A stretch of 64,000 nucleotides of DNA from assembly GCF_004010195.1 (NCBI RefSeq), contig NC_057752.1, positions 4,468,590 to 4,532,589 on the forward strand. Direction: 5' to 3'. The notes beneath the pieces were generated by a model. It ran no database searches and was not told the DNA's origin. It worked only from the letters and a program-made list of their open reading frames with translations. Position 1 is the stretch's first letter; every line of letters begins with the position of its first letter. The translations under genes and the position numbers were made by a program. The stretch is from Chiloscyllium plagiosum (taxonomy: Eukaryota). This document shows positions 1 through 64,000 of this stretch, in pieces.

Positions 1-1451
1 TGAAATTTCAATTTAACAGAAATATGGTATTAGAAGCTAGACTAATGGCAAACCCATTGTTGATTGTTATAAATACCCATCTCCTTCACCAATATCCTTC
101 AGGGAAGGAGACCAGCCTATGACGACTCCAGATACACAATAAAGAGTGCCTTCTGAAATGGCCCAGTCATTCAGTTCCAGGGTAACAAATGCCAGCTGAC
201 ACCCACATCCCATTCAAGGTCAAGGGTGCCTGAAGGAAAAGGACTATTAACTGTCACCTAAAATTGAGTCCAGAGTGGAAGTCAATCGCCCAGACATTAA
301 AAGGATTTGTGCATCAGGAATTAATAAGTTTGCTATAAGTTTTCTCAAACTGTGAAGGAAAACGTACAGCAGCGTCACACACTTGCATCACTCATGTCAC
401 CTTCAGTTGATCCAGACTCAGCAGCATATTGTTTCAAATCCTCTTGATTACAAAAGACTTTTTCACAGTTGTAAGAAACCAACTGTAATCTTGACATTTT
501 GTTCGAATGTTTCAGGGTTTTAGAAAGCATTTACACACAAAAGGCAGCAAAGTGGAGTTGATCAGATCAACCATAATCTCACCAAATGGCATAGCAGACT
601 CAACGGACTGAATGACCTGCTTCTGTTCCTATATTGCTAGTATTTTCCTGATGGGTTTCTCAGAAGGAGCAGAAAAGACGTCCTCCCAGACCAAGCCATC
701 ACACATGTTGAAATTTAGCCAACACATACTTCAAGTTTGCAAACTCTGTACTGTTCTGACATTTTGAATGTTGAAATGTACATCACATTTTTCCTGCTAC
801 AGAGAATAGTACTCCCTTAGCAGGGCACTGGAACTTTATTCTCTACTTCCAACACATCTTTAGTTCTTAACTCTTCATTACCCTTTCACTAATGCCATGA
901 TACTCCACTCACCTAGCATCATTAAAGAAATGTTGCCAATTGTCCGTCTGAAATATCACTAACATATTTATGCAGATGCTTCAATCTAAGTTCTGTTGAG
1001 CACTGCCGTGACATAACTTTTTAAACAAGATGACACATGGTGAAAAACATTAAAAGCTTCGCAGAATTATACGGCAGCGATTTATTTTTCTGCTAATAAT
1101 TCTCAACATCCAGCAGATTTTAAGTGACAGCAGAATCAAAAGGCTGAATTAATAACATTGCCAATTTGTTACCTTAGCTATACTTCATAATATTCTTTTA
1201 TTTGGAAAAGGCTTTAAAATCCAAGAACATCATACACAAAGTTTGTGACTTGAAAGGACATCTATAAGCAGTAAATTAAAATTTTGATAACAATTAACTT
1301 CTGAAGTACAGTAAAGCCAAACTTCATCCAAGGGGGAGGGAAAGGTTATCCAGAACCAGAAGAGTATGCTATTTTTAGATTGGTTAGATTTTTGTTTTGT
1401 AAAATGTCTATATCCTTCAGCTATAGATCTTTTCCCCCATTGCCTTCTCAC

Positions 1452-1478
1452 CTTCTTTGCAAACAGTATTTGCTGGTG
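1452..1478 (-). other. Candidate in-frame 27-nt alternative microexon in EIF4B intron 6
   Basis: ctctaac...gacttgtgcttttttattttgtcag|CACCAGCAAATACTGTTTGCAAAGAAG|gtgaga. Phase 1-1 with no stop. Confidence 0.5.
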
Positions 1479-1922
1479 CTGACAAAATAAAAAAGCACAA
1501 GTCAAGGTGAGTGATGTTAGAGGCTGCAAATGTATGAAAAGCTCCCAAGCCACAGTCAGGTAATGCTCCCTCACCTACACCCAGGTCCAAATCAGAATGT
1601 TTCTTTTGCACAAGTTTAATTTTCCACACTAGCCTTCAGTATACCTTTGGTGTGAAGCTGCATTGTGCATACGGGCTGACGCTTACCTGCAATTTCACTC
1701 ACGACTCCACACAACAGGAGAGGGGGCGGGGTGATGGTGTCGAGATAGAGCGAGCTCGAGAGAGAAAGCAGAGCGAGCTCGAGAGAGAAAGCGAGTGAAA
1801 GAGGAGAAAAGGAAAGACGAGAGAGATCTAGCTCTTCTGATGCCCAACACTACAGGAGAAAGGACAGCACGCTAAACCATCGCCTTAACCTGTAAAGCCA
1901 TTAAATAATCTTATGAACTCAC

Positions 1923-2057
1923 TGTCCCCAAACGAATCTTCCATCCTTCTTAATGGATAATCATCGTTGCTATTACTTGATGGCCTAGCTCTCCAATCAG
2001 ACTCCATCTCCGCATCACGAATTCTGTCTCGATCTCCTCCCCTGCCTGATTCTCTTT
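1923..2057 (-). CDS. EIF4B: eIF4B exon 6 (ERESGRGGDRDRIRDAEMESDWRARPSSNSNDDYPLRRMEDSFGD)
   Basis: aactcag|AA...GAC A|gtgagt, 135 nt, with DWRARP and DDYP.RR..DSFGD motifs. No exon 7 was recognised in 1-1922, so the gene continues off the left edge. Confidence 0.96.
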
Positions 2058-2471
2058 CTGAGTTCAAGCGGAAATAGAAACCACGGTGTTAAAATCAAAC
2101 ATCAAAAATTTCTCAGAACTGTATTTGTATTTACAATCTACATTCAGTGGTCCAGTGAGCCATGAAGTACACACATTTCTAGATCAGTCCTTTGTTAACT
2201 GGCCAAGATCAAGGGGAAAGTATAATATTACATAGCTAAGTTAGTTATCGATAAGAGTATTTGATACAAGAATGTTCAAAACTTGAACAGTTTGGTTATA
2301 TCCAAATAACTATTTCAAAAGACTATTTAACTTGAAATTTACACACTGATCTGCTTTGAAGAAATATTGGTGAAAATAGAAGTTATAATCTCAATACTAG
2401 CTCCAACAATTTCTCTCATTGAATAGGAAACATTTCAGAGGGTCAATTACCTATTAAATCAGAAACTATAC

Positions 2472-2526
2472 CTTTTTCCTGGGCTTGATCAGCGATATCC
2501 ACCCTTATTCTTCGATTTTGCAACAT
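2472..2526 (-). CDS. EIF4B: eIF4B exon 5 (MLQNRRIRVDIADQAQEK)
   Basis: gttcttag|ATG...AAA G|gtatag, 55 nt. NRRIRVD.ADQAQ ends the RRM. Confidence 0.97.
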
Positions 2527-3354
2527 CTAAGAACAAAAACATCATAGATAGAAAAGTTTCAACGTGGGTGCTAAAAACATTTCGGACTACTGTAAAGATT
2601 ATTAACTGAAATTCCCCACAAACATGAATACTGCCAATAATTTTGCAAAACCCAAGAGTTATTTTGTTGAACCACAATCAACCACGTCTTAAGTTTGAGT
2701 CATACAAAGTCTAAACATGAGGTAACAAGACTCTAAAAAAGTTAACCAAATGCTAAGACACAACGAGGTGCTGTCTCTTTTTTTCCCCATCTTACACAAG
2801 AGAAAATCTTCTTCAACCCCATGGCATCTAGAGAAAGTAATGAGTTTCACTTAGACATTTGGACTCAATGTACCAAATCTTTAAGACCCAGCAGATCGTG
2901 AGAATTAGTTTGAATTAATTCTGGTTAGAGCAACACAAGGAACTAGGAGCAAACAAGTAGTGAAGCTGGATGGGTAGGGAAGGGAATGGAAAGAAAAGAA
3001 AAGGTGATAACAAAATAACAGGAGGAACCGATTTATGAAAACCCTGCAATTCCGCACTTGCTCCCAGGCCTTGAAGCACATTAAAAGAGGAAGTATTGAG
3101 GACTGTAATCAAGAGCAACACAATACTATCAAGCAGCAACTAGGCATAAAACCACTCAAGATAGAACAGGAGACTGGAAATTTTGGGGAATGGTGCATTC
3201 TTTCAACATGCTAGATCAAGGAACACAAAGAGAAAAGCTTGTGAAAATGGAAGAAAACCTGCAGAATCCGGTTCATGTGAGAATGAGTTATGGAAGAGCT
3301 TGAGGATTTATGCTGAAGACATTGATAAACGCCATCTCAGGATTACACTGATTT

Positions 3355-3680
3355 TTTAAAAATTGATTTATTGGATGTAAGCATTGCTGACTGGTTCAGC
3401 ATTTATTGCCCATCTTTAATTGTCCAGGGGCAATTAAAAGTCAACCTCTGGGTCTAGAGTCACATGGAGGAGAAAGTGAGGCTGCAGATACTGGAGATCA
3501 CAGTTGAGCATGGGGTGCTGGAAAAGCGCAGCAGCTAAGGCAGTATCCAAGGAGCAGGGGAATCAACGTTTCGGGCAAGAGCCCTTCATCAGAAGGACTA
3601 GAGTCACATGTAGGCCAGACCAGGTAAGGTAGCAGATTTATTTCCGAAATAAAAAAGGGTATTAAGGAACCAGATGGCAT
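3355..3680 (-). mobile_element. SINE interrupted by a PLE mini-element; same family at 1-215 and 56500-56940
   Basis: Shared GGAAATCTGCC.TCCTTACCTGGTCTGGCCTACATGTGACTC-like body and GATGGGCAATAAATGCTG tail between copies. Confidence 0.65.
3467..3597 (-). mobile_element. PLE mini-element family A (single arm) with hammerhead core
   Basis: GGAGAAAGTGAGG-type end. Minus-strand CTGATGAAGGGCTCTTGCCCGAAACGTT. Flanking repeat ctagagtcacatg at 3454-3466 and 3598-3610. Confidence 0.8.
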
Positions 3681-4284
3681 GGTACATATGCAGCTTTGTC
3701 TCATTGTCTGCTGATTCTTCACCCTCAGCTATTTTTCTTGGCAACTTTTAAACAGTGGTAGTTTGACACTCCCTTCCACTTTCAGGTGAGGAAGCAAGTC
3801 CCAGGGCCACATCAACCTGAAAGGGGATTTAAACCCATGCTATTAGGGATATTCTGAACCACATCCAACTAGCTGTCCAACTAACTGAGCTAACTTGCTC
3901 CCACATCATTGGTTACATACACCAGTCAGTCAAAAAAAAAATGACTGAAACTGGCAGTCGAAACAAAGCTGAAGGTTTACAAATGACACCAAGATACAAA
4001 AACAGAAGAACTTTTATTGGCATGATCTATAAATCTATGACAAGCTGGAAAAAGACATTTGATACTGAACTTGGGCACAATGAGAGCACTGTGTGTTTCG
4101 GAATAGTCTCAACTCAAAAAACAGAAACAGAAAACATGGAAGGTAATTTCTGGAAAATTACAGTCAGAACTTGTTGATATCATTGTCCAGGTTTAGTAAA
4201 AACTATTGACCTTTAAAATACTACGAAGTGATATTTTAGCCTAGAGAATTACATATATAAATAGGCTGAATACATTTACTATAC

Positions 4285-4401
4285 CTCTTCATTGAGACTC
4301 AAAGCATTCATGAGTGATTCCACATCGTCAAACTCGGCATAACCAAATCCCTTCAATCTGTCCTGATTGGTGGACTCTCTCGGCAAACGCACTGCACTGA
4401 T
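4285..4401 (-). CDS. EIF4B: eIF4B exon 4 (ISAVRLPRESTNQDRLKGFGYAEFDDVESLMNALSLNEE; RRM RNP1)
   Basis: cccaaag|ATC...GAG|gtatag, 117 nt, with the RNP1 motif KGFGYAEF. Confidence 0.98.
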
Positions 4402-4573
4402 CTTTGGGAAGCCAAAAATAAAAAGCAAAAAGTGATATGTCTCACGCATGACAAGTTACAGTTTACCCTGGACAAAATTTCTTTCAACAAATACCAAGTT
4501 TATTTCTTCCTCCCTTTTCCCTTGCTGCAATGGATTTGACAGGGTAAATGGAATACTCTGCTCATTTACTTAC

Positions 4574-4779
4574 ATTCATTCCATGGAAGAACTTTCTGAT
4601 GGAGTCCTCAGACACATCATAAGGCAAATTGCCCAGAAAAGCGGTGTAGGGAGGCTGCTTTGGAATACGGTTCATATCAACATCTGGTGCTCGAGCAGCA
4701 CGAGGTGCTGTTGGTAGCAATGCCCGGTTAATAGCAGGCTTATAAATATCCTCTTCAATTCCAGGCCAGGCAGTGGAAA
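4574..4779 (-). CDS. EIF4B: eIF4B exon 3 (VSTAWPG...LPTAPRAAR...PPYTAFLGNLPYDVSEDSIRKFFHGMN; RRM RNP2)
   Basis: ttttgatag|TT...AAT|gtaagt, 206 nt. LPTAPRAAR and PPYTAFLGNLPYDV are diagnostic of eIF4B. Confidence 0.98.
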
Positions 4780-6339
4780 CTATCAAAATAAAATACAATG
4801 AAAACATTGATTAAACACATAGAAGGTTATTTTAAAAAATAAAAATGATGCCCTTTGAAGTGGCGTGAACACTGTAGATCTTATTTCTTTGATGTAAAGT
4901 GCATGCATGTGGTTATTAAACAAGAAAGGACCATAATATGCCATTAAAATTCACTGTGGTGAATAACCAGGTAGGCTCATTAAAGACAAAATGGATTTTT
5001 AACTACATTGAATTTTTAACTTGCAACCTTTACGGCCAGCAGCAGCAGCAGAGGAGTTTAAAGCCTAATCACAAAAGGTTGGCTTTCAAAAGCAAAGCCA
5101 CAGCTCAGAGTGCAGACAGGCTGATCGTGGTAACCTTCACAAGGTGCCAATTTTTAAACACCTGATTTTGTTTTGTGAAAAGTGGGTGTTAAATGGCTGT
5201 ATAATTCACATTGCATGCCTAGTACCAGAAGCTCTTATTAAAGATTAACTAACGGTTAATATTGACAAAGGAGTGCTCACTTCTTGTTTCAATATAGCTT
5301 TAAAGCACCATGAATGATAAAAAATTGACTTTACATGAATGACGAGTGATCCAGGCAATTTGCCAGTCATTCAGCCAAACTCTGTTCAGAGTAAAAGCAC
5401 CTAATTCTTTGACCTGGTATGTTAAGCCCTTGGACACAGTTCAATTTTGGATTTTAAACATGTGCCCTCTTTAGGGTTACTTTTTCTTTACTGGTTGTTT
5501 TTCCCTTCTCCACCCTCCTTGCTTAAAGCCTGATACATCTCTGAATCTTCTTAGCTTTGACAGAAGTTTATTGATTTGAAAATGTTATCTATTTCTCTCT
5601 CCACAGGTGCTCTCAGACCAGATGAATATGTACTTTCTGTTAATTTCAAAAAAGTTCCATGTTGTGCCAAGTAGCAGAGAAGCCAGGCCAGTTTGATGCC
5701 ACGTTTCACAGTATAAGTGAGTTTATATTAAAGTGTCAACAAAGCGACCAGGTAGCATCTATACTACCGGGTGCAACAAGAACAACAGTGGTGAGATTTA
5801 GCATTTCATATTGCATACTGTTCATTTATGTATTTTGTTTCAACAAACCAGCTGTTGATTCAGAATCTGAATATTGGCCAATAGAGCAATCAGCACAACT
5901 TTCAAGAATGGGGGAAGTCATGTGGCACAGAACTTTACAGTTTCCCATGTAAAAATCACAGGTCTCACATTAGTAACACTGCAGAAAAAATAGTTGGATA
6001 GAGATGAAGATCTGCTTACCAGAGTAGTTAGGAGATACTAAAGCAGAGAAATCATTTACTATTAAATATCACACTTACACTACATTATACAAACAAGTTG
6101 CCAAAAAAATGGGAACAGTATCCAAACATCAGCAATTTCAGCAGAGGGGAGGAAAAAAAAACAAGCAGCATCCTAGGCCCAACCATCTTCAGTTCCTTCA
6201 AGGACCTTCCTTCCATAAGGTCAAAAGTAAGGATATTCACTAATGATTGCAGCACACAGTTCTACTTGCAACCTCTCAGATACTGATGCAGTTTATATAC
6301 TTGTATGCAGTAGTATCTGAACAACACAGGTTGGGCTCA

Positions 6340-6985
6340 TAAAAATGGTAAATGTGCCAGGAAATGACCATCTCCAACAAGACAGAGTCTAACCATCTTC
6401 CTTTGATGTTCAAAGACATTACCACTGCTGAATATCCCACCATCAATATCCTGGGAATTTATCACTTACTAGAAACCAAAAACTGGATCAGCCATGCAAA
6501 CAGACTACATTAGCAAGCCTGAGGCTAGGAACTGTGCAGAGTAACTCCCCTCCTACTGCCCCAAAGCCTGTCTACTCTTTACATGGCAGGAGTGTGATGG
6601 AATAGTCCTCACTTGCTCAGATTAGCGCAGCCCCAACAATTAAACTCATCACCTTCCAGGTGAAAGCGAACTTTTTGATTCACACCTTATCCAACACAAC
6701 ACTGGCATAACATGCATCATTTACAAGATGCACAGGGTCTTCTCAACAGCACTTCCTAAACCTGTGACTTAACATGTAGGAGGACAGCAGAGACTTCATT
6801 ATTTCCAAGTTCCCTTTCAAGTCTGACACCACCCTGACTTGAAACTATCTTGCTCATTCTTCACTGTCAGTGGGTCTAAACTCCACACCAACAACATTGT
6901 GCACGTACCTACACAGACGGTTATAAATGAGCAATAAATGCTCATCTTGCTAGTGATGCTCATATCCCATGAAAGAATAAAACTG
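6340..6985 (+). mobile_element. Old non-LTR (CR1/L2-group) LINE 3' fragment; related copies at about 31950-32230, 42225-42580 and 52150-52640
   Basis: The copies share CAAGTTCCCCTCCAAG...CCATCCTGACTTGGAAATA-like sequence and GGGCAATAAATGC tails. Confidence 0.65.
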
Positions 6986-7065
6986 TTGTTACATGCATTT
7001 TTCCACTCAACTGCTGAATGTCACATATTATAATAGTTAGAAATTAAATTTGGTGATCCTCTTAC

Positions 7066-7203
7066 CTTCGCTGTCCAAGTCATCGGTCTCATCTGCCCAG
7101 CTGACAGGCTTTGAGGGAATGAAGAATTGGGTCGACCCTCCACCATCCTCTGCCAGAAAGTCAGTCAGGGTAAGAGTCTTTCCCTTTTTCTGCTTCTTCT
7201 TCC
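7066..7203 (-). CDS. EIF4B: eIF4B exon 2 (GKKKQKKGKTLTLTDFLAEDGGGSTQFFIPSKPVSWADETDDLDSE)
   Basis: tgtacag|GG...GAAG|gtaag, 138 nt. Contains the eIF4B hallmarks KKGKT.LTDFLAED and SWADETDD. Confidence 0.97.
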
Positions 7204-7844
7204 CTGTACATTAGGAGTTGCAATGGTTAATGTTTTAAAGAACTCAGTTGCAACATTAATGCACTATAAAGACTGCTTATTTGTCAAAACAGAGACTAAT
7301 TTGATATTCTGATGGAACCTTCTCTCCCCATGTTGCACTGTTCCACTCCCCATACTGCTGATTAGCTGTATGCAAAAGACTATTCTTTAGTTCTAGGGCA
7401 AGGACAAAAATATAAACTCAATCCCAAAGGGCTGCTGCCTAGATTATTTACTAAACAGATACTTGCTTGAAAACTGTTTTCCTCTGGCAATTAGGTTACC
7501 TTATCAACCAGACAAGTATTGAGAGGACTGCAGTACCTCAAATTGAAATGAGAGAGAGAAAAAGGCACAAATAGGGTTACCTTCACAAACAGAACAGTAA
7601 ATTTAAAAAGCCTCTTGACAAACCGTACTTAATTATGAAGCATGGTTAGAGAGACAAAGACAGACCTGTAGGATTACAGAATTGCAAGAAGGTTTAGAGT
7701 CAAGTATGAAAATGTCTATCACACTTGAACTACAGATGAAAGCCCTGCAGGGATAATAAACTAGTCATTTTTTAAACCTACAGGAATTTCCACAGCATAT
7801 TCCAGAAATCAATTAATTTTTGAATGACCACAGTTTGTTACAGC

Positions 7845-7847
<3 letters not shown>

Positions 7848-7887
<40 letters not shown>
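7848..7887 (+). repeat. (GA)20 microsatellite in EIF4B intron 1
   Basis: Directly visible. Confidence 0.98.
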
Positions 7888-7890
<3 letters not shown>

Positions 7891-10800
7891 ATGATGCATA
7901 TTGTATCTGATGCTTAATGTCCCTCTCCATACAAAACAGTATTTTCTATAACTTAGTGTGAATTACATGAGACCCATGTAAAAACAATGCGTGCTTTACT
8001 CAGTGTTTTCAATGGCGTGCACTGCATACTCCTGATCCTAATTTTATACTTCCCAAAAATATATTTCATATCATTACTACCTCTTGCCAGGAGCTGATAA
8101 AAATTAGGAAAATCTTGTAAGTAACAATTTTGTCAAGGAAGAGAAGTTCACAGCCATAGAAAAATCCAGAAAAATGCACAAGTAAACAGAGATAAGAATT
8201 ATTATGCCCTCTTTCCACTCATTGGACTGAAGAAATCAAGAATCACTCTTCCACCCACTACATCTTTGTTAGAAAAAACTTATTTGTTTCTGCATTAACC
8301 ACAGGTTTAAAACAGGCTTCTTAAGTTCAAAGGCAAAAGATCCCAGTCAGAGAGATGAAGTGTAACCTGGGGATGGTATAAAAAGTGAACCCACAGCGGC
8401 CCTAGTTTCCCTCCTTGTTCATTTTCTACAAACAGATGCATGTTGTACAAGTACATTATTTTTCCCTCCTTCAATTCCAAACTTACCAGTAGACTAGTAG
8501 TAACTTGCTCAAGTGACATGTTGTAGTGACAAACGTGGCAGCACCAGGTTGACTCTGGGGCAGTTTTGGCTTCTTGACTAGAGGCTGTCACACGGAACAC
8601 TCTTCCAAAACTACATTCCATAGCAGGAAGAGAGAAATTTCAAGGCAATGTTTCTGAAAACCCCTTTTAAAAAGTAATTTAATTATTCCCCAAGGTAAGC
8701 AAATTTCAGCCTATGCCTCCTGTGCAGTCTGTACACAATGGCCAACGTCCACCATAATTTAGAATGGATCAAATAAGGAGATAGAATTGAGCAATCAAGA
8801 CTTTTGTTTAAAAATGGAAGGTAGGATCAGAAGAACAAACAACTATGCCCAAATTAGTTCTACCACAAAATCAGCCCAAGGTGCATATGTAGTGTTTATA
8901 GCTAGGGTGGATAGACAACACACCAAAAACTATTCTGACTAAAGACATCTTTGTCCTAAAATGCAATTCTGATAAAAATTAAATACTTTTAAAGAATAAC
9001 GAGTTTAAAAATGACAAACCAATGCTACAACTTTTTAAAATTGAACTGATAGTGCAATTCATTTCCCTCCTCTCATGCTGTAGAACATTGCTTGCACTGA
9101 TTAGATGCAAATTATTAAAAGAACTTCACAGTCAAAAGCTTAACGTTTGAGGCTCCAGGTGTATTTCTTTCTCAAGCTTTGATTTAAAAAAAGATTTCTC
9201 TGGTCAGTAACAGTAAAACACCAGTGCATATTTGCTTTACAGTGGTCACAAGCAACACCACTGAATTGCTGTTTAAGCAGCATGTTTTCCAAAACAAAAG
9301 CCAAAAAAGTGTTGCTACATGAGTGCAACTGCTAATCTTTTGAAATGTGTTTCACCAGAAGCTCAAGGTATTTCCTTCACAATATAGGCTTTGCATAAAG
9401 TATTGTCAAAATCTGAAGAACACTGCCCCAAAGAATTCATTTTCTAAAAGCAATTGGACATACTTGAAGAAAATGAAAATGCAGTGCGCTGGGAAAAATC
9501 TGGCAGGTGGAGCTAAATCAGACAGCTTGTTCAAAGAGCTGGAACAGACCTGAGCTAAAAGGCTGCCTTCAGTACTGCAAGATTCTAAAATTCTACTGCA
9601 GCCTGATAGGCCTTAAATCAGCCCTGCTAATGTTGGATTATTTGATTCAATATCCAGTTATACTTCTGTTGAATACCCTGGAATGTTGTGCCTTTCACAC
9701 AAGACAATCTAAATATGTTAAAGGCTCACAAAGGTTATAGTACGGCAATATGGCTGTCAGTGCATTTTTAATTAAAGCACTCAAAAGATACATGTCCAAA
9801 CTGCTCAGCTGAAGCAAATGAGACCGTGTGCGCTTGTGGAATCTCAACAAAACAAAGCAGATTTGGAAGCCTGTGAGAAACGTGTCAAGACACTGAGTTC
9901 TTCAAATGGTTTGAAACTAGCCACAAAATCTCTTTATTGCATTAGTAATTTATTTTCCTCTAACTTGTGCAACATAGCTTCAAGTTCCAATCATCAATAA
10001 CTTGGGATTTTATTTAAAAGATCAAAATTTCTCCATAATGGTTAAACTAAGAAACAGCACTGGATCGTGATCTTTTGCTGTTGAATGAGGCATCATGAAG
10101 TGTGAAAGCAATCAGTACAGTGAGGATCTGACATGACGGTCCTGGGCCTACTGGATTATGAACACCAAGCAGCTAAAGGTGCAGTTGTTCTGCCCAAAAT
10201 GTTCTTTAACTTTAGAAAACATGCTTGGCAGCAAGTATAATGTGTTGACTGACTGGGGTGTTTGAATTTTGGGAAAAACCAAAAAGATCACACAGTCGTG
10301 CTCGACTGGGGAGAGAAAACTCATTCAGCTTTCCATCAGCAAGGAAATACAGAGAGCTTGGATGAAATCTTAGTGTTCATTAACTGTCATGCGTTATGTT
10401 CGATGCCTATTCTGAAGCACTGTTTTCCTGAGTTGGGAGGACCATGATTCCACCTTCATTTAAGTTACTTACTTGGTGAATTAAACTCATTCTATTTTAA
10501 AAGCTGCATTGTATGCAGAACTCACAAACTGCAGCCTTTGGTCGATGAATATCATTTCATGTTATTTGAAATGCTCAGTACAAAATTAATACTATCTTAC
10601 TTGCCTGCGATGTCTGAGAGTACACACAATATTTTTACAATTACTTTAATGGCACAGATGTTCATATTCATACATATTGATCTATATAACACGTGAACTT
10701 TAATTATGTTCTGAATGTTACCTTGCTTTATTGCAGGATTTGTTTTTGCTGGGGTCACATTGGAAAATAGCTTGGGAACCACTAAGCTCCACTGTGATAC

Positions 10801-13800
10801 ATTATATATTAGAGCTATCTTTTATTAATGCATCACCTGTCAATTGATATTACTGCAGTGTAGAGAATATGATGTTACAGATATTCAGCATTACAACTTT
10901 ATTGACTGCCTTCTGATTTTGGAGGTGCTCCTGCAGAAGTGGCTACCCTGACAGTTCCCCAATTTTATACTACCCTCATACTCTTCTGTTGCTTGAAACT
11001 ATCGAAATCCAATGTTAATAAGCACAATCTCAAGATTTCTACTGAGTACTCATGACTTAAAATGGTCTGCTACAATCAGAAATGCATGATAAAAGACTGC
11101 TGAAAAATGTTATTTGTTGGAAAATCAAAATTCACAAAGTTGAGACTCGATTTGTGTTAACATTTTTCCAAATATAAAATATACACAATTCTATGTGTAA
11201 CATGATCCTAATTGTGAAAGCAGATCAGGAAAAACACACACATCTATTGGAAATCAGAAATAAAACTCATTTTCAATTTTGAATCTTGCAGCACAAGGCC
11301 ATCGATCCCTCTGCCAAAATATCCTTATGAAAAAAAAATTTATGCTAGGAATAAATTTAACTAACTGTAGTTTAGTTTGCTAAACATACACAAGGCTGTC
11401 TAAAACAGTTTATAACAATTAATAGCCATTGATACATAGAGGTCAAACGTTTCAATTTGTTGTAGGAATGCAGAATTTCAGTGTAGCATCAGTGCACCAG
11501 AATCAGAATCATCTGGATTCAATAGTCTCTACACAACGACTTACCCTAATTTTCATCAATTCCCTCTAAGATGCAAGTTTTTAAAAGAAAAAATGCAATT
11601 CTACGGATTTTTGCTGCATCAAATATAATCATAAAATATACACAAACATGTTATACCAACTCACTTCATGAATAAATTACAAAACCGCATCTACTTCAGC
11701 CATAGAGGACATTTTCTGATGTGTTTTATAGACCATATTGTATAACTTTCAAAGAAAGCATTTTTAAAAAAAAGACAATGCAACACACGATAGAGATAGC
11801 ATCTTTCCCCAACACACTCTCAAATTAACAGATTAAATAACGATCAGTTCTGCCTATGGCATTTTGTTCAGCATCGTTGATTTTTTAAAAAAAAAGTTGC
11901 TCAGAAATGCTTAAAATAAACACAGTAAGGCCCCAGGTATTTTGCATGCTTTTGACACTTACCATATGAAGATTATATTTTTGGTGGAATTGAAGATATT
12001 CACAACTAATTTAAGTATGCAAAAAACATTTTTAAGAATAAAACTCAGAAAATATACAACAGGTTAACTTTTAGCAATGACGTGCATTAATACATTACCT
12101 TTAATGTACAAAAAGCTGCTCAGACTTCACAGATACGTAACCAGACACAAATAATGTCTAGTCATAGGAGTTGACAAAAGTCTAGATCAGTTTCAAGGAG
12201 TTGTCTTAAAAGGAGGAGCGAGAGATGGATGTTATTTTAAAGAATGGGGCTTACTGATACCTGAAGACATGACCACAAAAACTGAGTAATAGAGGTGCGT
12301 GGGAGAGGTGGTTGTTGGGTGCAGGCAACTACATAAATAGGGAAGGGACAGGCCATATGGGACTTTAAACAAAGAAAAAAAATTAAATTTAAAGCTGTTG
12401 GTGGGGTAACAGCATATTTAGATCAAAGACAATGGTGATGACGGAGCAAGACTTGAACAGCAGAATTTGGGGTGAGCTAAAGTTTACAGTAGATGAATGT
12501 TAATGGCCAGCCAGGTGAGTACTGGAACAATGGAGTATGGATGTGAAAATGCTTGGATGAGGTTTTCAGCAAATGAAATGATGCAGGGGCAGAGATTAAC
12601 AACAACATGGAACTAGAGTTGACAGTCTTTGTGGTGAAGGGGATATAGGATTGAAAACTTTGTTACCATTTTTGACCTTGAACTATGTTATTCAGACAGA
12701 CAATAACCAGAGAGGAAGATGATATTGATGTTTAAGACGACAATGGAAATGTAGGTATGCCAGTGCTTAGAGGATCAAGTATGGCTCGCCCAATAGAATG
12801 GACAACCATATTGAAAAATTCACAATGATCATGGTCACAGAGACATCAAGTGACTTCGGTTACAGACTTTACCATGCTTTAGCAGAATGGAATATCTAAG
12901 AGATATTACGCTACAAATCCACTCTATTATGTTAGTCCATTGTGCACTAAATATAAAAGGTTGAGTAAAAGAAATGACAAAAGAATGAGTATGCTCTCTG
13001 GTGCACTGCTGTGGAAATTCCTATTGTTGAACTAAAAGTTGACTTAAATCCAGTCAAATTTCAGAAACATGAATCCATGGAGCAAAACTGATAATGGACT
13101 GTATAAAACAAGGCTTACTATCATTTTGTCTGTGGAGGACAATGGAAAGATTTTGCTGGAGGTCTCATTTAAGCATAATCTCGTTATTACATAAAAGTGT
13201 AATCTATTGAACTGTCACAATAATATAAACTGTTACCAAGAGATAGAACAAACATCAGTGTTTTATACCTACCACTAATTACAAGCATTCTTGGAAAAAT
13301 ACATTGCATAGAACTCCCTGATCCGATGTCACTGAGTTCCTATTCCATTCATCTGATAAATGGGCAGTATTCACTCATATCAATGTGGCAGAGCCTTTGA
13401 GAGATAACAGTGGAGAACTACATATGTCTACAACTAGATTAGATCCAACAGTTTTCACTTATAAAGCCAAACCAACAGGAGGTAACTGATAGGCTATTAA
13501 TACAGTATTTTGGATTCCCAGAAGTAGGACTTGCTTCCTCATTTAATTTTTTAGGTGAGCATTTACATGACGGCAGATTAAATACCAATCTAAGAGTCTC
13601 AAATGTTATGAAGTACAAAATTCTTCAATATTCAAAATGGGCTTCTACGTGCTAGAATTCCAAAGAGATGACAGTTTAGAAGGTCAGAATTTGGGAACAT
13701 AACTGTTCTGAACAGAGATCAATAGAATAAATTCTGTGTACACCACTGGAACTTCGTCTGTAGCATTCTGAGAAATCAATATCACTCGCCCATATACATC

Positions 13801-14910
13801 CAGGAATGAAGTGCAAGTGAAATGTCAGTGTTGTGTCCTAGGAATTACATCATTAGTTTAGAATTCTAACAAGAATTACAGCACAAAAACAGGCCAATCG
13901 TCCTAACCAGTCGTCATCCACATTTTTGTTCCACACAAACAATTCCATAAATGACATTTATCTATTGTTAGCATACTAACTCTTCAACTCCTTTTCCTTC
14001 ACCTACCTATTCAATTCATCTCGAAATGTTGACAGTTATGGTGTTACCACAATTCTTGGAAGCGAACAACAGTCTCTCAACTTTCTGTCTTCATTCTGAC
14101 TCTTAAATTAACCTTGCATTTCCAACCCTTATTCTTGACTCAAGGACTGAAAATTTATTGCTGCTTTCTCTCATAATTGTAAACACTTAATTATATTACC
14201 TATTAACTGTAGTTGTGCAGACATTTTCATGAGTGGTGTGTCTGGAAAATGACCACGGGAATACATGTGAATATTAAAAATTTGAGACTTCCGTATGTTT
14301 GACCAGCAATACTTACAAAATGCCCATTGTAAATGCACCTGATAGTTTTAATTTTGAACCTAGGTGGTGTTATAAGTCAAAAGTAGTGTTTAAGAATAAA
14401 CCATGGCTGCTTCTTTAGATGCACTTACCAACCTGCAAGTATGTTTGTAAGACAGGATATCATCCCAAGCTGCTTCACAGGAGCAAAATCAGACAAAATT
14501 TAACACCAAGCAGAAGGAGGAGATATTAGGATAGGCCTAAAAGGTGGATAGACTTTCGCAAGTTTCTTAAATGAAGAAAAGGGTACAGGCAAAGAACTTT
14601 AAGGAGGGAACCTCTAAGCTTAGGTTGGTGAAGGCATGTACATCAACAGTAGTATAAGGATGCACAAGAGATGAGTTAGTGGAAGGCAAAGTTCTTCAAG
14701 GGAAATATATTAAGAAGCAGTCACAGCAATAGATGTGGGTTAAGAGTAGAACAATGAATTGGGTCGGGGTGGGGTGGTTGCAATGTGATTCAACTGTGAA
14801 GGAGTGAATATTTTGGCAGAGGCTGAAGGTAATACCTTTGGTCTACTAAAGTGGAGGAAACTAAAATATATAGAACAAGCAATCGAATACAATGGAGAAG
14901 TTGAGACAGA

Positions 14911-15236
14911 CACAGAATCCCGAAAGTGTGGAACCAGGCCCTTCAGCCCAACAAGTCCACACTGACTCTCCGAAGAATAGTCCACCCAGACCCAATCCCC
15001 TACTGCTCTACGTTTACCCCAGACTAATACACTTAACCAACGTATCCCTGAACACGATGGGCAATTTACCTAACCTGCACACCTTTGGATGGTGAGAGGA
15101 AACCGGAGCACCTGGAGGAAACCCACGCAGACACAGGGAGGACGCATAAACTCCACACATACAGTTGCCCGAGGCAGAAATCGAACCCAGGTCCCTGGTG
15201 CTGAGAGGCAACAGTGCTAACCACTGAGCCACCCCG
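14911..15236 (-). mobile_element. HE1-type V-SINE
   Basis: tRNA-like head GGTGGCTCAGTGGTTAGCACTG...GGTTCGATT, V-domain TGCGTGGGTTTCCTCC, and LINE-derived tail GAAGGGCCTG.TTCCACAC. Confidence 0.9.
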
Positions 15237-16470
15237 GTCTCACAAACTTGACTGAGGGTTTTTGAAGTAACAAAGAGGATTGATGAGAGCAGAGCAGTGG
15301 ATATGATCTATATGGACTTCAATGTGACAAGGTTCCTCATGGTAGGCTGGTTAGCAAGGTTATATATACACAAAATACACAGTGAACTCGCTCAAAGGTA
15401 GAAGACCTATGGTGGTGGTGGAGGCCTGCTTTTCAGACTGGAGGCCTGTGACCAGTGGTGTGCAACAAAGATCAATGCGGGGTACACTGCTTTTTGTCAT
15501 TTATATAAACGACTTGGATATGAACATAGGAGCTATAGTTAGTAAGTTTGCAGATGACATTAAAATTGGAGGCGTAGTGGACAGTGAATAAGATTACCCT
15601 TACAGCACCATGGGATCTTGATCAGATGGGTCAATGGACTGAGGAGTGGTAGAAGAAGTATAATTTAGATAAATGTGACATGCTGCATTTTGAAAAGGCA
15701 AAGTAGGGCAGGACTTATACACTTAATGGTAAGGTCCTGGGAAGTGTTGCTAAACAAAGAGAACTTTGGAGTGCAGTTCATAGTTCCTTGAAAGCAGAGT
15801 TGCAGGCAGATAGGATAGCGAAGGCAGAATTTGGTGCCTTTATTGGTCAGTGCACTGAGTACAGGAGTTGGGAGGTCATGTTGTGGCTTTACAGGATATT
15901 GGTGAGGCCACTTTGGAGTATTGCGTGCAATTGTGGTCTCCCTCCTATAAGAAAGATGTTGTGAAACTTGAAAGGATTCAGAAAAGATTTACGAGGATGT
16001 TGCCAGAGTTAGAGGGTTTGAGCCATAGGGAGAGGTTGAATAGGAGGGTGAGACTATTTTCCCTGGCGTGTTGGAGGCTGGGGGGGGGGGGGGGGGGGGG
16101 GGTTTATAGAGGTTTATAAAATCATGAGAGACAGAGTAAACGGACAAGATATTTTCCCCGGGGTAAAATAGCACAAAACTAGAGGGCATAGGTTGAAGGT
16201 GAGGTGGAAAGATTTAAAAGAGATGCAAGGGCAACTTTTTCCATGCAGAGGGTGGTGAGTGTATGGATTGAGCTGCCAGAGTAAGTGGTGAAGGCTGGTA
16301 CAGCTACAACATTTGAAAGGCATCTGGGAATGGGTACGTGAATCAGAAGGCTTGCGAGGAATTTGGGACAAATGCTGGCAAACTGGACTAGATTTACACA
16401 GGATGTTTGGTCAGATTGGACAAGTTGGACCGAAGGGTCTATTTACATGCTGTATATCTCTCTCACTCTA
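15237..16470 (+). mobile_element. CR1/HER1 LINE, decayed RT through 3' UTR
   Basis: Peptide remnants TLLFVIYINDLD, SKFADD, LEYCVQLWSP and KRFTRMLP, with frameshifts and stops. Confidence 0.92.
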
Positions 16471-18279
16471 AGTGTGAAACCTGACATTACACCTTCAATG
16501 ATGTTGCTGAGGGGCAGCACGTAGCTTTTGAAATAGGTGGTGGCCATGGACATAAGCTTAGGAGACGCCAAAGCTAACAGCGAGGTAGCAGGAAACAAAA
16601 GCAACACAGAAGCTTCTCTGGCTACAACTGAATGGCTAAGAAGAACAATGGCAACAAGAGTAGTGCATTCAATTCCATTAGTTCACACTGCCAGATAGAC
16701 AATGGTTAGTTTGAATCAGAACCCCATCTACCCTCCTTGTTTCTGTGATTCTTAACACCTTACCTAACAAAAATATATCAATTGTAGCATTGCTGTTTTC
16801 CAATTTAGATTTTCACTACCTTTTTTGTGAAGAATGCTTTCAGACTTCACTCCTGGAGAACCTAGTCCTTGTTTTGGACTCTCCCACAAGAGACAATAGT
16901 TTCTTTCTATCCACCTGATAAAGTCACTAATTATAACACATTATTTAGATCATCTTTTAATCTTCTGTAAATCTTGGCCTTATAATTTAAATAATTTTAG
17001 TCCCAACACCATTCAGGTTTGAATACATACCCATTTTCTCTACTCCCTTGTCTAATTCCTCTCCAAGCCTATCAAATACAGCAAAGATGTTTGTGAAAGA
17101 TGAGGAAGAACAGTCAGCAAAGTCACAGGATGCCTTTGGTTAAAGGCATCCTGTGATCTGACATGAGGCGTGATAATGGCAGATTTGAAGGAAATGGCAG
17201 ATTTGAAGGAAAAAGGAGTAGTGCACAAACAGAGAAAAGTTGGGGTGTAAATAGTTTAGGAGCAATAGGGTCCAGAGAGTAAGAGCTGGATCTTTAACCC
17301 TCCTCTACCATTTAATTAGATGATAGCAGATTTGTATACCCAACTCCCAGCCTTTGGTGACTGCGTAAAGTTTGCATGTTCTCCCCGTGTCTGTGTTGGT
17401 TTCCCCCTACAATCCAAAGACGTGCGGGTTAGGTAGATTGGCCAAGCCTGTAGTTTTCAGGGCAGGGTAGCTAGGTGGATTAGCCATGGTAAATGTGGGG
17501 TTACAAGATATGGTGGTCTTTGAATGGTTAGTGCAGTCTCGATGGGCCGAATGGCCTCCTTCCACACTGTAGGGGTTCTATGAATATTTAAAAATAAATT
17601 AATTCGAATTTTGAAAGCACCACATATCCCATCTTTCAAAGTTGCTCCGGGAAAAGAATTCCAGTTGTGGACGAGAGAAAAATCTGATTCCCCAAATGGC
17701 CTAGTTCTAATTTTAAGATGACCATATCCCTTCATCCTCGATCCCCAGAAGGAATCATTTCTCTGTACCTATTTTACTGAATCCTTTTAACACCTTAAAT
17801 ATCTTAAACTACCCCTCAAGGAATTACAAGTCACCTTACTCTCCTGATCTAACCCTTTAAACTTGCTTCAATTCTTTGCCACTTAAATTTAGGAGTGAAA
17901 ATGGGGGTGGCAGAGCATGCCAGGAGAATGACAGCTAAAGGGAGAGAGCACAAGGATTTTTCTACTGGAAATGGGATAACATAGCTGGAGAGGAGACATA
18001 TTTGAGCAGATCAGTAGTTGCGGAAGCATCCTGGCAAACAGGAGACCAAATTAGTCTTGATTTGATTGGAGGTAATGGGAACAGACTCCGTACGTAAGAT
18101 GGTGGCTCCGAATCTGGGCAGGAAAGCTGATCGGGAAGTCAGTCGGAACCGACAGGTTTGCAAACCAAACAGTGTGATTCAAGTTTCGGCCTCCACAGAA
18201 TTTAGAATGTGCAGATACCATTTTCGCGAAATGGGTGATTACAAATGATGCCGCAAGGACCCGCAGAAGTTCCAACACG

Positions 18280-18800
18280 CGTACGCAGCGTGACAGTTAG
18301 GACCACAGGGTAAAATACCGGTCCAAAGGGGGTGGCAGCATTTTTTGAGAAGCTGAAGTTGATTGCATATGGCCTGACCCGTCCGGTGCGCGCATGCGCA
18401 CCGCGCCTGGAGCCGCCAAGTTGCAGCAGAGGCCGAAGCCCCGAGTTACCGCTCGCTCATTCGCACACGTACCGCAACCCATAAGGCAGCCGTTCGCCTC
18501 GCTTTTATTTGTCCTCGCCACGCCGCAGGCCTCCCAACCGCCCAACACGACATCCCTTCACCCCGCTTTCCAAAGCAAACGAATGGAGGGGGATGGGGGG
18601 GTGAAGCCACAAGTTGAACGCATTTCGTCCCTTTTTCTTGGCCCCGCGCGACACCCGCAGCTACTCACCTGAAGACGCCATATTGGAGAATGACCACTGA
18701 CAGAACCCGGATGTCGGCGTCACGTGATGCCTAAACTTCTTGGCAGTTGGAAGGTAAATCTTGTGGTTCGCGATTGTTTCGTTTAAATAAAGCGCAGGCG
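18280..18800 (-). promoter_or_regulatory. EIF4B: EIF4B CpG-rich promoter and first-intron region
   Basis: Strong local CpG/GC enrichment. E-box TCACGTGA at 18720-18727, ETS CCGGATGT at 18707-18714, YY1-like CGCCATATT over the ATG, NRF1 palindrome GCGCATGCGC at 18390-18399. Confidence 0.85.
18669..18681 (-). CDS. EIF4B: eIF4B coding exon 1 (MASS + G)
   Basis: Minus strand reads ccaatATG GCG TCT TCA G|gtgagt inside a CpG-rich region. A 13-nt first coding exon matches vertebrate EIF4B and joins exon 2 in phase 1. Confidence 0.93.
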
Positions 18801-19000
18801 GTCATTTTTTTTATTGTTTTTTTTGAAAACATGCTGCAAAATGACCGTTTAATATAAGAACACTTTAGAATCTGAAAAGAATAGAAGCACACTGAGTTGT
18901 TTGTGGATAAACAAAAATCTCGTCAGCATTTCCAGGTTTTTAAAATAATCTGGCTTTTCAGCACCAACAGAAAGTTAATTTTTGTTCACATTTCAGTTAG

Positions 19001-19217
19001 GAGGAGAAAGTGAGGTCTGCAGATGCTGGAGATCAGAGCTGAAAATGTGTTGCTGGAAAAGCGCAGCAGGTCAGGCAGCATTCAAGGAAAAGGAGGATCG
19101 ACATTTCGGGCATAAGCCCTTCTTCAGGAATCAGAAGGGCTTATGCCAGAAACGTCGATTCTCCTGTTCCTTGGATGCTGCCTGACCTGCTGCGCTGTTC
19201 CAGCAACACATTTTCAG
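19001..19217. mobile_element. PLE mini-element family A, fold-back (two inverted arms)
   Basis: Arms 19001-19130 and 19131-19217 are inverted copies. Perfect 14-bp TSD cacatttcagttag at 18987-19000 and 19218-19231. Confidence 0.88.
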
Positions 19218-19822
19218 CACATTTCAGTTAGTCAGTTTACATATGAGAAATAGTCTGTCAATCTATAGATCTACGACTTAATACCAAGTTTTCCTTTGCC
19301 ACAAATCCCAACTACTTAGGTTTCCTCCCATTGGTAATGCCACCCATTAACTGGTACAACCATCTCTTGTGATTCTTCCACTGTTCATTGTGAAACGTAA
19401 CCAACATCCCTGAGAAGTTGAAATTTCCTTCAGTTAAAAGCACTGGCAAGACTGAAACCTTGGCCTTTGTGTCCCTTCATCCTTTGAGGAGATGGGCAGG
19501 ATGTTAAAAGTCTAAGAGTTATAATTAATAAGGTTTTAACTTTAAAATTAGAGTCAAAGAGAGAAGTCAGGATACACTTCTTCACTCAAAGAAGTGTGGA
19601 ACTTTCTCCCAAAAAGAATAATGGATACAACCTCAAATCTTTTGAGTCCACGATCGATAGATCTTTGCTGTATTCCAAAAGGAAAAACCAGTAAAGCTTG
19701 CAAACATCTTGCTGTTTTTATTCCTGGTTTCTTCTATCGGCAGTAATCTGATGTGTGTAGGATGCTAACACACCAGGCATTTTCCTTTTTCTTCCTTAAT
19801 TACCACAGGACACCCCCAATAT

Positions 19823-20395
19823 ATAGAAACATAGATGATAGGTACAGGAGGAGGCCATTCAGCCATTTGAGCCTGTTCTGCCATTCGTCACGATTGTGGC
19901 TGATCGTCCAACTCAATAGTCTAATCCTGCTTTCTCCCCATAATATTTGATTCCATTCACCTCAAGTGCTGTATCTAGCTGCCTCTTGAACACATTCAAT
20001 GTTTTGGCATCAACTACTTCCTGTGATAAGGAATTGCACAGGCTCTTTGGGTGAAGAAATGTCTCCTCGTCTCTGTTCTAAATGGTCTACCCTGAATCCT
20101 CAAACTGTGACCTCTGGTTCTGGACACACCCGCTATCTGGAACATCTATCCTGTGTAGTCCTGTTTGAATTTTGTAAGTCTCTGAGATTCCCCTTCATTT
20201 GTCTGAACGTCAGCAAAAGCAATCCTAACCTAGTCAATCTCTCCTCATACATCAGTCCCACCATCCCTGGAATCAGCCTGATAAACCTTCACTGCACTCC
20301 CTTGAGAGCAAGAGCATCCTTCCTCAGAGAAGGAGAACAAAACTGCATACAATATTCTAGGTGTGGCCTCATCAAGGCCCTGTATAGCTGCAACA
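19823..20395 (-). mobile_element. CR1 LINE 3' fragment
   Basis: Minus strand reads LYRALMRPHLEYCMQFCSP-like, followed by a CR1 3' UTR. Confidence 0.8.
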
Positions 20396-20649
20396 TTTTT
20401 CACATTCTAAGATGAAGAGCCACGCAAGTCACCCTGCACGCAGCACTGTGGTTAAGTTGAGGGTGCTGATTCTGTATCACTATGTCCTCAAATTGGGGAA
20501 ATTAAAAAACCCAGCAAAACTGGGATATAATGCGCTGGTCATACTGCAGTTCCATTTCAAGTATTCAAATTAAATCGGACCAGTAGTCATCATTCCCAAG
20601 TTTAATTTGATTTTTATCTTCTATCCAGCAGTTTAAAAATCTGTTTTAT

Positions 20650-20965
20650 GGGCAGCACAGGGGTTAGCACTGCTGCCTCACAGTGCCAGAGACCCGGGTT
20701 CAATTCCCGCCTCAGGCGACTGTGTGTGGAGTTTACACATTCTCCCTGTGCCTGTGTGGGTTTCCTCCGGGTACTCCGGTTTCCTCCCATAATCCAAAAT
20801 GTGCAGGTTAGGTGAATTGGCCATGCTAAATTGCCCGTAGTGTTAGGTGAAGGGGTAAATGTAGGGGAATGGGTCTGGGTGGGTTACGCTTCAGCGGGTC
20901 GGTGTGGACTTGTTGGGCCGAAGGGCCTGTTTCCACACTGTAAGTAATCTAATCTAATCTAATCT
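20650..20965 (+). mobile_element. HE1-type V-SINE, near full length with (AATCT)n tail
   Basis: tRNA head, V-domain, HER1-like tail and terminal taatctaatctaatct. Confidence 0.93.
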
Positions 20966-22437
20966 TTCCTTCAGTGTCGAGTTGCTACTGTTGGATCTAC
21001 TGCATCTACCATCCCTATCTAGTCTGGGCCGACATGTGACTCTAGTTCCACAGCAATGAAAGATTTGTAGAAGAGGATGAGTTGATCTGTTCATTGATGG
21101 TGAGCCAGTGTAGACCAGCAAGGACATTCAGATGTGGAGTTTGGGTGATTCGGAATTTATTGTAGTTAAGTGGCGATTAGAGGATGTGAAATAATTAAGT
21201 CTATTGTTGGAGGCATGAATATGGGAGTGGAGTAGGGTACATAGGTTAGCAATGTTGTGGGCTTGGAAATAAATGATCTTGATAATGCATAAGATATGGG
21301 GTTTAAGCTCAGCTGTGGATCAAACAGAAAGCCAAGGATTTGACATTACACAGAAGTTACAGCATTAAACAGCCATTTGGCTCAACTGGTTACTATTGCT
21401 TTTTATGTTCCACAAAAGCCTCATGCAGTCAACATATCCTTCTGTTGGTTTCTTTCTCATGTATTTCTCCTTAAGTATGTCAATGCTATTCACCCCTTGT
21501 GATAGGAAGCTCCACATTCTAACTACTCTCTGGATAAAGCAGTTCCTCCTGAATTCCCTGTTGGATTTATTGGTGACTATTTTATTTATGGCCATTATTT
21601 TGGACTCCTTAATAAATGAAAATATCTTCTCTGTCTATTCTATCAAGTCCTTCTAAAAACTCCCAGAGCAAGGAACCCCAAGCCTTTGTTTTTGATATTC
21701 AGTTGGACAAAATTATGGCTCATCTGTAATCTAGGTAAGAACTGACAAAAATACGTGTATCTAATTGATACTTTTCAGATTTAACTGAATTTATTCAGAT
21801 TTTTCTAGTCATTTTCCAGTTGGTTTTGTCTTTCTAACACTCAGTCTGTGGCTCACAAACAGTCCGCTACTATTTAGTGTGTTAAGCACACTCTTAGAAT
21901 CCATCAAATTGCATAACCAAACTGCAAAGTGAATGAATCACCTCACTTGCAGAAACATTAACAATAAAATTTGTAATAAACAAGCATGATAATATGTCTT
22001 AATACAGTAGACTAATGCCAGTCATGCTATTGTTATGGCTCCAGTTGGAGAGATCAAAGGGAACATTCTATGCAACTGTACTGGTTACACCCATTCTCAT
22101 TGTACTAAGAGGCTACTATTCACCTGAAAAATATGGTTTATGAAAAGTGAGACAGCATATATCACAATGTCATTATATTCTGCTGTAGCTGACTCCTTAA
22201 TTGCAGTGAATGTCAGCTCTTAGGAAGTGGAATGTGTTTGTCGTGTAACCTGAAGTAATAATTACTGAAAGCTCCCAACTAATGTTCTTGACATGGCCCT
22301 TGTATCAACTTGAATGAAGAGATTGCAGACTGGAATTTTCTCTTTAAATTAGCGTCCTCGTGAGGTGCCTTTGTAACATGCCAAACTATAAACCTGTGGT
22401 CAGAGCAGGCTTTCACTCAATAACTTAGCTCTCCTAG

Positions 22438-22942
22438 TCATGGGGTCATAGAGATGTACAGCACGGAAACAGACCCTTCGGTCCAACCCGTCCATGCCGA
22501 CCAGATATCCCAACCCAATCTAGTCCCACCTGCCAGCACCCGGCCCATATCTCTCTCAACCCTTCCTATTCATGTACCCATCCAGATGCCTTTTAAATGT
22601 TGTAATTGTACCAGCCTCCACCATTTCCTCTGGCAGCTCATTCCATACATGTACCACCCTGTGTGTGAAAATGTTGCCCCTTAGGTCTTTCTATATCTTT
22701 CCCCTCTCATCCTAAACCTATGCCCTCTCGTTCTGGACTCCCCGACCCCAGGGAAAAGCCCTTGTCTATTTATCCTATCCATGCCCCTCATGATTTTGTA
22801 AACCTCTATAAGGTCACCCCTCAGCCTCCGACACTCCAGGGAAAACAGCCTCAGCCTGTTCAGCCTCTCCCTATAGCTCAGATCCTCCAACCCTGGCAAC
22901 ATCCTTGTAAATCTTTTCTGAACCCTTTCAAGTTTTACAACA
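22438..22942 (-). mobile_element. CR1/HER1 LINE 3' fragment
   Basis: ORF KLERVQKRFTRMLPGLEDLSYRERL...LRGDLIEVYKIM. Confidence 0.93.
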
Positions 22943-24199
22943 TATAGCTGAGCATCTGACTGCATTTGGAACATCTAAAGAGGATTTTCATCATTTAGTA
23001 TCCATAAACAATCTTTTAGTCGAAGATATTTATATTGGCTCCATCCCAAACAGATCAGAAAAATAGAAACAGGAGTAGACCTGGTGTTCAGCCATTTTGC
23101 TTATCCATCAAACTTATCCAGATCTCTTCATAATGTAATATCATGCATTGCCTCATTGTCAGAGGTGCCATTCTAGGGGGAAAAAAGTTAAACCAAGATC
23201 CTAGTCTACCCCAATACCGCAGGTGGTTTTTCTAACACATTTTAAAGGGGAGCCAAGCAGTTTTCCCAGGTATTCTGGTCATAAATCAAGGAAAACAGGT
23301 GAACTGGTCATTCAACTATTTATAGAATCATGCTGTGCACAAAATGGCTGTTATGTTCATCACCCATAACAATATTTATCCTATAGTCCAACCATGGGGG
23401 AGGGGAGTGTGTTCTTCTAAGTAAACCTTTGGTGTCGTCCCCTTCTTCAAATCCCTTATTTGCCACTGATGTCTCTCAAATGCTTTAGCCTTGAAATGAC
23501 TTGATGAGATTAGTGTACAAACATACAATGGGTCAAATTGTGCAAAAGCGAGGCATCTTGCTTGCACGGTCTGCTATTTAGACACTTTCCTGCACATTTC
23601 AGCTCAATTACAATTACGATTTCCAGCATAATATGTTGGAAGTATGACCTAAACATAACATGGTGAGGGCATCGGGAACCTTCTTGAAAAATGGGATTAG
23701 CTGTCTGAACCAATGACATTTAAGCATTCAACACATAACACAGGAATAATGGGAAAGGACGATACATTGGGTTGAAATCAGGTTCAGAAGGCGAAACAAA
23801 CAAAATGGGAACTCAGTAGAACACTGCCACTCTGTGTTAAGTTGACGTTATTGCACTTCTCTTCTTTGAGAAATTCCCTGGTTGGTTGGTACTCTGTAAC
23901 CATAAAGTGTACATAAAATCTTTTTGTTAGGCGTTTCCGTGTTGCTGAGGATGCTTCAGGCCAGTCCACATCCAACAGCCTACTTTGAAAGCTCTGCTCA
24001 CATTTCGATAGCTGTGACAAATTGCACCTCAGCTACTGAGACATTCCACAACTAAACACACATCATGAGAAATAACCAATGCGCCCTATCTCCCAATGTC
24101 AATGGGTTCTTGAAAGAATTCCAGAATCTGAATCCAGATCAAACCTTCATCAAAATATTTCCTCTTGGGCCATATCCTACATGTGTACCAAGTTTCCTT

Positions 24200-24553
24200 T
24201 GAGATTGGAGCGTCGGAAGCTGAGGGGTGACCTTAGAGGTTTATAAAATCATGAGGGGCATAAACTAGAGGGCATAGGTTTAGGGTGAGAGGGGAAAGAT
24301 TTAAAAGGGACCTGAGGGTCAACTTTTTTCACATCGAGGGTTGTGCGTGAATGGAAGGAGCTGCCAGAGGAAGTGGTGGAGGCTGGTACAATGACAATAT
24401 TTAAAAGGCATCTGAATGGGTATATGAATAGGAAGGGTTTAGAGGGATATAGGCCAAGTCCTGGCAAATGGGTCTACATTAGGTTAGGGTATCTGGTCAG
24501 CATGGACAAATTGGACCGAAGGGTCTGTTTTTGTGCTGTACATCTCTATGACT
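24200..24553 (+). mobile_element. CR1/HER1 LINE 3' fragment
   Basis: WKELPEEVVEAGT...FKRHLNGYMN followed by the HER1-type 3' tail. Confidence 0.88.
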
Positions 24554-24979
24554 CAAAGATCTGGATATTCATTACTCCATGAACTTGCTGGTTGATTTGC
24601 ACATTAACAGCATTACCCATCCCTTTGACTGTCCAACTGTGATTCTGTCTGTCTGTCTGTCTCTCTCTGGCCTCCAGATCTCCACCTATTGTTTACTCCT
24701 CCCCCATCTTCCCAATCTTTTCCCAGCTACAGTTAGTTCTGAAGAAATGTTACTAGACCTGAAATATTAACTCTGCTTTCTCTCCACAGATGCTGCCAGA
24801 CCTGCTGAGCTTTTCCAGCAATTTGTTTATTACAAGTAACCATTTGGTACAAACAATACATTTCCTGAGGCACTTAAGTGTGTGGGCAAATATTAAGTGA
24901 TCAGTTTAGAACAAAGGAACATATTTTCAGTAGACTGTCATGATTCAAATGATTTGAGGTAAGGTAGAGTGTAAGATCT

Positions 24980-27900
24980 TTTTAAAAATATTTTTATTGA
25001 AAAAGTTTTCTTTACAAAATTAGAAAGTTACAGAAACAGAGTGCATTAAAAACAACAATAAACCAACTACAATACGTCTCTACAAAATAAATCAAAACTA
25101 CACATATTACAAATCAAGAAATAAATAATGCTGCTCAGCGCCACAAGACCATAGCTCCACATCTTCGAGAGCATCAATTATTAAACCCACATTTGTTCGA
25201 AATTCTTCCTCTCATGGCCTTAGGATTATCAGACCAAACCACCATGGCGAGACAAAAACCCTAATCAAAATGGCGGACAGATCTGCTTCCAAGTAATTTT
25301 AAAAGGGCTGCCATGTCCTGTAAAAGCTGTCTATTTTCTGGTGCACCATATTTGTAAGAAAGTCCAAAGGAACGTGTTCCACCATTAACTTATGCCATCC
25401 CGACAGACCCAGGGGGTTCTCAGACACCCAGCACATCAGAATGTTCTTCCTTGCACAAAAAGTGAGAATGATAAAAAGCTCTTTCCCATGTGTATTTACG
25501 TGAGGTAAATTCAGCAGACCCAGGAGCAAAGAGACTGTGTCCACCTTGACTTTGGTCCTCAAGACCCTCTCTATTACTCCTGCCAAAGCACTCCAATATT
25601 CACGGAGCCTGTGGCAGGACCACAGACAATGAGTCAGGATACCCGTATTTATTTTACATTTGGGGCACATTGAAGTCGCACCTTGCTTAAACTTTGCAAG
25701 ACGATCTGGAGCCAGATGCGTCCTATGAAGAATCTTTAACTGCATAGCAGGGGTTCTATTACATATCAAAATCCTCTTCGCATTTTCACAAATGTCCTCC
25801 CAAGTTTCCGGAGCGATCTCCACCCCTACCCCTCTCTCCCAGACCTCCCGTAATTGCTCAATGTCACCCGAGGAACCTACCCCCAACAAATGATAGACAG
25901 TACTCACTGAAAGAGTGCTCTTAGCCTGAAGCACCCTCTTTTCTGTATCAGATCTATAACACTCAGTCAGAAGCATGGTCTCCTTTCGGATAAAATCTCT
26001 AATCTGAAAGAAATGGAAGAGGTCCCCACTCGACAATCCATATTTCCGAGTTATTTGATCAAGCTACATCAATGTTTCACCCTCAAACAGATCACCCAAA
26101 CAAGAGACTCCCCTCTCCGCCCAAAGTTTAAACGCAGGATCCATTGTCCGTGGCTGGAAACCTGGCATGCCAACTATGGGAATAAGAAAATATGTTTTAG
26201 ACATGTTACCCTCCATCTGTCTCATTGCCCTCCATGCCGTGACTGTGTTAGTAACTATTGGATTACGGCAATGTTCCACAACTGTCCTCATTTTATCTAA
26301 AAACAACAGGTTGATCATTTGGGAGGCCTCAATGTCCAACCATGTCCACACCGAGTCCCCACAGGCCCAGTCACTTACAAAATATAAGAAGGAGCTCAGT
26401 TGATATCGTCTAATGTCCAGGACGTCCGCTCCCCCCGGTCCCTGGGGCAGTTGCAGTTTTGCAAGCTTAATAAGGGGCTCCTTATAGACCCCCCATAGGC
26501 ATAGCCTCTGACTTTGAAAAATTGATCTTGTAACTTGAGAAAGAACCAAATGAATTAATGCACCGTATCAAGCAGGGCACCGAGACTGCCAGATTTGAAA
26601 GAAAAATAAGAGCATCATCTGCATATAGTGTCATCATATGTACCTTCAACCCCACCTTTGGGGCAGCTATATTAGGGTCCCCACGAATGGCCTCCGCCAA
26701 TGGCTCAATCACCAATGTGAAAAGCAAAGGTGAAAGGGGGCGGCCTTGCCGACTGCCCCTACCAGTGTGAAAATTATCAGACCTTATACCATTGGTGAGA
26801 ACCGCTGCCAGAGAATCCTTACCAATCTAGTGAACACTTCACCCAGGCCAAACCGCTCCAGGGTATAAAAAGGATATGGCCATTCCACCCAATCAAATGC
26901 TTTCTCCCCATCCAAGGAGACCACCAACCCTTGAACTGATCGCTGCTAGCACACTTGAATCATGTTAAGCAACCTCCTAACATTATTAGAGGATCTGTGA
27001 CTCTTTATAAAGCCTGTCTGATCTTCTTTAACAATAAAGGGCATTACCCCTTCCATTCTCAATGCCAAAGTCTTAGACAAAATTTCAAAATCAGTATTTA
27101 AAAGCGAGATGGGTCTGTAAGAAGCACAGTCCTTCGGGGCCTTCCCCTTTCTTGAGGATAAGAGAGATATTAGCCTCTATCAAAAATGGCGGGAGGCAAT
27201 CCCAACTATATGAATAGTTATATATGTCTAGCATTGGCCCTGACCGTATGTTTACAAATTTTTTATAAAACTCACTGGGAAGACCATCAAAGCCGGGTGC
27301 CTTTCCACTTTGAAGTTGCCTCACTGCTTCCTGTATCTCTTGTGCTGTTAATGGAGCACTAAGGAGAGACGCCTGCTCAGCAAACACCCCAGGAAGATCC
27401 AAGTTGCTTAAAAAAAAGACTCCATTTTATCCCGTCCATCCTCACAACATTCAGATTGATACAGTTCAGAATCGAACCTCCAAAACACCGCATTAATCTT
27501 TTTAGCATTACAGGTAAGAGTCCCATTCCCTTCTCTAATAGAAGCAATAGACTGGGAGGTATTCTTCTTCCTAAGCAGATATGCCAAATATTTACCCACC
27601 CTATCACCATGCTTAAACAGCCTCTGCTTTGTAAAGGAAAGTTCCTTCCTGGCTGTATGCGTAAGCATGAAGTTTAAGGTGAATCGAAGGGCTATGATCC
27701 ACTGCAGCTCAGTCAGTGATGATCTACTGTAATATGCTGTCTCAACTGCCTTCAATCATGCCTCAAGCAGACGCTGCTGCACTCCCTTCCGTTGCTTCTG
27801 GCTGGCAGAGTATGAGGTAATTATCCCTCTAGCATAGGCCTTAGCAGTCTCCCAAACAATGGACGGATTACCAGCTGTACCTGAGTTGGTGGCTAAAAAT

Positions 27901-30509
27901 GCTTCAAATTCCCTAGAAAAGTACTCAACGATCTCACTGTCCTTGAGGATGAAGGGATCCATTCGCCAGTACTGTGAGCTCATTGCATTACCCTTAGTCT
28001 TAACCACTTAAATATACAACTGCATAATCAGAGATGGCAATGTTCCCAATTGAACAAGATACCACTGAATCTAGAAGAGCCTGGGAGTTAGGAAAACATC
28101 GATCCTCGTATAGCACTAATGAGGATTGGAAAAGAACGTAAAGTCCCTGCCCGTAGGGTGGAGATGTCTCCAAATGTCTACCAACCCCAGTTCCACACAT
28201 AGATCACCAACTGTTTAGGTTGTGGAGAAAGCTTTGGGGGGCCTTTGGGCATTCTATCCAGCAGAGGATCTATAAGGCAATTAGATCCCCCCCCCTGCCA
28301 AATAATAATATGCCATGACGCAAAGGCCATCAGCTTAGTGCATCAGTCAAAAATTTAAGGAGTTGGGCCGAAGGACAATAGTCATTCAAAGTACCATATT
28401 TCCCGCCATGTATTAGGGCCTTCAGGATAACAAACTAACCATATTCATCTTTAACACGTCTATTAAATTAAATGGAAGATTCTTCTGGACGAGTATGGCC
28501 AATCCCCTGCTCTTAGTATTAAAGGACGAGAGAAACACCTGACCAAATCCGCCCTGCTGTAACTTCAAGCATTCCTTGTCATTAAGGTGAGTCTCCTGCA
28601 ACAGGGCAACATCCACCCTCTCCTTTCTAAGGCTTGACAACACCTTTTTCCTTTTAACTGGCGACTAGATCCCTCTAAATATCCCAGGTGCACCATTTAA
28701 GAACACTGCTCGCCATAATCCTTTACAACCACCTTTGACCTGCCAAGAGGCAGAATTCAACGTACAGCACACTGGACATCTTCAAAAGAAGACTCGTGGT
28801 GTCTATTTACAAAAAAGCAAAACACCAACTACAAAACACAAAATGCACTTGATGGGGGAATTCTACCCCCTGCTCATAGAGGGCGTTTACACCTCCCACA
28901 CACATCTCCACTCCCCATCCAGTTCGAGCTGCACCGCAGACCCAAGCAAAAGAAGGAAACAGACAAAATAGTGAGCACTCCGCCCACCCCCAACTATCTA
29001 CCAACACCAATCCTAATCAGAAAAAACAAAACACACCAATAGCAGCTCCTTTAAAAAAAGGTAACATTACAAGAAACATAACAAGAGAAAAAAAACCTAA
29101 ACATTATTGTCCATGTCTGTAAATCCATCTGAATTATTTTTAAAGTGTCCAAAATCTTTCACTTGTTCCGAGGAGTGAAATGACCATGCTGTCTCCTAGT
29201 GAGTAATACGAAACACCACTAGCATCTCATCGAATATTGAATGTCAAGATCCCTTAATTTTCTCTTGACCCCATCAAATGATTTCCTTTTATGGATCACC
29301 GCCGCAGAAAAGTCCTGGAAAAGCATTATCTTAGTTCCCTGATGAGTCAGGGTCTGTGGGTCTTTCCCCACCTTTCTAGAAGATTCCAAGACCCTCTGCT
29401 TGTCCCGCTAGCTTTGAAATCGCATTAGGACCGGGCGGGGATCCAGGCTGGATTTATGCATCGCAACCTGGTGAGCTCTGTCAACTTTCATCCTGTCCGT
29501 CTTGGCACCCCAGCCAAGAAATTGTGGCAGCCAGCCTTCAAAAAAAGCTTGCTAGCTCCCCACCTTCCACTCCCTCTGACAGCCCAATGGCAGACCCGGC
29601 TGTTTTTCCTCCTACCTCAATTTTCCAGATCATCGACCTGTTCAGTCAAGGCCCGGACCTGGTTTCGAGGGCCTGGATCCGTCCCACCGAGGACTCAACC
29701 TCTGTCTCTGACACCGCAGTCCACTGCTTGACCTCTTCGACTCGCATTCCGAGTCCTTCCAAACCCTTCTCATGCTTTTGTAGCATGACTGAAATCCTGC
29801 TCCAGCCGAGTACAGTTGTCTTCCATCATCTCTTTGATCATCCCTCGAGTTCTTCAGCGACATTCTGCTGCACAGGTACCTCTTTCTCGGCTGCCAAGGG
29901 AGCTGCAGTCACAGTCTCAGGCCGGTTCGATGCCTTCGGCAAGTGTCCCATGTGTTGGGGCTTGGCTGTGAGCTTTCCTTTCGTCATCCTTGCTCGCTCA
30001 AAACAAATTTACAGAGGAACCCCAACTATCCGAACATCAACCATCCAAATCCCAGACCATCCGAACAAGATCTTAAGGCCCTGCAAAAATGGCACCAGGC
30101 AACCCAGCATTCAGTTATCAGTTAAACAGCCTTATGGCATGCATTGCCAGATAATCGAGCGATGTTTGAACAACCAGCACTCGTAGGTTACCGCTTGTTT
30201 CTTGGCTAACCGGCATTATGGCGTGCGTTGTCAGATAATCGAGAAATGCTTGAATAACTGGCACTCATAGATTACTGCTTGTTTCTGGCCACGCGATCGA
30301 TCAATCGTCCAAAACAAATACTCCCCCCCTGTCTCATTTGGACACTCTAGGCTCCACCACAAATGGATTTGTACGGTTTCACAACCATTTAATATCAATT
30401 TTCTCCAAAAGAAGGTAAGTCGGGGAGTAAAAATATCACTACTGCTGGGCTGGGGTGCAGAGCTCAGCAAGGCAGATCTGCTCAGATCGCCGCCATCTTG
30501 GATTCCCCC
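24980..30509 (-). mobile_element. Near full-length decayed L1-clade LINE (5' UTR, ORF1, APE-RT-CCHC ORF2, A-rich tail)
   Basis: 5' end GGGGGAATCCAAGATGGCGG. APE motifs VALLQETHL and WRMDP; GKAPGFDGLPSEFYK; RT motif LYADD; C-terminal CPKC...THCLWSC; AATAAA plus an A-rich end near 24990. Many stops and frameshifts. Confidence 0.93.
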
Positions 30510-30743
30510 AGAGCGTGACCTAGGATGCATGTTATGACACAGTGATAAGTTCATAAGCATGTCTCTTCAAGGTATGCCGATATACTGACTGTGAGACAGA
30601 AAACAACAGGCATCCCTGACAGTGTAGCAACCCAGCACTAAATACTGCATTGAAATATTAACTGCAAGCATTCTAATTCAGATGTGAGGATGCCGGAAAA
30701 TGGGCCAAGCTTAAAGTAGGAACCCTTTGAGATGATATTGGCA

Positions 30744-30957
30744 AGGAGAAAGTGAGGACTGCAGATGCTGGAGATCAGAGTCGAGAGTGTGGTGCTGAAA
30801 AAGCACAGCAGATCAGGTAGCATCCGAGGAGCAGGAGAGTTGACATTTCAAGCATAAGTCACATTCCTGATGAAGGGCGTATGCTCAAAACGTTGACTGT
30901 CCTGCTCCTTGGATGCTGCCTGATCTGCTATGCTTTCCCAGTGTCACACTTTTCAAC
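30744..30957. mobile_element. PLE mini-element family A, fold-back
   Basis: Perfect 14-bp TSD agatgatattggca at 30730-30743 and 30958-30971. Decayed hammerhead core at about 30867. Confidence 0.88.
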
Positions 30958-33801
30958 AGATGATATTGGCAGCCTGGTGGCTCAGTTGTTAACACTGCTG
31001 CCTCATGGGATCATGTTAGTCAACATGGCTGGTTAGACAACATTGTGTAATATTGAGGGTGGCCTCATAAGGGGAGATTCAAGAGCTCCTTTTCTCGTGG
31101 GTCCAATCACCGAACTGGAAATGATAATACCGATGTTTAACCAATGAGTCCGGTAGGATGTCTGTTTGGAACCACGCAGCTTCTACCTGCTTGATTTTGA
31201 TATCATTCGTTTTTGAATCATCTCCAGAGTGGTTAGCAGGAGTGGGCAAATAAGCAGATCTTTCCTCATCATAGGCGATGCAAGCTTCAAAATACTGTAC
31301 CAAAAGGGTCTTACACCAGAATAGGGCCAGGGAGTGCACTGAAATCTGAACTGCCCAGTACAAAATCAGCCAAATAGTCACCTATCCAAGATATATACAC
31401 TCTTTGAATTCAGACTGTGCCTTCAGCTGCCTGGAACCTACACTCAGGATTCCCTCTCTAAGCCTCTCCACATCTCTATCTCACTCTTCTCCTTTTAGAC
31501 ACTCCTTAAAACCTACCTCTTTGATCAAGCTTTGGCCACTCATCCTAATGTTGTGTGTGGTTCTGTGTCAAACTTCCTTTGTTAATCGCGCTCCTTAAGT
31601 ACCCTGGGATGTTTTGTGTGTCAGTTGTGTTATGCAAATGTTGTTGTTGTCATTTGGACTCAGTTAAACCACAAAGATGGAATGCCCCTCTGGGGTTACA
31701 GTCCAGAAAGGAATTAGGAGATTTGGAAGAAATTAGGCAAAAAAAAATGTAACCGCAGAATCACCATCACCCTGCAGTATCAATTTAGTGTAAAGACCAC
31801 AGCTTTTTATTTTTCTTTATTTTTGGATTGTGGACCCAAATGGGAAAAGGATACTGCTTGAAACCAAGAAAACCATGGCAAAATATACTGAAGTTTTAAA
31901 ACAAGTTACTAGAACTCACTGTGAGTTATACTTTGCAAAGGTTCCTTGGCAACACCTTCTTAACCCACAATCACTGCCATTGAGAAGAACAAAAGGTATG
32001 TTGGAACGCGACAACCTGCAGGTTCCCCTTCAAGCCACTCACCATCCTGACTTGAAAAACATATTGCTGTTCCTTTGGGGTCGGTGGGTCAAAATCCTGG
32101 AACTCCCTCCCTTAACAGCACTGTGGGTCTACCAAAATCAAATGGACTACAGTGGTTCATTGAGGCAACGCCCTCTCTAAGTCATCTAGGGATGGACAAT
32201 AAATGCTGACCCAGATTCCACGAATGAACAATTTGTTTAAAAGTACATTGTTGTCTTTTTAAAGTGGTGGAAGATTCCTGGACCCATTGTCACTATGGGT
32301 GTGTGTTCAGGGTAGCTTTGCTCAGGGACAGTCTGTTGATTGTTTTTTCAATTAGGACCAGTTGTGTGTGTCATGAGTGCTCAGTATGACAACTCTCTAG
32401 CTCCTGGACAGGTAGACAACCTGTGTGTCAACAATATAGCAGCAGAAAGCCTTCACACTTTAAAACGACAGCATCCTTTCTCTCCTTGCAGAAAAGTAAC
32501 AAAGAATTGTAAGTTAGTTAGCTATTCTGATTCATTATTTTCCAAAAAGCTGCTGCCTCTAACCAGTAACTGATCAATTAATGTGCCAACCACTCTCTGT
32601 CTTCACTAAAGAACGAAGGGGACTTGGTATGAAGAAGGTCAGTGATCAGAAGGACAAGGAAGAAGCAAAAAGACACCTTATTGCATTCTGGTGCTATGAA
32701 CTGTGTTCCCCTAATAATAGTTTTCTCCACCCATAACATCTATGGTTTTTGCTTGTCTACATCTGCTTGCATGTGTGTTTCCAGTGTGCTAACTCAGTCT
32801 TTGGCTGCCTGACTTTAATGTCAGTCCAGCTGCAGCCTCGATTGTCTCAAGGTGATTGCAGATGTCACTGGAACTTATATTCTATATGGAATTCCATGCA
32901 CTGAAGAGGCCTGACTAAATACATTAACCTGGCTGTTGAGAGCCTATGCTCTTCAATTTGTAACAATAATATTTGGCATTCCCCCCAGGAAAAAACAAGG
33001 ATGGAATAGGTTTCTATTGTGGTTCACCAGTGAGGCAGAGAAAAGTTAACTTCACTGTTATAAGGCAGCATTTTGCCTGTGGACCCCACAAGTAAGTTCA
33101 GTACTTCAGATTGATCCAGGAAGCAGATCTGTTGGAAACAGAGATCTGCCTTGTCTGAGATCCTGACAACCAATATTTAGTAGAGAATTTCATATAATTG
33201 GAAGTTTGGAAAGTTCTGTAAAGCCCCATACCCTTGTTTTAAGGACATAGTTAAACATGGGGACAGGCAAGAATTTACCCCATGTCTCCTCTTTTCTATT
33301 GTGTTAGATGTACTGTGAACATTTACCCAACACTTCCCTCCCTTCCATGTGTTACTCTCCTGCTAAACTCTCTGCTTTAATGTCTCTTGTGCATCTCCTC
33401 ACCCTTTGCTTCACTATTTGTAGCTGTGTCTTCAGCCATTTAGGCCTTTCACTCTGTAATTCTCTTCCTAAATGTCTCCCTTCACTTCCCTTTCCTATTT
33501 GAAGATACAAAATCCAATGCTGGAATCTTATGTCACATTAGGCAAGAATTGAACAAGACGTCTGGTGAGGCCTATCTCAACATAGGAAGTATCTTGCTGC
33601 AGCTTCTATGCTTTTATTGAGTGGCATAGCAGGTTCCTTGCTAAGCAGTGGCAAATTGCCAAGTAAGGTTAATGCTTGTTAGCTCTGCAACTCGCCAAAT
33701 TAATATGTAACCTCCTATCTTACCAAGCACCTCAAACCAGCTAGATATCCAAACATCTTGACATGGAAGTCAGAGTGGGTACTTGGCGACTTCAGCTTGC
33801 T

Positions 33802-34023
33802 AGGAGAAAGTGAGGACTACAGATGCTGGAGATCAGAGTTGAAAAATGTGGAGCTGGAAAAGCACAGCAGGTCAGGCAGCATCTGAAGAGCAGGAGAGTC
33901 AACATTTCGGCAATCAGGAATGTGCAGTCACTTTCCTGATGAAGGGCTTATGCCTGAAATGTCGACTCTCCTGCTCCTTGATGCTGCCTGACCTGCTGTG
34001 CTTTTCCAGCTCCACATTTTTCA
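33802..34023. mobile_element. PLE mini-element family A, fold-back
   Basis: TSD acttcagct[t/c]gct at 33789-33801 and 34024-34036. Core CTGATGAAGGGCTTATGCCTGAAATGTC at about 33936. Confidence 0.86.
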
Positions 34024-34629
34024 ACTTCAGCTCGCTGCTGGCTATGAGGTGCTTCCATGTTGCTCAGCACCAAACAGCATCTCAGGGCACAAGCCACATG
34101 CCCTAGCAGTGCACTCCTTTCTTCAACGAATAGTGGCATCTGACAATTGCCAGTCGTCACAACTATCATGGCACTTTGCTGATACACCGCAGGGCTGCTT
34201 CAGATGGCACTCGCATTCAAAAGCTGCAGTAGAGACAAACACACTGAATGCTTATTCAACCAAATGGCCATGTCAAAAACTGGTAGGGGCTAGTCCTCAG
34301 TCCGGTCAAGTGGCAGAGGTGGGGGAGATGGAGCACTCTCAGGCGGGGGGACCCAGTTCTGTCAGTTATGGGCACTCAGTCCAGGGGCTTGGCAATGGTC
34401 AGTTGTTAATTTAGACCACTCACAGTCAGGGGATATACCTGACTGCAATCCAGGGAGTGGGCAGCGGTCAGGGTAATTGTGTATCGGCAGTCAGGAAGGG
34501 ACAAACACAGGCCAGGGTCTGGTCAGCCACATCCAGAAGCTGCTTGTCGAAGATGATCAGAGGTCTGGAGTGAATACAGTCCTGGAAGTAGGTCTGTTGA
34601 TAGTTCAGGGACATGCAAATCACAACACT

Positions 34630-34947
34630 GGAATCATCAACAGGAAAGGGTTCTATTCCATTGATATTCAGGTGATCTGTGATCACTGTTAACGCTTCCT
34701 GGAGGTGTGTGCCCGCTACCCTGGCAGCTGCCACAATTCCCACATCCTGCAGCACTCCTGTGTACCTAATGCATTCGGAGAACCAGGTGCCTTCCAAGGT
34801 TGGTTATTGGGGGACACTACAACCATGGCTCATGACACCATTGAGCATCCCCCTGACTGATGCGGATCACAGATGTAATGTCACCTGCACTTTGAGTCGG
34901 CTAGGGTGGAGCAGACAATAAGGTTGCTGAAAATGGGATTCCACTGA
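34630..34947 (+). pseudogene. PIF/Harbinger transposase fossil, 5' part of the catalytic domain
   Basis: INRKGFYSIDIQVICDHC*RFLEVCARYPGSCHNSHIL...GWLLGD / LQPWLMTPL / VEQTIRLLKMGFH matches HARBI1-like motifs NRKG, PGSxHD, LLGD, WLMTP and ExxFGxLK. Confidence 0.85.
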
Positions 34948-34954
34948 TCACCAG

Positions 34955-36620
34955 TCATAGAATATAGAACATTCCAGCACAGTACAGGCCCTTCGGCCCT
35001 CAATGTTGCACCGACCTGTGAAACCAATCTGAAGCCCATCTAACCTATACTATTCCATTTTCATCCATATGTTGTCCAATGACCATTTAAATGCCCTTAA
35101 TGTGGGTTAATCTATTACTGTTGCAGGCAGGGCATTCCACGCCCTTACTACTCTGAGTAAAGAATCTGCCTCTGACATCTGTCCTATGTCTACCACCCCT
35201 CAATTTTAAAGCTATGTCCCCTTGTGCTAGCCATCGCCATCCGAGGAAAAAAGGCTCTCACTGTCCACTCTCTCTAATTCTCGGATCATCTTGTATGTCT
35301 CTATTAAGTCACCTCTTAACCTTCTTCTCTCTAACGATAACAGCCTCAAATCCTTCAGCCTTTCCTCATAAGACTTCCCTCCATACCAGGCAACATCCTG
35401 ATAAATCTCCTCTGCACCCTTTCCAAAGCTTCCACATCTTCCTACAATGCAGCAACCAGAACTGTACGCAATACTCCAAGTGCAGCCACACCAGAGCTTT
35501 GTACAGCTGCAACATGACCTCATGGCTCTGAAACTCAATCTCTTTACCAATAAAAGCTAACACATCGTATGCCTTCTTAACAACCCCATCAACCTGGTTG
35601 GCAACTTTCAGGGAGCTATGTAAATGGACACTGAGATCTCTCTGCTCATCCACACTACCAAGAATCTTACCAATAGCCCAGTACCCTGTATTCCTGTTAC
35701 TCCTTCCAAAGTGAATCACCTCACACTTTTCCACATTAAACTCCATTTGCCACCGCTCAGCCCAGCTCTGCAGCTTATCTATGTCCCTCTGTAACCTGCA
35801 ACGTCCTTCAGCACCATCCACAACTCCACTGACTTTAGTGTCATCTGCAAATTTACCAACCCATCCTTCTATGCCCTTATCTGGGTCATTTATAAAAATG
35901 ACAAACAGCAGTGGCCCCAAAACAGATCCTTGCGGTACACCACTAGTAACTGAACTCCAGGATGAACATTTCCCGTCAACCACCACCCAATTTCTGATCC
36001 AAACCGCTAAATCACCCTCAATCACCTGCGTCTGTATTTTCTGCGATGGCCCACTGTGGGGAACCTTATCAAATGCTTTACTGAAATCCATATACACCAC
36101 ATCAACCGCTTTAACCTTCTCAAAGAACTCAATAAGGTTTGTGAGGCACAACCTACCCTTCACAAAATTGTGTTGACTATCCCTAATCAACTTATTCCTT
36201 TCCAGATTATCATAAATCCTATCTCTTAGAATCCTTTCCAACACTTTACCCACAATCGAAGTAAGGCTCACAGGTCTATAATTACCAGGAATGTCTCTAC
36301 TCTCCTTTTTGGACAAGGGGACAATATTAGCTAACCTCCAGTCTTCTGGCACTATTCCTGTAGATAGTGATGACATAAAGATCAAAGCCAAAGGCTCTGC
36401 AAGCTCCTCCCTGGCTTCCCAGAGAATCTAAGAATAAATCCCATCTGGCCCAGGGGACTTAGCTATTTTTGCACTTTCCAAAATTGCTAACACCTCCTCC
36501 TTCTGAACCTTAATCCAGTCTAGTCTAATAGCCTGTATCTCAGTATTCTCCTTGACAACATTGTCTTTTTTCAGTGTGAATACTGATGAAAAATATTCAT
36601 TTAGCACCTCTCCTATCTGT
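34955..36620 (-). mobile_element. CR1 LINE, RT plus 3' end, 5' truncated
   Basis: 341-aa ORF with PEDWRLANIVP, NYRPVSLTS, VYMDFSKAFDKV, GVPQGSVLGP and FADD. Confidence 0.95.
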
Positions 36621-36965
36621 TCAAAGTTTGTACGAAGATTTGTAGCTCGGGTGCTCGTTGTTGTGGTTCTGTTCGCCGAGCTGGAAGTTTTTGTTGCAAA
36701 CGTTTCGTCCCCTGGCTAGGCGACATCATCAGTGCTTGGGAGCCTCCTGCGAAGCGCTTCTTTGATGTTTCCTCCGGTGTTTATAGTGGTCTGTCCCTGC
36801 CGCTTCCGGTTGTCAGTTTCAGCTGTCCGCTGTAGTGGTTGGTATATTGGGTCCAGGTCGATGTGTTTGTTGATGGAGTTTGTGGATGAATGCCATGCCT
36901 CTAGGAATTCCCTAGCTGTTCTCTGTCTGGCTTGCCCTACGATAGTAGTGTTGTCCCAGTCGAAT
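36621..36965 (-). mobile_element. Penelope-like element 3' end (GIY-YIG C-terminus plus pseudo-LTR with hammerhead)
   Basis: Minus strand FDWDNTTIVGQARQRTAREFLEAWHS...INKHIDLDPIY, then GCA-CTGATGA-TGTCGCCTAGCCAGGGGAC-GAAA-CGTT-TGC at 36735-36696. Confidence 0.85.
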
Positions 36966-37024
36966 TAAATGCCTAAAACTAGGGGGCATGCATTCAAGGT
37001 GAGAGGGGGAAAGCTCAAAGGAGA

Positions 37025-37359
37025 TAGAATCATAAAATCCTTAACAGTGTGCAAACAGGCCATTTGGCCCAACAAGTCCAATCTGACCCTCCAAAGAGTA
37101 ACCCACCCAGACCCTATTATTCTACATTTACCTCAGACTAATGCACCTAACTTACACATCCCTGAACACAATGGGCAATTTAGTACGGCTAATTGCCCTA
37201 ACCTGCACATCTTTGGATTGTAGGAGGAAACCAGAGCACCCAGAGGAAAGTCACGCAGACACGGGGAGAATGTGCAAACTCCAGTCAGACAGTCACCCGA
37301 GGCTGGAATCAAACCCAGATCCTTGGTGCTGTGAGGCAGCAGTGCTAACCACTGAGCCA
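37025..37359 (-). mobile_element. HE1-type V-SINE inserted into a CR1 3' fragment (36968-37610, +)
   Basis: SINE head, V-domain and tail are present. CR1 sequence stops at about 37022 and resumes at about 37360. Confidence 0.85.
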
Positions 37360-38250
37360 GAGAGTGGTAGGAGTCTGGAATGCACTGTTAGAGGTGGTGG
37401 TGGAGGCAGATAGGGCATTTAAGAAACTTTTACATCGGCACATGAATATGCAAGGAATGGAGGGATATGGACCAAGGGCAGGCAGAGGGAATTAGTTTAA
37501 TTTGGCATTGTGTTCGGTGCAACATCATTGGCTGTACTGTTCTAGGTTCTATATTATATGGACGAGTTAGACCGAAGGGTCTGTTTCTATGCTGTATAAC
37601 TCTATGACTCTAATATCCTTGAGCTCAGATTCAGCTTTCAGCCTTGAACTTATTAGTTTTTCTTTTATGTTTCTCCTCCATGCTCTCCCTGCATTGATAT
37701 TAACTCTTCCTCCTTGCAGTCTCCGACACATCCCCCTCCTCCACCCACTCCTCCTCCACCCCCCCTCCTTTCATCATCATCATCATCATCAATAACCCTT
37801 GCCCATCAGTACATATCTATCCCTTTCCATTGTTAAAGTAAAGGTAACTGAATTGTGGTCACTATCACTAAAGTGCTCACCTACCTCCAAATCTAACACC
37901 TGGCCTGGTTCATTACCCAATACCAATCCAATGTGGCTTTGTCTCTTGTTGGCCTATCTACATACTATGTCAGGAAATCCTTCTGCACACATTGGACAAA
38001 AACTGACCCATCTAAAGTACTCCCTTTCACTTACTATTCATCTGACACATTTGATCACCAGCAAAGACTTATTATTCAGCCTATGGACACTCCACTCACA
38101 CCATTTCTATGATTGTTTGGTTTCTCTGCCTATAAATTCTGTGTCTGTGTGCTTTCCTTCACTTCACCTGATGAAGGGGCAGCGCTTTGGAAGCTTGTGA
38201 TTTCAAATGAACCTGTTGGACTATAACCTGGTGTCGTGTGCCTTCTGACC

Positions 38251-38320
38251 TTGGACTGGTCTGGGAGTGCCCTTCAGTATTGTCCAGACAGAGTGTGCCA
38301 CATCGTCCTAGTGTGCTGAC
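38251..38320 (+). pseudogene. PIF/Harbinger transposase fossil, 3' continuation
   Basis: LDWSGSALQYCPDRVCHIVLVC is the segment expected right after the LK.RFRC motif. Confidence 0.75.
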
Positions 38321-39917
38321 AATGAGGTGATGTGCTGTATGCTGAGGAATTGGGGGAACAAGAGCAGTCTCCGAGGAGAAGGAATCCCTCCTTGACCATG
38401 CCAGCTCAGCTGTGTTGAGTGCTACAAGGCAGATAGGACCTTGAGGACACCCACTTCCAGTAGATGAGAGCAGGGTGCAGCAGTACACCATGGACTCAAC
38501 ATTGGTCATGTAGCTAGCATTTGGTTTGCATTGTGGAGGTGAACCTCAGGCTATATTTGTTAGTTTGTGTTCGCTTTTGCTGGCTATAAATAAGTGCTCA
38601 TGTTCGGAATATCCAGTTGCTTATTTGTTTGTGATATTTCCTAATGACAAGATGCACCTGTACAGTGGGCACAGAGGGCAGAGTAGAGGTCACCTAGAGA
38701 AAGTGTTTAGATGGAATGTAGCTACAGACAGGTAGAGGGTGTGGTGTGGTGGTTAAACAGCAGCAAGGCTGAGAGAATGGAATTGTATGTACGAAGGAAT
38801 GTCAGCCATGCCGGCTATATATTTGAGCAGCATAGTTTTGTGGCCTTCTGCCATTATGCTACTTTTGGGGGACGGAGGGTGGCAACACAATTACCAATGC
38901 TTGTCCAGGGGCACAGCTGGCTTTTAAATATCGCATAGGTGCACAATACTGGTCTTTCAGCATCTATCTGCTGAGTGGCAAGTTGTAGGAATAGCATGTG
39001 TAAGGTGGGACTCAAATCAGGTGTGAGGGAAGCTATTGGGGCAGAGTAGGTACTTAATGAGATGTGTTTGCTAAGATATGGTGAGAATCCTTCCGAAGAA
39101 ATGTAACTTACACATGTGAGATTCAGCCCGTGTCTTTTATCAGATTTTTGCAGCCATTCTATTTTAACAATTCTTCTTTTTCCATTTACCTCTGAGAAGC
39201 ACCTTGAGATGCTTTCCTCCATCAAATGCACACCACAGGCATTGCCCTATCCCCACTGTACATGCACGTGTTTAGACTTCATTTAAAATATTTTCTGACT
39301 CCATTGCAAGTAATGTAAGATGCTGACATTAAATGCTTCACTCCAGTGTTATTACTGAGACGTTAAACCAGTACTTTAAACTGGTTAACATGGCGGGCAA
39401 AGGCTTTCGTATATGTCATTTCAGCCTTTGAGTACAAGAGCACATTCCATCACTTTGCAATAGAATCCAGTGCTTCTGACCAATGACTGGAGGGGTGGGT
39501 GGAAGTGGTTCATGATTTAGGAAACTTGCTGATTCAATTTCCTCTTTAAGCCAGGGTTTCTGATTCCAAATGTCAAGCTCCTATTGCTACAGTGCTGCTT
39601 AGATCAGCAAACTCTCAGGATCGAACTTGTGACCTCCTGGTCCACATGACTCAGAATGACATCATACTCAATGCTTCATTGAGTAGAAAATGTCTCAACT
39701 GAGTGCAGTGAAGCCAATAGAGACAGTGGCAACAATAGGTAGGATTATATTGAAAAGGCCAGACAATATTATCTTACTGGCCTTTGTGGCATGTTCGGTC
39801 AGCTCAGTCTAAAACCTTCATTTCCTTTGCTGCTATACTGGGTACCAGGAAAGACTAAAGTAATGTTGCATTTGTTTGATTTGAATCAGGAGCCTTTCTC
39901 TTTGTTAAGGTGTGCTT

Positions 39918-40105
39918 GGTAGACAAGCAGGAGGCTGGAGGAACACAGCAAGCCAGGCAACACCAGGAGGTGGAGAAGACAAGATTTCGGGTATATCTGA
40001 AATGTTGACTTCTCCACCTCCTGATGCTACCTGGATTGCTGTGTTCCTCCAGCCTCCTGCTTGTCTACTTTGGAGTCCAGCATCTGCAGCTTTTCTGTCT
40101 TTAAC
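39918..40105. mobile_element. PLE-derived fold-back mini-element (family D)
   Basis: Inverted arms GTAGACAAGCAGGAGGCTGGAGGAACACAGC / GCTGTGTTCCTCCAGCCTCCTGCTTGTCTAC. CAGCATCTGCAG tail as in family A. Flanking aa[g/a]gtgtgctt repeat. Confidence 0.75.
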
Positions 40106-40159
40106 CAAAGTGTGCTTTTGAACAGTAATTATGTCTGTTGGTGTGGAGCGGTAATTAAA

Positions 40160-42055
40160 CTTTTCGATGGTATTAGGCAAGAACTTTTAAAAGCCGATTG
40201 GAGGCAGATGTTCGCAGGTAAAGGGACGGCTGGAAAATGGGAAGCCTTCAGTAATGAGATAATAAGAATCCAGAGAAAGTATATTCCTGTCAGGGTGAAA
40301 GGGAAGGCTGGTAGGTATAGAGAATGCTGGATGACGAAAGAAATTGAGGGTTTGGTTAAGGAAAAGAAGGAAGCATATGTCAGGTATAGACAGGATAGAT
40401 CGAGTGAATCCTTAGAGTATAAAGAAAGTAGGAGTATACTTAAGAGAGAAATCAGGAGGGAAAAACAGGGACACGAGATAGCTTTGGCAAATAGAATTAA
40501 GGAGAATCCAAAGGGCTTTTACAAATATATTAAGGACAAAAGGGTAACTAGGGACGGAATACGGCCCCTCAAAGATCAGCAAGGTGGCCTTTGTGTGGAA
40601 CCACAGAAAATGGGGGAGTTACTAAAAGAATATTTTCATCAGTATTTACTGTGGAAAAGGATATGGAAGATATAGACTGTAGTGAAATAGATGGTGACAT
40701 CTTGCAAAATGTCCAGATTACAGAGGATGAAGTGCTGGATGTCTTGAAACGGTTAAAAGTGGATAAATCCCCAGGACCTGATCAGGTGTACCCGAGAACT
40801 CTGTGGGAAGCTAGAGAAGTGATTGCTGGGCCTCTTGCTGAGATATTTGTATCATCGATAGTCACAGGTGAGGTGCCGGAAGACTGGAGGTTGGCAAACG
40901 TNNNNNNNNNNNNNNNNNNNNNNNNNNNNNNNNNNNNNNNNNNNNNNNNNNNNNNNNNNNNNNNNNNNNNNNNNNNNNNNNNNNNNNNNNNNNNNNNNNN
41001 NNNNNNNNNNNNNNNNNNNNNNNNNNNNNNNNNNNNNNNNNNNNNNNNNNNNNNNNNNNNNNNNNNNNNNNNNNNNNNNNNNNNNNNNNNNNNNNNNNNN
41101 NNNNNNNNNNNNNNNNNNNNNNNNNNNNNNNNNNNNNNNNNNNNNNNNNNNNNNNNNNNNNNNNNNNNNNNNNNNNNNNNNNNNNNNNNNNNNNNNNNNN
41201 NNNNNNNNNNNNNNNNNNNNNNNNNNNNNNNNNNNNNNNNNNNNNNNNNNNNNNNNNNNNNNNNNNNNNNNNNNNNNNNNNNNNNNNNNNNNNNNNNNNN
41301 NNNNNNNNNNNNNNNNNNNNNNNNNNNNNNNNNNNNNNNNNNNNNNNNNNNNNNNNNNNNNNNNNNNNNNNNNNNNNNNNNNNNNNNNNNNNNNNNNNNN
41401 NNNNNNNNNNNNNNNNNNNNNNNNNNNNNNNNNNNNNNNNNNNNNNNNNNNNNNNNNNNNNNNNNNNNNNNNNNNNNNNNNNNNNNNNNNNNNNNNNNNN
41501 NNNNNNNNNNNNNNNNNNNNNNNNNNNNNNNNNNNNNNNNNNNNNNNNNNNNNNNNNNNNNNNNNNNNNNNNNNNNNNNNNNNNNNNNNNNNNNNNNNNN
41601 NNNNNNNNNNNNNNNNNNNNNNNNNNNNNNNNNNNNNNNNNNNNNNNNNNNNNNNNNNNNNNNNNNNNNNNNNNNNNNATAGAGGTTTACAAAATTATGA
41701 GGGGCATGGATAGGATAAATAGACAAAGTCTTTTCCCTGGGATCGGGGAGTTCAGAACTAGAGGGCATAAGTTTAGGGTGAGAGGGAAAAGATATAAAAG
41801 AGACCTAAAGGGCAACTTTTTCACGCAGAGGGTGGTATGTGTATGGAATAAGTTGCCAGAGGATGTGGTGGAGGCTGGTGCAATTGCAACATTTAAGAGG
41901 CATTTGGATGGGTATATGAATAGGAAGGGTTTGGAGGGATATGGGCTGGGTGCTGGCAGGTGGGACTAGATTGGGTTGGGATATCTGGTCTGCATGGACG
42001 GGTTGGACCGAAGGGTCTGTTTCCATGCTGTACATCTCTATGACTCTGTGACTCT
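40160..42055 (+). mobile_element. Young CR1/HER1 LINE spanning an assembly gap
   Basis: ORF2 peptides IKENPKGFYKYI, DKSPGPD and PEDWRLAN before the gap; C-terminus and 3' UTR after it. Confidence 0.92.
40902..41678. other. Assembly gap (777 N)
   Basis: Run of N. Confidence 0.99.
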
Positions 42056-43584
42056 TGGCCAACAGAAAAGGCTTGCATTTCGCTGGTAACTTTCAAAATC
42101 TCAGGACTTCCAAGAGCATTTTACAGCCAATTAAGTACTTTTGATGTGTTATTACCTTAGAAAATCTGGCAGCCATTTTGTTTACAGCAAGGTTCCACAA
42201 TCAGCATTAGGACAAATGAACAAATCAACCTTCTTGATTTGCTCCCCAAGCACCTTCTTTAAACATTAATTCCTGAAACACCGATGTACAATGTCTGCAG
42301 TTAGTGTCAACTATAAGGTGCACTGCAGCAACTTGACAACGCTCCTTTGGCAGCACCTTCCAAGCAAACAACCTCACCCATCTAGAAGGACAAGGGCAAC
42401 AGGTACATGGGAACACCACTGCATATAAGTTCCCCTCCAAACCATACACCATCTTGACTTGAAAATATATTGCCCTTCCTTCGCTGGCACTGGGTCAAAA
42501 TCCTGGAATTTGTTAACAGTACAGTGAGTGCGCCATCACCTTCTTCAGCGATAGCCACATCCCATGAAAGAATTTAAAAAAAGAGACCAGATCATCTGTT
42601 TTCGTGCAAGTGGCAAATCTATCTCCCTTCTGTTTAAAAAGTGGGATTAACTAATTTAAATGAGTTGATTGATGCCTTGTTGTGATGGTTTAGAGGGGAA
42701 TTGGACACAAACAACCCTACAATAGCAGATATTTGAGCTGATTTGACACATCTCCATTAGGTGGCAGTAGAAGATAGTATGTTGCACTCAGATTCGCCTC
42801 ATTTAGGAATTACAGTACTCACATGGGAGAGTTCATGTTAGGCTGAAATAATGGGGAGCATCTGACAGCGTTGAATCCATTCAGATTAATTTCTCTTCTT
42901 CACCCATATTACAAAGGTGATGAACCATTTAAAATAAACAGGAAGATAATTTCGAGGATGCTGACATTTGACTAATTACATGTCAGCAAATCTATAGATT
43001 CTGGCGTTTGTTTTCATCAGTGTGTGCTTTATTAGCTGGTTTGTTGCTCTTTAATAATTAAACCCTCGACAGCTGGTTCTCAAACTCAATGCTTTATTCT
43101 GTAAACTAGTCATTAAAATTTCTCAAAGGTAGAAACAGCTGCTTCAGTTTACACACTGTTGATGGACTTGACACCTGACTTGGCTGTGCTTAACGCTGAC
43201 AATAGGGGCCTGAGCCAGAGAGTACTCTGTCGGCCTCACCTTCATCATTACAACATTCACAAAACAAGTTAATGCAAGGAACTGATAGCATTATGAAGAT
43301 TCACATAAATCGACAGCAATATTAAATTACAATTACATAATAAGCAGAGAATGCTGGAAACACTCAGCAGGTTGTGGCAGTATCTATGTGGAGAAACAGG
43401 GTCAATGTTTCACTTCAATCACCCAGAACTGAACAATGTTAGAGATGAACTGCTTGTAAGCAAATACAGAGGCCTGGGTAAAAGACAGGGAAAGAACACA
43501 TTTTACTTTTCCTCTGATCATTTGTTTTCTTCAAGATCAGTCCAATGTGGCCTGATGTATTTAGTGTCTGACAAGTAATTCGGT

Positions 43585-44655
43585 TACAGAAGCAGAAGTT
43601 TCTGGAAAAGCTCAGCAGGCCTGATAGCATCTGTGAAGAGAAATCAGAGTTAATGTCTCGGGTCCGGTGACCCTTCCTTAGGACTGATGGGAACTCGGAA
43701 AATGTTGGTTTATATGCAGAAGATAGGGGGTAAGGAGTAATTGATATGTAGGGATGGAGCCCAAAGAGAGAGAAGGACAGTTGGACAGACAAAGCAGTGG
43801 ATAAAGATCTGGCTGAGAGGACGAATAGCTGTTAATGGAGACAGTTAGTGGTTAACAATAGGCCATGTGTAATGGCAGACTATGTGATAACAAGGCTGGT
43901 GTGTGGGGAGAGGGCTAGGACATAGGGGAGTTCAGGCCCTAAAATTATTGAACTCAGTATTGAGTCCCGAGGATTACGGGGTCCCCAAGCGGACAATGAG
44001 GTGTTATTCTTCCAGTTTACACTGAGCTTCACTGGAACACTGCAGGAAGCCTGAGACAGAGATGTTGACCAGGGAACAGAGTGGTGCGTTAAAGTGACAG
44101 GCAACTGGAGGCTCAGGGTCTATTTTGCGGACACAATGTAGATGTTCTGCAAAGCCATCACTCAATCTATGCTTCATTTCCCCAACGTAGAGAAGACCAC
44201 ATTGTGAGCAGCGAATGCAGTAGATGAGATTGAGGAAAGTGCAGGTAAAGTGCTGCTTTACCTAGAAGGTAGGTTTCAGCCCTTGGATACTGAGGAGGGA
44301 GGAGGTAAATGGGCCGGTGTTACACCTTCGGCGATTGCAGGGGATGGTGTTGTGGGACCGTAGGGTGGGGTTTGGGAGTGGAGTAAGAGTGGACTGGGGC
44401 CTCCCTGAGGGAGCAGTCCCTGTGGAATGGGGACAAAGGAGGGGAGAGGACTCTATATCTGGTGATGGCACCTTGCTGGGGGTGGTGGAAATGGCAGCTG
44501 ATGATCTTCTGGAGGTTTCGTTCTGAAGAAGGGTCACTCAACCCGAAACATTAACTCTGATTTCTCTCCCCAGATGCTGCCCAGACTTGCTGAGCTTTTC
44601 CAGCAATTTCTATTTTTGTCTCTGATTTACAGCATCTGCATTTCTTTTGGTTTTT
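43585..44655 (-). mobile_element. Penelope-like element (family C): decayed GIY-YIG with an inverted pseudo-LTR
   Basis: Minus strand PCNRRRCNT...FTCTFLNLIYCIRCSQCGLLYVGEMKHRL...EH. The terminus at about 43590-43685 recurs inverted at 44522-44655 and carries CTGAAGAAGGGTCACTCAACCCGAAAC. Confidence 0.87.
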
Positions 44656-45344
44656 AGTCAAGGGTTTGAGCCTCAGTTTAGAGACTCAAGAAGCATCCAG
44701 ACTGACATTAACAGTGTGCTACTGAAGGAGTGCTGCACTGTGAGAGATGCTATCTTTTGATGGGAGGAGACATAGTCAGCACTTCAACAGAAGTACCGTA
44801 CTGGCTATAAAGCACTCTCGGCTCACTCTGAGGTTGTGAAATGTACAATAGGAACGTAAATCTTATGCTCCTCTGATATGGAACTGAGGCCTATATTCCT
44901 CAGTGCTGAGCACCCTACTGCTGACCATGGCCTGTTTTTTGGGGGAGAGAGTAATACTCTGCTTCCCTTGGGGTTTGGGAATGGGCACAATCAGCCACTA
45001 TTTCTGTTTTTGCAACTTGCACTTCTTGTTGACAGTGCATATACCAATGCTGCCCACCCCGGCTAATGAAATGGTCAGCATACTGGTAAGGTACAGGAGG
45101 GTATATGAAACCCATGGAACTGAACTTCAGCAAATTGAAGAAAAAAAAGGGAAAAAAAACTAACTGCTTGTATTACTTTGCCAATTTGTTTAATAGATTA
45201 ATAATGCACTGTTCAGTGACTCATAAACTTGTCAGTGTGCTGACTAGTGCAAGATAGGATATGATTAGGCAAAAGCCCTCCTTCTTGTTATTCTTCCCTC
45301 TTTATATTTTATCAATGATTGTGCACATTCCAAGCGCTCCAGTA

Positions 45345-45465
45345 AAGATTTGGAGATGTCGGTGTTGGACTGGGGTGGACAAAGTTAAAGAGCACTGCGA
45401 AAGCTAGTGTGCTTCCAATTAAACGTGTTGGACTATAACCTGGTGTTGTGTGACTTTTAACTTTA
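45345..45465. mobile_element. PLE mini-element family B (short fold-back)
   Basis: GATTTGGAGATG.CGGTGTTGGACTGGGG end joined to GAAAGCTAGTGTGCTTCC...GTGTGACTTTTAAC. Confidence 0.8.
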
Positions 45466-45702
45466 TTCAATAAAGATGTTTGTGTGTCTAGACCAACCTT
45501 GCTGAATCTCCTATTCAGTGCCCTGAGTTGATGCATCCTCTAATATCCATTGAACTGACATCATTTCAGTGCCCCTTTGCAGCCCTGCAAAGCTCTTTCC
45601 AGGTTCATCAACCGATGCAGGAACCATGAGTCAAAGTTGCACATAGTGTACTATATTGGATGAAATTTTTTCGCTTTCTATTTTAACAAGGGGGTTCATT
45701 TC

Positions 45703-46314
45703 ATCATAGAGTCATAGAGAAGTACAGCACGGAAACAGACCCTTCAGTCCAACTTGTCCATGCTGACCAGATATCCCAACCCAATCTAGTTCCATTTGCC
45801 AGCACTTGGCCCATATCCTTCTAAACCCTTCCTGTTCACATGCCATATACGCACCACCCTCTGTGTGAAAAGGTTGCCCCTTAGGTCTCTTTTATATCTT
45901 TCCCCTCTCACCCTAAACCTATGCCCTCCAGTCTGGACTCCCACACACCAGGGAAAAGACCTTGTCTTTTACTCTAACCATGCCTGTCATGATTTTGTAA
46001 ACCTCTATAAGGTCACCCCTCAGCCTCCAACGCTCCAGGGAAAGCAGTCCTAGCCTATTCAGCCTCTCCCTATAGCTCAAATTCTCCAACCCTGGCAACA
46101 TCCTTGTAAATCTTTTCTGAACCCTTTCAAGTTTCACAACATCCTTCCGAGATAGGAGGGAGCCCAGAATTGCACACAATATTCCAAAAATGACCTAACC
46201 AATGTCCTGTACAGCCACAACGTGACCTCCCAACTCCTGTACTCAATGTTCTGACCAATAAAGGAAAGCATACTAATCACCTTCTTCACTATCCTATCTA
46301 CCTGCGACTCCACT
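45703..46314 (-). mobile_element. CR1/HER1 LINE 3' fragment
   Basis: LYRTLVRSFLEYCVQFW and KLERVQKRFTRMLPGL. Confidence 0.92.
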
Positions 46315-48929
46315 TTTATTTTAAATCTATCCAAGTCTTTGGTTAAAAAGTAGATTAGCAAACAGCAATCCCATGTGCATTCCTGATGTGCAAGCTGAGT
46401 ATCATTGGGCTTTTTATCCAGGAAGGGCATCACAGTGTCAGGCGCAGGAATGATTAAAGTGCTCAGGTTCTCAAACAGGGACAGAACCCGAAACATTCCA
46501 TATTACAGTAACACACAAGACTTCCCAAACTTGGAACTGGAGCAGCTATGAAAGGCATATTAACTCAAAACCCCATCTGCCCTCTCAGGTGGATGTGGAA
46601 GATCCCACAGCACAATATGAGAAATGCAACATAAATGTTAGTTATTGTTGGTTTTGCAGAATAATTGGCCTTACAAGCCAGGGACATGAAAAAGATCCTG
46701 GAGAAAGGAACACCACTTGATGATAAAATCAGGCTTGACCATGACATCCCCTGTGGTGGAATTGCGTGGTAAGCTTCAGATTTCCACATATTATTTTAAC
46801 GCCAATCTTAATTCTTTTTACTTTAAGTAGGTGAATGCTGGGATTGAAATAATTCCAATTTGAAAATCTAGGTTTCTCTTTTTAGCTTTCATTGGACTTG
46901 AAAAGTCCATTTGTACTGGCAAAGTTGGGCAATTGATGCAAGGGGGTGGGGGCAGAGGTTGCTATTTATGATCTCAAAGAAGCTGTGGTCAATGGACTTC
47001 TTTGAGTTCAGCAAACAATTGGGATCCACTTCGATTCTGTCAGACTGCTTTGCGCACTAATACCTTGGCTACACTGCACCTTTCCTCCATGTCGAATGTT
47101 GTCCCGGTTTGATGATCATCTGCATCCTTGAACTCATAAGAACCTCAGGGAAGTCACTGATGGCAGTGTGAGAACAAGAAGTTCTGAGCTTTCAAAGCTG
47201 TTCCAGAAGCTTGCTTGGGATGCTTGGTGTGATGTTAGAACAGGAACATTTTCAGCTTCTGTCACTGTTTGTGCTGGTTCTCAGCCATGTGTGTGGCACA
47301 CAGCTGTTGACCCGAACACTCCTGGAGTCAAAAAAGAAAAAGTAAAATTGTTATTCTCAATCCTGTCAGTTACTGGATCCAATGGATGCCCTCCTTGATC
47401 AAACAATCCACTGACATTCAGCTTGGATGTCACAAATGACCACATGAATAGCTCCAGATATCCTGCTGTGCCTCAATTGGCTTCAGCCCTTGTTGACACC
47501 AGAAGGAATGGCAGGAAGGGAAGAACATCAGAGAATTGGAGAGCGTAAGGCTTTCTATGGAGTGATGATATAAAGGCCGTCACGAGCCATCAGTCTCTGT
47601 GAATTACACATAACTTACTTACAGTATGTTCAGATGTGATGTGAAACAACCTTTATGACCAGATTCTGAAATGAATGAGTCTCACACAGGCTGCATTCAA
47701 GTAGAGGACTAAAATGGGACACTACCACATTAATTCTGCTTACTTGTATACCTCTGTAAAGGACTGTGTCAGCGAAGGTGTCGGCAGCAGTTGTCATCCT
47801 TAATACTGGTAAATCTATAACAGCCAGGGCACAGTGTCAGTCATATTTAACAAACGGAAGTTGGACTTGTGCTGTAATAAATGCCTCCATTCATAAAACT
47901 GGCTGTAAGTAATGAGTTAGCAAGTTATCCGGCGGGTCAGATACTCTCTATGTGAGAGTATTAATCTAATCTAAATGCCAACAACATCCCTGCCCATTTA
48001 TATACACTATTAAAATCAGACAGTGGGATGCAAGCCCCAATATATACAAGAGAATATTGGATATCTGAGAGCTCTTTTCAGGCAGTGATTGGATAGTAAT
48101 TTATGGTTAGAATGAGACTAAAGTTTTGGTAATTAAATTACTGTCTTGAAACTAATACTGTATGATATATTGTTTTAAAATAATTTACATTAACTCAATG
48201 CCATTATTTTACTGTGGGTCCACCTGCTAGATCCCTGACAGGTGATTAGAAAATAATTTGCAGCTCGATACTGGAAACCTCTACACACAAGATGTGAACT
48301 TGTTGAGTTCAGAGCTTCACGAACGTGGGGTTCAATGAGGAATTGATGTGTGGTTCCTGAAGGATTTTGCATCCATTACAAACTAATCTCCAATGTATAC
48401 ATTGTACAAAGTTAATTGTCCCTTATTTCCTAATCCTTCAAGATCAGTTGCTCCCTGCGTTTCAGGCTCAAGTCCAGCTATTGCATCACTGGTGGGGAGG
48501 GGAGCCTAAACTAGCTGGGAGCATATCCAGCAAAGATCAGAAGGAGTGCTCAATGTGTGTTCCCACACTGGGATTGTAAAATTGCAATAGTCAGCCTTTT
48601 GTTTTGTCACTGTGAAGATATTTTGGCTTCATCTTGATTCCAAAGATGGATTCTAACTTGGCTATGAAATTATCTAAAAAAGTAAGAACATATGCATTTT
48701 GATAGTGCCTTTCACAAACTCATGATGCCCCAAAGCACTTTACAGCCAATGAAGGATTTCTGAATTGTAATGTAGGATCTAAAACCAAGTTAGATCTGGA
48801 ATTAAACCATCAAGTGCTGAAGGTACGCAGTAGGTCTAGTAACATCGGTGGAGAGAAAAGTATAGTTAATGTTGAGCCCAATAAGTATGACTCAAGTTCT
48901 GAAGAAGTTCTGTGAACTTAAAACTTTAA

Positions 48930-49760
48930 CTCCATAAGCCCATAGGATGTAGGAGCAGAAGTAGGCCATTTAGCCCATCGAGTCTGCTGTGCTGTTCATG
49001 GCAGTTGACAATCCTCAATTTCACTTTCCTGCCTTTTCTCCCACAACCTTTGATTCCCTCACTGATTAAAAATCCATCTATCTTGGCCGTTAATGTATTT
49101 AATGACCTAATCTCTACAGCCCTTTGCGGTGAATAATTCCACAAATTAACTACTGTCTGAGAGAAAACAAAATCCTCCTCATCTTTGTCTTCAATGGTGA
49201 CCTCTTATTCTGAGATTATGCCCTCTGCTCTGAGACTCTCGCATAAGGGGAAACAATTTTTCTGCATCTAACCTGTCACATCCATAAAAAAAATGTAAAT
49301 TTCAATAACATCGCCTCTCATTCTCCTAAACACCAATATGTACAGGCCTGAACTCTACTCATAAGGTAGTGCCTGGGATCAGCCCAGTGAACCTTCTCTG
49401 GACTGCCACCAATGTCAGTACAGCATTCCTCAGACAAGGGGCCCAAAACTGCTCACAGTAATCCAGCGGTGTTCTGATTAATGCTTTGTATAGTTTGAGC
49501 AAAACCTCCACCCTTTTATACTCCATTCCCCTTTGAGATAAAAGCCAACGTTCCATTTGTCTTCCCTATTACCTGTTGAACTTGTATGCATTTGGACTCC
49601 CAAATCCCATTATGCTGCAGCTTTCTGCAGTCTTCCCCAATTCCCTGTCTTCTTTGGTGAGCCAATCTCTATCTGTACTACCCCCCACACCATGGACTCT
49701 TATTAAGTAGCCTAATATGTGATATTTTATCAAGGGCTTTCTGAATGTCCAAATATGTTA
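48930..49760 (-). mobile_element. Older CR1 LINE 3' fragment
   Basis: LYKALIRTPLDYCEQFWAP...VQRRFT. Confidence 0.8.
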
Positions 49761-50078
49761 CATCCACTGTTTCTTTCTCCACCAAAGCTGCCATACTTAT
49801 TGAATTTCTCGACTTGTTTTTATTTCAGATTCCTAGTATCTGCTTAATTTTGACTTTATTAAAGTTAGGTCTGTGATGTGCCAATGACTACATTGGTTTC
49901 ACAAGCACTACAGTTCTACTCAAACTGGGTGTGCACTTTCTAATCGCCAATTTACCCATTGAAATACCCTTTCTGCTCTACAATTACATTGTAACTTAGC
50001 CAGGATTCAGGCATTTCTCCATGTTCCCTGACTGCAGACAGTTGCAAAACTGGGAGCATAACTCAGTTCTGATTACTC

Positions 50079-50259
50079 TCCAACAGGTTTAATTGGAAGC
50101 ACACTAGCTTTCGGAGCGCTCCTTCATCAAGTGATCACCCGATGAAAGGGCATCGCTCCGAAAGCTAGTGTGCTTCCAATTAAACCTGTTGGACTATAAC
50201 CTGGTGTTGTGTGATTTTGAACTTTGTACACCCCAGTCCAACACCGGCATCTCCAAATC
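50079..50259. mobile_element. PLE mini-element family B, fold-back with two opposed, decayed hammerhead cores
   Basis: Inverted arms meet at about 50133. Flanks ctgattactctc and ctgatgattctc are a degenerate TSD. Confidence 0.82.
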
Positions 50260-51545
50260 CTGATGATTCTCAGCAGGTATTGGTCCCATCCAGCTATAGC
50301 TACACTTTCCATCTAAAAGTAAACCACTGTAAAGGCGTTGCTCTTAATGTGATTCACTCAGCAGTCCTGTGATTTGCAATCCTGCTGGTATATATAATTT
50401 TATCTGAATGCGTTTGTGGTTTTCAGAACAGGATGTTATGCAAATATATCTGCGACTTGCCAAGGGCTATCAGAACAACAGCGATCAGCATGTTGTTTAA
50501 AGGGGATGAAAGGCAACACCTGCTGAATTCGCATGTTGCCAAGGTGCCTGTTTGAGCAGAGTCCTCGGCGATAACATGCACTAACACTACACCCCTGAAT
50601 ACGCTTTGATCCTTGTCTTGCTGAATTTACAAAATGCAAAGTATGAAGTCACACCTTCTTTTAGAAGCCATACGTATGTCGAGAATCAGGATTTCTCACA
50701 CAAACGGAACCACCTGAACATCTTCTCAGCCTTCAATGTAAATCAATTTATCTACCCTTAAGATGCCAAGTTCAAGTAGGTAATAGTCAGCAAAAGTTTC
50801 GTTCGATTGAAGTGTGTGGGTTAGTTGAAAAAGCCTAAAAAAAACGCTGACAGTCATCTTCCCGTCCAGAGTGATGTGGCCTGCCGATGACAGTAATGTT
50901 AACACTTACAGCGCAAAGTGTAAACCCTCATGCATCAATAACATTCTCCAGTATATCCACTCATGGCCGGCAGGGGGACTTCTTATACTGGCTTCCCAGA
51001 GATTAGAAACACGCTAATGAGATGGCAGAAACAAAATGACCTCCAGTTTTCACAGTGTTGATGTGGAAAACAATAATGGTGCCTGCTCTACTGTTGACTG
51101 CTCCTTTAACCAGCTTTATTCCAAGCTAAGCATAAACAATCTCGCATTCAACTCTGGGAAAGACCACTGTCTGCAGTCTTTCTGCCAAAGTACAAGGCTC
51201 CATTCAATTATCAAACCCTCTCATTGCCTCAAAATAAATTGTATCCTGTATGAGTAGACAATGCCTTTGGTTGCAACTGCAGGGAATGTCCAATTCCAGT
51301 GTTTGCTTTCCTTTGTATGCAAAGACTATACAAAACTGTTTTAGTACCTTGTGTATGTATCTAAGGATTTTTTATGAATAAAGTATATTTTTGCAATTAA
51401 AACATTTGTTGCTGTCTGCTATATCTCTGAGCTCATGTGAAGGACATTCAGGATTGACATTTTAATTTTCTGACTGGTTTAACTAATCTCTATAGTCAGA
51501 ATGTTCCCCTGCACATTCAGTTTTCGGAGCTGCCAGATCCCACAA

Positions 51546-51609
51546 TTTCCTGCTTTCATGTCCTAATTATATTGTTGCAACAATATAATTAGGACATGAA
51601 AGCAGGAAA
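51546..51609. repeat. Perfect 64-bp palindrome with no spacer
   Basis: tttcctgctttcatgtcctaattatattgttg|caacaatataattaggacatgaaagcaggaaa. Confidence 0.97.
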
Positions 51610-51823
51610 CAGTAGTCTGCCTTCTGCCAAAGGCATTAACTGGTGCTAGGGTAAATTTCATCTGTTAGCTGGGCTAAGGGAGGGCTATCTGGTACTTCGA
51701 TCACATCAGGGGCATCACGACTGAACCTAGTTCTGCCATCAGTCAGCTGGAGGAGGTGAGCTGGAACAAAAAACGTATAGAAGGCTGTATCGTGAAGCAG
51801 CCAACAATGCCTTTCAGGCTTTG

Positions 51824-52025
51824 ATTTGGAGATGCCGGTGTTGGACTGGGGTGTACAAAGTTAAAAATCGTACAACACCAGGTTATAGTCCAACAGGTTT
51901 AATTGGAAGTACACTAGCTTTCGGAGTAACTCTTCTTCATCAGGTGAAGGAGCGTCGCTCCGAAAGCTAGTGTGCTTCCAATTAAGCCTGTTGGACTATA
52001 ACCTGGTGTTGTGTGATTTTTAACT
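51824..52025. mobile_element. PLE mini-element family B, fold-back
   Basis: Perfect 12-bp TSD tttcaggctttg at 51812-51823 and 52026-52037. The arms meet within the hammerhead region at about 51945. Confidence 0.88.
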
Positions 52026-52858
52026 TTTCAGGCTTTGTGCCTGGTGTATATTTGCAACTTGTGATCTGAGATAGCACAGGTCACAGTTCATTGTACACCC
52101 TATTTGCAAAGAGATACTGGAAGAGTGAGTCAACAGAGTTGACTCCACAAGCTGACACCTTCATTCCCCGCTTGCCTGGATGGGTGTGGCTCAAACAACA
52201 CTCACAAAGCTTGATACCATCCAGGACAAAGCAGCCCCAGTTTTTTGGCACCCAATCCATCATCACTGACACACAGTGGCAGGAGTAAATACCAAGATGT
52301 ATTGCAGTAACTCGCTGAGGCACCTTTGGCAGCACCTTCCAAATCTGTGACCTCTACCACCTAGAGGGACAAGGGCAGCAGGTACATAGGAACACCACCC
52401 CCTACAAATTCCCCTCTAAACCAAACACCATCCTGACTTGGAAATACATTAGCCATTCCTTCCATTAGCCAGGTTCAAAATCCTGGAATTCCCTTCCTAA
52501 CAGCACTGTGGTTTTACCCGCACCACATATGGACTGCAGTGGTTTATGAAGGCAGCTCACCACCATTTTCTTAAAGGCAGGTAGTGATGGGCAACAAATT
52601 CTGGCCCAGCCAGGGACACACATATCCAATGGAATAACATATAGAAATGATCTGGCTGAACCATCAGGAATAGAGTCAGTAAAGCATTAGACCCTTTCAA
52701 ACTGATCAGACTTAGCTACAGTATGGAGTGCTGAGATCTCAGTGGATTATGGTGGTGGAGATTACAGAGATAGGAAGGGGACAAAGCCATGAAGGGATTT
52801 GGAGGTGGAGAATTTAAAAACTTCGGTGTTACTGGACCAAGTGTCAATATATATTGGA

Positions 52859-53143
52859 GGGGCAGCATGGTGGCTCAGTGGTTAGCACTGCTGCCTTGGG
52901 ACCCAGGTTCGATTCCAGCCTCGGGTAACTGTCTGTGTGGACTTTGCACGTTCTCCTGTGTCTGTGTGGGTTTCCTCTGGGTGCTCCTGTTTCCTCCCAC
53001 AGTCTAAAGATATGCAGGTTAGGAAGATTGGCCATGCTAAATTGCCCGTAGTGTCCAGGGATGTGCAGTATAGGTGGATTAACCATGGGAAATGCAGAGT
53101 TACAGGGATGGTGTGGATCTGGTGGGATGCTCTTTTGAAAGTC
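52859..53143 (+). mobile_element. HE1-type V-SINE
   Basis: tRNA head and V-domain. Confidence 0.88.
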
Positions 53144-54321
53144 ACGGAAGGGTAGAGATAAGAGGCCATAAAATGGTGCAAAGACCAAGTGATGTGAGGC
53201 AACATCTTTAAGGTGATCTCACAGTGTCTGCCATACATTTGGTGCTTCACTCACGAACAAACTGCTGCACACCCTGCAGCATAACTAGGGCATTCAGTTT
53301 TGAGGATAAGTAGTAATTTAATGCGAGTAAAGTGACTAAGAATTGAAAAGTATTCATTTACAACCTGATAGCAATTAGATGGGGGATTATTGGATGTCAA
53401 TCAAATATGGTTTGAACCTGACAATCACATTCCTCAGGTGACATTCCGTGGTTTAAAAGATGTCTGAAGCTGATTGTTCCACAGGAATTTTGACCAACAG
53501 TTGTAATCAATCCTGTTTGTAACCAGATACTTATATAACTTAGAGAAAAAAAAGGTTGAAGAACATAGCATGACTCCTCTTGATGTTCCACATATTTCTC
53601 ATTCTTTTAAACTGAAGCCTCACTAGTTTAATAGTGCTATCACCTTGACTGCTGTGCAGAGATGAGGTCAAAGAACCTTTCTTTATCTATTTTGCTGTTA
53701 GCGCTGAAAGACCTGTAATATTTTCCGTCATTGGTAGCCCCAACCCCGCACCCCTGATGCTCTGAAGGAGGTGACTTCTGCTGGGTTCAGGTTCACAGAT
53801 ACTAAAAGCATCCTGATACCTAAATCACTTGCATGGTCATTCCTCATATCTGATCTCAGACAATGTTAACAGGCACCACAGACAAGCCCAATCTTCTCCT
53901 CACCCAGTAGCTACATGTATGCACTTTCCAGCAGAGCACAGTGAATTTGTTCGGAGAAAAACTAATTGATTTAAAATTTCTCATACCTTGTTTTCAAATC
54001 TTCCATGGCCCTTTCTTTCACTATTTATGCAACCTTTTGCAGTTCTACATTCTCTGTATTTCTCCAATTCTGACCTCGAAAGCATCCACAATTTTAATCG
54101 CTCCACCACTAGTGTCTGTGCTGCTGCCTTTAAACTCTGGAATACCCTCCCTAAACTTCTGCCTTTTATTTTCTCCTTTAAGTCCTTCCTTAAAACTTAT
54201 CTCAGTGACAATTCTTTTTGGTCATCTGTCCTAATATCTCCATATATATCAAACGTAATACTCCCATGAAGCAACTTGGGACTTTTATATAGTGTCCTTA
54301 ACTTATTAAAATGCTGGTTAT

Positions 54322-54908
54322 AGAATCATAGAGATATACAGCTTTGATCCAACTCATCCATGCTGAGCAGAGATCCCAAATAAATCGAGTTCCATTTGCC
54401 AGCACTTGGCCCATATCCCTCTAAACCCTTCCTATTCATATACCCATGCAGATGCCTTTTAAATGCTTTAATTGTACCAGCCTCCACCACATCCTCTGGG
54501 AGTTCATTCCATACATGCACTACCCTCTGCGTGAAAAAAATGCCCCTTAGGTCCCTTTTAAATCTTTCCCCTCTCATCTTAACCCTATGCCCTCCAGTTT
54601 TGCACTCCCACACCCGTGGGAAAAGACCTTGTCGATTCCTGCTGAAGGGCTTTTGCCTGAAACGTCGATTCTTCTGCTCCTCAGCTGCTACCCGAGCTGC
54701 TGTCCGTTTCCAGCACCACACTCTTGAGTCTGATCGCCAGCATCTGCAATCCTCACTTTCTCCACCTTGTCTATTTACCCTATCCATGCCCCTCATGATT
54801 TCATAAACCTCTATAAGGTCACCCCTCAGCCTTCGACGCTCCAGGGAAAACAGTTCCAGCCTATTCAGCCTCTCCCTATAGCTCAAACCCTGGCAACATC
54901 CTTGTAAA
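54322..54908 (-). mobile_element. CR1/HER1 3' fragment interrupted by a family A mini-element (about 54636-54763)
   Basis: CR1 peptide is broken by the insert. Repeat accttgtc[g/t]att at 54626-54637 and 54764-54775. Confidence 0.9.
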
Positions 54909-56000
54909 CTAGTTGTTAATTTTCTCCTCTCATGGGCAATGTATAGCTAATGAAGTGAACAGACCACTCTTTCTCTATCTTCTATGATTCTTTGGGGCAT
55001 TTTTTCTTATAGCTTTAAGTGTGAAAAGCTAATTTATATACAACACTTCCAGAAATTCTAGTGCTATTCACTTTAGTACCTTGGCCACAGTCTTTTAGAA
55101 GGATAGCATGGATGAGGGTATTCAGTTCTGTGTAAAGTTCTGATGAACTTTCACTGGCCCAAAAGGTTCATATTCAATCTCTCTCCACAGATCGTGCCTG
55201 ACCTGCTGAGTGTTTCTAGCATTTTCTTACTTCGAACATCTGGAGCATTTTGCTCTTGGTCAAAGTAGAATATTAATTGTGTGGTTCATTATTTCGCTTC
55301 CAGCATGCAGGTTTCCACTTCTAATGACCTGGTCTTTTTCTGAAAATAGTGTTTTTTGTGACCAGCATATAAATTGAAAACAATGGCGAAAGAGCCTGAT
55401 TTGTAACATGTTTGTGACGAAGGCCAGAATATTTCGTGATTCCATACATCTTATTGTGTTGTTTAATAATCGCAGTAGAATGCCCTGGTGAAAGGTTAGA
55501 GTGGTTGGAGAGTTTAAGAACACATATTCAAAAAAATCAAAGTTTCAGCATTTAAGATGATTCACCTGTTAATACATGTTGGACAATGCATTTGTAAACA
55601 TCATTGTTCGTAATGCTATTTTATGGAAGTGCTATTACAGGTATTTGTTTGCGGCCATATAATTTATGCTGGTACACTACTTCATTTGTAATTCCTTTGG
55701 GGCAGTAGGGTGGGGACCAGGGAAAGCACCCCACCGAGACCACAGTTCTCAATCGGACGAATTCAAACGCAAGAGCTTCCATTGCTTCAGCAACCAATAC
55801 CTTCATTCAGATGCCTCCAACTGTTTGATTGATGCCTCATTCATTTTCTTGTTCATCCCGGTGAACTTATGTGCCCATGATTTTGGGAGCCTTTGCCAAA
55901 CCTGAGATAACCAATGAGCATTGACCTACACCTTGGGAGTTGCCAAGCTATAGCTTGCATGTGGCTCTTTTACACAAAAGATAGGGCTGTCAAAACTAAA

Positions 56001-56217
56001 TAGGTTCTTCTGCTGTAGCGCGTTTTGTTAACGCGAATTCGCTATAATGCGATTGACGAATCGGGGCCACTGTTTCTAAAGCGCAAACTTTTTAAACATG
56101 TGTTGGCTGTAACGCAATTGCATCGCCAACACTTTAAGTGCTGATTCTAAAGGGCAATTTTTCTGTAATGCGGGGTTTCTGCAAGAATGCAGCCATTGCG
56201 TTGTAGAAGAACTACCA
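56001..56217. mobile_element. Tigger/MER6-like non-autonomous DNA element
   Basis: Imperfect inverted ends (GTTCTTCTGCTGTAGCGC ... GCGTTGTAGAAGAACTACC) and internal TAACGCG-type motifs. Confidence 0.5.
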
Positions 56218-56544
56218 CTATGGGTGCAACTCATCCTCAATCTCAACCACTGCAAAATGCCCTCCTCACAATTTACATAGGTACTAAGCAGGAAAGGTAT
56301 ATTAACACATTCTATTCAGGGAAATAGTGAGAGCTGCAGTAAGTTTTTATTGCAGCTGTTGAAATGTATTCCTGTGACATGACCACTGCAGTCAGTTATG
56401 GTACAGCACCGCCAGTCTGAACAGCCACAATAATTTTGATAATTAATTCCTGTGGGAATCACGGTCGTGAGTGGTAGGAGACGATTAAATAACTATGGAA
56501 AGATGGTGGTTTATTGGTAATGTTACTGGACTACTATTCCAGAA

Positions 56545-56707
56545 GAGAGAAAGTGAGGGCTGCAGATGCTGGAGATCAGAGCTGAAAATGTGTTGCTGGA
56601 AAAGCGCATGAGCCCTTCCTGAAGAAGGGCTCATGCCCGAAACGTTGATTCTCCTGTTCCTTGGATGCTGCCTGACCTGCTGCGCTTTTCCAGCAACACA
56701 TTTTCAG
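56545..56707. mobile_element. PLE mini-element family A inserted in a SINE
   Basis: TSD cta[c/g]tattccagaa at 56531-56544 and 56708-56721. Core CTGAAGAAGGGCTCATGCCCGAAACGTT. Confidence 0.87.
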
Positions 56708-57633
56708 CTAGTATTCCAGAAACTGAGACTCGTGTTTTAGGGACATGGGTTTGAATTCCACCATAGCAGATAGAGAAATTTGAATTCAGGTAAAAATCTG
56801 CAATTAAGCACTGGACTAACGGAGACCGTCTAACCACTCTCGATTGTCATAAAAGCCGTATGGTTCACTAATCTTCTTTAGGGAAGGAAATCTGCCATCC
56901 TTACCTGTTCTGGCCTACAGCCCCACCCAATGTGGTTGAAGCCTGAAAGTACTGTACAGCCAATGAAGTACTTTTAAAATGTAGTCATTGTTGTATTGTA
57001 GAATACACAGCAGTCAATTTGCACACAGTACAATCCCACAAACAGCAATGGGATAATGGCCAGATAATCTCATCTTGTGATTTGTATGAGCAAGTAATAT
57101 TCGCAAGGACACCAGAAAGAACACCCTTGCTTTTCTTCCCAATTGTATCAGGAAATCTTTTACTTTCGTTTGAGAGGGGAGACAGAACCTTGGGTTTAAC
57201 ATCTTACACAAAGCAAAATGCAACATGCCCTGAATACTGCATTAGATTGTTAACCGAGAAGTTTGTACTCAGGACTCTGGAATGGGACTTGAACCATAAA
57301 ATCAGGGGGCCATTGCTGTTGGTGGGAACTCACTGTGAGCAACTTGGTTGCTGTATTTCCGAAATGACAACAGTGACTACATTTCAAATGCACTTCACTG
57401 ATTGTAGAACATTTTGAGGGAGTCTTGTGGTTGTGCCTCTCAGAGGAGAACTGCCCTCTCTCTGCCTTGGTGGCTTCATTTTAACCTGAACAAGTATTAA
57501 CCTCAGAACAACAGCATCTTTAAATAACCTATAATAACTGCACTTTCCTACACTGGCTGGCAACAGATAAAGCGGGAGGAAATTAAAAGACCTTTGAATT
57601 TTTCAAGTGAAATTAAAAGACCTTTGAATTTTC

Positions 57634-57941
57634 GCACGGTGGCTCAGTGGTTAGCACTGCTGCCTCACATCGCCAGAGACCCGGGTTCAATTCCAGCCTC
57701 GGGTGACTGACTGTGTGGAGTTTGCACATTCTCCCCGTGTCTGCGTGGGTTTCTTCTGGGTGCTCCGGTTTCCTCCCACAGTCCAAAGATGTGCAGGTCA
57801 GGTAAATTGGACATGCTAAATTCCCTGCAGTGTTAGGTGGATTAGTCAGGTGTAAATATGGAGGGGGGGTTCTCTTTGGAGGGTTGGTGTGGACTGGTTG
57901 GGTCGAAGGGCCTGTTTCCACACTGCAGGGAATCTAATCTA
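57634..57941 (+). mobile_element. HE1-type V-SINE
   Basis: Head GCACGGTGGCTCAGTGGTTAGCACTG, V-domain, and tail ...CCACACTGCAGGGAATCTAATCT. Confidence 0.92.
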
Positions 57942-58243
57942 AATTCGCTTTTACAATTACCATTCATCTGGTTAAAAAGAAGCAAACCTCGATCATCCCA
58001 TTCTAATCCCTTTGCAATCAAATCAATCTCAAATGTTGGGAAGCCTTGCTTTAGAGATTTAAGGTTTTCAAAATAAAACTGTCAGTTTTGATTCAACTTT
58101 ACACATCAAGGGAATGATCATTTACAGTCTTTAATCCAGCTCAGCCATTCAACGCAGATTGTCAGGAGTAAATGCTCCAGGTATACACTTACAATTTTAC
58201 AATGGTTGCATTGTCTTCACCAAGGGTACGGACATCAGCAATA

Positions 58244-58425
58244 GGTGAAAGTGAGGACTGCAGATGCTGGAGATCTGACAGCAGGTCAGGCAGCATCCCA
58301 GGAGCAGGAGAATCGACGTTTCGGGCATAAGCCCTTCATCAGGAATGGCTTATGCCTGAAACGTCGATTCTCCTGCTCCTGGGATGCTGCCTGACCAGCT
58401 GTGCTTTTCCAGAACCACACTCTCG
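58244..58425. mobile_element. PLE mini-element family A, fold-back, with an intact hammerhead core on the minus strand at 58315-58342
   Basis: CTGATGA-AGGGCTTATGCCC-GAAA-CGTC. Degenerate 16-bp TSD at 58228-58243 and 58426-58441. Confidence 0.85.
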
Positions 58426-59431
58426 ACGTACATTAACAATACCCTATTTTTCTTTGGGGCTTGGTGCTAAAGTCCACTTCCACTCAAGCAAAGCCATCCC
58501 TGCTTGGTGGAGCCTCCTTCTGCCTTCTGCAGCAGGGCATGGGAGGGGAAAATGGGTCAGTAACACAGGCATCTGAGAATTTGTGTCCTCCCATCCTGCC
58601 ATTTACGTGTAGTCAGACCTAGCTTGGTTGATGATAAGAAGGACGCTCCCTGTTAAATCCTTCCTGTCCATCTGATTGCCTCTCTATGTTGCCCTCAAGG
58701 TGGCTGCAGTGGAAGTGACCATTGCCCACTTTCGCTGGACTATGCCTTTGCAAAGAAGGTCTGGGAAGAAAGAGATGCGGGGGTTTTGTCAAGGTTCATC
58801 CTGAGCAACTCTGTAATGCATGGGCTGTTGTCAGTGACACACACTGAGACATGTAATTGGAGGGCCGTCCAGAGGGGCAGCAGGAGGGTGTACTGGGGGT
58901 TGTGGATTTGCACAAGGAGTGCAAATGCTAAAATAACCCCTCTGAGACCCTCTTGTTTGGGAATGGACAATGTCTTATCTGTAACGGTTCTCGTCATCCA
59001 TTAAGAGCAGGCTACACAAGCTCAACTGTGTGGAAAAGGGATACACTTGGATCTGTTTATAATTTCGCAAAACCTTTCTCAGCTTTATCAATCAGCATCT
59101 CTCCCTCTTCTGTCATGAGGATAGCTTGAGCAATTGTCACAGATACTTTCAGCTCTTTGTAAATCTAGTATCATGTAGAAACATTTATCCAATGCTCAGA
59201 ACAGGTGCTGAAAGAAACCTAACAGGACTGGAATCTGCACCTGTAGTTTCGGTGCCTTTTCTGTGATGCCAAAACAATGCAGTTGAATTGAGCTAACCTT
59301 GAAATGGGTGTGTCAGTGTTTAAGTTTAAGCTTCAAGCTCACTGAGCTCAGTTTTTGCAAACACAAAGTTTCCAGACTCCAATATTATCTCTAGTCAATC
59401 AATGAAATTGGTGGTGTAATGGACACTGATG

Positions 59432-59790
59432 AAGGTTATGAGGGGCAAGGATAGGGTGAATAACCAAGGTCTTTACCCCAGGTTAGGGGAGTCCAAAACC
59501 AGAGGACATAGGTTTAGGGTGAGAGGAGAAAGATTTAAAAGGGACCTAAGGGGCAATTTTTCCATGCAGAGGGTGGTGCGTGTATGAAATGAGCTGCCAG
59601 AGGAAGTGGTGGAGGCTGGTACAATTACAACATTTAAAAGGCATCTGGATGGGTACATGAATAGGAAGGGTTTAGAGGGATATGGACCAAATGCTGGCAA
59701 CTGGGACGAGATTAGGTTGGGATATCTGGTCGGCATGGACAAGTTGGACCGAAGGGTCTGTGTCAGTGCTATACATCCCTAGACTCTATA
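59432..59790 (+). mobile_element. CR1/HER1 LINE 3' fragment
   Basis: Same 3' sequence as the other HER1-like copies. Confidence 0.9.
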
Positions 59791-60544
59791 AATCCAGCTG
59801 ACCGTTTTCAGTCATTTAGTTTGGCCCTTTTATTGTGCAGCAAATGGAGTACTTTGCCATTCTTGGCACTCAAGAGTACAGCACTTTGTCCATGGGTGCC
59901 CAGAATGATAAGGAATAACGTTTTCTTGCTGAGTGAGATCCTGGAGTTGGTGAGCTCATTGCCAATGATCGTTATCACTGTGCTGCCTGCCCACGGGCAC
60001 ATAGTTTGCCAACCTCAATTAATGTTGAACCATGAAAGAAAACAAGGAGAGAAGCCCATTGTCCCATTTGACCTGTTGAGTCCCACTTGCAAGAAGAGTG
60101 TGCTAACCCCATGAGTTTAGTAACTTAATGTAAGATAACATAGCATAATTCAAGACAAGGATCAAAGTTGAAAGAAATTGAAGAGCTGTGATCGAACACA
60201 TGGACAATAGTTTGGTTTCTTGGGCCCTTGACATCATCTGAAACTTCAGCCATGCCAACCCAGATCTCATCTCAGCAGGTATTTGAGTGTGTGGCAGCCT
60301 GCCCTCACTCTCATTTACCAACAGGAGCTTGAGACATTGAGGGATTAAACTTTGGCTGATCTTCCCAGCCATTGCCCAAAGTCAGAGGAGTTTAGGCCAA
60401 TTGCAGGACTACTGGTAAAGTTCCAATTGAGAGGACTAACACGATGCTGACTGGGAATAAAAGCGAGGATCTTTATGCTCAGTTACGTGTTAGGAGTGAT
60501 ATCTCATTTATGCAGTTGTACTCTTCACTATCTTGGAATATCAG

Positions 60545-61752
60545 AGTTAAAAATCACACAACACCAGGTTATAGTCCAACAGGTTTATTTGGAAGCACTA
60601 GCTTTCGGAGCGCTGCTCCTTCATCAGGTGATTGTGGAGAATAAGATTGTAAGACACAGAATTTATAGCAAAAGTTTACAGTGTGATGTAACTGAAATTA
60701 TATATTGAAAAAGACCTGGATTGTTTGTTAAGTCTCTCATCTGTTAGAATGACCATGTTGGTTTCAGTTCTTTCATATGGAAATCGCAAAACCTTTTTTA
60801 AAGTTACATTCTCAAGTGAACTTTAACAAGGATGTCCTGAGGCATGGCATGGTGTCATGTCGGCCCAGATAAGGTATTGAAGGTGTTAAATCCCTGTGAG
60901 GCTGTCTGCGCCGCAATGGTCAGACTGATTCTAATCTAAAAAACGGATTTACAGAATTTTACATGGATTCATGTAGTTTTTGAGCAAAGTAAAATGTAAT
61001 TCTGCAAGTACAAATTCATCCCACAAACTTATATGTGTATGTGTGCATGTGGGGGAGGGGGTGGTTATGAGTGTATGTGTGTGAGTGTAAAGGGGTTTAA
61101 GTCTGTGAGAGTGTGTGGTGCTGTGGGGTCACCCGTAGTGTGACATGAACCCAAGGTCCCGGTTAAGGTCATTCCCATGGGAACCGAACTTGGCTATCAG
61201 CCTCTGCTTGGCCACTTTGCGTTGTTGCCTGTCCCGAAGTCCACCTTGGAGGACGGTCACCCAAAGGTCCGAGGTCGAATGTCCCAGGCCGCTGAAGTGT
61301 TCTCCGATTGGGAGGGAACACTCCTGTCTGTTGACTGTTGTGCGGTGTCCATTCATTTGTTGCCGTAGCCTCTGTTTGGTCTCACCAATGTGCCATGCCT
61401 CAGGACATCCTTGCCTGCACCGTATGAGATAGATAACATTGGCTAAGTCACATGAGCACCTGCCACATACATGGTGGGAGGTGTCCCCACATGTAATGGC
61501 GGTATCCTTGTCGACATTCTGACATGTCTTGCAGCGCCTACCGTGATAGGGTTGTATGGAGTTGTCCTGAGAGCCGGGCAGTTTGCTACAAACAATGATC
61601 TGTTTGAGGTTTGGTGGCTGTTTAAAGGCGAGAGGTGGAGGTGTGGGGAAGGTCTTGGCGAGGTGCTCATCCTCATTGGTAATGTGTTGCAGGCTGCGAA
61701 GAACATGGGCGTAGTTTGTCAGCTTCTGGGAAGTACTGGACAATGAAATCAT
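60545..61752 (-). mobile_element. Penelope-like element (family B parent): GIY-YIG ORF remnant plus pseudo-LTR with hammerhead
   Basis: ORF 61129-61752 reads CKTC...NVIYLIRCRQGCPEAWHIGETKQRLRQQMNGH...LNRD. Hammerhead TCAC-CTGATGA-AGGAGCAGCGCTCC-GAAA-GCTA-GTG at 60631-60596. 12-bp TSD ttggaatatcag at 60533-60544 and 61753-61764. Confidence 0.92.
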
Positions 61753-61849
61753 TTGGAATATCAGCTGTAGGTTATTTGGTCATACTCTTGCCTCTCAACT
61801 TGAGCTCTGCTTCTAGTGTTATGTCTTATTCCAGAGCTTGCACACTAAT

Positions 61850-62180
61850 ATTGAAGCCAGCACTACAATGCGACACTGTCAGAGCTGTCAATGCTTAGAA
61901 GTGGCATTAAATCGAGACCCCCACCCCCCTACCCTCCCAGATAGATGTAAAAGATCCATGGCACTATCTTGGAGAAAAACAGGAGAGTTTTTCTTGGTGT
62001 CCTTGCCAATGTTTATCCCTTGATCATCAAATAAAAATGTTAATGCTCACGTTGCTGTTTGTGGGAGCTTGCTGTGCACAATTTAGCTGTTGTTATTATA
62101 GATTATAACAGATTACATTTCAAAACCTCGTCAATGTCTGAATTTTGAGCACTGAAAAATGTGATAGAAGTGCAAGGCTT
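61850..62180 (+). mobile_element. Deu-domain SINE (SacSINE1/AmnSINE1-like); related copies near 23150-23370 and 57000-57300 (-)
   Basis: GATCCATGGCACTAT...GTGTCCTTGCCAATGTTTATCCCT...TTGCTGTTTGTGGGAGCTTGCTGTGCACAA core, recognised from memory. Confidence 0.55.
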
Positions 62181-62986
62181 TTTCAAAAAAGAGGAAGAAA
62201 TTCAGCTTGGTGCAAAACTAGCATTGTATGTGATTTTATGGGTTTTCCTGTTTTACAAGTCAGTTTAAAATTGCTCCCATGTTGATTAGGACTCAGGCAC
62301 ATAATTGCTGGTTTTCCAAAGTCTGAGCATGCCAGTACTGGTTCACCTGAATTCACAAAATCATCCCTTCTCAATGTCTTTAACGAGTGAATCATGAAAG
62401 GAGTGGTCAGTAATGGCAGTTTACACATTCCAATTAAGTAAAGTGTACAGAAAGCAATATCTTTAAACTGTACACCATGACCACTACAGTCATGAGCAAA
62501 ACTAGGGTTGGGTACAAAGGCAGGTGTGGGAATACAGACTGCAGCCCTCAGTTTAGTGGGCGCGAACTGAAACTGGAATTGGCACAGGCTCTTTTTTTTA
62601 TTACAGCACCTTTCTCCAGCCTCAAGCAAATTACTATTCTTGTCATGACTGATTCTTTTCAAATAAACGGTTGAAAGTCTGTAACTATGAGCCTGAGATT
62701 ACCTAGCAACAGCTAATAAAGAATCTCCAGGTGTGTGGGAAGCGGGTGGGGTGGAATATGCAACCTTTCTGAAGGGAGTGGCAAATGATTGCTTTGGAGA
62801 TTAGAACGATCAGACATTTCAGATTGTTCTTTAAACTGATTACTCATGTTTCTTTTAAACTGGGCCAGAAAAAAAAGCCTCACTCATTTATGTTGACTAT
62901 CAGCAATGTTTCTTCAATACAATAGTGAGTTTTCCCAGAGCTTGTTTCTCTCTGAAAATAATGCTAATTGGCCCTAGTTGCAGAAA

Positions 62987-63500
62987 GAATTGAATTGAAT
63001 TGAATTTATTGTCACGTGTACCGAGGCACAGTGAAAGGCTTTGTCTTGTGAGCAATACAGGCAGATCACAGAGTTAAGTAGCGTAGATAAGTAAATAATA
63101 GGTAAACAGCAGCAAAAACAAAAACACAGGTACAGGCAAATGTTAAGAGTTTCTGAGTCCATTCAGTATTCTAACAACAGTAGGGTAGAAACTGTTTCGA
63201 AACCGGCTGGTGCGTGTGTTCAGGCTTCTGTACCTTCTCCCTGATGGTAGAGGTTGTAGAAAAACATTGCCAGGGTGGGATGGATCTTTGAGAATGCTGG
63301 TGGCCTTTCCTTGACAGCGGGCCTGGTAAATGGATTCTATCGATGGGAGATTGGCCTTTGTGATTTGTCCCGGCCGAGTTCACCACACTCTATAACCGTC
63401 TCCGATCTTGAATGGTTGCCATACCAGGTGGTGATACATCCAGACAGAATGCTCTCGATGGCGCACCTATAAAAGTTGGCAAAGGTATTCGCCGTCATGA
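62987..63500 (-). mobile_element. Rex1/Babar-type LINE 3' fragment with (AATTC)n tail
   Basis: Minus strand IESILSGCITTWYGN, ending ACGTGACAATAAATTCAATTCAATTC. Confidence 0.8.
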
Positions 63501-64000
63501 CAGTTCATACATCTTCTATAGCACGGACTGCCTCAGTTCTGTAAACATTGCACTAGTGTATAGAAAATAAAATTTGGGGTGCACACTTAAGATGGCCTTC
63601 TTCAGCAGGTAAAGGCATTGCTGAGTGTAGCATTGCGCTATACAGTCTTTTCATTGTTCCACCATTGGTAAGCTTGGCTTCAGCTGCCTGGTCCTACATT
63701 TTGGAATTCACTATCTAAACCTCTCTTCTCTCTCTTTCTTTCTATTCCTTTTAAGGTGCTTCAAAAATAAATCTACCTCTTTAACCAAGCTGGTGGTGAC
63801 CTGTCCTAATATTTTCTTCTCCAGCTCAGTATCAAATTCTCCTGTCGAGTGCCCAGTCAAGGTTTGCAGGTAAAGTGCTAAATGCAGATTGTTGCTGTGT
63901 TTTACCTCCTGTACTGGGTTAGCTGATTGCAGCTGGGGTTGTATTTCTATTAGCTGCCATAATTCACCGTAATGTCCATTGGCATGAGGTAGTAAAGTCT

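Follow-up and report, generated by a model that had tools for sequence, protein, structure and literature searches.

Short hammerhead-bearing insertions in Chiloscyllium plagiosum are copies of a Penelope-like terminal repeat

The seven short, hammerhead-bearing elements found in a stretch of 64,000 nucleotides of the Chiloscyllium plagiosum genome (NC_057752.1, positions 4,468,590 to 4,532,589; hereafter the window) are, judged from their sequence, short copies of the pseudo-LTR (pLTR) of a protein-coding Penelope-like retrotransposon (PLE) and represent no separate ribozyme parasite. These copies, here called stubs, were probably generated as insertions which the PLE reverse transcriptase (RT) primed within the first 130 bases of its own RNA and which ran off at the capped start of that RNA.

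The seven elements listed in the preliminary description (family A) were recovered with the same starts, at 3467, 19001, 30744, 33802, 54636, 56545 and 58244, and with sizes of 126-222 bp, each flanked by its own target site duplication (TSD). Element 1 (3467-3597, minus strand) is a single tailed pLTR arm with the hammerhead core starting at 3592, and its TSD copies (3454-3466 and 3598-3610) match at 13 of 13 positions. Element 2 (19001-19217; TSD at 18987-19000 and 19218-19231, 14/14) joins a tailed minus-strand arm (19001-19131, core at 19127) to a tail-less plus-strand arm (19132-19217); the 5' end of the former lies at -4, that is four bases before the core, and is preceded by a G which could also derive from the other arm. 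The two arms of element 3 (30744-30957; TSD at 30730-30743 and 30958-30971, 14/14) are a tailed arm on the minus strand (30744 to about 30858) and a tail-less arm on the plus strand (about 30862-30957, core at 30867). Element 4 (33802-34023; TSD at 33789-33801 and 34024-34036, 12/13) likewise has two arms, tailed on the minus strand (33802 to about 33922, with stem II partly deleted) and tail-less on the plus strand (about 33931-34023, core at 33936). Element 5 (54638-54763, or from 54636 if the TSD overlap is included) is a single tailed plus-strand arm within a LINE-like repeat; its core, at 54639, is decayed, and the element's left TSD copy (54626-54637; right copy 54764-54775, 11/12) overlaps the first element bases by microhomology. 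In element 6 (56545-56707; TSD at 56531-56544 and 56708-56721, 13/14) a short tailed minus-strand arm (56545-56608) is followed by a tail-less plus-strand arm (about 56614-56707, core at 56619), and in element 7 (58244-58425; TSD at 58228-58243 and 58426-58441, 13/16) a tailed minus-strand arm with an intact core at 58342 and a 26-nt internal deletion (58244-58347) is followed by a tail-less plus-strand arm (about 58349-58425).

When TSDs were scanned for freely, the score of the 58244 TSD was reached at 17 of 149 random positions, which is weak, and that of the 54636 TSD at 3 of 149; both TSDs abut the element boundaries exactly. Five of the seven elements thus consist of two inverted arms, one of them about 35 nt longer by virtue of its tail, and at 33802 and 58244 the tailed arm has lost internal sequence. 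The inner junction had been placed in or next to the core, but in 56545 one arm breaks off about 62 nt downstream of it. All seven are monomers or head-to-head, with no head-to-tail tandem unit among them. Their interpretation as independent insertions by a PLE RT/GIY-YIG protein is supported, and the statement that no copy reaches coding sequence is true of these seven but fails for the family elsewhere in the genome.

The conserved core, stem II, palindromic stem III and covarying stem I indicate that the motif is a minimal type I hammerhead, as had been proposed. A minimal hammerhead descriptor matched five family A arms and seven sites in total in the window, and 107 sites in the window and the genome sample described below combined, with none in shuffled or reversed controls, while an Rfam scan returned no hammerhead family at E<=5 and just sub-threshold, hairpin-like microRNA models. 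Stem II is retained although its loop is variable, and the stem I pairs co-vary across families, by comparison and short of a formal covariation test. Stem I, described earlier as weak, is indeed imperfect in the subfamilies of the window, but all 4 bp are present in related families and in one subfamily of low divergence. The predicted minimum free energy fold of the monomer does not contain the hammerhead structure. Hammerhead cleavage was considered as the source of the 5' ends and rejected: 5 of 135 mapped ends lie at +26 to +30, a slight bump on tiny numbers, and both arms start at the cleavage site in 15 loci versus 42 at a control palindrome 3 nt away; perfect palindromes in general may be under-assembled. 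Neither the 135 mapped 5' ends nor the double-start counts bear a mark at the predicted cleavage site.

The family A unit corresponds to the terminal ~130 nt (the pLTR) of a PLE encoding RT and GIY-YIG domains, and comprises the minimal hammerhead and a 35-nt tail. It is placed about 220 nt behind an open reading frame (ORF) for RT, a Zn-finger-like linker and the GIY-YIG endonuclease (EN). In a sister subfamily it also precedes the ATG of that ORF, at a distance of 37 nt. Locus L007 shows the order GIY-YIG motif, UTR and family A end, together with an inverted tail-less arm; the pLTR lies downstream of the ORF in L007, L047 and L110 and upstream of the ORF start in L185 and L192-L220, and in L185 and 30 of 30 further loci, of the sister subfamily, the tail continues into common sequence containing the ATG. 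For the window's own type the downstream link to the ORF is seen in one copy (L072), and the arrangement with a pLTR on both sides of the ORF is pieced together from different copies, with no single unbroken copy showing both sides. Pfam matches to RT and GIY-YIG on the long copies are weak and mostly under the curated cut-off; a first look at the genome gave 74,632 candidates for the EN peptide and 13,572 for the N-terminal peptide. A C-x4-C-x2-C motif precedes EN in L103, L106 and L108, and the family therefore has the Zn-finger-like motif between RT and EN which the available text of PMC8557442 gives as a feature of Neptune, common to Nematis. Insertions of EN+ PLEs are known to carry an inverted 5'-truncated pLTR, a one-sided tail of 30-40 bp and a TSD (PMC3846280; PMC8557442, available text), and the present family likewise has a one-sided tail of 30-40 bp and an inverted truncated 5' copy. 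Its contiguity with an ORF that encodes RT and, at the C terminus, a GIY-YIG domain supports the PLE origin that had been suggested for family A, which may already be named in Dfam or Repbase.

A blind sample of 120 random 10-kb pieces (1.17 Mb in total) contained 150 insertions, or one per 7.8 kb, which extrapolates to about 4-5 x 10^5 stubs genome-wide. Their 3' ends fall at two fixed points about 35 nt apart (about +84 to +95 and +123 to +128), and 43 of the 47 paired (two-armed) insertions combine a tailed with a tail-less arm. The TSD lies outside both arms in 41 of the 47 and TSDs are mostly 12-16 bp long, with a mode of 14-16 bp. Among single-arm copies the automatic scan found a TSD for only 20 of 103, so that this class includes fragments.

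The 5' breakpoints are unevenly distributed and lie next to the core, as had been noted: 72 of 135 mapped 5' ends fall within 11 nt (-10 to 0), a density of 6.5 per nt compared with 0.29 at -45 to -11 and 0.5 at +1 to +25. This hot zone spans about 10 nt; just upstream of -10 the density falls more than 20-fold. A further 33 of the 135 ends reach more than 45 nt upstream, about a quarter of copies thus entering the 3' UTR or ORF. Copies which continue into the ORF start have mostly scattered 5' ends, with about 4 of 30 at -8 to -3.

Copies starting at the A at -4 carry an extra G before it, with a G/A ratio of 2.5 versus 0.5 one base up and a background of 0.70. Whole-genome exact counts were 3,963 for G-ATTC and 1,611 for A-ATTC, and in the control one base up 1,364 for G-CATTC and 2,665 for A-CATTC, which gives a position-specific excess with a ratio of ratios of 4.8. 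At 27 of 30 G loci the G is templated neither by the UTR nor by the other arm, although at several G loci it also belongs to the TSD. A subfamily variant or mutation was rejected as its origin, given that the UTR continues in 1 of 30 G loci and that the templated C is retained in 19,392 exact copies. Inspection by eye led to the rejection of a splice junction at -4, AG being absent upstream. In the blind sample only five single-arm ends fall exactly at -4, three of them with the G. The best-supported 5' loose end in run X15 is again the A at -4, and the three joints listed into it all have extra letters ending in G. The surrounding sequence is initiator-like (YYANWYY), and two related families, judged from few rows, share an initiator-like TCA(G/T)T whose A is at -4. 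In the one usable raw RNA run, of single-cell polyA RNA (X19), reads came from both strands, mostly from copies inside host transcripts and with no discrete start, and are uninformative on start sites. The ACGT near +28 sits 2 nt off the spacing of the Drosophila downstream promoter element (motif and spacing from PMC2377424), and no such element is claimed here. Exact matches for ends at -5 (CATTC preceded by a base other than T) number at least 4,029. Such ends are about as common as the G/A ends at -4 and show no G excess; thus a single capped start does not explain the whole zone.

In Poseidon of Anolis carolinensis (PAc), both strands of the DNA are nicked and extended by the PLE protein, and its RT starts at two internal sites of the RNA which bound the tail, features in which the shark family resembles it; uncleaved RNA serves as template (PMC11167929, available text). 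An untemplated 5' G is the mark of cap copying in L1 and SVA (PMC4859970, available text). In the proposed mechanism, RNA polymerase II would start at the A at -4, and staggered nicks would prime two cDNAs, one per tail boundary. From a start at the 5' pLTR copy, the cDNA would run for about 90 or 130 nt before meeting the cap, and microhomology would join the cDNAs to the target or to each other, so that stubs arise singly or head to head. A start at the 3' pLTR copy would instead yield the longer copies, which contain ORF sequence and are truncated at the 5' end. Since the stubs contain an unbroken hammerhead, the ribozyme presumably did not cleave these templates. We put at about even chances a fuller proposition, in which a 'strong-stop' run-off accounts for the most frequent type of PLE insertion in this genome. 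Its template would be a sense RNA, capped and uncleaved, that starts 4 nt before the core; priming would occur at both tail sites of the 5' pLTR, and initiator and ribozyme stem I would be the same bases. No such cap or start-site reading of PLE stubs, and no paper on a shark PLE hammerhead, was found in the literature searched.

It is possible, if rather unlikely, that the hot spot results from ordinary 5' truncation, with all cDNAs starting at the 3' pLTR and most of them ending just past the hammerhead at a structural stop (a fold-back of the RNA or cDNA, or a C-rich UTR block), the G being added by the RT or gained via microhomology; the stubs would still be PLE stubs, with another cause for the hot spot. 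The breadth of the hot zone suits such a stop, the 20 nt upstream of the core are able to pair with it in the predicted fold, microhomology with the TSD or with the opposite arm is seen at many junctions, and extreme 5' truncation is the norm for PLEs (PMC8557442, available text). However, a stall would be expected at the 3' foot of a hairpin rather than 5' of the core, and the steepness of the drop upstream of -10, the confinement of the G excess to one position and the initiator-like sequence in the two related families all argue against it.

Family A had been proposed to be a short, non-coding hammerhead RNA in its own right, similar to a retrozyme or SINE and mobilised in trans; a milder version of this model would have some stubs, or tandem arrays of pLTRs, transcribed from an internal promoter and re-copied. 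The strong clustering of ends would suit this, and the sister subfamily includes arrays of about 250-280 bp, arranged head to tail and with a hammerhead per unit (L199, L204, L206, L208, L213, L217, L220), which fit the definition of non-LTR retrozymes (10.64898/2026.07.22.740005). Nevertheless, we regard it as improbable, and for the seven window elements as largely refuted. What the copies contain is the coding element's own pLTR, about a quarter of them extend into its 3' UTR or ORF, the 5' ends lie off the cleavage site, and the short copies have no lineage of their own: within each subfamily of the tree they are intermixed with long ones, with 22 label changes versus 23.4 when shuffled (149 of 500 shuffles as low as observed, on 128 alignment columns only). 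Nor is a SINE-like lineage apart from the autonomous element, with a common 5' end and diagnostic changes, borne out, the junctions of the 47 paired copies being nearly all distinct (one occurs twice). The window copies, never in tandem, differ from head-to-tail units with a ribozyme each, and a stub ending at the tail lacks the downstream RNA required for internal priming in the Anolis element (PMC11167929, available text). Very improbable is an origin of the head-to-head palindromes by self-priming on an antisense template (a proposal in PMC3846280) or by later recombination. Palindromic junctions are common, and arms resemble each other more within an element (92%) than between elements (81%; 22 pairs, 60-nt identity; loop concordance 9/15, noisy as the pattern matched both strands). 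Yet the 5' hot spot is found in single-arm copies too, the sense strand has the extra G on its 5' side, and the tailed-plus-tail-less pairing with an outer TSD is what two target-primed starts predict.

The closest likeness is to Pen2/Pen2a of Adineta vaga (PMC3846280; scheme in the available text of PMC8557442), which share head-to-head pLTRs, a one-arm tail, an outer TSD, microhomology at the 5' junction, a pLTR hammerhead, partial tandems and solo pLTRs. In contrast to these, the ORF-less stub is the majority product in the shark family (about one per 8 kb), its TSDs are longer (the mode above against 8-10 bp) and its 5' ends cluster at one point. In PAc, as here, the hammerhead lies upstream of the start sites, and it is dispensable for insertion, with no reads ending at the cleavage site; the PAc ORF, however, starts in stem II with the tail inside it, whereas the shark ATG lies past the tail, and the shark family has the Zn-finger-like linker of Neptune/Nematis type. 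The available text of PMC11167929 describes no cap or start-site run-off. Published dispersed minimal hammerheads share the type I core, the bulged base before stem II, the palindromic minimal stem III and the short stem I. They number thousands, as single motifs or as pairs on opposite strands at distances of 100-700 bp, and were ascribed to truncated PLEs, though in the available text shark genomes are absent and breakpoints unmapped. Non-LTR retrozymes are also non-coding and pLTR-derived with a type I hammerhead, but family A has no lineage apart from the coding PLE. L1 and SVA have in common with the stubs an extra G at a fixed 5' end and two-primer inversion with microhomology (PMC4859970, available text), yet in L1 the G marks rare full-length copies, while in the shark it would, because of internal priming, mark the shortest and commonest ones.

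Family A stubs are thus a known by-product of PLEs and not a new ribozyme parasite. Their value is as a fossil record of PLE insertion, which bears on inverted ends and tails, on sense versus antisense templates and on the role of the hammerhead in PLEs. If the run-off reading is true, hundreds of thousands of stubs would record where PLE transcription starts and would document two-strand priming on sense RNA in vivo, every stub would re-seed a promoter, and the job of the ribozyme would be the removal of the cap-bearing first 32 nt rather than the freeing of the element from a longer transcript.

Seven elements of 126-222 bp, together family A, were borne out at the places assigned to them in the preliminary description, each within its own direct repeat (13/13, 14/14, 14/14, 12/13, 11/12, 13/14 and 13/16 matches) and, as claimed there, five with two inverted arms, lying head-to-head. 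The outer ends of two-armed elements were unequal, one arm bearing ~35 extra bases. Position 0 is the initial C of the core, which puts the predicted cut between +27 and +28. In the window and a blind genome sample together, a minimal hammerhead descriptor matched 107 times, and it had no match in controls that were shuffled or reversed; an Rfam scan reported no hammerhead family.

Several of the 30 loci from the first genome search continued upstream past the core. At locus L007, GIY-YIG coding sequence was followed by a C-rich UTR and the family A end, plus an inverted tail-less arm, and longer copies held RT motifs, a Cys-rich linker and GIY-YIG. Peptide searches yielded 74,632 first-look candidates for the C-terminal part and 13,572 for the N-terminal part, which are not copy numbers. 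At L185 and 30 further loci, a sister subfamily of the window's type, the pLTR unit stood in front of the ORF, with the ATG 37 nt past the tail end, and one window-type copy (L072) carried the sister subfamily's continuation beyond the tail. With the pLTR unit behind the ORF in some copies and in front of it in others, family A is therefore, judged from sequence, the pLTR of a coding Penelope-like element (PLE), and both 3' end points of insertions are internal to PLE RNA. A linker of this kind is a Neptune-type feature (PMC8557442) and points to that type as a putative assignment.

For the blind sample, 10-kb stretches were drawn from large contigs at round coordinates, 120 in all with 1,167,584 non-N bases, and scanned with a profile built from natural copies and a score filter. 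The filter passed 150 insertions. This density of one per 7.8 kb makes the window typical and, for a genome of 3.56 Gb, extrapolates to about 4.6 x 10^5 insertions. Two arms were present in 47/150, the pairs being tail with no tail (43), intermediate with tail (2) and no tail with no tail (2), and 41/47 had a TSD, mostly of 12-16 bp. The 3' ends fell in two places, about +84..95 and +123..128, and none of 104 well-scoring tailed matches continued beyond the tail.

When 15 single-arm copies whose end was hidden by an N run or stretch edge were left out, 72/135 5' ends lay at -10..0, 10 at -45..-11, 33 beyond -45 (11 of them beyond -300, within the ORF), 13 at +1..+25, five at +26..+30 and two further downstream. 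The breakpoints were thus strongly clustered rather than even, in line with the earlier description of inner junctions in or next to the core, and were not confined to the core. As the hot spot lies 5' of the core, the RNA templates of hot-spot copies are not cut by the hammerhead; across the genome, double starts numbered 15 at the cut site and 42 at a control palindrome.

Of the rival explanations of the hot spot, the main one invokes a structural stop in the course of ordinary truncation. Counting against a single start at -4, ends at -5 were about as common and lacked the extra G, the hot zone was 10 nt wide, and few ORF-continuing copies ended there; the RNA reads (single-cell polyA, one run) contained no discrete RNA start. 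On the other side, among copies lacking the templated C, exact whole-genome counts of the base before the A at -4 gave G 3,963 and A 1,611 (preceding G excluded for both), against G 1,364 and A 2,665 one base further up, a ratio of ratios of 4.8 with a background G/A of 0.70. Mutation was rejected as the source of the extra G, the 19,392 exact copies keeping the templated upstream bases being too few to supply the G class. Rough automatic classes placed 30 G loci as 18 host flank, nine inverted arm not templating G, two arm-templated and one UTR, and in several the G was common to the TSD. The A at -4 was also the 5' loose end with most support on a long copy in sequencing run X15, whose reads are possibly not independent of the assembly; all three listed joints into this A had extra letters ending in G. 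TCAGT with this A recurred in two related families, on 12 and 4 rows, and the A sits in a YYANWYY context, the initiator consensus.

One PLE protein has been shown to cut and extend both DNA strands, starting at two internal RNA sites bounding the tail, on uncleaved RNA (PMC11167929); an untemplated G is a sign of a copied cap (PMC4859970). From these two sources and the end pattern here we infer a capped run-off model. PLE transcription would start at -4, and two staggered nicks would prime two cDNAs, one per tail boundary; a cDNA primed in the 5' pLTR would reach the cap within about 90 or 130 nt and run off there, and the ends would be joined to the target or to one another through microhomology. 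We consider PLE identity and formation at insertion very probable, and capped run-off somewhat favoured as the source of the stubs (short ORF-less pLTR copies). At three loci (L222, L076 and L126) additional sequence separates the TSD from the element; it was copied from nearby target or the element's own first bases, which suggests repeated annealing at the 5' junction.

The feature is real and of a known kind; the separate retrozyme RNA proposed earlier fails, the sequence being the coding PLE's pLTR and short and long copies interleaving on a tree. That tree, weakly resolved on 128 columns, contained 57 short copies and 27 long ones and had 22 label changes against 23.4 in shuffles (149/500 as low), and each supported subfamily above a few rows, bar one of four short rows, held both kinds. 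Junctions of paired copies were almost all unique, so the palindromes were built at insertion and not copied as units; arms were 92% alike inside one element versus 81% between elements (22 pairs), as expected if both come from the same source element.

The core was conserved across subfamilies and the stem II loop variable. Stem I, earlier called weak, did form only 3/4 pairs in window copies, but all four in a low-divergence subfamily and two related families, across which matching changes occurred on both sides; the hammerhead therefore looks selected in master elements, as far as sequence comparison tells. The monomer's MFE structure held no hammerhead fold. Minimal hammerheads of this type are reported to have low activity and to depend on dimer formation or protein (PMC4209133). 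If the RNA starts at -4, its first base would be the start of stem I.

Other PLE sequence lies in the window. A related family's insertion (43599-44644) carries inverted hammerhead pLTRs, one arm tailed, on either side of a GIY-YIG part (coding 43941-44348, minus strand, 51% to the peptide of family A). A second family, with a different stem II, left a GIY-YIG fragment at 61180-61650 (minus strand) and ends, as palindromic or single stubs, at 45374-45464, 50135-50259, 51823-52028 and 60560-60630. Older or other-family hammerhead stubs occupy 24712-24827, 39921-40091 (two arms, tail on one side), 55140-55245 and 36700-36735 (minus strand). Copies of one LINE-like 3' end, presumably CR1-like, lie at 16130-16475, 22436-22943, 24203-24561, 41679-42053, 45703-46142, 54304-54948 and 59436-59794, one containing element 5 of family A; a SINE-like repeat, which we assume to be shark HE1-like, lies at 15057-15233, 20744-20843, 37139-37359, 52955-53081 and 57638-57834, and 777 N fill 40902-41678. 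Elsewhere in the genome, a young sister subfamily forms head-to-tail arrays (L199, L204, L206, L208, L213, L217 and L220) of about 250-280 bp units containing pLTR with hammerhead, tail and ORF start. Several share a unit junction near -33, which suggests copying from one tandem source, and these arrays fit the definition of non-LTR retrozymes better than the window's elements do.

Inverted pLTRs, one-sided tails, TSDs and solo pLTRs are already described for PLEs (PMC3846280, PMC8557442), and truncated PLEs have been named as the origin of dispersed single and opposite-strand hammerheads (PMC4209133). Retrozymes derived from tandem pLTRs have been treated too, with one cartilaginous fish among them (10.64898/2026.07.22.740005), and a Drosophila pLTR has an internal promoter starting well upstream of an intron (PMC2377424). 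The literature searched contained no cap or start-site reading of PLE stubs. The pattern of insertion ends can serve as a record of the way PLE RNA is copied, and from where.

Follow-up and report, generated by a model that had tools for sequence, protein, structure and literature searches.

Fold-back stubs and a truncated PLE copy in a window of the Chiloscyllium plagiosum genome: probable products of ordinary PLE insertion

Fold-back stubs and the 1.2-kb copy

The window, as the whole stretch analysed is called here, comprises 64,000 nucleotides of Chiloscyllium plagiosum contig NC_057752.1. Its family B contains three fold-back stubs and one longer PLE copy, whose outer ends mostly fall on two points: T1, the nearer one (...TTTTAACT), and T2, the tip of a tail, with a spacing of 36 nt. 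The main features, delimited by sequence comparison, are the following.

45347..45463, fold-back stub: on the minus strand the tail and about 9 nt more, on the plus strand an arm from stem II to T1
50079..50259, fold-back stub: inverted arm cut short, palindrome GTGATCAC at the centre, complete arm bearing the tail (50224-50259)
51823..52025, fold-back stub: tail arm on the minus strand (tail 51823-51858), T1 arm on the plus strand, centre inside the hammerhead core
60545..61752, minus strand, 5'-truncated PLE copy: endonuclease half of the ORF, 3' UTR, pLTR terminus ending at T1
61746..61752, minus strand, ATGATTT: 5-7 nt of inverted tail tip, joined to the ORF via a shared TT
38127..38255, plus strand, diverged sister-subfamily terminus: TATAAA at 38131, Inr TCACTTC (A at 38161), decayed hammerhead

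An earlier note on this DNA had matched the stubs (placed there at 45345, 50079 and 51824) to the terminus of the 60545-61752 copy, and BLASTN bears this out. Queried with 60501-61800, the window yields 50134-50226, 50079-50135, 51856-51947, 51937-52025, 45391-45462 and 38130-38240, at 82-90% identity and with E values of 1e-30 to 6e-15. The extra tail that the note described on one arm is indeed present, 36 nt long, at 45347-45382 and 51823-51858 (both minus), and also, beyond what the note listed, at 50224-50259 (plus) in stub 50079. The other arm was said to stop at T1, which holds for 45347, 51823 and 60545, but not for 50079, where the stop lies about 30 nt earlier, at ...CTGTTGGA. The ATGATTT at the far end of the 60545 copy, read earlier as inverted tail, does match the tail tip (61752-61746); ORF homology begins only at 61747, and the loose-end consensus of all four read runs often continues the tip through ...AAATCAT. 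The supposed tail copy at 38160-38250 is homologous, but it is a diverged sister terminus, in which inspection of the copy and its flanks (38127-38255) found neither the 36-nt tail nor a TSD.

All ten two-armed PLE insertions of the window (families B, A, C and D) carry the tail on exactly one arm, an outcome whose probability would be 0.5^10 = 0.001 under an independent, even-odds choice by each arm. One-armed copies lacking a T1 arm occur at 3469 and 54639. The arms overlap by 55-85 nt in 51823 and 50079, and are nearly non-overlapping only in 45347 and 60545. Fold-back centres show 2-4 nt of inverted microhomology or a palindrome, as in 50079, and the centre is different in each of the three stubs. 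These look therefore like separate truncated insertions and not like copies of one fold-back master, so that the "mini-element family" of the earlier note is better described as a set of independent truncated insertions.

Amplification of a preformed palindrome, the stubs forming a separate non-autonomous family of MITE-like or retrozyme-like type, appears highly improbable. The copy number is very high, with 43,000-56,000 contigs aligned per public read run, two variants common to all three stubs are missing from the long copy, and such PLE derivatives are known (PMC8557442 and bioRxiv 10.64898/2026.07.22.740005), all of which would suit such a family. It fits poorly, however, with every copy having its own centre and arm lengths, with the lack of a tandem monomer array in the window, and with ends that are asymmetric, unlike terminal inverted repeats. 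A short non-coding solo-pLTR RNA could also serve as template, a scheme that would merge with the internal-start explanation discussed below.

Target-site duplications

51812-51823 / 52026-52037, TSD of stub 51823: exact 12-mer
60533..60544 / 61753..61764, plus strand, TSD of the 60545 copy, TTGGAATATCAG: exact 12-mer
45338-45349 / 45466-45477, TSD of stub 45347: 12-mer with 2 mismatches
50069-50080 / 50260-50271, TSD of stub 50079: 12-mer with 2 mismatches

The 12-bp TSDs attributed to these copies are thus exact in two cases and decayed in the two others. In a null set of 296 position pairs drawn at random, 9 was the ceiling that no pair exceeded, and 13 reached at least 6, the score of a decayed pair. 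Family B duplications measure 12 bp, versus 11-14 in the neighbouring families. A TSD was found in 12 of 14 insertions examined in the window, three of the 12 being weak; the two remaining insertions gave none when searched. Inverted pLTRs with a one-sided tail of 30-40 nt and a TSD make up the published PLE signature, and the structure is in this sense ordinary: PMC3846280 describes inverted pLTRs, a 31-bp tail on one of them and TSDs of 8-10 bp, and PMC8557442 a tail of 30-40 bp, often at one end only.

The long copy and the class of the source element

61129..61747, minus strand, broken C-terminal GIY-YIG endonuclease ORF fragment: CX2-5CxxC linker, CCHH motif

The 60545-61752 copy had been presented as the parent of the stubs. 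It is instead a dead sibling, 5'-truncated, RT-less, frameshifted and of a different variant. No RT was detected by tblastn in this copy or in the window, only residues 448-642 of a 643-aa shark relative being matched. The frameshift lies near 61707-61715. WHIG replaces the WYIG of four of the five aligned relatives (WYVG in the fifth), with His in place of the YIG tyrosine, and PYH stands for the PCH found in all five. Where an autonomous element would have an intact RT-EN ORF and an upstream pLTR, this one combines absence of RT, a frameshift and a substituted catalytic Tyr. It also lacks a 2-nt stretch of the stub arms, and has AATAAA where these have ATTAAA.

Shark relatives encoding both RT and GIY-YIG are 63-72% identical to the ORF fragment; in the full relatives P0001 (69%) and P0007 (66%), RVT_1 lies upstream of the same EN. 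The union of RT and C-terminal GIY-YIG in one ORF is thus seen through these full relatives, the window copy retaining the EN half only. The nearest atlas clusters of the fragment are GIY-YIG (0.97); a Pfam search with it returned nothing, and a PDB search three matches at E 1.3-1.6, none significant. The CCHH motif, whose two Cys lie between GIY and YIG in the definition of EN+ PLEs given by PMC8557442, can be recognized in the alignment as VIYLIRCRQGCPEAWHIG..NGH..GEH. The linker reads PCHxxxCKTC in all five aligned relatives, its first Cys being Tyr in the window copy. A CX2-5CxxC linker excludes Penelope/Poseidon and does not separate Neptune from Nematis. EN+ PLEs also have the pLTR with its minimal hammerhead, the inverted layout, a tail of 30-40 nt at one end and the TSD, all of which are present here. 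Judged by its predicted domains and linker motif, the source element is an EN-bearing PLE with a Neptune-type domain layout.

The hammerhead motif

60596..60630, minus strand, minimal type I hammerhead: extra A before stem II, palindromic AGCU, CUA triplet

The hammerhead parts reported for the 60545 copy are present as written, reading from 60630 to 60596 (minus) CAC / CUGAUGA-A / GGAGC..GCUCC / GAAA-GCUA / GUG, with a predicted cut after A60599. Core, stem II, extra base and palindromic stem III are those of the minimal hammerhead as defined in PMC4209133. The "clean fold" is, however, not upheld thermodynamically: the MFE structure of 60585-60640 is not a hammerhead (z -0.88), and among 17 Rfam matches at E up to 1 there is no hammerhead. 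The Rfam miRNA-family matches merely reflect long hairpins. The AGCU self-duplex amounts to only -2.5 kcal/mol. The motif would probably be active only as a dimer. In the stub arms the hammerhead is decayed or cut. A stem between tail and pLTR (UGUUGGACU / AGUCCAACA) recurs in the MFE of all four family B folds and can be taken as a lead only; the z-scores are -3.06, -1.23, -1.13 and -0.26, and those of three family A arms -1.97, -0.78 and +0.75.

In RNA reads, depth at the ribozyme site (51914/51915) shows no step, although a cleaved 3' piece would be too short for sequencing, and no pile-up of read ends occurs there in the one RNA run. Hammerhead cleavage was rejected as the origin of the inner ends, since hammerhead-reaching arms retain GAAAGCUA and sequence 5' of it.

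Fixed outer ends in public reads

Three public DNA runs and one RNA run were aligned to the homologous arm 51760-51946; their organisms share about half of the words and need not be C. plagiosum. Among partly aligned DNA contigs, 2774 of 10137, 2214 of 8548 and 2655 of 10501 end at 51822-51823 (T2), about a quarter where a uniform distribution predicts 0.27% per place, and the flanks beyond are long and mutually unrelated. The tail tip is thus a sharp junction in all three DNA runs, and not one of the randomly placed junctions that would have spoken against the earlier note. Among the rows listed, T1 ends number at least 543, 228 and 284 and are much less sharp than T2, so that many insertions are probably without a T1 arm. 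Tail-to-tail T1/T2 joints are rare (1-4 contigs each). A 23-mer scan of metagenome contigs and a pattern scan of viral contigs both gave 0 matches. The tail 18-mer had 59 matches in metagenome contigs, with a longest arm alignment of 25 nt, as expected by chance.

The proposal that both target strands are primed, giving two fixed ends, gains from the ten one-sided tails, from the sharp T2 and from the 2024 work on a purified PLE protein (PMC11167929), which cuts and extends both strands and has two internal start sites bounding the tail. The one-sided tail could otherwise result from a single T2-primed cDNA that stalls near the hammerhead, self-folds via a short palindrome and copies itself, the EN then resolving the product at T1. 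The microhomologies or palindromes at the centres point that way, as do the excess of T2 over T1 ends among the rows listed and local variants common to both arms in three of four informative family A insertions (by eye); PMC3846280 argues in favour of self-priming and PMC8557442 of endonuclease-mediated resolution. Yet the T1 arm is about 80 nt against about 45 for the T2 arm in 45347, and 1.2 kb against 5-7 nt in 60545, and an arm so much longer cannot have been copied from its partner. A 3-nt indel in stem II also distinguishes the arms of 50079, and the anole element uses T1 as a place to start RT in vitro (PMC11167929). Such self-copying is considered unlikely. On a common template for the two arms, mismatch shares speak for neither side: the partner arm has the lowest share in only one of five family A insertions, a comparison confounded by ragged inner ends.

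RNA ends, promoter motifs and inner ends

60584..60589, minus strand, AATAAA poly(A) signal: poly(A) junctions correspond to 60572 and 60569
60662..60667, minus strand, TATAAA, predicted Pol II start: 40 nt upstream of hammerhead C3
60635 (A), minus strand, Inr-like TCCACA, predicted start: TATA+32

In the single RNA run, defined 3' ends occur only as poly(A) junctions, located at 51886 and 51883, 12 and 15 nt past the hexamer (347 and 406 of 2161 aligned reads). They precede T1 by 24-27 nt and T2 by 60-63 nt. The reads concerned come from one sample and may be host transcripts terminating in pLTR copies. Since polyadenylation falls upstream of both sites, and since the published start sites are internal (PMC11167929), the "two defined RNA 3' ends" of the earlier note are not supported. 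Two RNA species ending at T1 and T2, each priming one target strand, would account for two fixed ends in reads, for RNA-seq read ends falling on both sites in PMC11167929, and would be missed by a poly(A) library if not polyadenylated. Against them stand the upstream poly(A) junctions, the 340 loose RNA ends at T2, which carry mixed flanks rather than tail, as expected of host transcripts reading through insertions, and a template 3' extension that left product size unchanged in vitro (PMC11167929); this reading seems quite improbable.

The TATA/start layout of the 60545 copy is repeated at 38131/38161 and 43714/43685; three of the four copies reaching far enough upstream have a TATA and an Inr-like motif at +29 to +32; the fourth, copy 24644, has no TATA. 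A sigma-70 promoter scan was set aside, the host being a vertebrate. The RNA start is predicted from these motifs 4-8 nt before the hammerhead core, near the usual arm stops; the family D insertion has its predicted start at C3-4 and an inverted arm that stops at C3-3. No RNA 5' end was seen in the RNA alignment span, which ends at 51946 and leaves the predicted start near 51950 outside.

Inner ends lie between -10 and +15 of C3 in 17 of 21 aligned arms, whether T1- or T2-started, and in none of the 21 at the hammerhead cut site. Not counted among the 21 are the 60545 and 43585 long arms, the two family C arms and the tip of 5-7 nt; counted are two family A arms with internal deletions, and the family A reference is cut at -10. 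The values for the T1 arms of 51823 (-4) and 58243 (-3) are gapped extensions into the other arm, +4 and +9 by eye. As arms tend to stop near the predicted start, the stubs look like run-off cDNAs.

Proposed integration mechanism

The stubs and the long copy are best read, with a probability of about 0.7, as ordinary PLE insertion products, mostly reduced to the pLTR end, with two internal start sites. The GIY-YIG domain would nick the target with a stagger of about 12 bp, as the TSDs suggest. RT would then start inside the RNA, at T2 on one target strand and often at T1 on the other; this pairing of one site per strand is drawn from 10/10 window insertions, the two internal sites having been demonstrated for an anole PLE in vitro. 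Both cDNAs would usually stop in a zone from about 10 nt upstream to 15 nt downstream of the hammerhead core; the most likely reason is that transcription from the TATA/Inr promoter of the pLTR starts in this zone. Finally, with 2-4 nt of microhomology, the two cDNA 3' ends would be joined head to head, leaving a fold-back of 120-200 bp between TSDs. Extension of the T1-primed strand into the body would produce long copies whose inverted tail arm is short, as in 60545 and 43585. Hammerhead cleavage would set neither end, and ribozyme cleavage is dispensable according to PMC11167929. Several observations run against this scheme, among them the lesser sharpness of T1 in reads, the insertions in which no TSD was found, and the missing TATA of copy 24644. 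In addition, the short arm of 50079 stops 30 nt before T1, and the strand-independent choice of start sites in vitro (PMC11167929) does not account for the T1/T2 pairing.

A more speculative and rather doubtful extension is that the pLTR is LTR-like, with a U3 containing the TATA, an R of about 60 nt from start through hammerhead to poly(A), and a U5 ending in the T1/T2 priming sites. The mRNA would then have T1/T2 at its 5' end only, and target-primed cDNA, comparable to strong-stop DNA, would run off at the cap once 85-125 nt had been copied. The stubs, in their tens of thousands, would represent such run-off products, caught on the two target strands, and a long copy would result from one cDNA jumping to R at the polyadenylated 3' end. 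pLTRs would be regenerated, for which no obvious mechanism is known according to PMC2377424. A literature search, covering few subscription papers, found no paper proposing a strong-stop/template-jump route for PLEs.

With poly(A) upstream of both priming sites, processed mRNA is without 3' priming sites, and long copies thus need read-through RNA or a template jump, which constrains PLE models. Stubs of this type are integration products that nature supplies in very large numbers; a single assembly could decide if the start sites are always divided between the target strands and if the RNA start is where copies end. The pLTR copies also spread poly(A) signals, TATA boxes and long hairpins across the shark genome.

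Comparison with known systems

Classical L1-type twin priming yields non-overlapping arms, the 3' arm ending in poly(A). The shark copies have in common with it cDNA priming on both strands, inversion with a TSD and a microhomology junction. They differ by the absence of poly(A) in any copy, by a second site that is fixed and not random, and by arms that often overlap by 55-85 nt. The twin-priming likeness put forward earlier thus suits the arms of 45347 and 60545, but not the overlapping ones of 51823 and 50079.

With EN+ PLEs, as described in PMC3846280, PMC8557442 and PMC2377424, they share head-to-head pLTRs, a 30-40 nt tail at one end, short TSDs, a palindrome or microhomology at the inversion junction and heavy 5' truncation. 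In contrast to these, most shark copies comprise the last 85-125 nt only. TSDs are 11-14 bp versus 8-10 bp in Adineta (PMC3846280), and the predicted promoter is of TATA/Inr type and adjoins the hammerhead, whereas that of D. virilis Penelope is TATA-less and lies about 300 nt upstream of a 34-bp repeat (PMC2377424). The CX2-5CxxC linker of the shark element is lacking in Penelope/Poseidon.

With PAc (Poseidon of Anolis carolinensis; PMC11167929) are shared a pair of internal RT start sites, one at each boundary of the tail, cutting and extension of both strands, AT-rich targets and no need for hammerhead cleavage. T1 and T2 lie on opposite strands in the shark genomic copies, whereas PAc shows no strand preference in vitro.

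Metazoan PLE minimal hammerheads, according to PMC4209133, have the same core, extra base between A9 and G10.1, G10.1-C11.1 pair and palindromic 15.2-16.2 without loop 3, and occur likewise as solo copies and as close pairs on opposite strands; the shark motif differs from the Schistosoma consensus by a shorter helix II, of 5 bp, and a shorter helix I, of 3 bp, and has a CUA triplet. Non-LTR retrozymes (bioRxiv 10.64898/2026.07.22.740005) are similarly non-coding, hammerhead-bearing and pLTR-derived. They form head-to-tail tandem arrays, whereas every copy of the window is solo or head to head, the shark copies being dispersed head-to-head pairs with TSDs.

Family B copies and their ends

The window is vertebrate DNA in which LINE remnants are abundant, and several insertions in it share the terminus of the long Penelope-like element (PLE) copy at 60545-61752, as the earlier note had proposed. 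A BLASTN search within the window matched the last 70–115 nt of this element to the other family B segments listed here at 82–90% identity.

Family B copies, with matching segments
45347-45463: fold-back stub; 12-bp flanking duplication (TSD) with 2 mismatches
50079-50259: fold-back stub; 12-bp TSD with 2 mismatches
51823-52025: fold-back stub; exact 12-bp TSD
60545-61752: long copy; exact 12-bp TSD
38130-38240: within the diverged sister terminus 38127-38255

Each of the three stubs folds back head to head and carries a tail on one of its arms only. Two fixed end points lie 36 nt apart: T1, where an arm ends at ...TTTTAACT, and T2, the tip of the tail. The tail-less arm reaches T1 in stubs 45347 and 51823 and stops about 30 nt earlier in stub 50079. 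The 12-bp TSDs claimed previously hold exactly for 51823 and 60545; the decayed ones of 45347 and 50079, although at the expected places, are weak alone, because 13 of 296 random position pairs scored 6 or more (none above 9).

Other elements of the window
3469, 19004, 30745, 33803, 54639, 56545, 58243: family A stubs, five fold-backs and two one-armed
39919-40106: family C fold-back stub centred in stem II; one-arm tail, 11-bp TSD with 1 mismatch
43585-44660, sense minus: long PLE copy of family D, the second in the window; its short inverted arm carries the tail and stops inward at C3-3
43950-44369: decayed GIY-YIG of the family D long copy
24644-24824: family D-related terminus, extending 108 nt upstream of the core

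The three other PLE families provide an independent check on the one-sided tail, which is present on exactly one arm in all 10 two-armed PLE insertions of the window (three in family B, five in A, one each in C and D); the two one-armed copies both belong to family A. This family has TSDs of about 12–14 bp and a loop-less ACGU hammerhead with a GUC/GUU triplet. TSDs of 11–14 bp were found in 12 of the 14 insertions examined (three weak); none was found at 38160, the sister terminus, or at 43585. A perfect 64-bp palindrome at 51546-51609 has an AT-rich centre and is dissimilar to the PLE ends seen. Decayed LINE ORF remnants, recognized by eye in translations at 25299-27755, 35366-36427 and 40025-40900, are presumably L1/Tx1-like and CR1-like.

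Sequence data from three runs of DNA and one of poly(A) RNA, whose source organisms share about half of the sampled words, were aligned to the tail arm 51760-51946. Partly aligned DNA contigs, each of which shows a single end and has no bearing on TSDs, leave the arm at 51822-51823 (T2) in 2774 of 10137, 2214 of 8548 and 2655 of 10501 cases, where a uniform spread would put 0.27% of contig ends at each place; the flanks beyond are long, unrelated and AT-rich. Ends at T1 cluster less tightly, at 51856-51860 (at least 543, 228 and 284 contigs among the matches listed), and their total is probably below that of T2. Random junctions had been named as what would speak against defined ends; in the three DNA runs the ends are not random at T2 and, less sharply, at T1. 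In rare contigs (1–4 per joint) a T1 end is fused tail to tail with a T2 end in inverted orientation, an arrangement expected of tandem fold-back units or of insertion into the end of a copy itself.

Structure of the long copy

The description of 60545-61752 as a parent element is contradicted by its coding region. The best relatives of the ORF at 61129-61779 (minus strand) are shark proteins of 63–72% identity, several with an RT domain upstream. Of a 643-aa relative, the long copy preserves residues 448-642 alone; a search with this relative found no RT anywhere in the window. The first codons (FIVQYFPEADKL) lie in a different frame from the remainder and, in the alignment with five relatives, the YIG tyrosine (Tyr in 5 of 5) is replaced by His and the first linker cysteine by Tyr. 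Compared with all stub arms, the long copy has a 2-nt gap after CUA and AATAAA instead of ATTAAA. The CX2-5CxxC linker and CCHH motif, as defined in PMC8557442, putatively group the family with Neptune/Nematis and not with Penelope/Poseidon.

The resemblance of ATGATTT, at the other end, to an inverted tail had been rightly perceived. In each of the four runs, contigs or reads often extend the tail tip as ...AAATCAT, and ORF homology starts only at the last TT of ATGATTT; between its two TSDs the long copy therefore consists of 5–7 nt of inverted tail tip followed by a T1 arm of 1.2 kb. An exact 23-bp inverted match between its EN coding region (61391-61413) and its 3' UTR (60827-60849) is possibly a templated insertion.

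Hammerhead and inner ends

All parts previously named are present in the hammerhead at 60630-60596, but the fold is not the clean one announced, since the minimum-energy structure differs (z -0.88), and an Rfam search missed it. It is like the minimal PLE hammerhead of PMC4209133, with an extra base before stem II and a loop-less palindromic stem III; such hammerheads, according to that paper, show no activity as monomers and little as dimers. For the hammerhead of the long copy, cleavage is expected to be weak or confined to the dimer.

Inner ends fall within -10 to +15 of the hammerhead core position C3 in 17 of 21 aligned arms; two others extend upstream (-41, -108) and two fall short (+61, +70). 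Two of the values (-4 for the T1 arm of 51823, -3 for that of 58243) stem from gapped extension into the opposite arm and read +4 and +9 by eye; two family A arms have internal deletions, and the family A reference ended at -10. This zone is 5' of the predicted hammerhead cut. T1 and T2 arms end in one zone despite starts 36 nt apart, which indicates a template feature. These ends most likely reflect an RNA start, predicted near the hammerhead by sequence motifs; RT stalling at RNA structure is a possible alternative. TATAAA with an Inr-like motif 29–32 nt downstream occurs in three of the four copies reaching that far, the TATA box being absent from the fourth, at 24644; the frequency of TATAWA in the window is 0.0008 per base.

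TATAAA/Inr-like pairs
60667/60635: family B long copy
38131/38161: sister terminus
43714/43685: family D long copy, Inr TCAGTCC with A at 43685

The start predicted for family D falls at C3-4, next to C3-3, where the inverted arm of that insertion ends.

Poly(A) sites, priming and mechanism

Among 2161 aligned RNA reads (one sample; reads, not molecules), poly(T) precedes 51883 in 406 and 51886 in 347. This is sense-strand poly(A), placed 15 and 12 nt past the hexamer in line with the hexamer-to-poly(A) spacing rule; a GU-rich tract lies downstream and a genomic A run is absent. On the long copy the equivalent positions are 60569 and 60572. Host transcripts ending in copies of the terminal repeat (pLTR) may account for these reads. 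The poly(A) sites are 24–27 nt upstream of T1, and RNA reads that leave the arm at T2 continue into mixed flanking sequence. T1 and T2 had been proposed as two defined RNA 3' ends, and do not appear as such in the present data, a poly(A) run in which non-polyadenylated 3' ends escape detection.

According to PMC11167929, RT by a purified anole PLE protein begins at two template-internal sites, the tail being the sequence between them; the protein cuts and extends both strands of the target, and ribozyme mutants insert normally. The tail is able to pair with the pLTR, as UGUUGGACU/AGUCCAACA in family B (e.g. 51823-51905, minus) and GAUGCUG/CAGCAUC in family A. This pairing would put T1 inside a hairpin, a candidate RT-binding structure, with folding z-scores that are weak save one (-3.06).

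By analogy with that other PLE, where two-strand cutting and two internal starts have been demonstrated, the most likely mechanism (probability about 0.7) would begin with nicks staggered about 12 bp apart. Priming would take place inside the RNA, with T2 used on one strand and T1, in many cases, on the other; the cDNAs would run off near the RNA start and their ends would join via 2–4 nt microhomology. The ends, TSDs, polarity and poly(A) position are seen in the window and read data; strand pairing, start site and joining are inferred. Fold-back self-priming with endonuclease resolution, as presented in PMC3846280 and PMC8557442, predicts the same centres as two-strand priming but is unable to yield a T1 arm that exceeds its T2 partner in length, the situation of 45347 and 60545, and looks improbable. 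When arms were compared for a shared template, the partner arm showed the lowest mismatch share in 1 of 5 family A insertions, a comparison confounded by ragged inner ends.

Comparison with known elements

Taken with the TATA/Inr layout, a poly(A) site that precedes both priming sites suggests that the pLTR is U3-R-U5-like and gives strong-stop-like products, a proposal absent from the titles and abstract openings of the literature searched. This reading is doubtful because read-through transcription of tandem copies explains the long copies, a template jump being unnecessary. The poly(A) position and the TATA/Inr layout are additions to a real PLE structure of known type: with their inverted pLTR, one-sided tail and TSD, the insertions of the window are like the typical Penelope structure described in PMC3846280, PMC8557442 and PMC2377424.
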